A program made the translations under genes and the position numbers. A stretch of DNA of 64,000 nucleotides. Origin: Armatimonadota bacterium. GTDB taxonomy: Bacteria > Armatimonadota > UBA5829 > DTLH01. The stretch covers positions 1-64,000 of the forward strand of contig JBBRAE010000011.1 of the NCBI GenBank assembly GCA_038207085.1, in the 5' to 3' direction. The notes below the pieces were generated by a model. That model saw only the letters and a list, made by a program, of their open reading frames with translations, ran no database searches and was not told the DNA's origin. Below are positions 1 to 64,000 of the stretch, piece after piece. Positions within the stretch are counted from its first letter, which is position 1. Each line of letters begins with the position of its first letter.

Positions 1-142
1 TGAGATGGTTATGCCTGGGGATAACATCTCCATCATCGGCGAGCTGATCGTGCCGATCGCAATGGAAGAGGGTCTTAGGTTCGCTATCCGAGAAGGTGGA
101 CACACCGTCGGAGCTGGCGTTATTAGTACGATTCTTCAGTAG
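1..142 (+). CDS. tuf: Elongation factor Tu, C-terminal part (runs off window start)
   Basis: Frame from nt 2 reads [46 protein letters not shown], the EF-Tu C-terminus; TAG at 140-142. Confidence 0.97.
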
Positions 143-235
143 TTATTGGTTATCCGGTGTCAGGGGTGGGGTAGGTTGGGAATATCCTGCATGCCCTTCC
201 CTGACGCAGGAAACCTATTTATCACGGAGTTAAGA

Positions 236-406
236 ATGGCAAAGTCTGGTGGTGAAGTCAGAATAGTAATCTCTCTCGCGTGCCAAGAGTGCAAGAGAAA
301 GAACTACTCGACTACAAAGAACAAGCGGAACGATCCTGACCGTCTTGAGCTCAAGAAATATTGTCCATGGGACGGCAAGCACACAGTTCATCGTGAGGCG
401 AAATAG
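236..406 (+). CDS. rpmG: 50S ribosomal protein L33
   Basis: [60 protein letters not shown] upstream of ATG 236; canonical position after tuf. Confidence 0.96.
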
Positions 407-510
407 GTGTTTGCACGGGTGTAGGTTGTGAAGTGTGATGTGTAAAGCGTAGGACTTTAGGGCTGAGGCTTTATACTTCTCACTTCGCGGGTTACACTTG
501 TTTCACTCTC

Positions 511-539
511 TTTGCACGGCGTCGTCATTGTGGTATAAT
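511..539 (+). promoter_or_regulatory. Sigma70-type promoter for tRNA-Trp/secE/nusG
   Basis: TTGCAC-16 nt-TATAAT (534-539), with TG extended -10. Confidence 0.65.
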
Positions 540-579
540 ACCAGAGGCGTATGACGCCATATTAAGAGTTGTTCCACGC

Positions 580-655
580 AGGCCCATAGCTCAGTTGGTA
601 GAGCGCTGGTCTCCAAAACCAGATGTCGTCGGTTCGAGCCCGGCTGGGCCTGCCA
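580..655 (+). tRNA. tRNA-Trp (CCA)
   Basis: AGGCCCA/TGGGCCT acceptor stem, TAGCTCAGTTGGTAGAGC D arm, CTGGT-CTCCAAA-ACCAG anticodon arm, GGTTCGAGCC T arm, encoded CCA end; canonical position before secE. Confidence 0.97.
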
Positions 656-685
656 ATTTTTTGATTAAGAGGACAGTGAATCGTT

Positions 686-982
686 ATGTCTAACGATGTT
701 GTAGCGAAGGGCGCGGCTAAGTCTAAACCTGAGAAGCCGAAAGGCGACAAGTCAAAGGTGGAGAGAGGCGGCGAGGGCTTCTTCGACAAAATAACTAAGT
801 TTGTGCGTGAGTCGTACGTCGAGGTTGTCAAGAAGGCTTCGTGGCCGTCCTGGCCGGAGCTTAAGAAGTTCACTACGGTTGTTATTATTGCCGTTTTGAT
901 TGTGGGCTTCTATATTGGCATCTTGGACTTCGGATTGGGCAAGCTGACCGCTCCGCTGCTTAGGGGCGGCGGCGCACCCTAA
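686..982 (+). CDS. secE: Preprotein translocase subunit SecE
   Basis: E..KKASWPSWPEL motif plus single TM helix; lies between tRNA-Trp and nusG. Confidence 0.93.
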   Translation: MSNDVVAKGAAKSKPEKPKGDKSKVERGGEGFFDKITKFVRESYVEVVKKASWPSWPELKKFTTVVIIAVLIVGFYIGILDFGLGKLTAPLLRGGGAP

Positions 983-996
983 CGAGTGAGATATAG

Positions 997-1524
997 ATGG
1001 CAGAGAAACATTGGTACGCAGTACACACGTACTCGGGCCATGAAAACAAGGTAAAGACGAATATCGAGCGACGGGCCGATTCAATGGGCCTGAAGGAGAA
1101 GATCTCGCGTATTCTCGTCCCGACGGAGCAGGAGCTTCGCACTAGGGCTGGGAAGAAGCAAGAGGTCCAGCGCAAGGTGTTCCCGGGGTACGTGCTCGTT
1201 GAGATGATTCTCGACGACAGTACGTGGCATCTGGTGAAGAGCACGACGGGCGTAACCGGGTTTGTAAGCTCGGGTAATAAGCCTGTAGCGCTGCAGAACT
1301 CCGAAGTGAAGGAGATTCTCGATAGGCTCGAGTCTCCGGAGCGCAAGGTCAAGGTTCCGTGGCAGCGAGATGACGTCGTACGGGTCAATGAAGGCCCATT
1401 CTCCGACTTTACTGGTAAGATAGAAGAGGTCAACCCTCAGAAAGAGACTCTGAAGGTCCTCATATCAATTTTTGGCCGCGATACTCCTGTAGAGTTGGAG
1501 TTTACGCAGGTTGAGCGACTGTAA
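997..1524 (+). CDS. nusG: Transcription termination/antitermination factor NusG
   Basis: WYAVHTYSGHENKVK, FPGYVLVEM, GPFSDFTG, IFGRDTPVEL motifs. Confidence 0.98.
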   Translation: MAEKHWYAVHTYSGHENKVKTNIERRADSMGLKEKISRILVPTEQELRTRAGKKQEVQRKVFPGYVLVEMILDDSTWHLVKSTTGVTGFVSSGNKPVALQNSEVKEILDRLESPERKVKVPWQRDDVVRVNEGPFSDFTGKIEEVNPQKETLKVLISIFGRDTPVELEFTQVERL

Positions 1525-1551
1525 GAGTTCGCGTGGGAGGCAAGGTTTTAG

Positions 1552-1977
1552 ATGGCTAAGAAGGTGCTCGGGGTCGTAAAGCTCCAGATCACGGCGGGAA
1601 AGGCTACACCCGCTCCGCCAGTTGGTCCGGCGCTCGGTCAGTACCAGATCAACATGATGGAGTTTATCAAGTCCTATAACGAGAAGACTGCTCCACAGAT
1701 GGGAACTATTATTCCCGTGGAGATCACAATCTTCGAGGATAGGTCTTTCACGTATATTCTGAAGACCCCTCCGACGGTTGAGCTTTTGAAGAAGGCCGCC
1801 GGTGTCAGCAAGGCAAGCGGAACACCGAACAGCGTCAAGGTCGGCAAAGTGACCATGGATCAGGTTCGTGAGATCGCTCAGGTGAAGATGCCGGATTCAA
1901 ACGCTTCTACGATCGAAACAGAGATGAAGTCTGTTATGGGAACTGCTAGAAGCGCCGGGATCGAAATCGCAGATTAG
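1552..1977 (+). CDS. rplK: 50S ribosomal protein L11
   Basis: [32 protein letters not shown] motifs. Confidence 0.98.
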
Positions 1978-2117
1978 TTTTCCGGTCAGGTATTTAGGAG
2001 TCACGGGCTGGGAGACCGGCTTGTGACTCTTAACTTGTGACCGGTAATACGCAGACGGCAGGCTTACAGCCGATATCCCACAAGGGACCTGCGAATCGTG
2101 ATAATTGGAGGAAACCA

Positions 2118-2825
2118 ATGTCAGATAGAGGTAAAAGATACCTCGCAGCCGCCAAGACCGTTGGCGACGGGGCTCCCAAAGAGCCTTTGGAGGCACTGGA
2201 GCTTGTTAAGCAGGCTGCCAATGCAAAGTTTGATGAAACGGTAGATATCGCTTTCAGGCTGGGTGTAGACCCGAGGCACGGCGACCAGATGGTTCGCGGT
2301 TCTACCAACCTGCCCCATGGCACCGGCAAGAGCAAAAAAGTTGCTGTCATTGCCAAGGGTGACAAGGCTGAAGAAGCAAGCGCCGCCGGAGCCGATGTTG
2401 TCGGGGCCGAGGAGCTTGTTCAGCAGATTCAGGGCGGATGGGGCGAGTTCGACGTGCTTCTTGCCACACCCGATGTGATGGGTATGGTTGGAAAGCTCGG
2501 TCCGGTACTTCGAGCTAGAATGCCTAGCCCTAAGGCTGGTACCGTGACGATGGACATCGGTCGAGCCGTTAAGGAGATCAAGTCCGCTTCCCGTGTCGAC
2601 TATCGCGTCGAGAAGGAAGGCATCGTACATTGCCCGATCGGCAAGGTGTCCTACACCGCCGAGCAGCTGACAGAGAACTTTTTGGCGCTCACTAGCGCTC
2701 TACTTCGCGCAAAGCCGTCGGCTGCCAAGGGAAGGTACTTGAAAAGAATCACAGTATCGTCTACAATGGGTCCTGGTGTTGATATAGACACGCAGCGTGC
2801 CCAGGGAATTGCCGAGAAGGCATAG
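2118..2825 (+). CDS. rplA: 50S ribosomal protein L1
   Basis: [50 protein letters not shown] upstream of ATG 2118. Confidence 0.97.
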
Positions 2826-2877
2826 ATTTTGTGAAGTAGGCCTCTGAATTGAGGACACTGCGCTCTAAACTTAATAG

Positions 2878-3033
2878 TCCGCCACAGACAGCTGGTATCC
2901 GCAAGGATATAATGTCCCGATAGGGGACGCCACCCGAGGCGAGTAAGCTTGCGTTTTGATGGGTTCTTATGATCCCAATAGGCGTATGTGAAGAATACTC
3001 GGGCTTGTCATCTGTCGGTGGCAAGCCCGTTTT
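2878..3033 (+). promoter_or_regulatory. L10 leader (rplJ autoregulatory RNA) followed by a terminator-like hairpin
   Basis: CAGACAGCTGG...TATAAT...CCACCCGAGG resembles the L10-leader core. Downstream CGGGCTTGTCATC-TGTC-GGTGGCAAGCCCG-TTTT (3000-3033) precedes rplJ, as in Bacillus-type attenuation. Confidence 0.7.
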
Positions 3034-3079
3034 GCTTGTTAACGTAAAGACTTTGACCCAGAATGGTGGTGAGATAGTA

Positions 3080-3616
3080 TTGGCAGCAACAAACGAAAAA
3101 GGTCCGGTCGCAGAAAAGATAGCTGAGATTGAGTTTCTTCGAGATATTCTCGAGAGTTCAAAGGGCGCTATCATCGCTGACTACCGTGGTCTCAACGTGA
3201 AGAACATGTCCATCCTGCGCAGAAGGCTTAGGGATACCGACGCCGGCTTCAGGGTTGTCAAAAACACCCTCGTGAAGCGCGCGGCTGCTGGGCTTCCTGT
3301 TGAGAGCCTCGTTTCCGACCTTGAAGGTCCGACCGGTCTTGCTTATACGTCTGGCGATCCTGCGGTCGTTGCAAAGACGATCACGCAGTTCGTCAAAGAG
3401 TTCAAGCTTCCTGTTATTAAGGGAGCGATTGCCGAAGGCTACATTATGGGGCCTACGGAACTGATTGCATTTGCAGCACTTCCGCCGAGGCAGGTTCTCC
3501 TTGCACAGGTTGTTGGTGGACTCCAGGCCCCGGTTTCGGGACTCGTGAGCACGATGCAGCAGCTTTATGGACAGCTCGTATACGCCCTTCAAGGCGTCGC
3601 GGATCAGAAGGCATAG
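3080..3616 (+). CDS. rplJ: 50S ribosomal protein L10
   Basis: DYRGLNV, VVKNTL, LEGPTGLA motifs; probable TTG start at 3080 after GGTGGTGA. Confidence 0.95.
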   Translation: MAATNEKGPVAEKIAEIEFLRDILESSKGAIIADYRGLNVKNMSILRRRLRDTDAGFRVVKNTLVKRAAAGLPVESLVSDLEGPTGLAYTSGDPAVVAKTITQFVKEFKLPVIKGAIAEGYIMGPTELIAFAALPPRQVLLAQVVGGLQAPVSGLVSTMQQLYGQLVYALQGVADQKA

Positions 3617-3767
3617 GCTTTAGTCCGTTCAGTTGGTAAGTAACTAATCTATAAATAGTTTATTTGAGTGAGGTATTGGGTATGGCCTCTAATAGTGCTA
3701 ATATCTCACAGTCATGCGCCGCGCAGGTCCGCCATAGCTAGCGGCATTGACGGAAGGTGAGATTCAC

Positions 3768-4193
3768 ATGGCAACAGTTGAGGAAGTAGTAGGTTCTGTA
3801 CTTGGGCTGTCGAGCGAAGATCGTATCGAAGCTCTGACCCAGGTCGTTGAAGGAATGTCGGTTCTCGATCTTAACACCCTTGTAAAGGGCATGCAGGATC
3901 GTTTCGGCGTGTCGGCCGCTCCGATGGCTATGGCTATGCCTATGGGCGGGGCCGCTGAGGCTGCTCCTGCAGAAGAGGAGCAGACCTCTTTCGACGTTAT
4001 TCTTACGGGAGCTGGCGAGAAGAAGATCAACGTGATCAAGGTTGTCCGCGAGCTTACAAGCCTTGGACTCAAGGAAGCGAAGGATCTCGTAGAGGGAGCC
4101 CCGCAGCCTGTGAAGACGGGCGTTGGCAAGGAAGAGGCAGCAGCTCTGAAGGCCAAGCTCGAAGGCGAAGGCGCTTCAGTCGAGATCAAGTAA
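3768..4193 (+). CDS. rplL: 50S ribosomal protein L7/L12
   Basis: FGVSAA hinge, [41 protein letters not shown] upstream of ATG 3768. Confidence 0.97.
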
Positions 4194-4353
4194 ATAATCC
4201 TTGCTTTCATTGGAGGATTGACGAATGGGCCTTGTGCCCGATCGGCGGGATATTAGAAGTTGGGGGCTTTTGGCCTCCAGCTTCTAAACCTCCTACCCGC
4301 GGACCCGTGGAGGATCAAAAGATAGAAGCGTGACGTACGTGGAATTGCCGCCC

Positions 4354-4387
4354 AAGGGCAGCGCCTGTTTTGGCCTGTCCCTTTTTT
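4354..4387 (+). terminator. Probable intrinsic terminator after rplL
   Basis: Imperfect AAGGGCAGCGCC...GGCCTGTCCCTT stem followed by a T-tract; a separate 16-bp hairpin lies at 4253-4287. Confidence 0.5.
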
Positions 4388-4440
4388 GCGTGTACCTCGT
4401 ATTATTTCTGGGGATTTTTTACTGTTTCCTGCAAACGCTC

Positions 4441-4469
4441 TTGACCCGGGGCCACTGACCTGCTATTAT
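4441..4469 (+). promoter_or_regulatory. Sigma70-type promoter for rpoBC
   Basis: TTGACC-17 nt-TATTAT, with TG extended -10. Confidence 0.7.
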
Positions 4470-4505
4470 TATATTTTGCGTGTTTTGACTCACCAGGAGG
4501 ACCAG

Positions 4506-7500
4506 ATGAAGGAAATTCAGCATAGAGCCAAGCGTACCCCCCAGGTACAGGAGCTTCCAAACTTGGTTGAATTGCAGCTTGATTCCTACAAGTGGTTTCT
4601 AAGGGAAGGGCTACGGGAGCTTTTCCACAGTTTCTCACCTATCCACGATTTCACAGGCAATCTTTCGCTGGAATTACTCGATTATACCCTAGGGGAACCG
4701 AAATATTCAGTCGAAGAGTGCCGCAACAGAGACATGACCTATGAGGCGCCGATCAAGGTCAAGGTCCGTTTGCAGACCAAAGAAGGCGAGGTTATCGAGA
4801 GCGAAGTGTATCTCGGCGACCTCCCGCTTATGACCGAGAAGGGCACCTTTGTTATAAATGGCGCTGAGAGAGTCGTCGTCAGTCAGTTGGCGAGATCTCC
4901 GGGCGTATATTTCAAAGACACACTCGACTTTTCGGGTCGAGTGCTCTACTTCGCTACGGTTATTCCGAGCGAAGGCGCTTGGGTGGACATTGAAAGCGAC
5001 GCCAGCGAAGTAATCAGCGTGCGAGTGGGCCAGACTAAGAAGTTCCCCCTCACTACGTTGCTTCGGGCGCTGAGCGCGTTCCCTGAGGCCTGCCCTAACA
5101 CCGAAGTTCTTTCGATCAATGGTTCGCTCGGGCGAACGCTTGCTTATCCGATCGTCAACAAGAAAACCGGCGAGGTGCTGGTTGATGTTGGCACGGTTAT
5201 GGATATGGACGTGGTTGCGAGACTCAAGGGTAAAACTGTCGGCGATAAAGTCGAGGTTGATAGCCCATCCAGTCCGTGTGATACCACGGGCGATATTCTT
5301 GAGATGTTCTCGACCAAGTTCAAGATCGATAATCCGACCCGCGAACAGCTTCGTGGGCGAAGGCTCAGCCACGAGATCATCGATCCGAAGACCCAGAAGG
5401 TCCTCGTAAAGGCTTACACCAAGATTACCGAAGAGGCTGCAAAGAAGCTTGAGACATTGAAGCTTCCCGAGGTCGAGGTGCTTGCTGTCAACCGCTACGT
5501 TGAAGCTACTATCGATCAGGACGGCAGCCACAGCAAAGAAGAGGCGCTGATCGACATCTACCATAAGGTAAGGCCTGGCGACCCGGCAACTGCCGACAGC
5601 GCCCGCAGTCTTATCAAGTCGATCTTCTTTGATACTCGCCGCTATGACCTGGCACGGGTTGGACGCTATAAGCTGAATAAGAAGCTGGGCCTCAACCTGC
5701 CGGAGTACGTGCGCACGCTTAGCACAAGAGATCTGCTAAAGGTTATCGAGTATATCATCGGGCTCTCCGAGTCCGGTTCGTTGATTACCCACTTCGACAT
5801 GCCGAAGTTCTACTCAAGGCTCCCTGAAATCGAGGCCGCTTTTGCTGAGGCCGAGAAGACTGCGAGCGACGAGGACAAGGCTCCTTGGGGCAAAATCGAA
5901 ACCATGAATGCGCGGCTTGAGAAGCTTAAGACTGCAAAGCTCGGTTCCATGTGGACCGAGGGCGATCTTAAGGGGATGCGCGAACTGCTCGACCTGATTC
6001 CTAACGGGCGCAGGCTGATTGCGGAGACACCGGCTGACCTGTTCGCTGAAACGGCGATCAGGCTTTCGCCGTGCCAGACCGACGACATCGACCACCTTGA
6101 AAACAAGAGGGTTCGGTCGGTCGGAGAGCTTCTGCAGAGCCAGCTGCGAATGGGCTTCCTCCGAATGGAGAAAGTCGCAAAAGAGCGTATGACGAGCCTT
6201 GACCCTGAGAGCGTTATCCCACAGGTCGTGCTTTCGGTGAAGCCGGTTTCGGCCAGCATCAAGAGCTTCTTTGGCTCGAGCCAGTTGTCTCAGTTTATGG
6301 ACCAGACCAACCCACTAGCCGAGCTTACTCACAAGAGAAGGCTATCGGCTCTTGGACCGGGTGGTCTTACCAGGCAGAGCGCAAAACTCGAAGTCCGAGA
6401 CGTCCACCACAGCCACTACGGCAGGATATGTCCGATCGAGACCCCTGAAGGTCCGAACATCGGTCTTATCGGTTCTATGGCTGTGCACGCGAAGGTCGAC
6501 GAGTATGGGTTCCTTCGTTCACCGTATCGGGTTGTTAAGAGCGGCAAGGTTACTCACGACATCAAGTGGCTTTCAGCCGATGAGGATGACGAGGAGTATC
6601 TGGCGCCGGCGAACACGCCGATCGATCAGAAGACCGGCAAGTTCCTGAGTGACTTGGTGCTTGTTCGCCACAAGGGGCAGTATCCCCAGGTTCCGGCGGA
6701 CAAGGTCACATACGTCGACGTATCGTCGATGCAGATTATGTCTGCCGCGACGTGTATGATCCCGTTCCTTGAGAACGACGACGCAAACCGAGCTCTTATG
6801 GGTTCGAACATGCAGCGCCAGTCGGTTCCGCTGCTTCGTGCGCAGGCTCCGTATGTGCGGACGGGCGTTGAGAAGCGAGCTGCACGGGATTCAGGAGCGG
6901 TTCTCATCAACAAACGCGACGGTGTCGTCAAGAGCGTCACTGCTGAGCGGATTCTTGTTGAGGCGCTCGAGAAATACGCTGACGGCTCACCGATCATCGA
7001 CGAGTATAGAATGCTGAACCTGCTTCGTTCGAACCAGGCGACCTGCATCACGCAGAAGCCGATTGTTAAGAGCGGGCAGAGGGTTCGCGCAGGACAGGTG
7101 ATCGCTGACGGTCCCTGCACCGAAAACGGCGAACTCGCACTCGGCCAGAACGTGCTTGTCGCGTTTATGCCGTGGCACGGTTACAACTACGAAGACGCGA
7201 TCCTCCTTAGCCAGAGGCTGGTAAAGGATGACATATATACTTCTATCCATATAGAGAAGTTCGAGACGGAAGCGAGAGACACCAAGCTCGGACCTGAAGA
7301 GATCACCCGGGACATCCCGAACATCGGCGAGGATATGCTGAAAGACCTCGACGAAAACGGGATCATCCGAATCGGTGCGGAGATTCGACCTGAAGATATT
7401 CTGGTCGGAAAAGTCGCACCGAAGGGACAGGGTGAGCTTACCGCCGAAGAGAGACTGATCATTGCGATCTTCGGTAAGAAGGCCGAGGAAACCCGCGACG

Positions 7501-9044
7501 TGTCGCTGCGAGTCCCTCACGGGGAGAGTGGCAAGATCGTCGATGTCAAGGTGTTCTCAAGGTTCAAGTATAAGTGCGCACGCTGTGCTGCGATATATAA
7601 CTACTCGAAGAAGCCTGAGCGCACGCTCTGCGATCGGTGCGACGGCGAACTTCAGAGAGAGCCCGGAGATGAGCTCCCGGCCGGCGTAAACCAGCTGGTT
7701 CGCGTTTACATCGCCCAGAAGCGAAAGGTGATGGAAGGCGACAAGATGGCCGGACGCCACGGCAACAAGGGTGTTATCTCCAAGATTCTCCCTGTTGAGG
7801 ATATGCCGCACCTGCAGGACGGCACTCCGGTGGATATCGTTTTGAACCCGCTCGGAGTTCCGAGCCGAATGAACATCGGGCAGATTCTTGAGACACACCT
7901 CGGGCTTGTTGGAAGCCACCTCGGTGTTGGTTTCAGAAACCCGATCTTCGAAGGCGCAAAGGAGCAGGAGATCGTCGCTGACCTCAATATCCTTGCCTGG
8001 AAGCTGAGACTTGAGTCGCTTGAGAATTACGTCAAGAGCGAGCTCAATCTCGACATTCCGTTCGTTGGCGGAACAAGGATGAAGGCGCTGATCGATAAGT
8101 GTCTGAAGAACGTTCAGGAAGTCTGGACTGAAGAGGACCTTGAAGTAGCGGTGAGTCCGCTTGCCGACGAGTGGGACCAGTCGATGAATCGCATCCAGGA
8201 GGCCATCAGGGCGCTTGATGCAAGAGGACTTGAGATTCTGTCCTCTCTGGTTGGAGCGCCGCCTGCGGTTGAAGACCCGATGGCGGTCTATGAGTCGAGG
8301 ATTCCTAAGAAGAACTCTGATGAAGAGACTGATGAGGAGTCCGAAGAAGAGACCGTCGAGGTTGAGGTCGAGGACGAAGGTCCCAAGCCTTACGAGGGCG
8401 AGACTCCTGGCGAGTATGACATCACGGATATTATGGCCAGACTACTTTCCAACGTGCACAAGCGCGTGGGGATGGAAGAGGTCGAAGAGATCAGACCGGA
8501 CGGCGCCATCAAGCGTCACCTCAGCGGCAAGATGCAGCTCAGGGACGGACTGACTGGTGTGCTGTTCAACCAGGCGGCTACGGTCGGAATGATCTATATG
8601 CTTAAACTCGCGCACTTGGTAGAAGACAAGATCCATGCGCGCTCTACCGGACCTTACTCGCTTGTCACCCAGCAGCCGCTTGGTGGAAAAGCGCAGTTCG
8701 GTGGACAGAGATTCGGAGAAATGGAAGTTTGGGCGCTCGAAGCTTATGGAGCGGCTTATACTCTCCAGGAGATTCTTACGATCAAGTCAGACGACGTGCT
8801 CGGAAGGGTCAAGACCTACGAATCTATAGTCAAGGGCGACAGCATGCTCGAGCCGGGTGTGCCTGAGTCGTTCAAGATACTTGTTAACGAGCTTCAGAGC
8901 CTTGGACTCAAGGTCACTGTCGAGGACGATCGCGAAAGAGCTATCGACCTCAAGGACAAGGACGACGAGTTCGGCGAGAGTGAGGATGGTCGCATCAACG
9001 CCCGCCGCAAGAGGCAGGCTCTGGAACTCAGGGAGGACTTCTAA
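4506..9044 (+). CDS. rpoB: DNA-directed RNA polymerase beta subunit
   Basis: [64 protein letters not shown] upstream of ATG 4506. Confidence 0.99.
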
Positions 9045-12000
9045 ATGGCTGACGCAAGAACCTTTGATAAGATTCGTATAGGGATTGCATCGCCGGATGA
9101 AATAAGGGGATGGTCCTGCGGCGAGGTTAAGAAGCCGGAGACCATCAACTACCGAACGTTCAAGCCGGAAAGAGACGGTCTGTTCTGCGAACGGATCTTC
9201 GGCCCAGTCAAGGACTGGGAGTGCCACTGCGGGCGCTACAAGAAGGTCAAGTTCAAGGGCATCGTCTGCGACCGGTGTGGTGTTGAAGTCACAAGAAGCA
9301 AGGTCCGCCGCGAGAGGATGGGACACATCGAACTCGCGGCACCGGTCTCTCACATCTGGTATCTTAAAGGTGTGCCGAGCCCGATGGCGATGCTACTTGA
9401 TATCAGCCCGCGACCACTTGAGCGAGTTCTGTACTTCGCTTCCTATATCGTGACTCATATCGACAGGCAGGGTATCAACGAGCGGATGGAAGAGATTCGC
9501 CAGGCGGTAGCCGCTGAGATAGAGGCGGTTGAGGAAGAGAAGAACGAGGCAATCGCAAGGGCACGTCGCGAGGCTGTGAGAGAAGAAAAGGTCGAGGAGG
9601 TCGCTCCCGAGCCTGTTGAAGGCGAGGAAGAGGTCGAGATCGTGCCCAAGGTCGAGATTTCGCCCGCTGCTGCCGCAAAGGCGCTCGCGGACAGAATCAA
9701 GGTTGAAGAGCGCGAAGCTGTCGACCGGACTGAAGAGTTGCAGAATACTCTCAAGCTGCTGGAAACGGTTCAGCGAAGAGAGCTTATCAACGAAGATCAG
9801 TATCGGGCGCTTCTAAGACTGCTTGATATTCTCACGGAGAGGCTGAACTTCGACTTTGCAGAAGCGATCAAGGCCGGTATGGGTGGCACAGCGATCAAGG
9901 AACTGCTCGCGGAGGTGGATCTTGAGAAGCTTGCAAGAGAGCTTCGTAAGGAAGTCTCCCAGACGCAGGGACCGAAGCGCGCTCGCGCCATCAAGAGGCT
10001 TGAGGTGGCGGAGTCGTTTATCAACTCCAAGTCCCGGCCTGAGTGGATGATTCTGGACGTTGTCCCGGTCATCAGCCCCGAGCTTCGTCCTATGGTGCAG
10101 CTCGACGGCGGCCGCTTCGCAACAAGCGACCTGAATGACCTCTACAGAAGGATCATCAACCGGAACAACCGGCTGAAAAAGATCACCGACATCAGAGCGC
10201 CAGAGTCGATTATCAACCACGAGAAACGGCTTCTTCAGGAAGCCGTCGACGCGTTGATCGACAACGGACGGCGAACGAGACCGGTAGTCGGAAGCAACAA
10301 CAGACCGCTGAAGTCGCTCTCCGATATGCTCAAGGGCAAGGAAGGCCGCTTCAGGAAGAACTTGCTCGGAAAGCGCGTCGACTACTCGGGAAGATCGGTA
10401 ATCGTCGTTGGGCCTCACTTGAAGCTGCACCAGTGCGGGCTTCCCAAAGAGATGGCCCTCGAGCTGTTCAAGCCGTTTGTTATGAAGACGCTTGTTGAGC
10501 GGCAGTATACGTCGAACATCAAGACTGCGAAGCGAATGATCGACCGGATGAAACCGGAGGTCTGGGACGCGCTTGAAGAGGTTATCCGGGAGCACCCGGT
10601 GCTTCTGAACAGAGCGCCTACGCTTCACAGACTGGGTATTCAGGCGTTTGAGCCGATTCTTGTAGACGGCAAGGCGATTCAGGTCCACCCGCTCGTGTGT
10701 CACGCGTTCAACGCGGACTTCGACGGCGACCAGATGGCGGTACACGTTCCGCTTTCAACGACGGCGCAGGCTGAGGCGAGGGTGCTTATGCTCTCGACCC
10801 ACAACTTGTTCTCGCCGGCGGACGGACGACCGATCGTTGCTCCTACTCAGGACATCGTTCTTGGCGCTTACTACCTTACTCAGAAAGCCGAAGCCAAAGA
10901 GGGCGCAGTGCTTCCGGTGTTTGGAAACACTCGGGAGGCGATCTTCGCTTATTCCAACTCTGTGATCGAGCTGCATCAGCCGATCAGGATCAGGCTTAAG
11001 GCTGAAGAAGGCGGCCCCGGCATCAAGGAATCGACCGTCGGCCGGGTCATCTTCAACGAGATTCTCCCCGAGCGCCTGCGGTTCTTTGACGAGGACTGCG
11101 ACAAGAAGGCGATGGGCAGGCTCGTCGCAAAGTGCCACGAAGAACACGGCACGGATGCTACGATCAAGCTGCTCGACGACCTTAAGGCGATCGGATTTAG
11201 ATACGCGACGTTTGCCGGTATCACCATTTCGATGACCGATATGGACATCCCTGGTAAACGCGATGAGATCATTAAGAAGACTGAAGACAAGGTCACAAAC
11301 CTGAACAAGTTCTACCGACGTGGACAGATCACTCAGGCGGAACGAAAACAGCAGGTTCTTGAACTCTGGACACGGGCTGCGGACGATGTTGCAAACGCGA
11401 TTCTTGAAAACATCGACAACTTCAACCCGCTGTATATGATGACCAACTCGGGAGCCCGAGGTTCCAAGAGACAGATCACACAGCTCGCTGGTATGCGAGG
11501 TCTCATGAGCGACCCGTTTGGTAACCTGATTGAAGACCTACCTATCAAGTCGAACTTCCACGAAGGCATTAACGTGCTTGAGTACTTTATCTCAACACAT
11601 GGTGCCCGAAAGGGTCTTGCGGATACCGCGCTTCGAACTGCGGACGCCGGATATCTTACGAGAAGGCTCGTAGACGTAGCTCAGGACGTTATCGTCCGTG
11701 CAGACGACTGCGGAACAACTCGCGGGATCTACGTCCAGAGGATTGAAGAAGGCGGAGACGTCATCGAAGAGCTGGCCGAACGCATTGATGGTCGGCACGC
11801 GCTTGAGGATGTTTTCCTGCTTGGTGAGGACGAACCTATTGTTCTCGCTGGTGAGGAGATCACCAAGATCGCTGCAAAGAAGATCGATGAAAGCGGCGTT
11901 AAGCGCGTTGGACTTCGCTCTGCGCTGTTCTGCGAGCTCAGGCTGGGTATCTGTGCGAAGTGCTACGGTCGCGACCTTGCTGTCGGCAAACTCATTGAGA

Positions 12001-13400
12001 CAGGAACCGCGGTCGGGATCATCGCTGCGCAGTCGATTGGTGAGCCTGGTACGCAGCTTACAATGAGAACGTTCCACACCGGAGGCGTCGCCGGCAAGTA
12101 CCTGACCGGTGTCGCTGAAGTCAAGAAGAAAAAGCAGGAATCTCTGCGAGAGCTTCATGATGACATCCGGCGCGGATTGGTTTCGTTCGAAGAAGATGGC
12201 AGCCAGGGCGTAGAGCGCGAAAGAGTTCGCGCAGTCCAGGCGGTTCTTAAGGTTCTTGAGGACCAGGTTCGCGGTCTTCTGCGAGTTGTCGAGCTCTTCG
12301 AGGCGAGGAAACCTAAGGGACAAGCAATTGTCACTGAGGTCGCCGGAAAGGTCGTCGACATCGAGACCAAAGGCCTTCGAAGGCTGGTTATCCATTCACC
12401 TGTCAAGGTTGTGGATCGCTCGCAGCTTTCTGGTGAAGTCGCCGCTGAGGATATTGTGAGTCCGGAGTCCGGTGACACGCTTGTCACGGCCGGAACGGAT
12501 ATCACTGATCGCCTTGCAAGGAAGATCGTGGACTCTGGAATTGAGACGGTCATTCTGCGAAAGACACACCTTGTGCCTTACCGCGGAAACCTTGAGATCG
12601 AGATTGGTCAGGACGTGGAGCCTGGAGACAGGATCACTGAAGGGCCGCTCGATCCGCAGAAGGTGCTTGAGCTCAAGGGCGTGAACGGCGTTATGGAGTA
12701 TCTTGTAGTAGAGATTCAGAACGTTTACAAGAGCCAGGGCGTCGACATCAACGACAAGCACGTTGAGATTATCGTAAGGCAGATGCTGAAGCGCCGCCGC
12801 GTGAGCGAGTCTGGTGACTGCAGGTTCCTGCCCGGACAGATCGTCGACAAGTTCGTCTTTGAGGATGAGAACGCACGCGTTCGAGCTCTGGGCGGGACTG
12901 AGGCGACGGCGGACTGGGTGCTTCTCGGTATTACCGAGGCGTCCCTTGCAACCGACAGCTTCCTGTCTGCGGCGTCGTTCCAGAAGACGACCAGGGTACT
13001 TACCGAGGCTGCCGTCAGAGGCAAGCGCGATAACTTGATCGGACTGAAGGAGAACGTCATCATCGGTCGGCTGATTCCTGCGGGAACTGGTCTTCCGAGG
13101 TTCAGATTACTTGACGTGCTCGACGAGAATCAGGAACAGATTGTCACGACTCGTGAGCTTCTTGAGCCCAGAGGCGAAAATCTGTTTGCCCTGACGCCCG
13201 AGGATGAGTTCGCGGCGGAGACGATTCTGGCGATTCCTGACGTTGTCGAAGACATTATCGATGATGAAGAGGACCTTACTGTCGATGTCGACGATGATGA
13301 AGTTGTCGACGTGCTCGCGCTGCAAGTCACCGAAGGCGAAGAGCCTGCGGTTGATTTCTCTGAGCCGGTAGTCGAGGATGATCCGGAAACGGCAATCTAG
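9045..13400 (+). CDS. rpoC: DNA-directed RNA polymerase beta' subunit
   Basis: [12 protein letters not shown] catalytic motif, N-terminal Zn finger, LTMRTFH trigger loop, [20 protein letters not shown]. Confidence 0.99.
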
Positions 13401-13422
13401 CCAGGTAGTTAAATAGCTAACC

Positions 13423-13460
13423 AAGCGGGGTCTGGAGTATGTTCCAGACCCCGCTTTTTC
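13423..13460 (+). terminator. Rho-independent terminator of rpoBC
   Basis: AAGCGGGGTCTGGA-GTATGT-TCCAGACCCCGCTT followed by TTT. Confidence 0.9.
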
Positions 13461-13563
13461 TTATGTTGTGGGCGGGCATGTGTGGGAACTGTGGCTCTAC
13501 GGTATAATACAGAAATCAGTGAGCCTGTTTGACGGGCGGCGAGAGTCATCACCAAGGTTAACT

Positions 13564-15189
13564 ATGTTTGATCCAGTATCACAGCGGCGGCAAGCCAAGT
13601 ACGCGTGGAGAGTTGCGATTCAGATTGCGGCGATATATGCGACTATCGGGGCATTGTGGATCCTTCTGTCGGACTATGCGCTGGCTTTGGTCGTCCGGGA
13701 CACCGCCACATTTGCGCGTATTGCCTTGATCAAGGGGTGGTTCTATGTGGCAGCCACCGCTGGTATGCTATATGTATTGATGCGCCGTGGAATCGTCGCG
13801 ATTCAGCGGTCCGAGCGCTCTCTCATCGAAAGCGAGGCGCTTCTCAGACTCTTCGTTGAACACACCCCCGCTGCTGTTGCGATGTTCGATCGAGAAATGC
13901 GCTATCTGATCGTAAGTCGGCGCTGGATTACCGACTACAGGCTCGGTGATCGCAATGTTATCGGATTGTCCCACTACGAAGTCTTTCCTGAGGTCCCGGA
14001 ACGATGGAAGGAGATCCACCGTCGATGCCTTCAGGGGGCCGTCGAGCGCTCCGAAGAGGATCCATTTCCAAGGCAGGACGGCACCATCGATTGGCTGCGC
14101 TGGGAAGTGAGGCCTTGGTGGGACCCGGACGGTGAGATTGGTGGCCTGATAATGTTCACAGAGGTGATCACAGAGCAGAAGCGCTCGCGTGAAGCCGTCG
14201 CACAAAGCGAGGAGCGGCTCGCTAGTATTCTTGAAACAGTGCCAAGCGGTGTGACAATGGTCGACGCGAGTGGCAAAATCACCTTTGCGAATGCGGGCTC
14301 TGAAGTCATTCTGGGGTTGAGACGTGAGGATATGGTTGGCCGCAGTCTCAGCGACCCTGCGTGGCGTATTTCGACGTCCGCCGGTGATCCGCTGCCGATC
14401 GATGAGCTGCCGTCGGAGAGGGCGCTTCGCACCGGGTTTCCTGTGACGGGGGCGGAGCTGTCGCTTGCCCGACCAAACGGGAGCCACGTGATAATCTCCG
14501 TCAATGCAGCCCCGATTAGAGACTCTTCCGGCACAGTCGTTGGCGCTGTCACGTCTGTCATGGACATCTCCGAACGCAAGCTTGCCGAGGAAGAGCATGA
14601 ACAGAGGGCCGAGCACGATCGGCGTGTTAAGCGGGACGCAGAGGAGGCCAAGAAGGCCTTCTACAAGGGGACAATCTATTCCATCACGGACGGCAAGCTG
14701 AATCTAGTCGGCTATGATGAGATAGAGCGTCTCGTGGACCCACAGAGTGTGGAGATTCCGCTGTCGAGTGCCTCTGATCTTTCGCGCCTGCGGGACACTG
14801 TTGAGGCGCGTTGCATTCAGCTGGGCATGAGTGAGGACAGGATGCAGTCGCTTGTGATCGCGGTCGGTGAGGCGGCGGCAAACGCGGTCAAGCACGCAGG
14901 AAGCGGCATTGCGAGGGTGGGGGACCACGGTGACACGGTCCAGGTCTCCATTCGGGACTTCGGTCACGGCATGGATGCCCTGATTCTCCCGAAGGTAACA
15001 CTACTGAAAGGCTTTTCTACCAAACCCTCACTTGGACTTGGATATTTGCTGATCCTTGAGTCGGTCGACACGATATACCTTGCTACAGACAAGGCCGGTA
15101 CTTGGATTCTAATGGAAAAGACCGCTACCCAGCCATCGACCGAGGTGACGATAGATATGCTGCTCAGTCGTATGCCGGACGCCTGGTGA
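13564..15189 (+). CDS. Membrane-anchored two-PAS sensor with C-terminal RsbW/SpoIIAB-like ATPase (HATPase_c) domain
   Basis: Two N-terminal TM helices; PAS motifs ([40 protein letters not shown]...DISERK); [10 protein letters not shown]-box, DFGHG G1 box, GLGY G2 box; start uncertain. Confidence 0.8.
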
Positions 15190-15203
15190 CCCTGAGAGAC
15201 GGA

Positions 15204-15842
15204 TCAGCCCTCTTGAACCAGGAAGACAGCATAGTCAGAAAGCATGTTCTTGAAGTGCTTTACTTCTTTGCAGGTGTTGTCAGGCATGTGCCGCAGGCCG
15301 ATTTCCCGTCGTATCGTGATGTTGTGTTGTCGGCAGAACCGTCGGAAGTCTTCGATTGTAGTGTGGTGGATGTTCGGGCTGTCGTACCACTCGTAGGGAA
15401 TCTGCCCGGACTTCGGCATCGTGCCCTTGAAAGCAAGGGCCATCCTGATGCGCCAGTAGGCGAAGTTCGGAACACTGATGATGCACTGTTTGCCGACGCG
15501 GGCCATCTCTTTGATTAGAACCGCAGGCCTGTGGAGCACTTGAAGGGTGTTTGTGGCGATGACGTAGTCGACCGACTTGTCGTTGAAGTCGGCGAGGCCC
15601 TCATCGAGGTCGCCGTGGTAGACGAACAGCCCTTTTCCGACGCATGCCTGGATCGCTTCTTCGTTTAGCTCAATCCCTTGAGCACGCACGTGTTTTTCCA
15701 TCTGCAGAGTCTTCAGGAGCACCCCGGTACCACAGCCGAGGTCGAGCACTTTGCTTCTTGGCTGCACGAGTTCGACGATGCAGTGGTACTCCTGTGGGAG
15801 ATGGTCTTCTATCTGCAGGCTCTGGTTCTCACGCTGTTGCAC
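15204..15842 (-). CDS. metW: Methionine biosynthesis protein MetW (SAM-dependent methyltransferase fold)
   Basis: [32 protein letters not shown]; follows metX. Confidence 0.92.
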
Positions 15843-16983
15843 TGTGATACTCCGCTTGATAATCTGTATACTGCAGGAAGTTGACTATGAGTTGTGAAAG
15901 CGCGTCGATCTCAAGAAGAAAAGCGTCGTGCCCGTAGTCTGACTTGATCTCGGCGTAACTCACGTCTTTGTTGTTCCTTCGAAGCGCCGAGACGATCTCT
16001 TTGCTCTGGTAAGGAGGGAAAAGCCAGTCGCTTGTGAAGGAGATGACGAGGAAACTCGCCGTTACCCCGGCAAGCGCCCGTTGCAGGCTGCCAACGCCTT
16101 CCTGGGCGAGGTCGAAATAGTCCATGGCTTTGGTTATATAGAGATAGGAGTTCGCGTCGAAGCGCTCAACGAACGTCGTACCCTTGTAGTTTAGATAGCT
16201 CTCGACCTGGAAGTCGGTGGTGAAGTCATAGCTCTGTTCGCCGACTAGGTCGCGTCCGAACTTCTGGTGCATGGACTGATCAGACAGGTAAGTGATGTGG
16301 CCGATCATCCGGGCGATGGAAAGCCCTCCCGCAGGCGGCTGGGATTCGTAAAAGTCGCCGTTATTCCAGTTGGGGTCCATCATAATAGCCTGGCGTCCGA
16401 CGGCGTCAAAGGCTATCGACTGCGGGCTAAGTCGCGCGGTCGTGGCAATCGGAATTGCGAGCCGAACCGCGTCAGGGTAGGAGACAGCCCACTGAAGCAC
16501 CTGCATACCGCCCATCGAGCCCCCAACGACGCAGCAGAGCTGCTCGATGCCGAGACTCTCTACCAAAGCCTTCTGCGCGCGTACCATGTCTTTGATCGTA
16601 ACAATGGGGAACGAAAGTCCGTAGGGTTTGCCTGTCTCGGGGTTCGTAGATGATGGCCCTGAAGAGCCTTTGCAGCCGCCTATCACGTTTGAGCAGATGA
16701 CGAAATACTTGTCGGTGTCAAACGCTTTGCCGGGGCCGACCATCGTGTCCCACCAGCCGGGTTTGCGTTCGTTTTCGGAGTGAAAACCCGCCACATGCGC
16801 GTCACCGGTCAGCGCGTGCAGAATGAGAATCGCGTTCGACTTGTCTGCGCTTAGAGTGCCGTAGGTTTCGTAGGCGAGCGTGATCGGCCCAAGCGTCCTG
16901 CCGCACTCAAGCAGCATCGGGTCTGACTCTTCGGCGAATGTGAACGTCTTCTCTTCTACAATTCCTACAGAACCTGCAATCAT
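15829..16983 (-). CDS. metX: Homoserine O-acyltransferase (MetX family)
   Basis: [16 protein letters not shown] nucleophile elbow, RFDANSY, GHDAFL. Confidence 0.95.
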
Positions 16984-16984
16984 A

Positions 16985-18292
<1,308 letters not shown>

Positions 18293-18439
18293 TCAAAGAC
18301 AACTAGCAAAGCATTATTCATGAGGACCGTTGTTGGGCGGCGATTTCCGAATCGCCACCCCAAAGCTAAGACGGGATTTCCGAATCCCAAATGGCGTAAT
18401 GCATGGCAATTGACCTATTAGATACAATGGTGTATCCAA

Positions 18440-18468
18440 AGGATACCATTAATCACGCCCGGACGCAA
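18440..18468 (-). promoter_or_regulatory. Putative promoter of the metY-metX-metW operon
   Basis: Minus strand TTGCGT-17 nt-TATCCT, with TG extended -10. Confidence 0.55.
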
Positions 18469-18506
18469 CCCGAGCAATGGCGACTAAACAGAGTTCATTA
18501 CTTGTA

Positions 18507-19514
18507 TTAGGCTTCGCACGCTAACTTGTTGATAATCGCGAGTTCCTGTGTGGTGCCTACGAGGATTAGAACGTCGCCTTCCCGCAGAAGTGTGTCCGAC
18601 TTGGGGTTGTAGTTGAGCAAGCCGTCGACTCCTCGTATTGCAAGAATCGTCGCACCAGACAACTCCCTGATGCGGGAGTCCTTGATCTGTTTGCCGACAA
18701 ACGGGGCTTTTTGCGAGACAATTACATCCTCAAGCTCGAACATAAGGTTATCGGCATGGACGGTCGCGTCCAGGAACTCTACGACATGTGGTCGAAGTGC
18801 GGCGAAAGCCATCCTTCGTCCACCTGTTGTGTAGGGTGACATAACCCTGTTTGCCCCGGCGCGGCGGAGCTTGTCTTCGTTGTCCTCGCGAATCGATCTG
18901 GCGATAATATAGAGATGCGGGTTGAGTCCACGGGCAGTCAGCGTGATAAAGACGTTGCCTTCATCTGTCGGGCCGACAGTGACGAGGCCTCGTGCGCGCA
19001 TAATACCCGCCTCAAGCAGAATCTTGTCGTCGGTAGCGTCGCCCTCGATGTGCGGGAGCTGCTGGTCGATGAGTTTCGGAACCTGTTCGGGGTTGGTTTC
19101 GATCACTACAATCGGAACTTTGGTTCTTTTGAAGACCCGGACTATCTCCTGGCCCATTCTACCGTATCCGCAGATGATGTAGTGATCGCGGATATGTGAG
19201 ATTTCGTTCTGCATTTTTCTCCTCATCAGTGTATGCCAGAGGCGCTCGCTGACAATGATCTCAAAGACGCTTGTTACCGCCCAGAATACGATCGACACCC
19301 CGAAAGCTATCAGAATGATCGTAAACGCCTGCCCCATAGGGCTTAGATCGTGCACTTCCTTGTAGCCGACGGTGGCGAGGGTAATGACGGTCATATACAG
19401 CGAATCAAGGACGTTCCAGTCCTCGATGACCATGTAACCGAGTGTGCCAAGAGCCGCAAGCGCAAGAAGCGACAACAGCGCAAGCCTTAGTCTACTAAAC
19501 GATGTTAATATCAT
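18507..19514 (-). CDS. Two-TM potassium channel-like protein with TrkA-N/TrkA-C (RCK) domains
   Basis: DSLYMTVITLATVGY pore region, HYIICGYGRMG Rossmann motif, GDATD, RAGANRVMSP. Confidence 0.9.
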   Translation of the reverse strand: MILTSFSRLRLALLSLLALAALGTLGYMVIEDWNVLDSLYMTVITLATVGYKEVHDLSPMGQAFTIILIAFGVSIVFWAVTSVFEIIVSERLWHTLMRRKMQNEISHIRDHYIICGYGRMGQEIVRVFKRTKVPIVVIETNPEQVPKLIDQQLPHIEGDATDDKILLEAGIMRARGLVTVGPTDEGNVFITLTARGLNPHLYIIARSIREDNEDKLRRAGANRVMSPYTTGGRRMAFAALRPHVVEFLDATVHADNLMFELEDVIVSQKAPFVGKQIKDSRIRELSGATILAIRGVDGLLNYNPKSDTLLREGDVLILVGTTQELAIINKLACEA

Positions 19515-19579
19515 ACTCTACTACTAATACGTGAAGGATACCTGGTACTTATCCCTTTGTGCCCATAAATCCTGCCACG

Positions 19580-19608
19580 TTGCAGAATGGGTTCTGTCGT
19601 GGTACAAT
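19580..19608 (+). promoter_or_regulatory. Putative promoter for tRNA-Sec
   Basis: TTGCAG-17 nt-TACAAT, with TG extended -10, ~25 nt upstream of the tRNA. Confidence 0.6.
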
Positions 19609-19632
19609 GCCGGGGTGAACGCGCGCTTTCGT

Positions 19633-19729
19633 GGGGCCGGATCGGGTCTGGTGGCTTGCCTGGTCTTCAAAACCTGTGTGAGGGCTGAATAGGCTCTCGG
19701 GTGGGTTCGATTCCCACACGGCCCCGCCA
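19633..19729 (+). tRNA. selC: tRNA-Sec (UCA anticodon)
   Basis: 97 nt; extended acceptor GGGGCCG/CGGCCCC plus GCCA; 6-bp D stem with 4-nt TGGT loop; CT-TCA-AA anticodon loop; long variable arm; GTGGG-TTCGATT-CCCAC T arm. Confidence 0.93.
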
Positions 19730-19938
19730 AATGAACAAATTTACGCTCAAAAAGGCCGTAATCTGCATCTGCTTAGCTTGTTCTAAGGTGGCTTCGGAAG
19801 TCTGCACAATCTCCCGAATACCTCTTCTGCTGCCAAGAGAAGGAATTTTCCCCGATTGCGTATAAGTAATGCTTTATCAAGGTGTGAAAAACTTCACGAC
19901 CGTCTATTACTGCTGACCTAGTAGAAAGGGAGCAAGCC

Positions 19939-21018
19939 ATGACACGTGTTTACAATTTTAATGCCGGACCGGCGGCGCTGCCGGTTTCCGTTCTGGAGAA
20001 GGCGCAGGGCGAACTGCTTTGCATGGACGGCTGCGGGATGTCCGTTATGGAGATGTCCCACCGCTCCAAAGACTTCGCTGCGATCATCGACACCGCAGAG
20101 GCCAATATCCGAAAGCTTATGGGCATCTCGGACGACTACGACGTGCTCTTCCTCCAGGGTGGGGCAAGTCTGCAGTTCGCGATGATCCCGATGAACCTCA
20201 GGCGCGAGGGCAAGTCCGCCGATTACGTCAACACAGGAGCCTGGGCCGGTAAAGCTATCAAAGAAGCCAAAGTCACCGGCGCGGCAAACGTCGTCTGGAA
20301 CGGCAAGGACGAGAGCTTCATGCGCGCCCCCAAGCCCGAGGAGCTTACCTTATCCCCCGATGCCGAATACGTCCACATCTGCTCCAACGAGACGATCGGC
20401 GGGATTAGATTCCCCGAGTTCCCCAAGACCGCCGCGCCGCTTATCGCCGATATGTCGAGCGAGATCATGAGCCGGGCGGTAGACGTGAGCCAGTTCGGGA
20501 TGATCTACGCGGGTGCTCAGAAGAACATCGGCCCGTCGGGCCTCGCGCTTGTAATCATCCGAAAGGATCTCGCACTGCGCAGCCCCGAGAGCGTCCCCAC
20601 GTTCCTCCGATACCCGACGCACACGGCTGAGAAGAGCCTGTACAACACCCCGAACACCTGGGGCATCTACATCGTCAAGCTCGTGACCGACCGACTGCTC
20701 GAACTCGGCGGCATCCCCGCGATGCAGAAGATCAACGAAGACAAGGCCGGGAAACTCTACGGTCTACTTGATTCAAGCGACTTCTGGACCGCCCCAGCCG
20801 ACAAGGCGAGCCGCTCGATCATGAACGTCGTCTGGAGGCTCCCGAGCGAGGAACTGGAAGAAAAGTTCGTCTCCGAGGCCAAAAAAGCCAACTTCGTAGG
20901 CCTGAAGGGCCACCGCTCAGTAGGCGGCATCCGCGCAAGCATCTACAACGCAGTCGGCCCCGACGCCGTAGACGCGCTGGTCAGCTTCATGAAGGGCTTC
21001 GAAGCCGCGAACGGCTAA
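19939..21018 (+). CDS. serC: Phosphoserine aminotransferase
   Basis: YNFNAGPAALP, EMSHRS, QGGASLQF, ADMSS, AGAQKNIGP, GHRSVGGIRASIYNA. Confidence 0.97.
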   Translation: MTRVYNFNAGPAALPVSVLEKAQGELLCMDGCGMSVMEMSHRSKDFAAIIDTAEANIRKLMGISDDYDVLFLQGGASLQFAMIPMNLRREGKSADYVNTGAWAGKAIKEAKVTGAANVVWNGKDESFMRAPKPEELTLSPDAEYVHICSNETIGGIRFPEFPKTAAPLIADMSSEIMSRAVDVSQFGMIYAGAQKNIGPSGLALVIIRKDLALRSPESVPTFLRYPTHTAEKSLYNTPNTWGIYIVKLVTDRLLELGGIPAMQKINEDKAGKLYGLLDSSDFWTAPADKASRSIMNVVWRLPSEELEEKFVSEAKKANFVGLKGHRSVGGIRASIYNAVGPDAVDALVSFMKGFEAANG

Positions 21019-21056
21019 CGCGATCTCAGATTTGAGATCGCAGATTTCAGATTGAT

Positions 21057-21092
21057 GGTCCCCTCGGGCGATGAGTTCGGGGGGACTGTTTT
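21057..21092 (+). terminator. Intrinsic terminator after serC
   Basis: GGTCCCCTCGGGC-GATGA-GTTCGGGGGGACT followed by GTTTT. Confidence 0.7.
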
Positions 21093-21184
21093 GCATGTGA
21101 GGTGTATGTGGGGTGATCGCTGTGAAGTAAGAGCAGACGAAGTGAAGTGTACCCCGTCTGCCCTTTGTGAAGAAAACTTACGGT

Positions 21185-21307
21185 CTACTTCGCGTCGGTT
21201 ATAGAGATCGAGCCTTTGCCGGCTTTCTTGTCCTGCTTGTCCCGCCGCTTCTCTTTGATGTCTTTCTTTACTGTCTTGACTTCTTTTTTGGGGGATTTGT
21301 CTCCCAT
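21185..21307 (-). CDS. Small lysine-rich hypothetical protein (40 aa)
   Basis: MGDKSPKKEVKTVKKDIKEKRRDKQDKKAGKGSISITDAK; GGAAGGAG RBS upstream of the ATG; fills an otherwise empty gap. Confidence 0.55.
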   Translation of the reverse strand: MGDKSPKKEVKTVKKDIKEKRRDKQDKKAGKGSISITDAK

Positions 21308-21518
21308 AGTGACGATACTCCTTCCAGATGGCCGCCCGCGGGCCCACTCACCGAGCGCGCTCAGCGTTGTTCCAGAAGTCTGTCGCATCGGATGCGTCTG
21401 GCTCCTGTTTTGGAGTCATTTCCGACCTGTCGGGCCTGCCGTTTCAGGTGTCCCGCTCAGATTTCGACAAAACATTGCCACCGTTACATGTACATACTAG
21501 TCTTCTATTGCCCGAACG

Positions 21519-22394
21519 TCAACCCTGTCCGAACCCAGCCTCACCGGCGGCTCGTCCAATCGAGCGGTTTACCCGTTCCCCTTCGATCACCATCCACCTC
21601 ACCGCGGCAGTCGCAAGGGAGACCATTGGGTAGAAGCTCTGGAACATATCGACGATCCTTCGAGTGTCGATTCCAGCGTTTTCGAGACTTATGGGGTAGG
21701 GGAGTTCCTGAGCGCTTTCGATCGCGAGCGCAGAAAGCGTCGCCGCTTCGTCGATGAACGTCGGAGAGTGCATAGCGGGCCGCAGGTCGTTCCATATCCT
21801 GCGCAGGAACGTCGGCCACTCGGCGAGCATCAGAAAGTCGTCCGGGATTGCCGGAACGCGCACGGCGTCCATCACATCGAGGAAAATCTCTTTCGTATCG
21901 GCAGGCGCCTGCTCCAACATCACCCGGCTGACGCGGGTAGGGAACTGCGGCTCGGTTTTTGTTATTTCCTTGGGCCTCGATCTAACAATTTTGGGGTTGC
22001 TGATGTTGTGCAGGCTGACGTACATCGCCGCGTTCGCGAGAAGCAGTTTGGAGTTGACGAAATGAAGCATCTCAAGCGCGTAACGGATATGGCGCACGTC
22101 CTCACGGCTGAAATTGTGCTCCCCGAGCCACGCGAAGACATCATCGAACTCTAGCGTAGTCTCAACAGCCCCCTCGCTGTTCCTCCGCAGTTGTCCGGCA
22201 AGGTCGGAGAACGCCTGGGTCTCGATGTTCCTTCTGATCTGCGGCCAGACGGCTTCAAGAACACCCTCCCGTGTTGCCAATGACCTAAACACCATCCCAA
22301 CAAACGGGACCGCAAGTGTACGCTCGATGTTTGTGTAAATGTCTTTAGTCGCGCCGTGCGCGTGTGACTCCTCGATAGTAGCTATGACACGCAT
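21519..22394 (-). CDS. Halocarboxylic acid dehalogenase DehI-family protein
   Basis: Internally duplicated helical fold (IY..I...L.VPFV..VFR.LA....L...W and IF..V...VRVP....DF..LAEWP.FL...W), NSKL motif. Confidence 0.7.
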   Translation of the reverse strand: MRVIATIEESHAHGATKDIYTNIERTLAVPFVGMVFRSLATREGVLEAVWPQIRRNIETQAFSDLAGQLRRNSEGAVETTLEFDDVFAWLGEHNFSREDVRHIRYALEMLHFVNSKLLLANAAMYVSLHNISNPKIVRSRPKEITKTEPQFPTRVSRVMLEQAPADTKEIFLDVMDAVRVPAIPDDFLMLAEWPTFLRRIWNDLRPAMHSPTFIDEAATLSALAIESAQELPYPISLENAGIDTRRIVDMFQSFYPMVSLATAAVRWMVIEGERVNRSIGRAAGEAGFGQG

Positions 22395-22510
22395 TTCGTG
22401 CCCCCATTCCAGTGATTTACCGATGGCTATGTTCCCGCCTACCAGCCACTCTAATCACCAAATCCGGCACGAAGTTACTAGCTCAAGTGCTATTTATTCA
22501 CAAATGTACG

Positions 22511-22548
22511 AAAAAAAAGGACGGTCCCTCGATTGGAACCGTCCCTTC
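22511..22548 (-). terminator. Intrinsic terminator of groESL
   Basis: GGACGGTCC/GGAACCGTCC stem with A8 on the + strand (U-tract on the minus strand), downstream of groEL. Confidence 0.8.
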
Positions 22549-22577
22549 TCTTATATAAACGAGCTATTCGCTCGAGA

Positions 22578-24209
<1,632 letters not shown>

Positions 24210-24227
24210 TCAACCCTCCTCGCAAGT

Positions 24228-24515
24228 TTATTCTTTGATTGCGAAAATGGAGTCCTGATCGAGGATAATATAATCCTCACCAGCGACAGAGATCTCGGTC
24301 CCGCCGTATTTGGCGAAGATGACCGTGTCTCCTTCTTTGACGTTCATCGGAGCTCGTGAGCCGTCCTCAAGCACTCTGCCTGGTCCGACAGCGACGACGA
24401 CGCCTTCCTGCGGCTTTTTCTTCGCGGTATCCGGAAGAATAATCCCGCCCGGGCTCTTGGCCTCTTCCTCGGTCGCCTTCAGGACGACCTTGTCACCTAG
24501 GGGTCTGATAGCCAT
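24228..24515 (-). CDS. groS: Co-chaperonin GroES
   Basis: [38 protein letters not shown]. Confidence 0.98.
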
Positions 24516-24579
24516 TGTCTAATCCACCTCCAGTATTTGATATGAATAGCGGTGGTGCAAGCACCACAATTACTCTAGT

Positions 24580-24606
24580 TTAGCACTCAACGGGTTCGAG
24601 TGCTAA
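24580..24606. promoter_or_regulatory. CIRCE element (HrcA operator)
   Basis: Perfect TTAGCACTC-N9-GAGTGCTAA upstream of groES. Confidence 0.97.
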
Positions 24607-24609
24607 CGC

Positions 24610-24639
24610 ATTTTAGAATACAGGGGGTATGGTTGTCAA
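24610..24639 (-). promoter_or_regulatory. Sigma70-type promoter of groESL
   Basis: Minus strand TTGACA-18 nt-TAAAAT immediately upstream of CIRCE. Confidence 0.75.
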
Positions 24640-24670
24640 GAGTTTGGGGAGGAATAAGTTGATCGCGTAA

Positions 24671-24806
24671 GTTCGTCCGGGGAATCCGTCCCCGGATGCC
24701 ATTTAGGGGAATCTTTCTCCCCACTTACTTGCCGAGTATAGTCGATCATTGGGTTGGTGGACGGAATCCGCGAAACAGGGTTGGGGGACGGATTCCCCCG
24801 ACCAAC
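24671..24806. repeat. REP-like inverted repeat pair (23-nt arms) with degenerate internal copies
   Basis: GTTCGTCCGGGGAATCCGTCCCC (24671-24693) versus the reverse complement of 24784-24806, GTTGGTCGGGGGAATCCGTCCCC (21/23 match). Confidence 0.6.
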
Positions 24807-24818
24807 ATACGTCATTCC

Positions 24819-26081
24819 CTACGATCGAGCCGCAATAACCTTCTCGCCGTAATCCGAGACTACTTTCATCCAATCGGTCCCAACCGGCACACCGGCTTTG
24901 TAGAGGAAATAGTTCCAAACATCCCCCGACGGCATCGATTTCAGTTCCTCGAACATGGCAAGGCGCTCAAACAACCTGCCGGAGTCTTCGTAGCCTCGAA
25001 GTGTGTCCGTCGGCTCAAGGAGTGCCAGGAGAATCGCGCGCTGTGCGGCACGGGAGCCCGTCACCCACGCGCCGACCCGGTTCAGGGTCGCATCGAAGTA
25101 GTCGAGGGCTATGTGGACCCTGTCAAGGCCCGCGCGGACGACTTCACGGGCGAGGCTGTATAGCTCGTCGCTTCCGATCACCACGTGGTCGCTGTCCCAA
25201 CGCACGCCCCGGCTCACATGCAGGAGCACCTCCTCGGCGAAAAGCAGGATCGAGCTGATCTTGTCGGCCACGGACTCGGTCGGGTGGAAGTGGCCCATAT
25301 CCAGGCAGACCATCAGATCGTTCTTCAGCGCATATCCCATATAGAACTCGTGCGAGCCTACGACGAAGCTTTCACTGCCGATACCGAAGAGCTTGCACTC
25401 GACTGCGTCTGCGAGTGTGTCGCCGACCTTCTCCGAATAGATCGCATCAAGGCTTGCGCGAAGCCGCTCGCGGGGGGCGTAGCGGTCGGCTGGGAAGTCT
25501 TTGGAGCCGTCGGGGATCCACAGGTTATGGATACAGGTCTGGCCGAGCTCCTTGCCCATATACGCGCCGACTGCGCGTGCCCGCTTGCAGTGTTCGATCC
25601 AGAACTCTCGCACGGAGCCGTCGGCGCTGCTCAGGGTGAACCCGTCGTTTGCGAGCTGGTGCGAGAAGAGCGTCGCGTTGAAGTCGAGGGCGATACCCTG
25701 AGTCCTGGCCCAGTCGATCCAGCCCTGGTAGTGCTCCGGCGCGATCTCATTTCGGTCTACCTTCTTGCCGCCGAACTCTCCGTATATCGCGTGAAGGTTG
25801 AGGCGATGCTTGCCGGGGATCATCGCGTAGGCCATGTCGAGGTCGGCGCGAAGCTCGTCTGCGCTTCTGGCTTTGCCCGGATAGTTCCCTGTCACCTGTA
25901 TGCCGCCGCCGGAAAGCTCGGAATCAGGCGTCTCAAACCCGCCTACATCGTCGCCCTGCCAGCAGTGAAGCGAAAGCGCGACCCGTGAAAGCTGCTCTAT
26001 CGCCCGGTCTGTATCTATGCCGATCTCGGCGTAACGCTCTTTGGCTGTGAGATATGAGTTCTCAAGTCTCTTTGTGATCAT
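24819..26081 (-). CDS. rhaA: L-rhamnose isomerase
   Basis: SLHCWQGDDVGGFE, TGNYPGKAR, NLHAIY, WIPDGSKD, KLFGIGSES, GHFHPTE, HVSRGVRWDSDHV. Confidence 0.96.
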   Translation of the reverse strand: MITKRLENSYLTAKERYAEIGIDTDRAIEQLSRVALSLHCWQGDDVGGFETPDSELSGGGIQVTGNYPGKARSADELRADLDMAYAMIPGKHRLNLHAIYGEFGGKKVDRNEIAPEHYQGWIDWARTQGIALDFNATLFSHQLANDGFTLSSADGSVREFWIEHCKRARAVGAYMGKELGQTCIHNLWIPDGSKDFPADRYAPRERLRASLDAIYSEKVGDTLADAVECKLFGIGSESFVVGSHEFYMGYALKNDLMVCLDMGHFHPTESVADKISSILLFAEEVLLHVSRGVRWDSDHVVIGSDELYSLAREVVRAGLDRVHIALDYFDATLNRVGAWVTGSRAAQRAILLALLEPTDTLRGYEDSGRLFERLAMFEELKSMPSGDVWNYFLYKAGVPVGTDWMKVVSDYGEKVIAARS

Positions 26082-26232
26082 AGGTCTCCCTTGATAAGAC
26101 AGTATGCTACTAAGCTACTTTGACTCGGCGCTCTCTGTTTCCTTCAATGCGCTTCGAATATTGCGATGTCATCTGGATTACAAGTTGGTTAAATATTGAT
26201 GTAACCAGCTCTGCCATATTGACGTCAGTATA

Positions 26233-26254
26233 ATAGTTAATGCACATTAAGTAT
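26233..26254. promoter_or_regulatory. Palindromic operator, probably for the operon's MarR
   Basis: ATAGTTAATG-CA-CATTAAGTAT overlapping/adjacent to TATAAT (26229-26234), upstream of the efflux operon. Confidence 0.55.
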
Positions 26255-26280
26255 ATTGATAAACTGCTCAGAGGTTGTAT

Positions 26281-27840
26281 ATGAAACGTTGGTTAGCTCT
26301 GTTGATTCCGGTGTTGGTGCTCGGGTCTTTGATCGCGTGGCGGCTTGGTGAGAAGCGAGATGCGCTTGCCCAAGAGAACCAGGTGCGAATGGCTCGATCC
26401 AAGAGCCCTGCGGTCGTCGCGGTCGCTCCTGCGGAGGTTCGCGATATCGTGAGCGTATATGAGGCGTCGGGAAGCGTGGAAGCGCCGATGAGCGTCAACA
26501 TCGCCCCCAAGATTACTGGCCGAATAGCCTACTTGGAAGCGCGCGAAGGTGACAAGGTAAGAAAAGGCGAAGTCCTGGCACGGATCGACGCCTCCGAGGT
26601 CGAAGCCGGGGTCCAGCAGCAGATGGCGAACGTTGCCGAGGCCAAATACAGACTCGCTCAGGCACAGATCAACCAGAACCCGACCGATGTCGGCATATCA
26701 AGCGGCATACGCCAGCAGTCGGCGGCTCTTGGGAGCGCAAAAGCCGACTATTCTCAGGTTGAGCAGAACTACAAGTCCGAAGTAGCCGCCTCCGAGGCGT
26801 CACTTTCAGACACAAACTCCAAGGTCGCTGGCGCAAAAGCCTCTTTTGCAAGCGCGCAGGCCAACCTGGACAACGCGAAAATCAAATACAACCGGATTCA
26901 CGAGCTTTACACTCAGGGCTATATCGCCGCACAGGACGTTGACGACGCCAAAGCCGCGCTTTCCGTGCAGCAGTCGGGTGTGCTCGCGGCACAGGCGCAG
27001 ATCGATTCGGCGATCGCTCTGAAATCGGCTGCAAGCGAGCGGCTCAGCATCACCAAAACCAAAGGTAAAGCCGATATCGAGTCGGCCAAGGCGAAAGTCG
27101 CCCAAGTTGCAGCATCGCTCGACAGCGCGAACGCGAACACGGGCCAGAAGGCGGCGTACAGGCAGAGTATCGAGGCACTGAAGGCCTCCGTAGCCGCAGC
27201 CGAAGCCGGTCTCGCGAGCGCAAAGGCCAAACGTGCCGACACCGTGCTCGTCTCTCCTCTTGACGGGTTTGTCACGGGGCGGCACTCCGACCCCGGAGCG
27301 ATAGCATCCCCGACGCAGCCCGTGCTCTCCGTTCAGTTTATCAACCAAGTTTGGGTGACGATCTCCGTGCCGCAGGACGTGTGCGCGAAGATTCACATCG
27401 GCCAGCCCGCACGGATCACCTTCGATTCGTCACCGGGCAAGGTATTCTCTGCAAGTATCGTCCAGATCAACCCCTCGGCGAACGCCGAAAGCCGGCAGTT
27501 CACGGTGCGGGTGATTATGGAGAACCACGGCAGCCTTTTGAAGCCAGGGATGTTTGCCAGGGTCAGCCTTGAGACAGATCGCGTCGAACATGCGATAGCG
27601 GTGCCACGCGAAGCAGTTCAGCACGGCAAGCAGGGCTCATTCGTCGTCTTGGTCGGCAGTGATAAGAAGGCAAAACGCGTTCCTGTTGCGACGGGTGCTG
27701 AGGACGATACCTACGTCGCCCTGCTCTCTGGTGCCCGTGCCGGAGACAAGGTTGTCACTATGTCGGCGTTTCCTGTGAAGGACGGTCAGGCGGTTGCCGC
27801 AGGCGGCGGTCGCCCTCGCGGCGGAAAGCGCGGGAAATGA
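26281..27840 (+). CDS. RND efflux periplasmic adaptor (membrane fusion protein) with long coiled-coil hairpin
   Basis: N-terminal anchor, APKITGRI...EGDKVRKGEVLARID lipoyl motif, SPLDGFV, LKPGMFARV. Confidence 0.92.
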   Translation: MKRWLALLIPVLVLGSLIAWRLGEKRDALAQENQVRMARSKSPAVVAVAPAEVRDIVSVYEASGSVEAPMSVNIAPKITGRIAYLEAREGDKVRKGEVLARIDASEVEAGVQQQMANVAEAKYRLAQAQINQNPTDVGISSGIRQQSAALGSAKADYSQVEQNYKSEVAASEASLSDTNSKVAGAKASFASAQANLDNAKIKYNRIHELYTQGYIAAQDVDDAKAALSVQQSGVLAAQAQIDSAIALKSAASERLSITKTKGKADIESAKAKVAQVAASLDSANANTGQKAAYRQSIEALKASVAAAEAGLASAKAKRADTVLVSPLDGFVTGRHSDPGAIASPTQPVLSVQFINQVWVTISVPQDVCAKIHIGQPARITFDSSPGKVFSASIVQINPSANAESRQFTVRVIMENHGSLLKPGMFARVSLETDRVEHAIAVPREAVQHGKQGSFVVLVGSDKKAKRVPVATGAEDDTYVALLSGARAGDKVVTMSAFPVKDGQAVAAGGGRPRGGKRGK

Positions 27841-27841
27841 T

Positions 27842-30800
27842 ATGAGTATTGCAAGTTTCGCTGTAACCCGTCCCGTTGCCGTCACGATGCGGATCGCCGC
27901 ACTGGTGCTTCTCGGCACGGTATGCTTCTTCAGGCTGCCGGTCGACCTGCTGCCTGATGTGACGTTTCCGACGATCTCTGTCACGACCCAGTGGCCCAAC
28001 GTTGCCCCTGAGGAGATCGAGGCGCAGGTAACAAGACCGATCGAGCGCGCCGTCTCGCAGTCGCCGAACATGTATCAGGTGAGCTCGAGCAGCACGGAAG
28101 GAAATTCGACCGTTCGTATACAGTTCCGTTGGGGCACCGACATCGGTCGCGCCGCTGTCGACGTGCTGCAGCTCGTAGAGCGCGCCCGCAGGAGCTTTCC
28201 ATCAGATCCGACGCTTCAGACGCCGATCGTCACCAAGATGGATCCAAACCAGATGCCGATCCTCGTCTTCGGCGTGTCCGGTATCGACGACCCGGTGAAG
28301 CTTCGGACGCTTCTTGATAACCAGGTCAGCCCCATCATCGACTCGGCCAACGGTGTCGCGTCGGCTACGATCACCGGAGGTCAGCAGAGGGCAATCATTG
28401 TCGATGTGGACCCTATGAAGCTTCAGTCCCACAGGCTCTCTCTTCGGGACGTGACGACCAGAATCGCCCAGGAGAACATGAACCTCCCCGCAGGCATCGG
28501 CAAGCAGGGGAAGACCGAGTATATCATCCGTAGTCTTGGCTGGTTCACCGACCCTGACGAGATCAGGCGGATTCCACTGGGTTCGTTTGACGGCCAGCTC
28601 GTCTCGCTTGGTGATGTAGCCACAGTGCGCGACGCAAGCGACGAGCCCCGCATATTTGCTCGAATGAACGGCAAACCGGCTGTCAGCCTGATGATCACCA
28701 AGCAGAGCGGAGTAAACACCGTAGCGACCGCCAAAGCCGTCTTCGAGAAGATCGAGACAGTGAAGAAGCTTTATCCCCAGCTTAAGTTTGGTCTCGCGTT
28801 CAACCAGAGCCAGTTTATCGAGAACTCCGTCAAGAACGTCCGTGATGCGGCGATCATCGGCGGCATACTCGCCATTTTGATCCTGCTTTTCTTCCTGCGA
28901 AATATCAGGAGCACGCTCGTCGTCGCGCTTTCGATCCCGGTTTCGATCATATCCACCTTTGCGCTGATGTATATGTGCGGATTTACGATCAACACGATGT
29001 CGCTCGGTGGCCTTGCGCTTGCGACGGGACTTATCGTCGACGACGCTGTAGTCGTTCTGGAGAACATCTTCCGGCACATCGAGCGCGACAAGAAGAGCGC
29101 CCGCGAGGCCGCGATCTCAGGCACAAACGAGATTCTCTCAGCCGTCGTCGCATCGACATGGACAGTAATGGTCGTCTTCCTGCCGCTGCTTCTCATCAAG
29201 GGGCAGTCGGGCCAGATGTTTACGCAGTTTGCGCTCGTAGTGATCTTCTCGCTTGCGGTGTCGCTGCTTGACGCAACGACGGTCGTTCCGATGCTTGCCA
29301 CGAGGCTTATCTCTGGTGAAGCGCACGCCGAAAACCTCGCAAGCGCCGCATCTCACCCCAATGTCTTGATGAGGATCTTTCACCGTTTCGGTGAGTGGCT
29401 TGATGCGCTTGACTCGGTCTATCGCAAAGGCCTGCAGTGGGCCATCCATCGTCGTCTGCTTACCCTCGGTATCGCAGGCGCTATCACCGCGGGAAGCTTC
29501 GTCCTTGTTCCGTTCATCGGAAGCGAGCTAATGCCGATGTCTGACAGCGGTGACTTCAATATAAGCATCAAAATGCCTGTTGGGACCGCTCTGTCCGAGA
29601 CAGACAAGGCGATGCGCCGAATCGAGGGGATTCTCGCGAAGAACCCCAATATCGAGACTGCCCTTGCTACGATTGGCTCAGGGGGCAGGGGTGGCAGCTC
29701 ACCCAGGCCTTATCAAGGTTCGTTTACGGTGAAGCTCAAGAAAGACTGCAAGGTGCCGACCGTTGACGTGATCGCCTCGCTTCGAAAGGACCTCAAGCGT
29801 CTTCCCGGAGCAAATGCACGGCCAAGCCAGAACGACATCGTCTCCCGGGTCATGTCCGGTGGCGACCAGAACATAGAGATCGACATATTCGGCGAGGATC
29901 TCGCGACTCTTTCCTCTCTTGGCAAGGAAGTGACCGGGCGCGTTCGTGCGATTCCGGGCCTCGAAAACGTCGATGTGAACTGGCAGGAGGCTATGCCTGA
30001 GATCCAGTGGAAAGTAGACCGTGACAAAGCCCAGCAGCTGGGCCTCAGCTTCTCGGACATCGCAGGGACGATCAACACCGCGACCAACGGCTCAATCGCG
30101 AGCTATTATCAAGAAAAGGGCTTCCAATACCCAATCATCGTCGAGGTGCCTGCATCTTATCGAAAGACCGTCTCCGAGATGAGCGACCTGCCCATCGCCG
30201 GTAGCAAAACGGGTGGCTTGTCCCAGCAGATAGTGCTGAGTCAGGTCGCGACGCCTTCCTACGGGCTTGGCCCAAGTGAGATCACACGCCTCGACCGCCA
30301 GCGCTACATCGCCGTGACCGGTGTTCCTCAGGGGAGGTCCGCCGGTGAGGTGCAGGCCGATGTCGCTGCGGCGATCAAGGACCTAAGTCTTCCGCCGGGA
30401 TACTACTGGGACTGGGGAACGAACCAGAAGCGTCGCGCTGACGAGTTTGGCGGGATGGGCCTTGCGGTGATCCTCGCGATCGGCCTCATCTATATGCTGC
30501 TCGCGTCTCAGTTCGAGAGCTTCATACACCCGCTGACGATTCTGCTGTCGGTGCCGCTTGTGGGTTCGGGTGTGATACTCGCGCTGTTTTTGTCTGACCG
30601 CTCGTTCGGCCTTACAGCGTTTGTAGGGCTTTTGATGCTGGTAGGTATCGTCGTCAAGAACGGAATTTTGCTCGTTGACTACACAAACACGCTTCGGGCT
30701 CGAGGAATGAAGCGTGAAGATGCGCTCCTTACTGCCGGACCAACCCGGCTTCGCCCGATCCTGATGACGGCTTGCGCCGCGGTGCTTGGTATGCTCCCGC

Positions 30801-30970
30801 TCGCGCTTGGGCTGGGCGACGGCTCCGAGGTTCAGGCGCCGATGGCAACGGTTGTGATCGGGGGGCTTCTCACCTCGACCATCCTGACGCTGTTCGTCGT
30901 GCCCGCAGTCTACTCGCTCCTTGATGACGCGGCTCTTATGTGCAGGCGCAAGGAGAAGGCTAGTGAGTGA
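27842..30970 (+). CDS. AcrB/AcrD/AcrF-family RND permease
   Basis: RPVA, LPVDLLP, GLIVDDAVVVLENI, GIVVKNGILLVD, RLRPILMT. Confidence 0.96.
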   Translation: MSIASFAVTRPVAVTMRIAALVLLGTVCFFRLPVDLLPDVTFPTISVTTQWPNVAPEEIEAQVTRPIERAVSQSPNMYQVSSSSTEGNSTVRIQFRWGTDIGRAAVDVLQLVERARRSFPSDPTLQTPIVTKMDPNQMPILVFGVSGIDDPVKLRTLLDNQVSPIIDSANGVASATITGGQQRAIIVDVDPMKLQSHRLSLRDVTTRIAQENMNLPAGIGKQGKTEYIIRSLGWFTDPDEIRRIPLGSFDGQLVSLGDVATVRDASDEPRIFARMNGKPAVSLMITKQSGVNTVATAKAVFEKIETVKKLYPQLKFGLAFNQSQFIENSVKNVRDAAIIGGILAILILLFFLRNIRSTLVVALSIPVSIISTFALMYMCGFTINTMSLGGLALATGLIVDDAVVVLENIFRHIERDKKSAREAAISGTNEILSAVVASTWTVMVVFLPLLLIKGQSGQMFTQFALVVIFSLAVSLLDATTVVPMLATRLISGEAHAENLASAASHPNVLMRIFHRFGEWLDALDSVYRKGLQWAIHRRLLTLGIAGAITAGSFVLVPFIGSELMPMSDSGDFNISIKMPVGTALSETDKAMRRIEGILAKNPNIETALATIGSGGRGGSSPRPYQGSFTVKLKKDCKVPTVDVIASLRKDLKRLPGANARPSQNDIVSRVMSGGDQNIEIDIFGEDLATLSSLGKEVTGRVRAIPGLENVDVNWQEAMPEIQWKVDRDKAQQLGLSFSDIAGTINTATNGSIASYYQEKGFQYPIIVEVPASYRKTVSEMSDLPIAGSKTGGLSQQIVLSQVATPSYGLGPSEITRLDRQRYIAVTGVPQGRSAGEVQADVAAAIKDLSLPPGYYWDWGTNQKRRADEFGGMGLAVILAIGLIYMLLASQFESFIHPLTILLSVPLVGSGVILALFLSDRSFGLTAFVGLLMLVGIVVKNGILLVDYTNTLRARGMKREDALLTAGPTRLRPILMTACAAVLGMLPLALGLGDGSEVQAPMATVVIGGLLTSTILTLFVVPAVYSLLDDAALMCRRKEKASE

Positions 30971-31439
30971 TCTGACACGAGAACAGGCAATGAAGTTCGT
31001 CGACACTATGCCCAGGGTAATGCGCCGCCTGTTCGCGCTCGACACGAACGACCCGGCATCTGAGCTTCCGATAGGTCAGCTCAAGCTCTGCATCGTGCTT
31101 CGTGACGGCTCACGCACGACGTCTGAGGTGAGCCAGGAACTCGGCATTTCGCTGAGCGCCGCAACGCAACTCGCCGACAGGCTAGAGCGAACGGGGCTGA
31201 TCGAGCGAGCCTGCGAAGCAGAGGACAAACGAGTGAAACTCCTCAGGCTTTCACCCTTGGGAGAGCGAGTCATGAGAGAGCGGCGCGAGAATAGGGCCGC
31301 AAGGGTGGAACAGGCGATTTTGAACATCTCCCCTGAAGCCCGGTCGGCTCTTATGACCGCGCTTGATATTCTTAGTGAGGCGACCGATTCCATCGCGCCT
31401 TCAGAGAACACTTTGAAGTTAGTTGGTGAAGAGATTTGA
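30963..31439 (+). CDS. MarR-family transcriptional regulator
   Basis: SEVSQELGISLSAATQLADRLERTGLIER HTH, DKRVK wing; GTG start after AAGGAG, overlapping the RND stop. Confidence 0.88.
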   Translation: MSDLTREQAMKFVDTMPRVMRRLFALDTNDPASELPIGQLKLCIVLRDGSRTTSEVSQELGISLSAATQLADRLERTGLIERACEAEDKRVKLLRLSPLGERVMRERRENRAARVEQAILNISPEARSALMTALDILSEATDSIAPSENTLKLVGEEI

Positions 31440-31468
31440 GCACGATTCTATATAGAAAGACAGAAACC

Positions 31469-32821
31469 ATGTCAGTAAAGACCGTCCTAGTGGCGCTAAT
31501 GATCCCGCTATCGATATCATCGTTCGGCCAGACGCCTCCTGTGCAGCCGAAAGTCCAGTCCGTGGTGATTCCCGCGGCTGTGACGATTGCTCCACCACAA
31601 AATGCTCAGGACGAAGCGCTGAACAAGCCGCTCACAGCAGAAGAAGCTGCGTTGATCGCCCTAAAGTATCAGCCCGATGTAACCCTGGCTCGTGCAGAGC
31701 TTGGAGTCACGCAGGGGAAGAGTGGGCAGGCGCGCTCTGGGCTTTTGCCGTCGTTAACCGCTGCGGGGAACTACAGCAACACCCACGGAACACTGGGCAG
31801 TGGGCTGGCAAGTAATGACTACGGAGCATCTGCGCTGGTCAAACAGCTCATCTTTGACTTTGACCACACCCGCAACCTGGCGCGGCAGGCGGGAGCCAGG
31901 GAGAGCTCCGCTGCGGCAGGCCTCACTCGGGTGCAGTCCGACGTTGTGCGCACCGTGAAGCTGGCGTTCTACACCTATCAAGAAAAGCAACGCCTCGTTG
32001 AGGTCAACGCCTCCGAGCTTGCCAACCAGCAGAGCCATCTCGCTGCGGCCAAAGCGCGACTTGATGCAGGAATGGGCCTCCCGGCCGACGTTGTGCGCGC
32101 CGAAACCGCAGTCGGAAACGCCGCCTTTAACTTGAGCCTCGCAAACAATGAGGCGCTGATCGCGAGAATCACCCTCGCCGAGCTTATGGGGATAGATCCC
32201 CGCACTCCCCTAAACGCCACCGGCAGCGCAGAGCCGGTCCCGCCCGACTCAACTCTCGATAATCTGGTCTCAGACGCGCTGGACAACCGTCCTGAGATGC
32301 GTCAGGCGAAGCTGAACCAAGAAGCCGCCACTTACGGGCTGAACGCCTCCAAGACAGGCAATTCTCCTTCGGTTGGCGGGAATGCGGGATGGGCAGGGAG
32401 AGGCGAGGACCCGTCCATGGACAGCCGGTCGCTCTCCTACGGGCTCACGATACAGTGGCCGATCTTCGACAGTGGGCTTACCAAGGGGCGCGTGCTGGAG
32501 TCTCAGTCGACGCTCACTGCGGCCTCTGCGCAGGCTCAGTCGACCCGCCTGTCGGTAATATCTCAGGTGTCTCAGTCGTATATCACTCTGAAGACTGCCG
32601 AGCAGCGCGTCACGACCGCCGATGCCCAGGTTGCAAACGCCGAAGAGTCGCTCAGGCTGATCGACGGACGCTACACTGCGGGGCTCGGGACGTTTCTTGA
32701 CGTGCTGGGCGCTCAGACCGCGCTTCTTACTGCTCGGACGAACCGCGTAAACGCCGTTTCTGAAGTGGACCGTGCCCGGGTGGCGCTGGTCTATGCCATC
32801 GGAGCCACGCGACTCCCTTAG
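31469..32821 (+). CDS. TolC-family outer membrane efflux protein
   Basis: Signal peptide, two OEP repeats (GLLPSLT...QLIFDF; WPIFDSG...RYTAGLGTFLDVLGAQ); start may be 31436. Confidence 0.9.
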   Translation: MSVKTVLVALMIPLSISSFGQTPPVQPKVQSVVIPAAVTIAPPQNAQDEALNKPLTAEEAALIALKYQPDVTLARAELGVTQGKSGQARSGLLPSLTAAGNYSNTHGTLGSGLASNDYGASALVKQLIFDFDHTRNLARQAGARESSAAAGLTRVQSDVVRTVKLAFYTYQEKQRLVEVNASELANQQSHLAAAKARLDAGMGLPADVVRAETAVGNAAFNLSLANNEALIARITLAELMGIDPRTPLNATGSAEPVPPDSTLDNLVSDALDNRPEMRQAKLNQEAATYGLNASKTGNSPSVGGNAGWAGRGEDPSMDSRSLSYGLTIQWPIFDSGLTKGRVLESQSTLTAASAQAQSTRLSVISQVSQSYITLKTAEQRVTTADAQVANAEESLRLIDGRYTAGLGTFLDVLGAQTALLTARTNRVNAVSEVDRARVALVYAIGATRLP

Positions 32822-34230
32822 ATATTCACGACCCGTATCAGGCTGGTGTTCCCCGGAAGTCCCACGGGGACGCCAGCGGTTACGACCACCGTGTCGCCCT
32901 TCTTGACCAGCCCCGTGCTCTTTGCCGATTCCACAGCGACGTGGATCAGCACGTCTGTGCTGTCGGTTTCGGGAACAGCAACCGGGAAGACACCCCACGA
33001 AAGTGCGAGTTGCCCGACGGTCTCTTCTCGGGAGACGGCCGCAATGATGGGGGAGGGCGGCCTGTATTTGGAAACAAGCCTTGCGGTTGTGCCGGTCGCG
33101 GTGCAGGTGATGACTGCCGCCACCTTGAGGTCGATCGAAATCTCAGCGGTCGCCTGTCCGATGGCTTCCGTGACGCTCTTGGTAGGCCAGTTCTCACGCT
33201 CTGAGACGATGTCAGCGTATTTGATCGATTTCTCGGTGCTTCGGGCGATCTGGTCCATCATCTTGACCGACTCGATTGGGTATTCACCGGCCGCAGTCTC
33301 TCCGGAGAGCATGGTCGCGTCTGTGCCATCAAAGATCGCGTTTGCGATGTCGGTTGCCTCTGCTCGGGTAGGGCGCGCGTTGTGCATCATCGAGTCCAGC
33401 ATCTGGGTCGCTGTGATAACGGGCTTCCCGGCAGCGTTGCACTTGTGTATGATCGTCTTCTGGATGATCGGGACTTCATAGATGGGAAGCTCGATCCCTA
33501 GGTCGCCGCGAGCGATCATAATGCCGTCGAACGACTCGATCATCTTATCTATCGCCTGCACAGCCTCAGGGCGCTCTATCTTGGCGATAAGCGGCCTTCT
33601 GACCCCTACTCGGGTCATCACGTCATCAAACGCCTTGCGGTCGCCAGGTTCGGTGCAGAACGAGATCGCCACCCAGTCGACTCCCTGCTTCAGGCCGAAC
33701 TCGAGGTCGTCGATGTCTTTGGGAGTCGCACAAACCGCACTCGCTCTGGCTCCAGGAACGCTCACGCCTTTTCTTGAACTCAGCTCCCCACCGATGACGA
33801 CAGCGGTCTCAATGTCCGTCTCTGTCTTTGAGAGCACCGTAAACTGAAGCTTGGCATCGTCGACGAAAATCGTGCTGCCGCGCTTGACCTGTTCGACGTA
33901 CTCGGGGTAGGGCAGGTTGATCTCGTGCTCATCACCCGGCACGTCTCGCGTAGTAAACACGAACTTCTGCCCAGGAGCGAGCTGCACGACGCCTTTCTCG
34001 ATCTTCCCCGCCCGTATCTTAGGGCCTGATAGGTCCTGAAGGATGCCGACAGGCGTGTGAAGTTCAGAGGATATCCGACGGATCAGCCGGATCATCTTCT
34101 CGTGGTCCTCGTGTGTGCCGTGCGAGAAGTTCAAGCGGGCTATATTCATCCCAGCCTTGATTATCTCTCGAATAAGCTCCTCTGAGGAGCAGGCCGGGCC
34201 AATTGTGCATACGATTTTTGTGCGACGCAT
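32818..34230 (-). CDS. pyk: Pyruvate kinase
   Basis: RRTKIVCTIGP, ARLNFSHG, DLSGPKIR, IAKIE, MIARGDLG, ATQMLDSM, MLSGETAAG. Confidence 0.98.
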   Translation of the reverse strand: MRRTKIVCTIGPACSSEELIREIIKAGMNIARLNFSHGTHEDHEKMIRLIRRISSELHTPVGILQDLSGPKIRAGKIEKGVVQLAPGQKFVFTTRDVPGDEHEINLPYPEYVEQVKRGSTIFVDDAKLQFTVLSKTETDIETAVVIGGELSSRKGVSVPGARASAVCATPKDIDDLEFGLKQGVDWVAISFCTEPGDRKAFDDVMTRVGVRRPLIAKIERPEAVQAIDKMIESFDGIMIARGDLGIELPIYEVPIIQKTIIHKCNAAGKPVITATQMLDSMMHNARPTRAEATDIANAIFDGTDATMLSGETAAGEYPIESVKMMDQIARSTEKSIKYADIVSERENWPTKSVTEAIGQATAEISIDLKVAAVITCTATGTTARLVSKYRPPSPIIAAVSREETVGQLALSWGVFPVAVPETDSTDVLIHVAVESAKSTGLVKKGDTVVVTAGVPVGLPGNTSLIRVVNI

Positions 34231-34288
34231 TGTTCGTTACTCTCGGGTATTACTTGTTCGAATAGCAGATGAGGCGTCCGTCCTCTAG

Positions 34289-34361
34289 CCCGCATTATTC
34301 ACGAGTAGCGTGAATAATGCTCTGTTAGCGAAAGCTTTATTCGCTTCACGAATAAAGCGGG
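34289..34361. mobile_element. 73-bp MITE-like palindromic element, copy 1
   Basis: CCCGCATTATTC...GAATAAAGCGGG termini flanked by CTAG on both sides; exact reverse complement of copy 3. Confidence 0.8.
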
Positions 34362-34365
34362 CTAG

Positions 34366-34438
34366 CCTGCATTATTCACGAGGAGTGTGAATAATGCTCT
34401 GTTAGCGAGAGCTTTATTCGCTTCACGAATAAAGCGGG
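34366..34438. mobile_element. 73-bp MITE-like element, copy 2 (tandem with copy 1)
   Basis: 4 substitutions versus copy 1; shares the central CTAG and is followed by CTAG. Confidence 0.78.
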
Positions 34439-34531
34439 CTAGTGCTTATACTGAAAGGAAAGGACGCCTCATAGTTACTTATCAAATCGACGCACCAAGC
34501 GCAATCTGCCGTGGTGTTCGTCGACGATCAT

Positions 34532-35863
<1,332 letters not shown>

Positions 35864-36023
35864 TTATACCCGTTGGACAGCGAAACGTGCGCCGTCTGGC
35901 AGGCAGGCGCAATCGCGCCACGCATATTATACCAGAGGGGCGGAATATAGGGAAGGGCAAAGCAACGCGAGTTGTGAGCTTGGGGATGATGGGGAGGCGT
36001 GAGTGCCTCCCCGATTTTGATGA

Positions 36024-37979
36024 CTATCTGAGCTTGATGCCGTTTTGGGCGGCTTTGGCGATTGTCGCTTGAGCCTCCTGTTTGCGGCCCAGCGCCTCAT
36101 AGCACCCAATGAGGTTTACGTACGCCTCCGGGTTCTTTGGGTTCAGGTCTACCGCGGTCAGCAGATGCGTCAATGCCTCGTCATAGCGTTTCATCGACAT
36201 AAGAAGCCCGCCGAGGTTTGAGTGTGCGGTATCGTAGAACGGGTCTATCTCAAGCGCCTGCTGGTAGACGCCGATCGCTTCATCTGGTTTGCCCGCAAGG
36301 GTGAGCGCGTAGCCGAGGTTACTGTAGGCGTTCTTGAAGCTCGGGTTCATATCAATCGCGCGCCGGAACATCTCACAGGCCTTGTCATACTGGCCCTTCT
36401 TGCCGTAGATGATCGCGAGGTTGTTGACTGCCACCGGATCGTTCGTAGATATATTGATTGCCTGCTCATAGTGCTCGAGCGCTTCGTCCAGCCTGCCCGT
36501 TCTTGAGAGAATATTGCCAAGCGCGTTGTGTGCCCGGGTATACCCCGGCTTTATCTCAAGCGCCGCACGCACCGCCTGCTCGGCCTTGCCGTAGTCTTCC
36601 CTCAAGTCATAGTAGCCTCCGAGGTGTGTGTAGGCAAGGTAGTTGTTCGGGTTGACCTGTATCGCGTGCCTAAAGAGCGTCTCGCTTGTCCTCCAGTAGG
36701 TGACCTGCTGATAGGTGAGCGCGAAGCATGCGGCGAGCACGATAATTGCCGCAGGCGCGATCCAGGGCGGAGTAACCGTCACTGTTTCAGTGCCTTTGGC
36801 CCCACGTGCGACTTCTCGTTTGGTGGAGAAAATATCGGGAATGAGCCATGCGATCATAATAAAGAGCCCAACGAGGGGGATGTATGTATAGCGGTCGGCC
36901 ATCGACTGCTCTCCGACCTGCACGAGGCCGATCACAGGGATCAGTGTGAAAAGATACCACACCCAGCCGACTGTGAGATAACCCCGGTTATGCCTGAATC
37001 GGATCACAAACGCCGTAATCGCGACGAGCACCAATAGGCAGATCACGACCGGCTGACTCTGCCCCGGAGGGGACAGTGGATAGAACACGGCAAGCTTCGC
37101 AGGCCAGATCATCTTGCCTATATAGGCCGCGCAGGCGACGATGGAGTTTGCGACGCGCGCAGCCATCGGCAGGTCTTCGAGCTGGTTCACCGCGCCTCCG
37201 CTCCTCTGCGCAAGGAAAGTGATAACGCTCGACGCCACCGTTAGCGCGAAAAGCGGCAGCTTCTCGACGAAAAGCATCGAGAGCGAAGTATTGGGCTTGC
37301 GCTCAGGAGCAAGGCGTCGAAGCGGCCAGAAATCGAGCATCAAAAGCGCAAACGGCAGGGTGACGAGCATCGGTTTTGCAAGCAGGCCAAGCACAAACGA
37401 CGCCACTACGCACGCATAGAAGAGTCGTCTCTTTGAGCCCTGTTCGCTCACGTAGAACGCATAGGCGAGCATAGTCAGCATCCAGAAGAACGTCGAAAGC
37501 ACGTCTTTTCGCTCCGCGACCCACGCCACCGACTCCACATGGAGCGGGTGAAGCGCAAAGAGCGCCGCGACGAAGCCGCTTTTCCAGATCGATCCGGTCA
37601 TTTTCGATAGCGCGAGGAACAACAGCACCGTCGAAAGCACGTGGAAGATAACGTTTGTCGCGTGGTGTCCACCTGCGTTCAGTTTGTAGATGTCGTAGTC
37701 GACGGCGTGCGATATCCACGTCAATGGATGATAGTTCGCGGCATACGCGCGGCCTCCATCTTTCAAGAAGTCAATGGAGAAGCCCCACGTTGCAGCGTTT
37801 GCGACTCCGAGCTTGATGTTCGGGTTGTCTTTGACGTAGTCTGGGTCGTCGTAGAGCACGAAGTCGTTTTGGGTGACGTGCGCGTAGGCGGCAAACGTCG
37901 CAATGATAAGCACGACAAGGATTATCAGTAATGCGCGCTTATCGACCGGTGTCGGCGTCGGGACTTTGGATCTTTTCAT
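36024..37979 (-). CDS. TMTC-like GT-C membrane glycosyltransferase with C-terminal TPRs (paralogue 1)
   Basis: YDD..Y after TM1, NYHPLTWISH, HPLHVESVAWVAERKD, KPMLVTLP, MADRYTYIP, then TPR repeats; ATG 37979 with AGGAG. Confidence 0.85.
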   Translation of the reverse strand: MKRSKVPTPTPVDKRALLIILVVLIIATFAAYAHVTQNDFVLYDDPDYVKDNPNIKLGVANAATWGFSIDFLKDGGRAYAANYHPLTWISHAVDYDIYKLNAGGHHATNVIFHVLSTVLLFLALSKMTGSIWKSGFVAALFALHPLHVESVAWVAERKDVLSTFFWMLTMLAYAFYVSEQGSKRRLFYACVVASFVLGLLAKPMLVTLPFALLMLDFWPLRRLAPERKPNTSLSMLFVEKLPLFALTVASSVITFLAQRSGGAVNQLEDLPMAARVANSIVACAAYIGKMIWPAKLAVFYPLSPPGQSQPVVICLLVLVAITAFVIRFRHNRGYLTVGWVWYLFTLIPVIGLVQVGEQSMADRYTYIPLVGLFIMIAWLIPDIFSTKREVARGAKGTETVTVTPPWIAPAAIIVLAACFALTYQQVTYWRTSETLFRHAIQVNPNNYLAYTHLGGYYDLREDYGKAEQAVRAALEIKPGYTRAHNALGNILSRTGRLDEALEHYEQAINISTNDPVAVNNLAIIYGKKGQYDKACEMFRRAIDMNPSFKNAYSNLGYALTLAGKPDEAIGVYQQALEIDPFYDTAHSNLGGLLMSMKRYDEALTHLLTAVDLNPKNPEAYVNLIGCYEALGRKQEAQATIAKAAQNGIKLR

Positions 37980-37980
37980 T

Positions 37981-39942
37981 CTATCGTTCTCCTGCTGCAC
38001 GAGGCGCGGGGTCTGGAATTCGCTTATCTAATTCTACTATAAGTGCGGGGTGAGGTGAACCACCGAGTTCGCGGACGCGGTGGACTTCCTCCCAGGAACG
38101 GGCATAATCTCCCGTATTATACAGAGCTTCGGCGAGCCGATTATGCGCCTGAACGAACTTCGGGTTATATTGGAGCGCCTTTTCGTAGTATCCTACAGCC
38201 TCATCGTATCTTCCCTGCAGGACGAAGAGCACCCCGATGTTGGTATAGGCTTCAGGAAAATCGGGCTTGATACGAATCGCCGCTTCGAACTCTTTGTTCG
38301 CGCCCGCGATGTCGCCACTTTTTCCGAGAACCATACCGTAGTTGTTGTGCGCGTGCGGGTTCTCGGAGTTCAGCCTGATGGCTTCGAGACAGGCCAAACG
38401 GGCCCCTTTGATATCTCCTGAGACATAGAGCGCGCGCCCGAGGCCGGAGTATGCGAGGTCGCTGTCTTTTCTAATCTTGATGGCCTCACGGTAATGCTTT
38501 TTGGCCTCGCCCGGCTGGCCGGTCTCAAGAAGCGCGTTTGCGTAGTTGCACTGCTGATAGGAGTCGAGCGGATACACCTTGACCGCGCGACCGAGCATCT
38601 CAGCGGCTTCATCGTATCGTCCCATCTCAGCAAACTGGCAGCCGAGGTTGATCGCCGCGAGCCGGTTGTTCATATTGGAGTCAAGCGCGTGCCTGAACAG
38701 GGTTTCGTTGGTCTTCCAGCTAGCCACCTGAACGTGAGTCGTCGGCAGAAGCGCGGCAAGGACGACGATAGCGGGCACCGTAACCGCTGCGGTTCTCACT
38801 TTGGATGAAAGCTTGTCTGCGAGGTCGGCGAGCCCCCATGTGACGGCGATAAAGAGCCCGATCACCGGCACGTAGGTGTAGCGGTCCGCCATCCCCTGCC
38901 ATCCGACCTGGACTATCCCGATCACGGGAACGAGCATCACCAGAAACATCAGCCACCCCATCCCGACGTATGGACGACGCCTCGAAAGGCACACCGAGCC
39001 CGCCGATATTGCCGCAAGGACAGCAGCCGAGGCGATGATCTTCAGTATCGGGATCGATATCCCCGGATGCGGGTAGAAGACGGCGAGGTTGACGGGCCAG
39101 ATCGTCTTTCCAATGTAGGATGCGTAGGCGACGAGCGCGTTATCGATTCTGACCGAAAGCGGATACGTCGCAAGCGCCTGAACCGCGCCGCCCTTGTGCT
39201 GCACGAACATGGTGATGGCCGAACTTGCGGCGACCAGTGCGAAGTACGGCAGCTTTTCAACTACAAGGCGCTTCCATCCCCTAGACGCACGTTCGAGCGG
39301 CCACCAGTCGAGCAGCAGCAGCACAATCGGAAGCGTGACGAGCATAGGTTTCGCCATCAGGCCGAGCACGAAGAGCCCGAGAGTGGCGAGATACCGTTTG
39401 CCGTTGGGTCGCTCGGTGTAGAAAGTGTACGAGATCAGTGTGGCCATCAAAAAGAACGTCGAGAGCACGTCTTTGCGCTCGGAGACCCACGCGACCGACT
39501 CCACATGCATCGGGTGAATGGCAAACAGCGCCGCGACAAACGCGCTTCGCCACACTGCCCCCGTCATCTTCGATAGCGCGAGGAAGAGCAGGATCGCGCT
39601 CAGAATATGTATTGCAACGCTTGTCACGTGGTGTCCGCCCGGGGCGAGCCCGTAGAGCGAAACGTCCGTCATGTGAGATATCCACGTCAGCGGGTGCCAG
39701 TTGGCCGCGTAACCGTCGAAGCTAAACGCCCATTTGACCGCTTCAGGAGTAAGTCCCGAGCTTATGTTGGGGTTGTTCAGCACGTAGTCACCGTCGTCGT
39801 AGCGCACGAACTCGAAGGTGTGACACTGCCAATAGACCCCGAGCGTTCCGACGATCATGAGCAGTATGATGATCGCATGCAGTCGGCTGAAAATTGGATT
39901 ATCCGCCGTTTTTGCCCGGACGGGCTTCAGTTTGGCTTTCAC
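37981..39942 (-). CDS. TMTC-like GT-C + TPR protein (paralogue 2)
   Basis: Same motif set (YDDGDY, NWHPLTWISH, HPMHVESVAWVSERKD, ADRYTY); GTG 39942 with AAGGAG. Confidence 0.85.
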   Translation of the reverse strand: MKAKLKPVRAKTADNPIFSRLHAIIILLMIVGTLGVYWQCHTFEFVRYDDGDYVLNNPNISSGLTPEAVKWAFSFDGYAANWHPLTWISHMTDVSLYGLAPGGHHVTSVAIHILSAILLFLALSKMTGAVWRSAFVAALFAIHPMHVESVAWVSERKDVLSTFFLMATLISYTFYTERPNGKRYLATLGLFVLGLMAKPMLVTLPIVLLLLDWWPLERASRGWKRLVVEKLPYFALVAASSAITMFVQHKGGAVQALATYPLSVRIDNALVAYASYIGKTIWPVNLAVFYPHPGISIPILKIIASAAVLAAISAGSVCLSRRRPYVGMGWLMFLVMLVPVIGIVQVGWQGMADRYTYVPVIGLFIAVTWGLADLADKLSSKVRTAAVTVPAIVVLAALLPTTHVQVASWKTNETLFRHALDSNMNNRLAAINLGCQFAEMGRYDEAAEMLGRAVKVYPLDSYQQCNYANALLETGQPGEAKKHYREAIKIRKDSDLAYSGLGRALYVSGDIKGARLACLEAIRLNSENPHAHNNYGMVLGKSGDIAGANKEFEAAIRIKPDFPEAYTNIGVLFVLQGRYDEAVGYYEKALQYNPKFVQAHNRLAEALYNTGDYARSWEEVHRVRELGGSPHPALIVELDKRIPDPAPRAAGER

Positions 39943-39944
39943 GT

Positions 39945-41882
39945 CTACTCCTTTCTGTCGGTCAGGGCTTTGGCGACTGCTGGGTCGACCGCGCCGCCGT
40001 AGCGCAGGCACTGTTGTAATTCGTTATACGCCGAGGTGCGATCTCCCTCCCTGAATAGCGCCTCCGCGAGATGTCCGTGGGCTGCGGCAAACGTCGGGTC
40101 GACGCGAATAGCCTCAGCGTAGTAGGGAATCGCCTCGGCAAACTTGCCATGAAGCGCAAGCGCGTAGCCGATGTTGTGCGGAGCCTCAGGCATGGTCGGG
40201 TTGAGCACGGCGGCGCGTTTGAACTCGACAACCGCCTCATCAAACCGACCTGCGGATGCGAGAGCGAGGCCGTAGTTGTTCGCCGCGTCAGCGTTCTTGC
40301 CTTCGGTGTCGAGACGAACAGCAGTCTCGCCCGCCCGAATAGCCTCCTCGACCTGACCGTCGCCCGCAAGTGCCCGGGCAAGCGACGCGTAGCCGTCGAT
40401 CGATTTCGGCTCCAGCCTGATCGCCGCCCTGTAGGACGCGATAGCCTCGTCGGCGCGTCCGAGGTCAAAGAGCGTGTTTCCGAGGTTGCGGCGCGCCTGC
40501 GCGTATGTGGGGTCAAACTCTACCGCCTGCCGCAGATACCCTTCGGCCTCCGCAAGCTGGCCGCGCTCCTGGAGAAACGCTCCGAGGTTGTTCAGCGCCC
40601 CAGAGTTCTTTGGATTGACCGAAATAGTGTGATGGAAGAGCGAAACGGTGTCTTTCCAGACCGCAACCTGCTTTGCCGTGACGACCGACAGGGCGATCAA
40701 AACGGCCACTGAAACGGTCGCAAGCGCAGCAGTTTTAGTCGCACTCGGCAACTTGAGTCTATCAAGCGCGTCAGGCACGAGCCATGCGACGATCACAAAG
40801 AGGCCAATCAAGGGGATATAGGTGTAGCGGTCGGCCATCGCCTGCCCGCCTACCTGCACGAGCCCTATCACCGGGGTCAGCGTGCCGACGAACCAGAGCC
40901 ACCCCACGATCAAATACGGTTTGACCTTTGAGTAGCGGACAAACCCCGCAGTCAGCATGGCAAGAATCAACGCAGAGGTGATGACCTGCCAGATTGGGAT
41001 GCCCGCGCCGGGGTGAGGATAGGGTATAGCAAGGCGCGCGGGCCAGATCATCTTTCCGATGTAGCTCACATACACCACGAGCGCGTTTTCGACCCTTACC
41101 GCAGGCGAATAACTCTGGAAGTCCTGAACGGCTCCCGCGCTGTGCTGGGCGATGAACGTAAGAACGCTCGACCCTATCGCAAGCAGCATAAACGGCGTCT
41201 TCTCAATAGCGAGCTTTCCCCAACTCTCCTTGCGACGCAGTGGCCAGTAGTCGAGCATAAGGAGCACGAATGGCAGCGTGACCAGCATCGGTTTTGCAAG
41301 CAGTCCGAGTGCGAAGAACACTACCGCCGCAGCGAACTTTGCCGCACCCGGTTTTGCGACATACCATGCGTAGGAGAGAAGGGTGAGCATTAGGAAAAAC
41401 GTTGAAAGCACGTCTTTACGCTCGGCGGCCCATGCGACAGATTCGACGTGCAACGGGTGAACTGCAAAAAGCGCCGCGACAAAGGCGCTTCGCCAAAGGG
41501 AACCCGTCATCGCCGAAAAGGCGAGGAAAAGCAGCAGCGCGCTTGCTGTGTGCAAGCCAAGACCCATCATGTGGTGCTTCGCCGCGTCGAGTCCAAAGAG
41601 CTTGACGTCGACCATATGGGATATCCACGTCAGCGGGTGCCAGTTCGCGGCGTAGCCGATGTTGAACGCCCACTTGATCGACTCCGGCGTGATTCCCTGC
41701 TGGACGTTAGGGTTTGTCTTTATGTAGGTGAAGTCGTCGTAGCGCACGAAATCGTTATGACGCATCCCCGAGAACGACCCGAGCGTGATGATCGCAAGCG
41801 CCAGGCAGACGGCGAGTTTCATCCATCTGTCGCTGAATCCTGGCCGGTGTGAAGTTGGCTTGCCTACGCGCTTCTTTGCCAT
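39945..41882 (-). CDS. TMTC-like GT-C + TPR protein (paralogue 3)
   Basis: YDDFTY, NWHPLTWISH, HVESVAWAAERKD, ADRYTYIP, TPRs. Confidence 0.85.
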   Translation of the reverse strand: MAKKRVGKPTSHRPGFSDRWMKLAVCLALAIITLGSFSGMRHNDFVRYDDFTYIKTNPNVQQGITPESIKWAFNIGYAANWHPLTWISHMVDVKLFGLDAAKHHMMGLGLHTASALLLFLAFSAMTGSLWRSAFVAALFAVHPLHVESVAWAAERKDVLSTFFLMLTLLSYAWYVAKPGAAKFAAAVVFFALGLLAKPMLVTLPFVLLMLDYWPLRRKESWGKLAIEKTPFMLLAIGSSVLTFIAQHSAGAVQDFQSYSPAVRVENALVVYVSYIGKMIWPARLAIPYPHPGAGIPIWQVITSALILAMLTAGFVRYSKVKPYLIVGWLWFVGTLTPVIGLVQVGGQAMADRYTYIPLIGLFVIVAWLVPDALDRLKLPSATKTAALATVSVAVLIALSVVTAKQVAVWKDTVSLFHHTISVNPKNSGALNNLGAFLQERGQLAEAEGYLRQAVEFDPTYAQARRNLGNTLFDLGRADEAIASYRAAIRLEPKSIDGYASLARALAGDGQVEEAIRAGETAVRLDTEGKNADAANNYGLALASAGRFDEAVVEFKRAAVLNPTMPEAPHNIGYALALHGKFAEAIPYYAEAIRVDPTFAAAHGHLAEALFREGDRTSAYNELQQCLRYGGAVDPAVAKALTDRKE

Positions 41883-41885
41883 ATT

Positions 41886-43805
41886 CTACCTCGCTGGCTC
41901 CGGCATCTTGTGCCTTAACGCCTCTACAAACGGCGCGATCGCGACCCCGCCGTTGTCCTGACACAGGTGAACCTCGCGCCACGCGCCTGCGTAGTCGCCC
42001 TTTTTGTAGAGCTGCACGCCGAGGTTGTTGTGTGCCTTGGGCTCTGCCGGGTCAAGCTCGATTGCCCTCCGATACTCGGCTATGGCCGCTTCAGGGTCGA
42101 CGCTCTCAATGGCGCATGCGAGGTTGTAATGGGGCGCAGCCGTACTTTCGCCGCGGAAAATCGCCTTGCGGAACTGCTCTGCAGCCTCGGCGTTCTTGCG
42201 GTATTTGGCGAGCATCCGACCGAGGTTTATGTGAATCTTTGCGATATTCGCATCCGGTTTGTCCGGCCCGATCTCGGCTTCTTTGACAGCAATTGCTTCG
42301 GTGTACTCTTTGTAAGCGTCTGCCGGTCTGTTCAGCTTCTCAAGCGCGAAAGCGAGGTTGTTGTGCCCCTCGGCCCAGCTGGGTCTGAGCTCGACGACCT
42401 GCCTGTAGTGCTCTTCCGCCTTGTCATACTTCTCAAGCTTCTCGTAGCCTTTGGCAAGGTTGTTGTGCGCGACCGAGTTGTTATCTGGGGCGACCTCAAG
42501 CGCGTGCTGGAAGAGTGATATGCTGTCGTGCCAGTAGCCTGTCTGGATGACGGTCAGCGTCGAAAGCACCGCTAGAACAAAGAGCGCAGGGGCGACCAAC
42601 AGAGTATTCGGCGCGCGCTCCGACTGCTTCTCAGTTCGCGAACGCTTCGGTGCAGGTTCTTTCTTCGTGAAAAGCTCAGGAATGCCCCAGGCGATCATCA
42701 CGAATATGCCAATCAAGGGGATATAAGTATAGCGATCAGCCATTGCCTGCTCGCCTACTTGGATGATGCCGATCACCGGGACTAGCGTCACGAGATACCA
42801 AAGCCACCCAACCGGCAGGTAACTGTGCCGCCTGAGAACGAACGCCGCAATAGAAATTCCAATCAAAAAGACCGCAGATATGAAGACCAATAGCGCCGAT
42901 ATGCCGAGCCCAGGGTGAGGGTAGGGGTTTGCGAAATTGACCGGCCAGAAGGTCTTCAAAATATACGTTCCGTAGGAGAGTATGGCGTTGCCTATCTTGA
43001 CCGCAAAGCCGAGCTTGTCCGCCCCACCCATCGCGCCACCTCTTTGCTGGACCACATACGTGATTATGCACGAAGCGATGGTCATTGAGAAAAGTGGGAG
43101 TTTCTCGGTGATAAGAGCGCTGACTTTGACCTGTCTGATCCTGCCAAGCGGCCACCAGTCAAGCAGCAGCAGCGCGATCGGGAGGGTCACAAGCATCGGT
43201 TTCGCCATAAGCCCGAGCGTGAACGAGACCAGCAAGAGCGTGTAGCGCAGCGCACCCGGACGCTCTGTATACCAGACGTATGCCAGCATCGAGAGCATCC
43301 AGAACATCCCGGAGAGCACGTCTTTTCGCTCGGCGACCCACGCGACCGACTCCACATGGAACGGATGAAGCGCAAAAAGCGACGCAACAAACGCGCTCTT
43401 CCACGGGGAGTTGGTCATCCTCGTAAGAGCAAAGAAAAGCAGCAGTGTCGTTGCAATATGTATCAGCACGTTCGAGAGGTGATGGAGCCACGGGTTTTGC
43501 GCGCCTTCGGGAAGCGTGGGGACGCCCACAGATGGCTTCACCCTGGCCCCGATTAGCCGGTCGATGTTCGCATCTAGCATATGGCTCATCCATGTGACGG
43601 GGTGCCAGTTTGCCGCGTAGCCGTTCATCTTGAAGGCGAAGGCTATCCCATCAAGCGTGATGCCCTTCAGCACGTGCGGGTTCTGGGTGATGTATTGCTC
43701 GTCATCATACTCCAGAAACTGCCCACGAAGCGACGGCGCGTAGACTGCGAGCGTAACGACGGCGAGCAGTGCGGCGATTATAAGATTTGTGCGTGTCTTC
43801 ATCAT
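41886..43805 (-). CDS. TMTC-like GT-C + TPR protein (paralogue 4)
   Basis: YDDEQY, NWHPVTWMSH, HVESVAWVAERKD, ADRYTYIP, TPRs; ~20-aa insertion in the first external loop. Confidence 0.85.
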   Translation of the reverse strand: MMKTRTNLIIAALLAVVTLAVYAPSLRGQFLEYDDEQYITQNPHVLKGITLDGIAFAFKMNGYAANWHPVTWMSHMLDANIDRLIGARVKPSVGVPTLPEGAQNPWLHHLSNVLIHIATTLLLFFALTRMTNSPWKSAFVASLFALHPFHVESVAWVAERKDVLSGMFWMLSMLAYVWYTERPGALRYTLLLVSFTLGLMAKPMLVTLPIALLLLDWWPLGRIRQVKVSALITEKLPLFSMTIASCIITYVVQQRGGAMGGADKLGFAVKIGNAILSYGTYILKTFWPVNFANPYPHPGLGISALLVFISAVFLIGISIAAFVLRRHSYLPVGWLWYLVTLVPVIGIIQVGEQAMADRYTYIPLIGIFVMIAWGIPELFTKKEPAPKRSRTEKQSERAPNTLLVAPALFVLAVLSTLTVIQTGYWHDSISLFQHALEVAPDNNSVAHNNLAKGYEKLEKYDKAEEHYRQVVELRPSWAEGHNNLAFALEKLNRPADAYKEYTEAIAVKEAEIGPDKPDANIAKIHINLGRMLAKYRKNAEAAEQFRKAIFRGESTAAPHYNLACAIESVDPEAAIAEYRRAIELDPAEPKAHNNLGVQLYKKGDYAGAWREVHLCQDNGGVAIAPFVEALRHKMPEPAR

Positions 43806-43811
43806 ATATGA

Positions 43812-45893
43812 TTACCTCGTCGGCTCCGGCATCTTGCTTCGGAGGGTGGATATGATCGTCGGCTCGGGTTGGATTCCCAGAGCTTCGACAGCGTGAATAT
43901 GTTCCCAAGCGTGTCTGTAGTCACCTGTTTTGAGCTCTGCTACAGCGATTTGGTAGAGTGCGGCCTGGAAGTTGGGGTCGAGCTCAAGTGCGCGCTCGAA
44001 ATATGGAATTGCCTCGGCAAATCGCCCCAACTGGTTCATTGCGTACCCCACATTGTAGTGCGCTACGCAAAATTTGGGGTCGAGCCTAATAGCTTCCTGA
44101 AACGCCGCTATCGCATCCTCGTTTCGCCCAAGCTCTCCAAGGGCCATTCCGAGCTGGTTTTGCGCCTCTGCGTTATCGGGTGAAATCTCCGTAACCTGAC
44201 GAAGCGCGTCGATGGCGTCATCGTGCCGTCCGACCTTGCCTGCCATATCGGCGACACCCCGAAGCGCCGCGGTTTTCAATCTCTTTGGGTATTGTTCTGC
44301 GGAGAGTTTGTACTGCTCCAGCGCCTCAAGATAGAGCTTCTTTGCGCCGTATGCTGTCCCAAGATTGAAATGCGCGACGGCAAAGGGTTCGCGAAGCTTG
44401 AGGGCGGCGTAAAGGTGTTCTATTGCCAGGTCCAAGTCACCGTGAGATATGAACGCATGAGCGATGTTGCTCTGCGTTATAGGCTGTGTTGAGTTGATAT
44501 CGAGCGATGTTTGGTAACACTCGATCGCTCTATCGAGGAGCGCCGGGTCTTTTTTGGCCCCATACTGGACTTCATACTCCACACCCAGGTCTGCCCAGGC
44601 GAGGTGACTCCTGGGGACAACTCTGACGGAGTGCTCGAATATCGAGACGCTGTTCTTCCAGTGTCCAACTTGCGCATAGGTGACAGGCAGGTAGACGGCG
44701 ATCAGTGCAACAGCGGCGGCGGCAAGCATCTTGGGCGTAGCCCATCGGGATACAAGCTCGGGAATACCCCACGCGAGGACCACAAACAGCCCAACAAACG
44801 GCACATAGGTGTATCTGTCCGCAGAGCCCTGGCTTCCCACCTGCACGAGGCCGATCACGGGGATCAGTGTCACAATAAACCAAAGCCAGCCGGTCGCGAG
44901 ATATGGGTTCTTCCTGGCACGTTTTATGACAAAAGCCGTGATACAGGCAAGCACGACAACCGACCCTGCGAGGCGGAGCAGCATATCGCCTTCAAAAAGT
45001 CTGGCTCCGGGGTGCGGGTAGAACACTGCAAGTGGACTGGGCCAGATCAGCTTGCCGATGTAGCTTACGTAGGCCAGGAACGCGTTTCCGACCCGGTACT
45101 GCACGGGAAGCGACTCCATCGAGCCGACGGCCCCCGTTCCCCGCTGCACCACAAACGTCACCACACACGAAGCAAGCACAAGCGCGAACAGCGGCAGCTT
45201 CTCGACGATGAGCGCCTTCCAGCCCTTGCCGGATCTTCCAAGCGGCCAGTAGTCGAGCATCAACAGCACCAATGGCAGCGTGACGAGCATGGGTTTTGAT
45301 AATAGGCCGAGAACCAACGCGGTCACGACAAGAGTGTATTTGCCGGTGCTCGGGCGCTCGACATAGAAGGCGTAGGCGTACATCGTGAGCGCCCAGAAAA
45401 GGGTCGAGAGCACGTCTTTGCGCTCTGCGACCCAGGCGACGGATTCCACATGCGCGGGATGAACGGCAAAGAGCGCCGCTACAAACGCGGCTTTCCAGAC
45501 GGCTCCGGTCATCTTTGAGAGCACAAGGAACAAGAACACCGTCCCAAGTATATGGAGAAGCAAACTTGTGAGGTGATGCAGCCCCGGCTTGTTGAGCCCG
45601 AAGAACTGCACGTCCGCCATATGCGATATCCAGGTCAGCGGGTGCCAGTTTGCGGAGTGCCCGTGGTTTGTGAACGCCCAGGCGATGTTCTCTGCCGTTA
45701 GTCCTCCTCTGATGAAAGGGTTGGCGCTCACGTAATCGGGGTCATCGAGCATGATGAAACCGCTGTGGGCGACGCGTGCAAAAACGGCCACTGTCCCGAT
45801 GACCAGCAGCAGAATGATCGCGATATACACCCGCCTGTCGGTCGGCTGCGCCGGCGCTACTTTGGGTGAGAGTGTCTTTTTGCTGGTTTTCAT
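43812..45893 (-). CDS. TMTC-like GT-C + TPR protein (paralogue 5)
   Basis: LDDPDY, NWHPLTWISH, HVESVAWVAERKD, ADRYTYVP; longest TPR region. Confidence 0.85.
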   Translation of the reverse strand: MKTSKKTLSPKVAPAQPTDRRVYIAIILLLVIGTVAVFARVAHSGFIMLDDPDYVSANPFIRGGLTAENIAWAFTNHGHSANWHPLTWISHMADVQFFGLNKPGLHHLTSLLLHILGTVFLFLVLSKMTGAVWKAAFVAALFAVHPAHVESVAWVAERKDVLSTLFWALTMYAYAFYVERPSTGKYTLVVTALVLGLLSKPMLVTLPLVLLMLDYWPLGRSGKGWKALIVEKLPLFALVLASCVVTFVVQRGTGAVGSMESLPVQYRVGNAFLAYVSYIGKLIWPSPLAVFYPHPGARLFEGDMLLRLAGSVVVLACITAFVIKRARKNPYLATGWLWFIVTLIPVIGLVQVGSQGSADRYTYVPFVGLFVVLAWGIPELVSRWATPKMLAAAAVALIAVYLPVTYAQVGHWKNSVSIFEHSVRVVPRSHLAWADLGVEYEVQYGAKKDPALLDRAIECYQTSLDINSTQPITQSNIAHAFISHGDLDLAIEHLYAALKLREPFAVAHFNLGTAYGAKKLYLEALEQYKLSAEQYPKRLKTAALRGVADMAGKVGRHDDAIDALRQVTEISPDNAEAQNQLGMALGELGRNEDAIAAFQEAIRLDPKFCVAHYNVGYAMNQLGRFAEAIPYFERALELDPNFQAALYQIAVAELKTGDYRHAWEHIHAVEALGIQPEPTIISTLRSKMPEPTR

Positions 45894-45933
45894 TGTTCTC
45901 CGGATCGACGGCGCTATCCGCGCCGTCTCTTAG

Positions 45934-46006
45934 CCCGCTTTATTCGTGAAGCGAATAAAGCTTTCGCTAACAGAGCATTATTCACGCTACTCGTGAATAA
46001 TGCGGG
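45934..46006. mobile_element. 73-bp MITE-like element, copy 3
   Basis: Flanked by TTAG direct repeats (45930-45933, 46007-46010); identical to the reverse complement of copy 1. Confidence 0.8.
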
Positions 46007-46019
46007 TTAGAGGCTGGCG

Positions 46020-47837
46020 CTATGCGCCACCGGCTCGTGTAAGCTCGTCGATGATCTCCTGTGATATCTGCACACCCCGGCTTTGCGCGTCTTGGACAGC
46101 AGTCAGGGCGCTCCGGTAGTCCTTCATCTCTAAGAGTACAACTGGAAGATTGGTGAGTGCCGGTCCGTAGGCCGGATCAAGCACGAGCGCACGTCTGTAG
46201 GCATCCACAGCCTCGCCGAGCCTTCCCTGACGATGATATGCGAGCGCCAGATTGTACGTTGACTCAACTAGGTCAGGCTGCAGTTCGGTGGCGCGCTTGA
46301 AGTGCTCGATAGCTTCGTCGTAGCGTTCCTGCATCGCGAGCGCTTTGCCCATGTTGTTGTGAGCATCAGCCGAGTTCGGGTCGATACTGAGTGCGATGCG
46401 GCAGTGCTCCTCCGCGCGTTTGATATCACCCTTCATAGCAAGCGTGTTGCCGAGATTGGTGTGCGCGAGCGAGTAGCCTGGTCTGTATCTCAGAGCGAGC
46501 TCATAGTTTGTCATCGCTTCATCGACCCTGTTTTCGTCCAAGAGCGCGTTTCCAAGGTTATTGTAGCAGAACCAGTTGCCCGAGGTCACCTCTACTGCGT
46601 GAGCGAAAACGGTCCTGTTGCTAGTCCAAGTTCCTGCCAGCTTGAAGGTTGCCATCGAAAGCGCAATCAGGATCACCGATGCCCCGAGGGCGAGGAGCGT
46701 ACGTCGCTGTGTTCCAACAAGCTCCCAGGCCCCATAGGCAACTATCAGAAATAGTCCGATAAATGGAATGTAGCTGTAACGGTCGGCCATAGCTTGCCCG
46801 CCTACCTGTATTACGCCGATAACAGGCACCAGTGTTCCAACAAACCACAGCCAACCGACGGCGACGTAGGGATGCCGTCTGGCAAGCTTGAGCGCAGCAA
46901 AGGTTATCGCGATCAGAGCCAGGGCGCATACGGCGGCAAGTGGGAACGAGACGCTTTTCTCCGGGTGTGGGTAGAACATCGCGAGCCGGGTGGGCCAGAG
47001 CATCTTGCCGATGTAGGTCAAATATGCAATAAGCGCGTTTGCGACTCTGTAGGGCAGGGGAATGGAGGCCATCAGAGATGTCGCACCGCCAGCGTGCTGG
47101 GCTGTGTAGGTCATCACACACGAGGCGATTGAGAGCACAAAGAGAGGGATTTTCTCAACAACTAGCACGCCTGCCTTCTCCCGCGAAAACCGCCCAAGCG
47201 GCCAGAAATCGACCAGCAAAAGGACAATGGGCAGCGTAACGAGCATCGGCTTTGCCATCAGCCCAAGCGCGAACAGGGCCGCTAGCGGGATGTATCGCAG
47301 GGCGCTCTTCTTCTCTGTGTAGAGCACATACGCGCCGAGAGTGAGCATCATAAAGAAGGTCGAGAGCACGTCTTTACGCTCGGCGACCCACGCGACCGAT
47401 TCCACATGCATGGGATGAACGGCAAAAAGCGCCGCGACAGCCGCCGCCGGCCATATCTGCGCTGTCAATCGAAAGAGAATCAGAAAGAGTAACAGGGCGC
47501 TCGCGATATGCAGTGCGAGGTTTACCGCGTGATGTCCCCGCGGGTTCATTCCGAAAAGCTCGATGTCGAGCATATGGGAGAGCCACGTCACCGGGTGCCA
47601 GTTCGACGCGTGTCTTGCCGTAAATGCCCACTGCACCGACTTCGGCGTTAATCCGGCCTGAACATGCGTGTTTGATGTGATGTATTCGGCGTCGTCGCAA
47701 TTGTCGATGAACCCTGCCCGCAGCACCGGCAAAAACGCAGCTAAAGTCAAGATCACAAGCACGAGAGCGACCAAAACGACCATCGCTTTGCTTGTCACTG
47801 TTGTATGTTTTACCGGTGGCCTCTTCTTAGCAGCCAT
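46020..47837 (-). CDS. TMTC-like GT-C + TPR protein (paralogue 6)
   Basis: CDDAEY, NWHPVTWLSH, HVESVAWVAERKD, ADRYSYIP, TPRs; ATG 47837 avoids overlap with the upstream gene. Confidence 0.85.
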   Translation of the reverse strand: MAAKKRPPVKHTTVTSKAMVVLVALVLVILTLAAFLPVLRAGFIDNCDDAEYITSNTHVQAGLTPKSVQWAFTARHASNWHPVTWLSHMLDIELFGMNPRGHHAVNLALHIASALLLFLILFRLTAQIWPAAAVAALFAVHPMHVESVAWVAERKDVLSTFFMMLTLGAYVLYTEKKSALRYIPLAALFALGLMAKPMLVTLPIVLLLVDFWPLGRFSREKAGVLVVEKIPLFVLSIASCVMTYTAQHAGGATSLMASIPLPYRVANALIAYLTYIGKMLWPTRLAMFYPHPEKSVSFPLAAVCALALIAITFAALKLARRHPYVAVGWLWFVGTLVPVIGVIQVGGQAMADRYSYIPFIGLFLIVAYGAWELVGTQRRTLLALGASVILIALSMATFKLAGTWTSNRTVFAHAVEVTSGNWFCYNNLGNALLDENRVDEAMTNYELALRYRPGYSLAHTNLGNTLAMKGDIKRAEEHCRIALSIDPNSADAHNNMGKALAMQERYDEAIEHFKRATELQPDLVESTYNLALAYHRQGRLGEAVDAYRRALVLDPAYGPALTNLPVVLLEMKDYRSALTAVQDAQSRGVQISQEIIDELTRAGGA

Positions 47838-47838
47838 A

Positions 47839-49350
47839 CTACTTTGCCGCTCCACTGTTGATGGTATTGATCCAGTCCTTGACCCCGGGGATATCCAGGT
47901 CGAACCCGTCACTAACAGCTCGATCAAGCTCTCTCTTGGCGGCGACGGGGTCACCTGTGACATAGAGCGCGCACGCGAGGTTGAAGCGGGCGACTGTCCA
48001 CTTAGGTTTCAGCTCAAGCGCCTTCCGGATGTGGGGGATCGCTTCTGCGAAGCGATTGTCATTGGCGTAACCCATTCCAAGCTCGTGTTCGGCGAGGTAG
48101 TTGTTCGGGACGGCTGCCATCGCGTGCAGGAAGAGCGTTTCGCTGTCCTTCCAGACCTTGACCTGAGCAAAAGAAAGCACGGAGAGCGTGACAAGAATTA
48201 TCGCAGAGATGGGGAGAAGTACCTTCGTCCGATTTTGAATCCACGCCTCGGGCACAGCCCAGACAATCGCGACAAACACCCCGATCAGCGGGATGTAGGT
48301 GTAGCGGTCCGCGTAAGCCTGCTCACCGACCTGCACCAGGCCAATCACGGGTATGAGCGAGACAATATACCATAGCCAGCCGCTCGCGATATATGGCTTA
48401 GTGCGTCGTATCACGACGGCAAGTGCGGTCATTGCGACGATAAACCCGCCGCTTGTCACGAGTTGCCATGTGGGCCAGCCGCCGACCGGATGCGGGTAAA
48501 GCGCGGCGAGCCTGAGCGGCCAGAACATCTTCCAGATATATGCGGCGAACGCCACTCCCGCGGTCAGTATGCGCTCGCCAATCGAATACGCGCCAAGGGA
48601 TTGCACAGCTCCACCCGCGTTTTGGGCGAAGTAAGTCGCGACACATGAGCCAATCGCAAGAGCAAACAGCGGGATTTTCTCACGAATAAGCCTTCCCCAG
48701 CTTTCGCTTCTCCCGAGCGGCCAGCGGTCGATTACAAGAAGCAGTATCGGCAGCGTGACAAGCATCGGTTTGGCGAGAAGCCCCACGGTGAAAAGCGACG
48801 CCGTCAATACATAGTCAAAAGGCCTGCGCGACCCGACATAACGGTGGTACGCAAGCATCGATAACAGCAGAAAGAACGCGCTAAGCACGTCTTTACGCTC
48901 GGAAACCCACGCCACCGACTCCACGTGCAGTGGATGAAGCGCGAAAAGCGCCGCCACAACTGCGCTTCGCCAGAAACTCCCGGTAAGTCTCGTAAGAAGT
49001 ACAAACAGCAGCAGGATATTCACGAGGTGAAGCAGGATATTCGTGAGGTGGTGCATCCCCGCGTTGCTCCCGTAGAGCTGGCAGTCGACCATGTGAGATA
49101 TCCATGTCAGCGGGTGCCAGTTTGCGGCATGGGACGATGTGAACGCCCATATGACGTTATCTAGGGTAACCCCGCCGGTGACGTGTTCGTTCAGGGTGAC
49201 GTAGTGTTCGTCGTCGTGATACATTTGGAAACCAAACGCCGTCGCCTGCCAGTAGACGGCAATCGTCAGGATGAGTATCGCCGCAATGACTGCGACCTTC
49301 AGTCCCATGCCCGTGTTGTCTTTGGGCGAAAATACTGGTTTCTTCGTCAT
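47839..49350 (-). CDS. TMTC-like GT-C protein with short TPR tail (paralogue 7)
   Basis: HDDEHY, NWHPLTWISH, HVESVAWVSERKD, ADRYTYIP; only ~2 TPR units. Confidence 0.83.
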   Translation of the reverse strand: MTKKPVFSPKDNTGMGLKVAVIAAILILTIAVYWQATAFGFQMYHDDEHYVTLNEHVTGGVTLDNVIWAFTSSHAANWHPLTWISHMVDCQLYGSNAGMHHLTNILLHLVNILLLFVLLTRLTGSFWRSAVVAALFALHPLHVESVAWVSERKDVLSAFFLLLSMLAYHRYVGSRRPFDYVLTASLFTVGLLAKPMLVTLPILLLVIDRWPLGRSESWGRLIREKIPLFALAIGSCVATYFAQNAGGAVQSLGAYSIGERILTAGVAFAAYIWKMFWPLRLAALYPHPVGGWPTWQLVTSGGFIVAMTALAVVIRRTKPYIASGWLWYIVSLIPVIGLVQVGEQAYADRYTYIPLIGVFVAIVWAVPEAWIQNRTKVLLPISAIILVTLSVLSFAQVKVWKDSETLFLHAMAAVPNNYLAEHELGMGYANDNRFAEAIPHIRKALELKPKWTVARFNLACALYVTGDPVAAKRELDRAVSDGFDLDIPGVKDWINTINSGAAK

Positions 49351-49383
49351 CTGCTAACTCCCCGGGTCCGCATTGGAGGCAAG

Positions 49384-50142
49384 CTACCTCTTTTTTGCCG
49401 GGAGGTATTTGGGATGAGAAATTCCCCACCTGGCAAGTCGGTAGGCAAGCGCCGTAGAAAGACATCCAAACCCGTATTTGACGCTCCTGCGGAAGTTGAT
49501 CGATGACGCCTCAGGCGAATATCGTGCGGGACAGCTTACTTCGCCGATCCTGTAGTCCTGCCAGATCACCTGGGATAGCATTTGGTTGTCGAACACGAAG
49601 TCGTCGGAATTGAGCTTGAGCGGCAGGTTTTCAAGCACCTCGCGTGAAAACGCCCGGTAGCCGGAATGATATTCGGAGAGCTTCGCACCCATCATCAGGT
49701 TTCCAAATAGCGTCAGGAACCGGTTGGAGATGTAGCGCCACGCCGGCATTCCGTCTTTCATGGCGCGGCCTCCGAGGATTCGCGAGGCGACGACGCAGTC
49801 GTAGAGCCCGTTTCCGATGAGCGCGGCAATCGCAGGCACCAGCTTCGGGGTGTACTGATAATCCGGGTGGACCATGATGACGATATCCCCGCCGTGCTCC
49901 ACTGCGAGTCTGTAGCAGCTCTTTTGATTGCCGCCGTAGCCTTTGTTCTCAGCGTGGGTATGCACGACGGTGTTCGGCAGCATCCTGGCGACAGCCGAAG
50001 TGTTGTCGTGGCTTGCGTCATCGACGACAATCACGAGGTCGACAATTCCCTCCTGATCCATGACTTCGTTATATGTCTGAACGAGGGTGTTCTCCGCGTT
50101 GTATGCGGGCATTACAACGACGACCTTCTTATCTTTGAACAT
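49384..50142 (-). CDS. GT2 glycosyltransferase, DPM1/polyprenyl-phosphate sugar synthase-like
   Basis: VVVVMPAYN, VDDASHD, NKGYGGNQK, HPDYQY, SEYHSGYRAF, FVFD; soluble, no TM block. Confidence 0.85.
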   Translation of the reverse strand: MFKDKKVVVVMPAYNAENTLVQTYNEVMDQEGIVDLVIVVDDASHDNTSAVARMLPNTVVHTHAENKGYGGNQKSCYRLAVEHGGDIVIMVHPDYQYTPKLVPAIAALIGNGLYDCVVASRILGGRAMKDGMPAWRYISNRFLTLFGNLMMGAKLSEYHSGYRAFSREVLENLPLKLNSDDFVFDNQMLSQVIWQDYRIGEVSCPARYSPEASSINFRRSVKYGFGCLSTALAYRLARWGISHPKYLPAKKR

Positions 50143-50148
50143 GACTCT

Positions 50149-51822
50149 CTAGTTAGCCTCTATCTTTCTTTCGAAAATGTATATGCCATTGTCAGGCTTT
50201 ATGGGATAGGCGCGAGCTTTGTCGCCCCATATATATTCGGTTGTAAACGAGCTTGGCCCAAGGCCTCCGTAGTAAGTCATTACGTAGCCCATTTGAGTGT
50301 AGTTCTTGGGGATATATTCACCGAGCGCCCAGTTCAGTATCGTCATATCGGAGCCCTGCCTCCAAAGCCACGACGTGCTGATGCTGACGAAGACTATATA
50401 CTTCGGTTTGGACTTCTCGATCTCCGCGATCATTTCCTTCTGCATCTTGCCGGCGAGCTTCTGTCGCTCCATCAGGGGATAGGTATATATGTAGCCGGTC
50501 GCGCTACGCCTGTCTGCAAAGAACGGCAATTGCGGCTCGCTTCCAAGGACGGCGATAGTATCGGTTGGCTTGCTGTGAGCCTTAAGATACTTCGCGATCT
50601 CCTGAGTCTCTATCCATGGGTTGCCTCCGTAGATCGATCGTGTCGCCTGATCCATTGGGAGCCTGAGCAGAAACTCGGAGTGTGCGTTTATCGTGAAGAG
50701 CAGCCCCACGACGAAGACGGCGGCAGGGATATAGGAGACTGCCGCGATTCCAGTGAGCCTTTTAAGAATATTTCGAGCGGAGCCGACAAACACGCCGATC
50801 AAGAGCGCAAGCGAGGGCATCCAAGTTACGTAGTAGTGCTGGCGGAAGTAGAACCCCGGGACAATCGTTGCAAGCGAGAAGAGGAAGAACCCCGTCATCC
50901 AGAGTGCGCGCTTGCGGGTTGCTCCGTCAACCCACACAAGCACCAGCCCGAGACCTGCGAGCAGCCAGAGGACTACGCTCGGACCTGCCATCTCAGATGT
51001 GTTTTTCAAAAACACACCCAGCGCCTGGCCTACGGGTATCTCGCCGACATAGTTTCTGGCATACTCAAACGTCCACAGCCAGAACCTACCGAAGACTCCC
51101 GAGGCCGCCATAAGAGCGCAGATCAGAATATAGGGCAGCGCAGAGCAAGCAATAAACACACATGCTCGTCCTGTGATCGAAATAGCTCTAATCGGCCTCT
51201 CGCGAAGATCGTTTGCCAGGAGATATATGAGCACGAACGGGACGAAGAACATCCCCTGCTGCTTCATCGTAAGCGCGATACCTACAAGCACTCCTGACAG
51301 CGCGACGTGGAGGAGTTTCTTCGACTCCACAGCTTTCAGTGCAAAGAGAATACCGGCAAGCGCGGGTAGGACTACAAAATGCGTCGCGTGCGCCTGAGTG
51401 CCGAAGATGTTCTGGTTGATCGTGAGAAACCCGAACGCTGCAGCGGAGACTAGCCCGACCGTCGAGTCAAAGAGCCTGCGGGCGATCAGATACAGAAGCA
51501 CCATCGATGCCGCGTTTACTACAAGCAGCCCGAGATGTATCCCGACCACACTCTGCCCGAAAACGCCCATCACAAGCGCGTATGCGTAGTAGATGCCGGG
51601 GAGCTTCATATTGTAGGCGAGTTTGAACGGCGGGACGCCCTTCAGGATCAACTGGCCGACGTAGGCATACTCACCTTCGTCGCGCTCGATCGGTATGCCG
51701 AGCATCCTAATACGGATTGCCGCGTAAACGAGCACGATGACGCCAAGTATCGCCCACGACACCCACGACGGGGTCTGTCCAGCTTCGATCTGTGGCTTGT
51801 CCAGTTTCCTACGCTTGCCCAT
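50149..51822 (-). CDS. ArnT/PMT-like (GT-C) membrane glycosyltransferase
   Basis: ERDEGEY after TM1, P...Y..K.PG, MKQQG, FRQHYY; polytopic with a C-terminal soluble domain. Confidence 0.8.
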   Translation of the reverse strand: MGKRRKLDKPQIEAGQTPSWVSWAILGVIVLVYAAIRIRMLGIPIERDEGEYAYVGQLILKGVPPFKLAYNMKLPGIYYAYALVMGVFGQSVVGIHLGLLVVNAASMVLLYLIARRLFDSTVGLVSAAAFGFLTINQNIFGTQAHATHFVVLPALAGILFALKAVESKKLLHVALSGVLVGIALTMKQQGMFFVPFVLIYLLANDLRERPIRAISITGRACVFIACSALPYILICALMAASGVFGRFWLWTFEYARNYVGEIPVGQALGVFLKNTSEMAGPSVVLWLLAGLGLVLVWVDGATRKRALWMTGFFLFSLATIVPGFYFRQHYYVTWMPSLALLIGVFVGSARNILKRLTGIAAVSYIPAAVFVVGLLFTINAHSEFLLRLPMDQATRSIYGGNPWIETQEIAKYLKAHSKPTDTIAVLGSEPQLPFFADRRSATGYIYTYPLMERQKLAGKMQKEMIAEIEKSKPKYIVFVSISTSWLWRQGSDMTILNWALGEYIPKNYTQMGYVMTYYGGLGPSSFTTEYIWGDKARAYPIKPDNGIYIFERKIEAN

Positions 51823-51843
51823 AAGTGCAGATTCTCCTGTCGG

Positions 51844-53418
51844 TTACAAATTGTGGAACAGGTTAAAGGCGCTTGCGAAGACCCCGCGAGACATAAGTGC
51901 TTCGGAGGTGGTCACAATGACTATTATGAGCGCAAGCGCGATTCCTCTGTAGCGCTTGAGCTTGAAAACTCCAAGAACTGAGCCGAGGCCCATAAGATAC
52001 ATCGCGATAAACGGCACCAGCGCGCCCGATATCAGCCTGCCCGCGGCAAAAAACGGGAACTCTCTTGAAGGCGCAAACCAGTTACCGAAGTCATAGCGCA
52101 TCGACATAACAATCAGCATTCCGATGGAGGCGAGAAAGGCCACAGCCGAGAGTATGTCGGCAAACATAACCATTTTCTCACGTTTCTTGCGATATGACCA
52201 GATGCTTACAAGAAACGTAAGCACAAATAACGAAGAGCTGACAGCGTAAAACTTGTCCATTCCGAGGCTGGCCATCGGTTTTTGCTGCCAAATATACTCA
52301 CCTCGCCACAGGCTCGCCAGCGTCGCCTGCAGAAAGGCCCCAAACCCACCGGCGGTAAAAACGGGGTGGTCCCACATCTCCCAAAACGACTTGGTGCGCC
52401 ATCCGACGGCCTCGGCATATTGCCCGGTCAGGGTGGGCGACCCGCTGAAGTGCATGTTATACGCGAACCAGATGACGATTGGCAGCGCCGCAAAGAGCAG
52501 AAGAGTCCCCTGTTTCCAGATGACGCTTCGAAGTTCGCCCGCGCGCAAACTCTGGTAGAGCTTCAGTGCTACGACCGCCCCAAGTATTAACAAAATCGGA
52601 GCGTTTGTCAGTTTGGTGAGAAGCGCGCATGCGGCAAAGAGACCTGTAGCTGCGTGGAACAGATGGCTCCTGGATTTGTCTTTGTAGATCGCGATCAGGT
52701 TGTAGAAAGCAGCGCCAAACAGAAGTGCGGAGGGCACGTCGCTTTCGATTCCGTAGTACATGTCCTGCGGCAGGAAGGCGAGGAGTGCCGGGACTCCGAA
52801 GTGGAGGTAGTGGCGCTTGGGGTAGGTGCGCTTCATAAATACGTAAGAAAACCACAGCATTAGCCCGTAGAACACCACGTTCATCATTCGGATCCAGTAC
52901 AGGCTCTGAATGCCACTGAGTCCGATCGCTTTACCGAAGTTGTACCACTGTCCCCCGATCAGATAATAGAACGGCGGTTGCACCGACTCGTGGTTCGCTT
53001 GTATCTGGAACTGCCGGTTTACTTCCTGCACGTAAGCCAGTCGCTCGGGATGTTTGAACTTCCAAGCCGGGGTTTTGATTCTGATTTCTTTTTCAGCATC
53101 GTTGACCATCTGGGGCGTGAAGAAGAACTCCCAAGACCCGCTGGTAGAGATTTTTTTGATAGCTTCTTTGGAGTAAGCTTCGAGTCCGTGCGGAATGTCA
53201 AGCTTTGCGTAGCGGCAGACGATGTCGAAATGCGCCTGCTCATCTACATTGTTGAAGAACGGAAACGCGGCACAAAAGAACAGAACGCGCAGTGTCCCAA
53301 TCGCGCACAGCATGAGCACAATTGCGAGTTCATACCGGAGCCCAAAGTTAAATAGCACTGCAAATATGCCTTTGGGCTCCTTCACGACCTGAGTTATCGA
53401 AGGCTTGTGGTGTTTCAT
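51844..53418 (-). CDS. GT-C fold membrane protein, DUF2142-like putative glycosyltransferase
   Basis: DEQAHF after TM1, HESVQPPFYY, LTKLT, GRLI; polytopic. Confidence 0.7.
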   Translation of the reverse strand: MKHHKPSITQVVKEPKGIFAVLFNFGLRYELAIVLMLCAIGTLRVLFFCAAFPFFNNVDEQAHFDIVCRYAKLDIPHGLEAYSKEAIKKISTSGSWEFFFTPQMVNDAEKEIRIKTPAWKFKHPERLAYVQEVNRQFQIQANHESVQPPFYYLIGGQWYNFGKAIGLSGIQSLYWIRMMNVVFYGLMLWFSYVFMKRTYPKRHYLHFGVPALLAFLPQDMYYGIESDVPSALLFGAAFYNLIAIYKDKSRSHLFHAATGLFAACALLTKLTNAPILLILGAVVALKLYQSLRAGELRSVIWKQGTLLLFAALPIVIWFAYNMHFSGSPTLTGQYAEAVGWRTKSFWEMWDHPVFTAGGFGAFLQATLASLWRGEYIWQQKPMASLGMDKFYAVSSSLFVLTFLVSIWSYRKKREKMVMFADILSAVAFLASIGMLIVMSMRYDFGNWFAPSREFPFFAAGRLISGALVPFIAMYLMGLGSVLGVFKLKRYRGIALALIIVIVTTSEALMSRGVFASAFNLFHNL

Positions 53419-53436
53419 TTAGGGCTAATCACGGAC

Positions 53437-55038
53437 CTATTCATCTATTCGTTTCAATATTGCAACAGGAGCGATCCTCGGAGGGTCAATAGGCTCGGTC
53501 CGCCAGAGGTGCTCATCGGGAGTTTCTCTATTCTGGAATGGAATATCGGGATAAGGAATGTCTATTTGGCGGTATTTCCCTGTCTGCAATAGACCGTAGA
53601 TCATACTGCGAACATCTTGCTCTTGAGATGATATCATGTACCGCCTCATCACTATCCAATCAGCCTCACTTGCCGGGGTCAAGTCCTCACCGGTCAGTCC
53701 GCCAATGATACGAAGATTCGTATAATACTTTAGTGGAAGATCTTCGTAAGTGACGGTCACGACATCGCCCTTCTTGGCGTGCTCTTTGAGATACTTAACC
53801 GTACCTTCCACTGGTCCGACATAGTCGTGGGTGATCTCATAGACATAGGTGAATATGTCGTTCTTCTGCCCTTCGCCGCCGTTCATCTTGGCGAGCGGGC
53901 TCCAGAGCGCTACTGCAACAAGGGCTGCGATGCCCACGGACCAGTGGATTCTGTCGAGCAAAAGTGCCGTGATAAGGGATCCGATTGGGAGGATTGGTGC
54001 GAGGTATCGGAAAAATGGAGCAGGTGAGGTCGCAGACAGCGTAAATATCATCACAAGTGATGATATTATGAGCAATCCAACGCTGCTGGCGATACGCGCA
54101 TCGACCCTTGGTAGTCGTCCCTGCCGTAACAGACTCCACGCCACAGCAAGCACCGGAAGAACTAGGAGATACGGATTGAGAATGTGAGTCCATATCTGGT
54201 GTAGGAACACGCCAAAGAAGTCCGCGATGTTGCTGCCGGTTGAGTATCTCTTACCATAGGACATCTGAGAAAGCCATACAATCCAAGGCAGGTTGATGGC
54301 TACCACAGCTCCGCACGAGGTGAGGATGTCTTTAATCCTGTCGCGATGAAATATTAGAGCGTGAATTATAAGAGAAAATACAAGCGTGATGCAGTAAAGA
54401 TAGAACGTCTGAAAGAGCAGCGTTCCAGCGACCACCAGTAGCAACCACGAGCTCCGTTTTCGGTCGATGAGCCTCAGATACGCGTGTATCGTCAGTATCG
54501 TAAAGAATGCAGCCGGGCTATAGTATCTGCACTGGCGGGCAAGAAGCAGGAAGGGCACCGAAAGCGTCAACGCCCCTGCGGCGAATAGACCCGCCTTCCA
54601 ACTACGCCACATCTCAGCCGCGGTGAAATATATCAGCACAATCGTCGCAAGTCCAAAGATCGCAAAAGGCAGGCGCGCTGCAAGTGTGCTCGACTTGCCA
54701 AGGACCAGGAAGAACGGCACGATCACATAAAACTGCAGCCACGTGTGCCATTTCCAGATGTAGTTCTTGCCGTACTCGGCTCCGGCTTCTTGCGAGAAAT
54801 AGTTTTGTCCGTCGTAGCCGTGCGGTGTGCCATACTGGAGAATCGTGCGTGCGACAAGCGCGGTCTGTGCTTCGTCCTGCCAAAGCATCTGTTGGCCGAC
54901 TTTAGCGAACATCAAGACCGCGGCAATCAGGAACACGGCGAACGCAGCGATTGCATGCTTGGATCGCAGCCAACCTTTCCATGAGCCGTCCCATCGGGCG
55001 ATCTCAGGTGTCTGCTTCGCCTGTTTCCTTGATTTCAT
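53437..55038 (-). CDS. ArnT/PMT-like (GT-C) membrane glycosyltransferase
   Basis: LWQDEAQTA, AARLPFA, RQCRYY, RYLAP; paralogue of the next gene. Confidence 0.8.
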   Translation of the reverse strand: MKSRKQAKQTPEIARWDGSWKGWLRSKHAIAAFAVFLIAAVLMFAKVGQQMLWQDEAQTALVARTILQYGTPHGYDGQNYFSQEAGAEYGKNYIWKWHTWLQFYVIVPFFLVLGKSSTLAARLPFAIFGLATIVLIYFTAAEMWRSWKAGLFAAGALTLSVPFLLLARQCRYYSPAAFFTILTIHAYLRLIDRKRSSWLLLVVAGTLLFQTFYLYCITLVFSLIIHALIFHRDRIKDILTSCGAVVAINLPWIVWLSQMSYGKRYSTGSNIADFFGVFLHQIWTHILNPYLLVLPVLAVAWSLLRQGRLPRVDARIASSVGLLIISSLVMIFTLSATSPAPFFRYLAPILPIGSLITALLLDRIHWSVGIAALVAVALWSPLAKMNGGEGQKNDIFTYVYEITHDYVGPVEGTVKYLKEHAKKGDVVTVTYEDLPLKYYTNLRIIGGLTGEDLTPASEADWIVMRRYMISSQEQDVRSMIYGLLQTGKYRQIDIPYPDIPFQNRETPDEHLWRTEPIDPPRIAPVAILKRIDE

Positions 55039-56705
55039 TTCGTGTTCCTCTCAGTTGCTTTGATTCGCTTGTAGATAACGACTTTCGGCTCGCCTGACGG
55101 GCTCTTCCACATATGATCGTCGGGGTCCTCGCGGTTCTCAAAGAAGGTGTCGGTGCAGTCGAGTTTGATCGGCTGATAGTCCTTCGCGTTGATCTCCGTG
55201 GCCAGGAAGTCGAACACAGGCTTTTCATAGGGCCCGACCGGGCGATTTCGGATGATTATCCACTCCGCGTGCTTCGCATCAGACAGGTCCTCGCCCGTGA
55301 GCCCACCGAGTACTCTCAAGTTGGTGTAGTACTTCACTGTGAGGTCTTCATAGGTGATGAGCACGACGTCTTTTGGATTTGCGTGGGCGTTCAGATACCT
55401 TACCACGCCCTCGACAGGACCGTTGTAGTCGTGAGTGATCTCATAGAGATACGTTCCGATGTCGTTTTTGCGCGTATACTCCTCGGCTCCAACCTGCCGT
55501 GCCACCGGGCTCGCGAGGAGCATCACAGCAAAAATGATCGAGGCCGCAACCACGTGTACGCGATCGAGAATCAGTGCAATAACGACACACGCAAGCGGTA
55601 TAAGTGGGGCAAGGGTTCGTAGATAGGCAACCGGCGTGCTCATTGCGAAAGCCAGGCATGTGATGACAGAGAACACAACGAGCAAGATTGTGTAGCTGGT
55701 GGCTCTTCTGTCCAGTCGTACCCAGTGCTTCTGCTTCATGAGCCTTGCTACATACACGCCAAACGGGATTACTAGTAGGACAGGGTTGAGAACGTGCTTG
55801 GCTAGCAAGTTCCCATAAAAGAGATTGGACTCAACGAAATGCTTGAAAGAAGTGTAGTCTCCGTAGGCGTCGCCCACATCTATGCTCATGAAAAATCGGA
55901 GAGGAAGAATATTCGCAACGGTTACCGCAACTGATGCAGCGATAATCTTACTTGCTCTGGCTCGATGAAAGACAAGGGCGTGAGCAAAGACTGTAGCAAA
56001 TAGGGCTGCAGCGTAACCGTAGTGAGTGTGCAGGAGTAACAGTGACGAGATCACATATAGCACGAGCGACCACCGCTTCCGGTCGAGGTAACGCGCATAG
56101 GCATAGAACGCAAGGACAGTGAAGAACATCGCAGGGGCGTAGTATCTGCACTGGCGTGACAACAAGAGAAATGGTACGCTTGTGGCAAGAAGCAGTCCAG
56201 CGAAAACAGCGGCTTTGTGGCTTCTCCACAGAGTGAGCGCCAACAGATAAGTGAATACAACTGTCCCAAGGCCAAACATAGCAAACGGCAGCCTGGCGGC
56301 AAGCGTGGGGTCCTCTACCAGAGCGAGGAACGGCGCTGTGGCATAGAACATTACCCAAGTGTGCCATTTCCAGATATAGTTCGTGCCATATTCCCTTCCA
56401 GCGTCCTGAGAGAAGAAGTTTCTGCCGTCGTAGCCGTGGGGAATGCCTTGGTGCAAGATAGTGCGTGAGACTAGTGCAGTCTGTGCTTCATCCTGCCAAA
56501 GGTAGATGTTTCCGAGGTTAGCGAGCAACAGGATTGATGCAAGGACAGTGATTGCGATCAGTGGCGCGTAGAACCTGAGCCATCCTCCACGTCCAGGGGC
56601 TGGCACGGGCTCGGGTCTCTCAACCCAGGAAGATTTTACGCTGTGAGGACTCTTGTGCTTGTGGCTAGACATGACCTTAGCGGGAGCGTTTAGACACTCT
56701 CCCAT
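55035..56705 (-). CDS. ArnT/PMT-like (GT-C) membrane glycosyltransferase
   Basis: LWQDEAQTA, AARLPFA, RQCRYY; start uncertain (ATG 56705 or 56672). Confidence 0.8.
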   Translation of the reverse strand: MGECLNAPAKVMSSHKHKSPHSVKSSWVERPEPVPAPGRGGWLRFYAPLIAITVLASILLLANLGNIYLWQDEAQTALVSRTILHQGIPHGYDGRNFFSQDAGREYGTNYIWKWHTWVMFYATAPFLALVEDPTLAARLPFAMFGLGTVVFTYLLALTLWRSHKAAVFAGLLLATSVPFLLLSRQCRYYAPAMFFTVLAFYAYARYLDRKRWSLVLYVISSLLLLHTHYGYAAALFATVFAHALVFHRARASKIIAASVAVTVANILPLRFFMSIDVGDAYGDYTSFKHFVESNLFYGNLLAKHVLNPVLLVIPFGVYVARLMKQKHWVRLDRRATSYTILLVVFSVITCLAFAMSTPVAYLRTLAPLIPLACVVIALILDRVHVVAASIIFAVMLLASPVARQVGAEEYTRKNDIGTYLYEITHDYNGPVEGVVRYLNAHANPKDVVLITYEDLTVKYYTNLRVLGGLTGEDLSDAKHAEWIIIRNRPVGPYEKPVFDFLATEINAKDYQPIKLDCTDTFFENREDPDDHMWKSPSGEPKVVIYKRIKATERNTK

Positions 56706-56833
56706 CCTCCAATAGACACTCGGCGAACGCGCTTTTGGCGCGTGAGATGTTCTTCTTCTGTGAGTAATCTATCACGAGACTGCCATAACGTCAAGATGGG
56801 TTTGTATTAAATGGTCGGACGTTTGTTCGTTAG

Positions 56834-56906
56834 CCCGCTTTATTCGTGAAGCGAATAAAGCTCTTGCTAAGAGAGCATCATTCACGCTTCTCGTGAATAA
56901 TGCGGG
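56834..56906. mobile_element. 73-bp MITE-like element, copy 4
   Basis: Flanked by TTAG direct repeats (56830-56833, 56907-56910); 5 substitutions versus copy 3. Confidence 0.78.
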
Positions 56907-56947
56907 TTAGGGTCTGTGCTGTTATAATATTGGCTGAGGTATATGTA

Positions 56948-57685
56948 ATGAGATTGGACAACATTGAGAACATAGTGCTGAAGCCCGCGAAGCTTGGCAG
57001 AGCGGTTGGGGCGGCGTTTCGGGACGTTTGGGACCGCTTGGGCCTGGTAGTTGCGGCGAGCCTGTTTTGGTCAGTCAGTGTGATAATCCCGCTTGGTCTC
57101 GGACTGCTGATTGGGAGCCCTATCACGATCGCACTTGGCGCGATCATTGCCTGGCTTGTAAGCACCCCGATCCTCGCCGGGGTGCATCGTATGGCTTACA
57201 GAATTGCGGCAGGGGAAGACGCCTCGTTTCGGGAGGTGTTGGACGGCGCGCGCGAGCTTGCGAAACCGAGCTATGGGCTCTCGGCTCTGAACGTTCTTGT
57301 CGTAGCCGTGCTTGGGTCGGATTTTATAGTGTATTTCGGCGTAATCGGTGGTTCGCACCTGTCCATTACACTTCTGGTCATCGGTCTTATGAGTCTCTAT
57401 ATGTCATCAGGTTGGGCGGTTCTTGCGGCTCAGGGGCCTCTTGGTCAAAGGGGTGGCGCGCTACAGGCTTTTAAGCGAAGTTGGCTGCTTGTTTTGGGGA
57501 GTCCGGGCTTTACAATCGGGCTCTTTGTTGTTATACTCGGGCTTAGCATTCTGTGCGTCGGGACGGCGATTGGGATGCTCGTTTTGTATGCCGGTTTCAC
57601 GGCGATTCTCCACTCTCGCGGACTTCGGGAGCTCTATGTCAGATACGGGGTGATCAACGAGTCTGTCGAGGTTACTGAACAGTAG
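56948..57685 (+). CDS. Integral membrane protein (DUF624/YesL-like)
   Basis: Multiple TM helices, A.KRSW.LV motif; GAGG upstream of ATG 56948; TGnTATAAT at 56920-56928. Confidence 0.65.
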   Translation: MRLDNIENIVLKPAKLGRAVGAAFRDVWDRLGLVVAASLFWSVSVIIPLGLGLLIGSPITIALGAIIAWLVSTPILAGVHRMAYRIAAGEDASFREVLDGARELAKPSYGLSALNVLVVAVLGSDFIVYFGVIGGSHLSITLLVIGLMSLYMSSGWAVLAAQGPLGQRGGALQAFKRSWLLVLGSPGFTIGLFVVILGLSILCVGTAIGMLVLYAGFTAILHSRGLRELYVRYGVINESVEVTEQ

Positions 57686-58630
57686 ATGGAGTCGTATGCT
57701 TTGGATGTAATCTGTCTAGGAATACTCGTGGCCGATGTCGTCGGCAAGCCCGTCGAAAAGCTCCCCGAGCGGGGCAAGCTCGGGCTCGTCGATCGGATGG
57801 AGCTTCACACCGGCGGTTGCGCGGCGAACACCGGGATAGCGCTGGCTAAGATCGGCGTCCGGACGGGGATCATCGGAAAAGTTGGAAATGACGGCTTCGG
57901 CGACTTTATGGTAAACGCCCTTGAGCGTAATGGGCTCGACTGCGCGGGCGTCGTCCGCGATGACGTGACTGCAACCTCGGCTACGATGGTGATGGTCCAC
58001 GGAGACGGCGAGCGCACGTTTATCCACTATATAGGCGCAAACGCCGCGCTCACCGAGGACGACATAGACTTTGATTTTGTGAGCCGCGCCAAGGTGTTGC
58101 ACGTAGCAGGCTCGTTCCTGATGCCTGGTATCGACGGCGAGCCGACTGCCCGTATTCTAAGAAAAGCCCGCGAGATGGGCGTGGTCACTGCGCTCGACAC
58201 CTGCTGGGACTCCAAAGGCCGCTGGATGTCGCTCCTTGCGTCGTGCCTTCCCTACATCGACTATTTTGTGCCGAGTTTTGAAGAGGCGAAGATGCTGACG
58301 GGTTTAGATAACCCCGAGGATGTCGCAAAATCGCTTCTGGACGCGGGCGTCGGGACTGTCGGTCTGAAGATGGGTGAGGCGGGTTCCTACATCCGAAACG
58401 CCGATGTGGAACTGAAAATCCCCCGGTATAACGTAGAAGCAGTGGATGCGAACGGCGCTGGAGACAGCTTTGTAGCCGGATTCCTGACCGGGATCGTCAA
58501 CGGTTGGGACCTTGATAAGACCGGCCGCCTCGCAAACGCCGTCGGAGCCTGCTGTGTGACCGCGCTTGGGGCATCGACGGGAATAAAGAGCTTGGACGAG
58601 ACGCTGGAGTTTATGGAATCGCAGAGGTGA
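57686..58630 (+). CDS. PfkB-family carbohydrate kinase
   Basis: GGCAANTGIALAKIG...GKVGNDGFG and DANGAGDSFVAGF signatures. Confidence 0.93.
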   Translation: MESYALDVICLGILVADVVGKPVEKLPERGKLGLVDRMELHTGGCAANTGIALAKIGVRTGIIGKVGNDGFGDFMVNALERNGLDCAGVVRDDVTATSATMVMVHGDGERTFIHYIGANAALTEDDIDFDFVSRAKVLHVAGSFLMPGIDGEPTARILRKAREMGVVTALDTCWDSKGRWMSLLASCLPYIDYFVPSFEEAKMLTGLDNPEDVAKSLLDAGVGTVGLKMGEAGSYIRNADVELKIPRYNVEAVDANGAGDSFVAGFLTGIVNGWDLDKTGRLANAVGACCVTALGASTGIKSLDETLEFMESQR

Positions 58631-58884
58631 TTTGCGTGGCAGCTTTGAACTATAACGATCATATATCGCGCAGCCAGAACGTGTGCGGCGGTGAACCTGT
58701 GATGAAGGGAACCCGAGTGACGCTGAGGACTGTTCTCGCCAGCCTCGCCGAAGGCGCATCTCCTGATGAAATCCTGGCTCAGTTTCCAACGCTGCGGTCC
58801 GACCACATTCGTGCTGCAGTCGCATTTGCCGCGGCATCTGCTCAAGAGGATTTGCCACTCCCGATCATTCCTCGTGCGGTATGA
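58627..58884 (+). CDS. DUF433-domain putative antitoxin
   Basis: VCGGEPVMKGTRV...EILAQFPTL...IRAAVAFA. Confidence 0.88.
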   Translation: MICVAALNYNDHISRSQNVCGGEPVMKGTRVTLRTVLASLAEGASPDEILAQFPTLRSDHIRAAVAFAAASAQEDLPLPIIPRAV

Positions 58885-59249
58885 TAATTAAACTCGACGA
58901 GAATCTGCCAATTGCAGTTGCGGCCCAGTTGACTAATCTCGGGCACGATGTGGACACAGTTCAAGATGAGGGATTGCAGGGATATGACGATGATGCCGTA
59001 TGGCTGGGCGCCCAGCGAGATGGACGGTTCTTGATTACTCAGGACTTGGATTTTTCCGATCTGCGGCGTTACGTATTCAGCGAGCACTGTGGCCTGATGA
59101 TCGTGCGTTTGCACGAGACTGGTCTGAATGCGCTCTCAGCGAGGATATCGGATGTGTTTCAGTCCTCGGAGCAGTTCGATTGGGCAAATTCACTGGTTAT
59201 CGTAACTGATCACAAAATCCGCGTTCGGCGGGTTCAACTTAATGGTTGA
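58881..59249 (+). CDS. DUF5615 PIN-domain putative toxin (VapC45-like)
   Basis: IKLDENLP, GHDVDTV, DDDAVW, RFLITQDLDF; ATGA overlap with DUF433. Confidence 0.88.
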   Translation: MIIKLDENLPIAVAAQLTNLGHDVDTVQDEGLQGYDDDAVWLGAQRDGRFLITQDLDFSDLRRYVFSEHCGLMIVRLHETGLNALSARISDVFQSSEQFDWANSLVIVTDHKIRVRRVQLNG

Positions 59250-59299
59250 AGGAGACTTAACGGGTCAGATGCTGGTTTGGCTCGTGATGACTATCCATC

Positions 59300-61954
59300 A
59301 TGACAAGCAAAGAACTTAGAACAGCATATTTGAAGTTTTTTGAGAGCAAGGGGCACTTGATCCATGCGAGCGATTCGCTGGTGCCGAGTGACGACCCGAG
59401 CCTCCTCTACACGTCCGCGGGGATGGTGCAGTTCAAGCCGTACTTTACCGGTCAGCGTGTGCCGCTCTGTACCCGGATTGTGACCTCGCAGAAGTGCATG
59501 CGAACGGACGATATCGAAGAGGTCGGCGATGCTGTGCATCATACGTTCTTCGAGATGCTCGGCAACTTCAGCTTTGGTGACTACTTCAAGCGCGAGGCTA
59601 TCACCTGGGCTTGGGAGTTCTTGACCGAGGTCATTAAGATCAACCCCGATTCCCTCTGGACGAGCATCTATCTCGATGACGATGAAGCCTACAACATCTG
59701 GGTGAATGAAGTGAAGTTCCCGGCGCAGCGCATCGTGCGGTTGGGCGAGGACAAGAACTACTGGCCCGCCAACGCCCCGAGTAAAGGCCCGAATGGCGTC
59801 TGTGGGCCCTGCAACGAGATTTTTCTTGATGTAAGTCCCGAGCTTGGCATGCCTGAGGATCCGGCCTGGTCGATCGCGCACGATTCCAACCGATTCGTTG
59901 AGATTTGGAACCTTGTCTTTACCCAGTTCGACCGCCAGGAAGATGGGACTCTGAAGCCGCTTCCGAACAAGAACATCGACACGGGTATGGGCCTCGAGCG
60001 CACTGTAGCCGTGCTTGCTGGCGCACAGACCAACTACGAGACCGATCTGTTCCTGCCGATTATTCATCACATCGAAGAGATTTCAGGCGCAAAGTATGGA
60101 TCGAGCGACGAGGTCAATCGCGCCATAAGAATTATCGCGGACCATATCAGGGCGACCGTTTTCACCATAGCTGACGGCGTAATGCCCTCGAACGTCGGTC
60201 GAGGCTATGTGCTTCGAAGGCTGATCCGAAACGCCGTCGTCACTGGCCGGAAACTCGGGATCGAAAAGCCGTTTATGGCCGCAATCGTGCCGACGGTCGT
60301 TAAGATTATGGGCGACGTCTACCACGAGATCGCCGACCGCGAGAGCTATATCGAAAAGTTGATGCAGAGCGAGGAGGAGAAGTTCCGTTCCACCCTCCAG
60401 AGCGGGCTGCAGAGGCTTGAGGACCAGATCGCGGTTGCCGCATCGAGCGAAGAACAGACCCTCGACGGCGAGACGGTATTCACGCTTTACGACACCTATG
60501 GGTTCCCGGTAGAGCTTACCAAGTCGATCGCCGCCGAGATGGGCATTTCGGTCGACATGGAAGGCTTCCGGAAGGCGATGGAAGAACAGCGTCGCCGCGC
60601 CAAAGATGCAAGCGACTTCGGAAGCGTTATGTCCGCCGGTGGTGACACACTTCTGCTTGAGCTAGAGAAGACGATCGCTCCCTCCAAGTTCACCGGTTAC
60701 GACGAAACCGTCGGCGCGGGCACAGTGCTTGCGATCGTGAAGGGCGGAGAGTTTGTGGCATCGGCTAATGCAGGCGACGAGGTCGAGATCGTGCTGGATC
60801 AGACGCCGTTTTACGCTGAGTCCGGCGGTCAGGTCGGCGACACGGGCGAGCTTTCAACGAGCGGCGCTCAGGTTGAGGTTTTCGATACTGCCAAAGTGGC
60901 GCATTTCTTCTTCCACCGCGCAAAGGTTGCGTCGGGAATGATTTCAGTGGGCGACCAGGTAGAGGCAAGAGTGGACGTCGAGCGGCGGATGGATATCGCG
61001 CGCAACCACACAGCGACTCACCTGCTTCACGCTGCGCTTCACAAGATGCTCGGCGAGCACGCTCTGCAGAAGGGTTCGGTTGTCGAGCCCGGCAGGCTCA
61101 GGTTCGACTTCTCGCACTTCCAGGCTGTGACGCCTGAGGAGATTCGGGCGATCGAAGATGAGGTGAACGCGATGGTCCTCCAGGGGATGCAGGCCCAGAC
61201 CACTGTGACGAGTGTTGACGAGGCCCGCAAGCTGGGCGCGATGGCGCTCTTTGGTGAGAAATACGGCGCTGAAGTTAGAGTCGTTCGGATGGGAGACACC
61301 TCGGTCGAGCTCTGCGGTGGCACACACCTCTGCAACACTTGTGAGGTCGGGTTCTTCAAGATCGTGAGTGAGTCCAGCGTGGGCGCTGGTCTTAGAAGGT
61401 TTGAAGGCGTGACTGGCCGCGGAGCTGTTGCATACGTTCACGGAGTAGAAGACACGCTTCGCGAGGTCGCTTCGATGCTTGGAGTAACCACATCGGACGC
61501 TCCCGGCGCGCTTGAACGCGTGCAGTCCGCACTGAAAGACGCGCAGAAGCAGATTGATAAGCTTCAGTCGAAATCGGCTGCCGAGCAGGCTGGTGAGCTT
61601 GCTGAGAAGGCCGAAGTCGTCGGCGGAGTGAACGTTGTCACGAGCAAAGTCGCTACGGCGAACGCGCAGGTGCTCTCCGGGCTTGCCGACAGCATCGCCG
61701 ACAAATTGAAGAGTGGCATTGTAGTGCTGGGTGGCGTCGAGGGCGGCAAGGTGCTCTTCATCGGCAAAGTCACGCAGGACCTCATCGCACGAGGGTTCCA
61801 CGCTGGGAATATGCTCCGCGAGGTCGCAAAGGTCGCCGGTGGTGGCGGCGGTGGTAAACCCGAGTTTGCTCAGGCCGGTGGCAAGGATGCTTCCAAGGTC
61901 GAGGATGCGCTGGCTGTCGCTATTGATCTGGTGAAGAAGCAGGCTGACGCTTAG
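59300..61954 (+). CDS. alaS: Alanine--tRNA ligase
   Basis: SAGMVQFK, HHTFFEMLGNFSFGDYFK, DTGMGLER, NHTATHLLH, ELCGGTH, GGGGGK. Confidence 0.99.
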   Translation: MTSKELRTAYLKFFESKGHLIHASDSLVPSDDPSLLYTSAGMVQFKPYFTGQRVPLCTRIVTSQKCMRTDDIEEVGDAVHHTFFEMLGNFSFGDYFKREAITWAWEFLTEVIKINPDSLWTSIYLDDDEAYNIWVNEVKFPAQRIVRLGEDKNYWPANAPSKGPNGVCGPCNEIFLDVSPELGMPEDPAWSIAHDSNRFVEIWNLVFTQFDRQEDGTLKPLPNKNIDTGMGLERTVAVLAGAQTNYETDLFLPIIHHIEEISGAKYGSSDEVNRAIRIIADHIRATVFTIADGVMPSNVGRGYVLRRLIRNAVVTGRKLGIEKPFMAAIVPTVVKIMGDVYHEIADRESYIEKLMQSEEEKFRSTLQSGLQRLEDQIAVAASSEEQTLDGETVFTLYDTYGFPVELTKSIAAEMGISVDMEGFRKAMEEQRRRAKDASDFGSVMSAGGDTLLLELEKTIAPSKFTGYDETVGAGTVLAIVKGGEFVASANAGDEVEIVLDQTPFYAESGGQVGDTGELSTSGAQVEVFDTAKVAHFFFHRAKVASGMISVGDQVEARVDVERRMDIARNHTATHLLHAALHKMLGEHALQKGSVVEPGRLRFDFSHFQAVTPEEIRAIEDEVNAMVLQGMQAQTTVTSVDEARKLGAMALFGEKYGAEVRVVRMGDTSVELCGGTHLCNTCEVGFFKIVSESSVGAGLRRFEGVTGRGAVAYVHGVEDTLREVASMLGVTTSDAPGALERVQSALKDAQKQIDKLQSKSAAEQAGELAEKAEVVGGVNVVTSKVATANAQVLSGLADSIADKLKSGIVVLGGVEGGKVLFIGKVTQDLIARGFHAGNMLREVAKVAGGGGGGKPEFAQAGGKDASKVEDALAVAIDLVKKQADA

Positions 61955-61974
61955 TTCACTTATGTTGTTCCTAC

Positions 61975-62000
61975 GGGGCCGGTTTCGACTGGCCCCTGTT
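61975..62000 (+). terminator. Hairpin/terminator after alaS
   Basis: GGGGCCGGT-TTCG-ACTGGCCCC followed by TGTT. Confidence 0.65.
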
Positions 62001-62038
62001 CTATATTTGAGGCGTCTGGTGGCGCTCCGCAGTCCATT

Positions 62039-64000
62039 ATGATTCATCGCAATAATTCACTTATTTACCTCTTGGTCGCGGTGCTTGCGCTCTTATGCAC
62101 GGCGGCGTGTTTTGGCGCTCCCGGTCGTGAGTCTTCCCCCAAGGTCGTGTTGATTTTGGCCGATTATTTGTCGATTGGCGATATTACGACCAATGCGCCC
62201 CTAGCACTTGCTAATTTCACCCGAGAGAGTGGGGTGGCTCTTCTTATACCGAGCGCCACTAGCGCTCATAACCCTGAAGCAAGCTACGCGTCGGCGAGCG
62301 CCGGAGCTAACTGCTGGGGAAGCGAGGAGGTTGATGGGGCCTACAACGCCCGCGAGATCATCCCAAATGAAAACGCGGACGCGGGCACCGTCTTTTCCCG
62401 TCGCACGGGGATTATGCATCAGGCTCCGATAGTCCTGCCCGAGCTCTTCCAGCTTCGCCAGATGAATAAGGCAAAGGGAGCGGTCTCCCTGCCCGGAGCG
62501 CTTGGGGATGAACTTGTGCGAGCCGGGAAGCGAGTCGCTGTGTTTGGCAACTCGGATCCGGGCGATGTTCCGAGGCGCAGGGCTGCCGTAATCGGCGCGA
62601 CGAGCGAAGGGCTGATCGGGATGGGTGACATTGGCGGTGATCTTCTAAAGCGCGAGCTGTTAAGCGCTACAGGCTATGTGACTAATGTTGACTTACTAGC
62701 CCGAAAAGTCGATGACGCGCTCGCCGTCGCCGACTTTGTGATCGTCGACTTCGGCGACACCGACAGGGTGAACCTGCTGCGTGAACATTTGTCGGATGAG
62801 GCCTACCGGGCGCATCAGGCAAGTGCGATCAAGAACCTTGACGCTCTTCTTTCGCGTATTCTAAGTGGCAGAGCTTCAAAAGCGACGGTAATGCTGGCTT
62901 CGATGGTCGCGCCCGTCGACTCCAACGGTGAACGCCGGGAGCTTGGCCCGGTTGTGGTGCGGCGTCCCGGTGTTGGACCGGGTTTGTTGGTCTCAGCTAC
63001 GACGCGCACTCCTGGCCTTGTCTCTGCCGCCGACTTTGCCCCGACTGTGCTTCGTTCGCTTGGGGTAGCCATCCCAAGGAGTATGATTGGCGGTTCGATC
63101 GACTCTGTGCCCGGAAACGCGGCGCAGGTGACTCGGCTGTCTAGGCTCGTTGTGCTGGACCGGACGATAATCGTATGGGTGCTTGCCGTGATCGGCGGCC
63201 TTGGTATCGTAGTGATTACGCTTGGAGCTGCGGCGCTTGCGTTTGGTCGTGCGAGGCAGAACTCGGTGGCTCTCAGGGCGCTTTTGGTGCTGGTGTCGTC
63301 CTCGCCGCTTGCTGTGCTTTTTGCGACCCTTGGTGAGCCCGCAGTCGTGCCATTCGTGACAAGGCTTGTCGCGTGGGCTGTTGCTCTAACGGTGGGTTCG
63401 TTTGTCGTCGCTGGATTGATCGTCAAACTAGCCGGTGATCGGCTCCGGCTGCTTCCGGGCGGGCTCCCTGTGCTTGTGTTGATGGTTACTACCTGTGCTG
63501 CGATATTCGTCGACGCACTGCTAGGCGGAGAATTTAGTAGGTTTACCGTGCTAAGTGCCGGTAGGTTTGACGGTTACAGGTTTTACGGGATCGGGAACGA
63601 GTACATGGGCGTTTGGCTCGGGATGGCGCTTGTGTCGATGGTTTGGATCGGCGAGTGCTTCCCTGAGTGGTCGCACAGTTGGCGGGGCAGGGCGGTTGTC
63701 TTGCTTATCTCACTTGCAACTGTCGCCGCGCTCGGCTTTCCGAGGTTCGGCGCAAACGCTGGAGGCGCAGTTGCGGCTGTTGTCGGATTGGGGCTGGTCT
63801 ACAAAGCTGGCGTCGCGAGAAGATTTCGGGCGCGTGACGTGTTCATATTGCTCGCAGCCGGTTTTGGGCTTGTGGCGTTGATCGGAATCGCCGATGTGAT
63901 GCTCTCACACGGCGCGCCGTCTCACATTGGGCGCGCCGCCGCGATCAGCGGAACCGTGTGGCACAGCTATCTCGGCACGATGGCGATACGAAAAGTCTCG
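62039..64000 (+). CDS. Uncharacterised membrane protein (signal peptide, alkaline-phosphatase-like soluble region, polytopic C-terminus); runs off window end
   Basis: Manual translation starts MIHRNNSLIYLLVAVLALLC...KVVLILAD; in-frame TPGLVSAADFAPT, YRFYGIGNEYMG, FGANAGG, SHIGR; absent from the ORF track, consistent with no stop in the window. Confidence 0.75.
   Translation, partial: MIHRNNSLIYLLVAVLALLCTAACFGAPGRESSPKVVLILADYLSIGDITTNAPLALANFTRESGVALLIPSATSAHNPEASYASASAGANCWGSEEVDGAYNAREIIPNENADAGTVFSRRTGIMHQAPIVLPELFQLRQMNKAKGAVSLPGALGDELVRAGKRVAVFGNSDPGDVPRRRAAVIGATSEGLIGMGDIGGDLLKRELLSATGYVTNVDLLARKVDDALAVADFVIVDFGDTDRVNLLREHLSDEAYRAHQASAIKNLDALLSRILSGRASKATVMLASMVAPVDSNGERRELGPVVVRRPGVGPGLLVSATTRTPGLVSAADFAPTVLRSLGVAIPRSMIGGSIDSVPGNAAQVTRLSRLVVLDRTIIVWVLAVIGGLGIVVITLGAAALAFGRARQNSVALRALLVLVSSSPLAVLFATLGEPAVVPFVTRLVAWAVALTVGSFVVAGLIVKLAGDRLRLLPGGLPVLVLMVTTCAAIFVDALLGGEFSRFTVLSAGRFDGYRFYGIGNEYMGVWLGMALVSMVWIGECFPEWSHSWRGRAVVLLISLATVAALGFPRFGANAGGAVAAVVGLGLVYKAGVARRFRARDVFILLAAGFGLVALIGIADVMLSHGAPSHIGRAAAISGTVWHSYLGTMAIRKVS

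Follow-up and report, generated by a model that had tools for sequence, protein, structure and literature searches.

The window analysed here (64,000 nucleotides of contig JBBRAE010000011.1, from the Armatimonadota MAG of an uncultured sediment bacterium) carries a compact cluster of 12 co-oriented minus-strand genes between positions 36,024 and 56,705, and its ORF list holds exactly 12 long minus-strand ORFs in this interval (Table 1). From g1 to g12, two PMT/PMT_2 paralogues, a DUF2142 protein and a PMT_2 protein are followed by a small GT2 protein and seven GT-C paralogues with tetratricopeptide repeats (TPR). The genes are tightly spaced, with intergenic distances of -4, 18, 21, 6, 33, 1, 126, 6, 3, 2 and 1 nt in this order. 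These values assume that the starts of g7, g11 and g12 lie downstream of the longest ORFs (ATG 47837, GTG 39942 and ATG 37979, read from the translations), because the shifted starts avoid overlap with the upstream neighbour; the longest ORF of g7, for example, begins at 47963 within g6. All gaps are 33 nt or shorter except for the insertion of one REPIN-like repeat, which has 107 copies in the genome with up to 12 substitutions each, three of them within the window. By eye, a GGAGGA ribosome-binding site is located between the promoter-like site and the g1 start, and the downstream enolase gene has its own TGgTATAAT-like -10 element. On the minus strand, no U-tract accompanies the hairpin past g12. 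Enolase and pyruvate kinase genes flank the cluster on one side, and genes for a membrane protein, a pfkB kinase and alaS on the other.

Table 1 Genes and other features of the cluster (positions in the window).
Feature	Position	Strand	Description
Promoter-like site 5' of g1	56766..56794	-	TTGACG, 17 nt, TAGATT; by eye, consensus resemblance only
g1	55035..56705	-	556 aa, polytopic, PMT/PMT_2-type GT-C, WQDE past TM1
g2	53437..55038	-	533 aa, g1 paralogue, PMT_2, WQDE
g3	51844..53418	-	524 aa, DUF2142 membrane protein, NVDE past TM1
g4	50149..51822	-	557 aa, PMT_2-type GT-C, ERDEGEY past TM1, C-terminal soluble domain
g5	49384..50142	-	252 aa, GT2, no TM helices
g6	47839..49350	-	503 aa, TMTC-like GT-C, short TPR tail
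g7	46020..47837	-	605 aa from ATG 47837, TMTC-like GT-C+TPR
REPIN-like repeat	45928..46012	-	85 nt, palindromic, filling the sole long gap (g7-g8, 126 nt)
g8	43812..45893	-	693 aa, TMTC-like GT-C+TPR
g9	41886..43805	-	639 aa, TMTC-like GT-C+TPR, 19-residue insertion in first periplasmic loop
g10	39945..41882	-	645 aa, TMTC-like GT-C+TPR, paralogue chosen for modelling
g11	37981..39942	-	653 aa from GTG 39942, TMTC-like GT-C+TPR
g12	36024..37979	-	651 aa from ATG 37979, TMTC-like GT-C+TPR
GC-rich hairpin	35990..36013	-	possible operon end, 10 nt past g12 stop; by eye

All four membrane proteins upstream of the GT2 gene passed the Pfam thresholds of GT-C-type families. The g1 protein, which ends in a soluble domain of roughly 150 aa, matched PMT with 27.9 bits (gathering cut-off 22.7) and TIGR03663/Agl23 weakly (30 bits, cut-off 126), and g2, which is 46% identical to g1, matched PMT_2 with 37.7 bits (cut-off 26.1). 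The g3 protein matched DUF2142 with 52.5 bits (cut-off 30.1), its nearest Atlas clusters being DUF2142/PMT_2, and g4 matched PMT_2 with 62.2 bits. In a profile-profile comparison, g4 was also aligned with the TMTC-like membrane domain (88.8% probability, E 2.5e-6), its DE pair falling on their DD pair. An acidic pair stands just past TM1 in all 11 membrane proteins: WQDE in g1 and g2, VDE in g3, ERDE in g4, and DD in g6 to g12. The sequence-only reading of this DNA had described 12 mostly tightly spaced genes of these types, an acidic motif in each of the eleven GT-Cs, and a cluster free of wzx/wzy, ABC exporter and nucleotide-sugar genes; ORFs and gaps, Pfam, motif inspection and neighbourhood annotation bore out all three.

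The seven TPR paralogues were recognized by Pfam through their TPR families. PMT_2 matches were weak in g8 (25.3-26.5 bits), g7 (20.1) and g9 (18.8), around or below the gathering cut-off of 26.1, and were absent in the Pfam search from g6, g10, g11 and g12. An AF2 model of g10 (pLDDT 94.7, pTM 0.92) has 11 TM helices followed by about eight C-terminal TPR hairpins, and its membrane part (residues 15-425) matches seven solved GT-C enzymes over 310-344 residues: Pmt2 (Z 19.4), AglB (19.0), Pmt4 (18.9), STT3B (17.5), ArnT (17.1), PglB (17.1) and ALG12 (16.6). As modelled, the TPR paralogues have the GT-C fold. In an alignment of 104 homologues, DD, RxD, K..T and DRxxY were invariant or nearly so, and they correspond to motifs M1, M3, M4 and M7 of TMTC, which the description of that family (PMC7801869) interprets as sites for donor and metal. 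In the same alignment, the Glu of M4 is replaced by Pro and M5 (DW) was not found, and the TPR paralogues gave no match to DUF1736, the Pfam signature of TMTC. The earlier TMTC-like label holds for the GT-C fold and several motifs; the signature domain is not matched. The membrane domains of the other paralogues are 46-52% identical to that of g7, taken as the reference row, and the mean over all pairs is 50%, compared with 32% for the TPR parts. The shortest of them, g6, has only about 81 residues beyond the last TM helix, so that one or two TPRs are retained. The genome encodes nine members of this family, seven of them in the array, and in the tree these seven are old and not monophyletic, g8 being sister to the database protein P0003 (support 99).

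The g5 protein is probably a polyprenyl-phosphate monosaccharide synthase, as judged from sequence comparison and its predicted structure. It matched Glycos_transf_2 with 78.5 bits, its best NCBIfam matches were AglJ, Dol-P-hexose transferase and PpgS, all below cut-off, and PgfS was matched weakly (2.7e-10). The best PDB sequence match was DPMS (5mlz, 5.2e-11), followed by ArnC, and with the AF2 model (pLDDT 91.1) ranks 1-15 among the Foldseek matches listed were all ArnC, DPMS or GtrB, with a TM-score of about 0.70. In the alignment to the PDB matches, the DxD motif has His in place of its first Asp. No GacJ/DUF2304-type partner was found in the genome, and its sole GtrA-like gene lies in another locus, on contig C19. 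Together with the Pfam matches of g1 to g4 and the g10 model, which answered the suggested structural comparison with PMT and ArnT, these results agree with the enzyme classes first assigned to the locus.

Comparison with other genomes ties the GT2 gene to part of its neighbourhood. Among 40 relatives, a GT2 orthologue was present in 19, all of which also carry TMTC-like genes, and in none of the 11 relatives that have no TMTC-like gene. The distance between the two kinds of gene is no more than a few kb in 11 of these 19 relatives. In other phyla, 29 of 80 GT2 loci contain a TMTC-like gene, directly adjacent in 19, which corresponds to a density of 39 per Mb as against 2.7 per Mb over the genome of the present MAG; the remaining 51 loci have varied neighbours. 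The pairing is facultative, since of the 21 Armatimonadota genomes in which a GT2 orthologue was found, 14 are devoid of TMTC-like genes (E<=1e-60; 151 genomes sampled), and four other genomes carry TMTC-like genes but no GT2. The g4 gene is a member of the same conserved set: a g4-like gene directly adjoins the GT2 in 12 of the 80 loci, and the GT2 and TMTC-like genes accompany g4 in all five genomes that have an orthologue of it, out of 151 in the phylum. Conserved adjacency and co-occurrence thus support a functional tie among the GT2, the TMTC-like genes and g4.

We propose that the locus most likely serves glycosylation in the periplasm, in which a polyprenyl-phosphate sugar is the donor and the TPRs guide the choice of acceptors, which are probably proteins, and we give a probability of roughly 60% to the reading that the 12 genes form an operon for such a lipid-linked system. 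First, g5, a small and peripheral enzyme, would act on the cytoplasmic side of the membrane, where polyprenyl (undecaprenyl) phosphate would receive a monosaccharide taken from a nucleotide sugar. Second, a putative flippase would move the lipid-linked sugar to the periplasmic face, where the GT-C enzymes, with the DD/DE pair predicted to face the periplasm, would pass it to acceptors. The seven TMTC-like enzymes would share a conserved catalytic membrane domain, and it is most likely through their far more diverged periplasmic TPR domains that they choose different acceptors. If TMTC1-4 and TfpW are taken as a guide, these are probably secreted or envelope proteins.

It is possible, although doubtful, that the cluster juxtaposes separate modules. 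Cooperation would then be confined to g4, g5 and the TMTC-like genes, and g1 to g3, joined by gene transfer, would use donors of other GT2s for unrelated targets. Homologues of g1/g2 and of g3 were each found in 2 of 40 relatives, and none of either kind occurred in 10 loci fetched around GT2 orthologues of relatives. The GC content is 0.52-0.54 over g1 to g4 and 0.56-0.60 over g5 to g12, six more GT2 matches were obtained in the genome, a second locus of which combines GtrA, PMT_2 and GT2 genes, and in genome G033 a g2-like gene adjoins another GT2, only 31% identical to g5. However, g1 through g5 are spaced by -4 to 21 nt with no terminator detected between them (scan up to 55600), and two Phycisphaerales loci (L069 and L078) show the order g2-like, g4-like, GT2, TMTC-like as well. 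Because g1 to g3 are rarely found or linked elsewhere, the 12-gene layout is a local assembly, and in the proposed reading these three are GT-C-type accessory proteins added locally. As to the idea of the sequence-only reading that one donor feeds the whole battery of transferases, synteny supports a functional tie of the GT2 to the TMTC-like enzymes and g4, but supply of all eleven was not borne out, given the rarity of g1 to g3, the facultative pairing and the other GT2/GT-C loci of the genome.

It is rather unlikely that the same chemistry serves glycan or lipid acceptors instead (LPS or another envelope polysaccharide, an exopolysaccharide or a glycolipid), as in Gtr-type O-antigen modification, ArnT or GacL/YfhO-type wall-polymer decoration, with the TPRs holding a polymer or an export machine. 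TPR domains bind polysaccharides too in other systems, ArnT is among the fold matches of g10, and a crude scan of the genome gave no convincing Ser/Thr-rich secreted proteins. Moreover, characterised bacterial GT-Cs with lipid-phosphate-sugar donors are described as mostly modifying glycans or lipid A (PMC11127046), and DUF2142 proteins are reported from cell-wall polysaccharide loci (PMC9746298). On the other hand, PMTs are the best fold matches, polysaccharide assembly and export genes are absent from the locus, and TMTC1-4 and TfpW, which come nearest among characterised enzymes with 11 TM helices and a C-terminal TPR domain, are described as protein glycosyltransferases (PMC7801869; bioRxiv 10.1101/2020.04.19.049825). 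That g5 is a soluble GT-A, of the GpgS type with a small phosphorylated acceptor or a glycan-building GT2, and that the GT-C donors come from elsewhere, is quite improbable: it has no TM helix, reaches no curated NCBIfam equivalog cut-off, matches GpgS in NCBIfam (6.4e-10, residues 4-106) and, close behind the leading hits, in Foldseek (6e-11, TM-score 0.61-0.70), and in many loci the GT2 is solitary or beside unrelated genes, but polyprenyl-phosphate enzymes take all of its top places in sequence and fold comparison, with alignments over almost the whole protein, its association with GT-C genes far exceeds their genomic density, and synthases of this kind without TM helices exist (DPM1, GacI and the Ppm1 catalytic domain).

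Compared with known systems, the proposed glycosylation pathway combines familiar elements. Metazoan TMTC1-4 belong to CAZy family GT105. They are described as protein O-mannosyltransferases of cadherins, with the N-terminus inside, 11 TM helices, a GT-C core and a non-cytoplasmic C-terminal TPR domain, as in the g10 model, and they share with g6 to g12 the first-loop DD, FAVHP.H in TM3, RxD, K....T and (E/D)RxxY (PMC7801869). Both occur as several paralogues per organism. Apart from the DUF1736, M4 and M5 differences given above, the array enzymes are bacterial and predicted to act in the periplasm, so that undecaprenyl rather than dolichyl phosphate would be the donor lipid, and their genes are in tandem beside a putative donor synthase. 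Our literature search found no paper characterising a bacterial TMTC-like enzyme. TfpW, the pilin D-arabinofuranosyltransferase of Pseudomonas aeruginosa group IV strains, resembles the array enzymes by description: this bacterial GT-C (646 aa, 11 predicted TM helices) carries a DDx motif and, at its C-terminus, a TPR domain, both on the periplasmic side, and it modifies a protein with sugar taken from a polyprenyl-phosphate donor (bioRxiv 10.1101/2020.04.19.049825). However, tfpW lies directly downstream of a pilin gene, and none was found within this window; its donor comes from a PRPP-dependent pathway and not from a GT2.

Actinobacterial Ppm1/Pmt carry out protein O-glycosylation with a GT2 and a GT-C. 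The three-component systems (GtrA/GtrB/Gtr*, ArnC/ArnEF/ArnT and GT136 pentofuranose), as outlined in PMC11127046, likewise couple a polyprenyl-phosphate sugar synthase to an extracytoplasmic GT-C, and g5 structurally matches their ArnC and GtrB. Unlike these, the locus has no flippase gene and 11 GT-C genes instead of one, seven with TPRs, and g5 has 252 aa and no TM helices, compared with the GtrB/ArnC targets of 301-318 aa. Streptococcal GtrB/PgtC2 and PgfS/PgfM1 are described as passing a GT-A-made lipid-phosphate sugar through a GT-C to Ser/Thr of extracytoplasmic proteins (PMC12041528). Their GT-Cs, and that of Ppm1/Pmt, are of the YfhO or PMT type without TPRs, with one or two transferases per system, whereas the host of the present locus is probably diderm, as it encodes an OEP-family outer-membrane efflux protein. 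In conclusion, the logic is already known from Gtr, Ppm1/Pmt, GtrB/PgtC2 and TfpW, and the locus points to a cell-envelope glycosylation system in which a putative lipid-linked-sugar synthase and 11 membrane sugar-transferases are gathered in one predicted operon; seven of the transferases are related to the TMTC enzymes that glycosylate proteins in animals.

The best-supported reading of the twelve-gene cluster (g1 to g12 in transcription order) is a three-step periplasmic glycosylation pathway, in which polyprenyl phosphate would be charged with a sugar by the GT2 protein g5, the lipid-linked sugar would be flipped across the membrane, and the GT-C enzymes would transfer the sugar to acceptors chosen by their TPR domains. 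The cluster consists of twelve long ORFs on the minus strand and holds nothing else of note. To avoid overlap with the upstream gene, the starts of g7 (ATG, 47837), g11 (GTG, 39942) and g12 (ATG, 37979) were shifted downstream, and with these starts the intergenic spacings from g1 to g12 are -4, 18, 21, 6, 33, 1, 126, 6, 3, 2 and 1 nt, the 126-nt gap between g7 and g8 being occupied by an 85-nt palindromic repeat. By eye, a promoter-like TTGACG-17-TAGATT can be read 5' of g1, a sequence scan and inspection by eye placed a GC-rich hairpin 10 nt 3' of g12, and the enolase gene beyond g12 has a -10-like element of its own. As far as sequence signals go, this layout is compatible with one transcription unit. 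The GC content is 0.52-0.54 over g1-g4 (50001-56000 of the window) versus 0.56-0.60 over g5-g12 (36001-50000), which would be compatible with a separate origin of the first four genes. Enolase and pyruvate kinase genes flank the cluster on one side, and a membrane protein gene, a pfkB kinase gene and alaS on the other. The description of the cluster in the sequence-only reading proved accurate in the light of the Pfam families, the acidic pair after TM1 and the identities measured among the paralogues, and its statement that wzx/wzy, ABC exporter and nucleotide-sugar genes are missing from the cluster was borne out by the window annotation.

The source assembly comprises 3.35 Mb in 83 contigs, with the window on contig C11, and all named matches of the alanyl-tRNA synthetase at 63-72% identity are from Armatimonadota. 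A 9.9-kb stretch of the cluster was found in two DNA runs of one sediment study, with no RNA run among the matches. The presence in the window of an RND efflux operon that includes an outer-membrane factor suggests a diderm envelope. Several further features were observed (see table). About 210 nt separate a tRNA-Sec gene from the class-V aminotransferase-family gene downstream of it, and the source organism probably uses selenocysteine. In the RNA polymerase beta subunit, the Rpb2_1 match is stretched across residues 59-622, indicating a large insertion. The 85-nt repeat is REPIN-like, with two hairpins between inverted ends, and has 107 genome copies at up to 12 substitutions, three of them within the window; one of these overlaps the nominal start of the ORF for the 261-aa membrane protein. 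That protein has no Pfam match, and the Atlas clusters closest to it consist of uncharacterised Armatimonadota proteins, 10% of one cluster carrying DUF624. A role as a flippase or other member of the system was weighed and rejected, as the protein does not occur in the relatives' loci and abuts the pfkB gene.

Coordinates of the cluster and of other features in the window
Feature	Position	Strand	Remark
RNA polymerase beta subunit	4386-9044	+	unusually long, 1552 aa
tRNA-Sec	19633-19725	+	Rfam 69.8 bits
Class-V aminotransferase-family gene	19939-21018		
85-nt repeat copy	34283-34367	+	between pyk and eno
Cluster g1-g12	36024-56705	-	twelve long ORFs
g12	36024-37979	-	
85-nt repeat copy	45928-46012	-	between g7 and g8, inside the operon
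g1	55035-56705	-	
85-nt repeat copy	56828-56912	-	between g1 and the divergent gene
Polytopic membrane protein	56900-57685	+	261 aa, divergent from g1, zero gap to pfkB kinase gene

For the first step, g5 is the candidate donor synthase. This protein of 252 residues matches Pfam Glycos_transf_2 (78.5 bits), and among PDB sequences it matches dolichyl-phosphate mannose synthase (DPMS) 5mlz best (5.2e-11), then ArnC. In NCBIfam, AglJ, a haloarchaeal Dol-P-hexose transferase and PpgS score best, none of them anywhere near its curated cut-off (top score 65.8 bits against a cut-off of 325). The g5 model, built with 46 orthologues, has a pLDDT of 91.1, and in the Foldseek search the listed ranks 1-15 are all ArnC, DPMS or GtrB (E 7.6e-14 to 3.8e-11, TM-score about 0.70), directly followed by soluble GpgS enzymes. 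The DPMS metal motif DAD aligns with HPD in g5, the second Asp and the next Gln being kept, and HPDYQY is invariant in the 46 orthologues. No membrane anchor for g5 was found, either as a TM helix in the model or as a DUF2304/GacJ-like gene in the genome, and an amphipathic-helix calculation gave only moderate hydrophobic moments for its helices. Taken together, the sequence and model comparisons make polyprenyl-phosphate monosaccharide synthesis the most likely activity of g5; the sugar is not readable from the sequence.

For the transfer step, the seven TMTC-like proteins g6-g12 carry strong Pfam TPR matches in the C-terminal third, with one or two repeats left in g6, and PMT_2 matches in the membrane part are weak or missing. 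The g10 model (alignment of 104 homologues; pLDDT 94.7, pTM 0.92) shows about eight TPR hairpins after its eleven TM helices. In the VIA-align wide search, where chance Z values for helical models reach about 13-14, its residues 15-425 align to seven solved GT-C enzymes, namely Pmt2 (6p2r_B; Z 19.4, rmsd 4.2, 344 aa), AglB (3waj; Z 19.0), Pmt4 (9e61; Z 18.9), STT3B (6s7t; Z 17.5), ArnT (5f15; Z 17.1), PglB (5ogl; Z 17.1) and ALG12 (9s6t; Z 16.6), and the best fold matches are thus PMTs. The structural comparison with PMT and ArnT that had been suggested from the sequence therefore came out in favour of a predicted GT-C fold for the g10 membrane domain. The fold is assigned to g10 by its model, to g6-g12 by the 46-52% identity of their membrane domains to that of g7 as the reference row, and to g1-g4 by Pfam scores above cut-off. 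Foldseek of the full g10 model against the PDB and a PDB sequence search with full-length g12 retrieved only TPR proteins, and the TMTC-like profile found nothing relevant among PDB sequences (one chance match, E 0.34). Over all pairs of g6-g12, mean identity is 50% in the membrane domain versus 32% in the TPR part. This bacterial family is very large: among 1.84 billion cluster representatives searched with a profile, 104,868 matched at E<=0.001, and 31,656 still did so at E<=1e-30.

The four TPR-less membrane proteins are matched by Pfam PMT (g1, 27.9 bits, cut-off 22.7), PMT_2 (g2, 37.7 bits, cut-off 26.1; g4, 62.2 bits) and DUF2142 (g3, 52.5 bits, cut-off 30.1), and g1 and g2 are 46% identical. 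The PMT and PMT_2 matches of g1, g2 and g4 are confined to the N-terminal membrane part, and Pfam finds no MIR domain in any of the twelve proteins, so that the combination of a PMT domain with a lumenal MIR domain that defines PMTs (GT39) does not occur here. An acidic pair of the kind that GT-C enzymes have in the first extracytoplasmic loop directly follows TM1 in each of the eleven membrane proteins, as DE in g1-g4 and as DD in g6-g12, the DD being invariant or nearly so in the 104 homologues. When the g4 family was aligned with the profile of the seven TMTC-like membrane domains by hhalign (88.8% probability, E 2.5e-6), the DD lined up with the DE of g4 ERDEGEY. PDB sequence searches with g4 and with g2 gave nothing relevant.

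The history of the paralogues was examined with a FastTree tree of 114 membrane domains, in which deep branches are weakly supported. The nine source-genome copies need five label changes in this tree, and well-supported branches force at least two. A foreign database protein is the sister of g8 (support 99), g6 falls together with the contig C35 copy and Armatimonadota relatives, and g9-g12 are placed with Pirellulales sequences. The array, judged by this tree, is thus not a recent amplification but a set of old, diverged paralogues kept side by side, a retention compatible with specialisation.

The linkage of the GT2 and GT-C genes was then followed in other genomes. Among 40 relatives, a g5 orthologue was found in 19, and all 19 have TMTC-like genes; another 11 have neither a TMTC-like match nor a g5 orthologue, and 10 have TMTC-like genes only. 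In 11 of the 19, one to four TMTC-like genes are located no more than a few kb from the g5 orthologue, and this proximity was seen directly in seven of ten fetched relatives' loci. At 61-72% identity, g5 orthologues occur in Planctomycetota, Verrucomicrobiota, Desulfobacterota, Acidobacteriota, Hydrogenedentota, Nitrospirota and others. The best 80 GT2 loci contain a TMTC-like gene in 29 cases, directly adjacent and on the same strand in 19, and a g4-like gene is directly adjacent in 12. TMTC-like genes reach a density of 39 per Mb around the GT2, versus 2.7 per Mb in the source genome. The coupling is not strict: many GT2 loci have unrelated neighbours, and of 151 evenly sampled Armatimonadota genomes, the GT2 is present in 21 and TMTC-like genes in 11, with both in seven, TMTC-like genes alone in four and the GT2 alone in 14. 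All five genomes of this sample with a g4 orthologue also have the GT2 and TMTC-like genes. The order g2-like, g4-like, GT2, TMTC-like is repeated in two Phycisphaerales loci. As regards the synteny in related genomes that the sequence-only reading proposed as a check, the link between GT2 and TMTC-like genes held in the 11 of 19 relatives, but g1/g2-like genes and g3-like genes were each found in only 2 of 40. From these counts, and from the evidence against strict coupling, we therefore conclude that the conserved core is the GT2 with TMTC-like genes, sometimes with g4, and that the twelve-gene operon is a local assembly. In one relative (G035:C5:2294140-2294894), the GT2 orthologue is split over three frames, being frameshifted or badly assembled, and adjoins TMTC-like genes that are likewise fragmented. 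Two TMTC-like copies of the source genome lie outside the array. One of them (C8:31039-33018, in locus G000:C8:23001-42400) has two multihaem cytochrome genes and an NHL-repeat propeller gene on its upstream side, genes for a 1304-aa all-TPR protein and a VIT-VWA protein on its downstream side, and a copy of the 85-nt repeat just upstream (C8:30666-30750).

Within the three-step pathway, analogy with TMTC, TfpW, PMTs and the streptococcal GtrB/PgtC2 and PgfS/PgfM1 systems speaks for proteins as acceptors, the last two being a precedent for this according to PMC12041528. A serious rival is that the acceptors are glycans or lipids instead of proteins. When the genome ORFs were scanned for tracts rich in Ser/Thr (at least 17 of 30 residues), 35 candidates of 100-287 aa came up; most of them resemble off-frame artefacts, and none is a convincing acceptor. 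For the flipping step, no flippase gene was found in the locus (twelve genes and flanks). The single GtrA-family gene of the genome is on contig C19, in a separate GT-C/GT2 locus. This second, more classical locus (G000:C19:1-16700) encodes, besides the GtrA-family protein, a 437-aa PMT_2 protein, a Wzy_C protein, a GT2, a HAD hydrolase and a flavin oxidoreductase that weakly matches UDP-galactopyranose mutase. Both g1 and g2 match the Agl23 family weakly (NCBIfam, 26-30 bits, cut-off 126); Agl23 is an archaeal GT-C-like protein which, as described in PMC11182771, translocates lipid-linked oligosaccharide in purified form, and the two together are only a lead for a TPR-less GT-C-like flippase. 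We consider it unlikely that the operon represents the whole animal TMTC1-4 pathway in bacterial form, with relatives that may mark the prokaryotic origin of that pathway. In this reading, one dedicated, TM-less DPM1-like synthase would make a single lipid-linked sugar, seven TPR-guided O-glycosyltransferases would each serve their own envelope-protein class, and g1, g2 or g4 would be an Agl23-like flippase.

The locus is a rich example with comparative data for the bacterial TMTC-like family; together with its relatives, it supplies this family with a likely donor enzyme and suggests that the acceptors are divided among the enzymes through their diverged TPR parts. Should these acceptors be proteins, TMTC-type protein O-glycosylation would occur widely in environmental bacteria from many phyla, and the animal TMTC pathway would have a clear prokaryotic relative.

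Among known systems, the architecture corresponds to that of TMTC1-4, which, according to PMC7801869, have the N-terminus inside, 11 TM helices and the TPR domain outside. The g10 model and the TPR matches of g6-g12 share the succession of eleven TM helices and C-terminal TPR, g6 with its one or two repeats. Table 4 of the same source lists the TMTC motifs M1-M7 as DD, SHKSYRP, RxD, KE(T/Q)xxT, DW, PxxP and ERxxY, and these were compared by eye with the invariant columns of the 104 homologues. The bacterial invariant residues correspond to the DD of M1, RxD of M3, the K and T of M4, and M7 in the form DRxxY; M2 is merely a WHP remnant, and an FAVHP.H-type TM3 segment matches that quoted there for TMTC3. 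However, the metal-binding Glu of M4 is Pro in the bacterial family, DW (M5) was not found among the invariant columns, and Pfam DUF1736, the signature of the TM7-TM8 loop, has no match in the seven membrane domains even at E<=10 or in the full proteins at E<=0.01. For these three reasons, g6-g12 are named TMTC-like here and are not counted as part of the TMTC family (CAZy GT105). Gtr-type three-component systems differ in their dedicated flippase gene of GtrA, SMR or MATE type, which is missing from the twelve genes and flanks. In the literature outside subscription journals, we found no study of a bacterial TMTC-like enzyme besides TfpW, the sole characterised bacterial enzyme of the g6-g12 design there, a pilin arabinosyltransferase described in a preprint (bioRxiv 10.1101/2020.04.19.049825) as a protein of 646 aa in which 11 TM helices are predicted and which has a DDx motif and a TPR domain in the periplasm. 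Unlike the cluster genes, tfpW lies directly downstream of the major pilin gene, and no pilin family occurs among the window proteins scanned. The logic of a lipid-phosphate sugar used by a GT-C enzyme is known already; one donor synthase with seven TPR-bearing and four other GT-C genes in one operon is an unusual variant of it.
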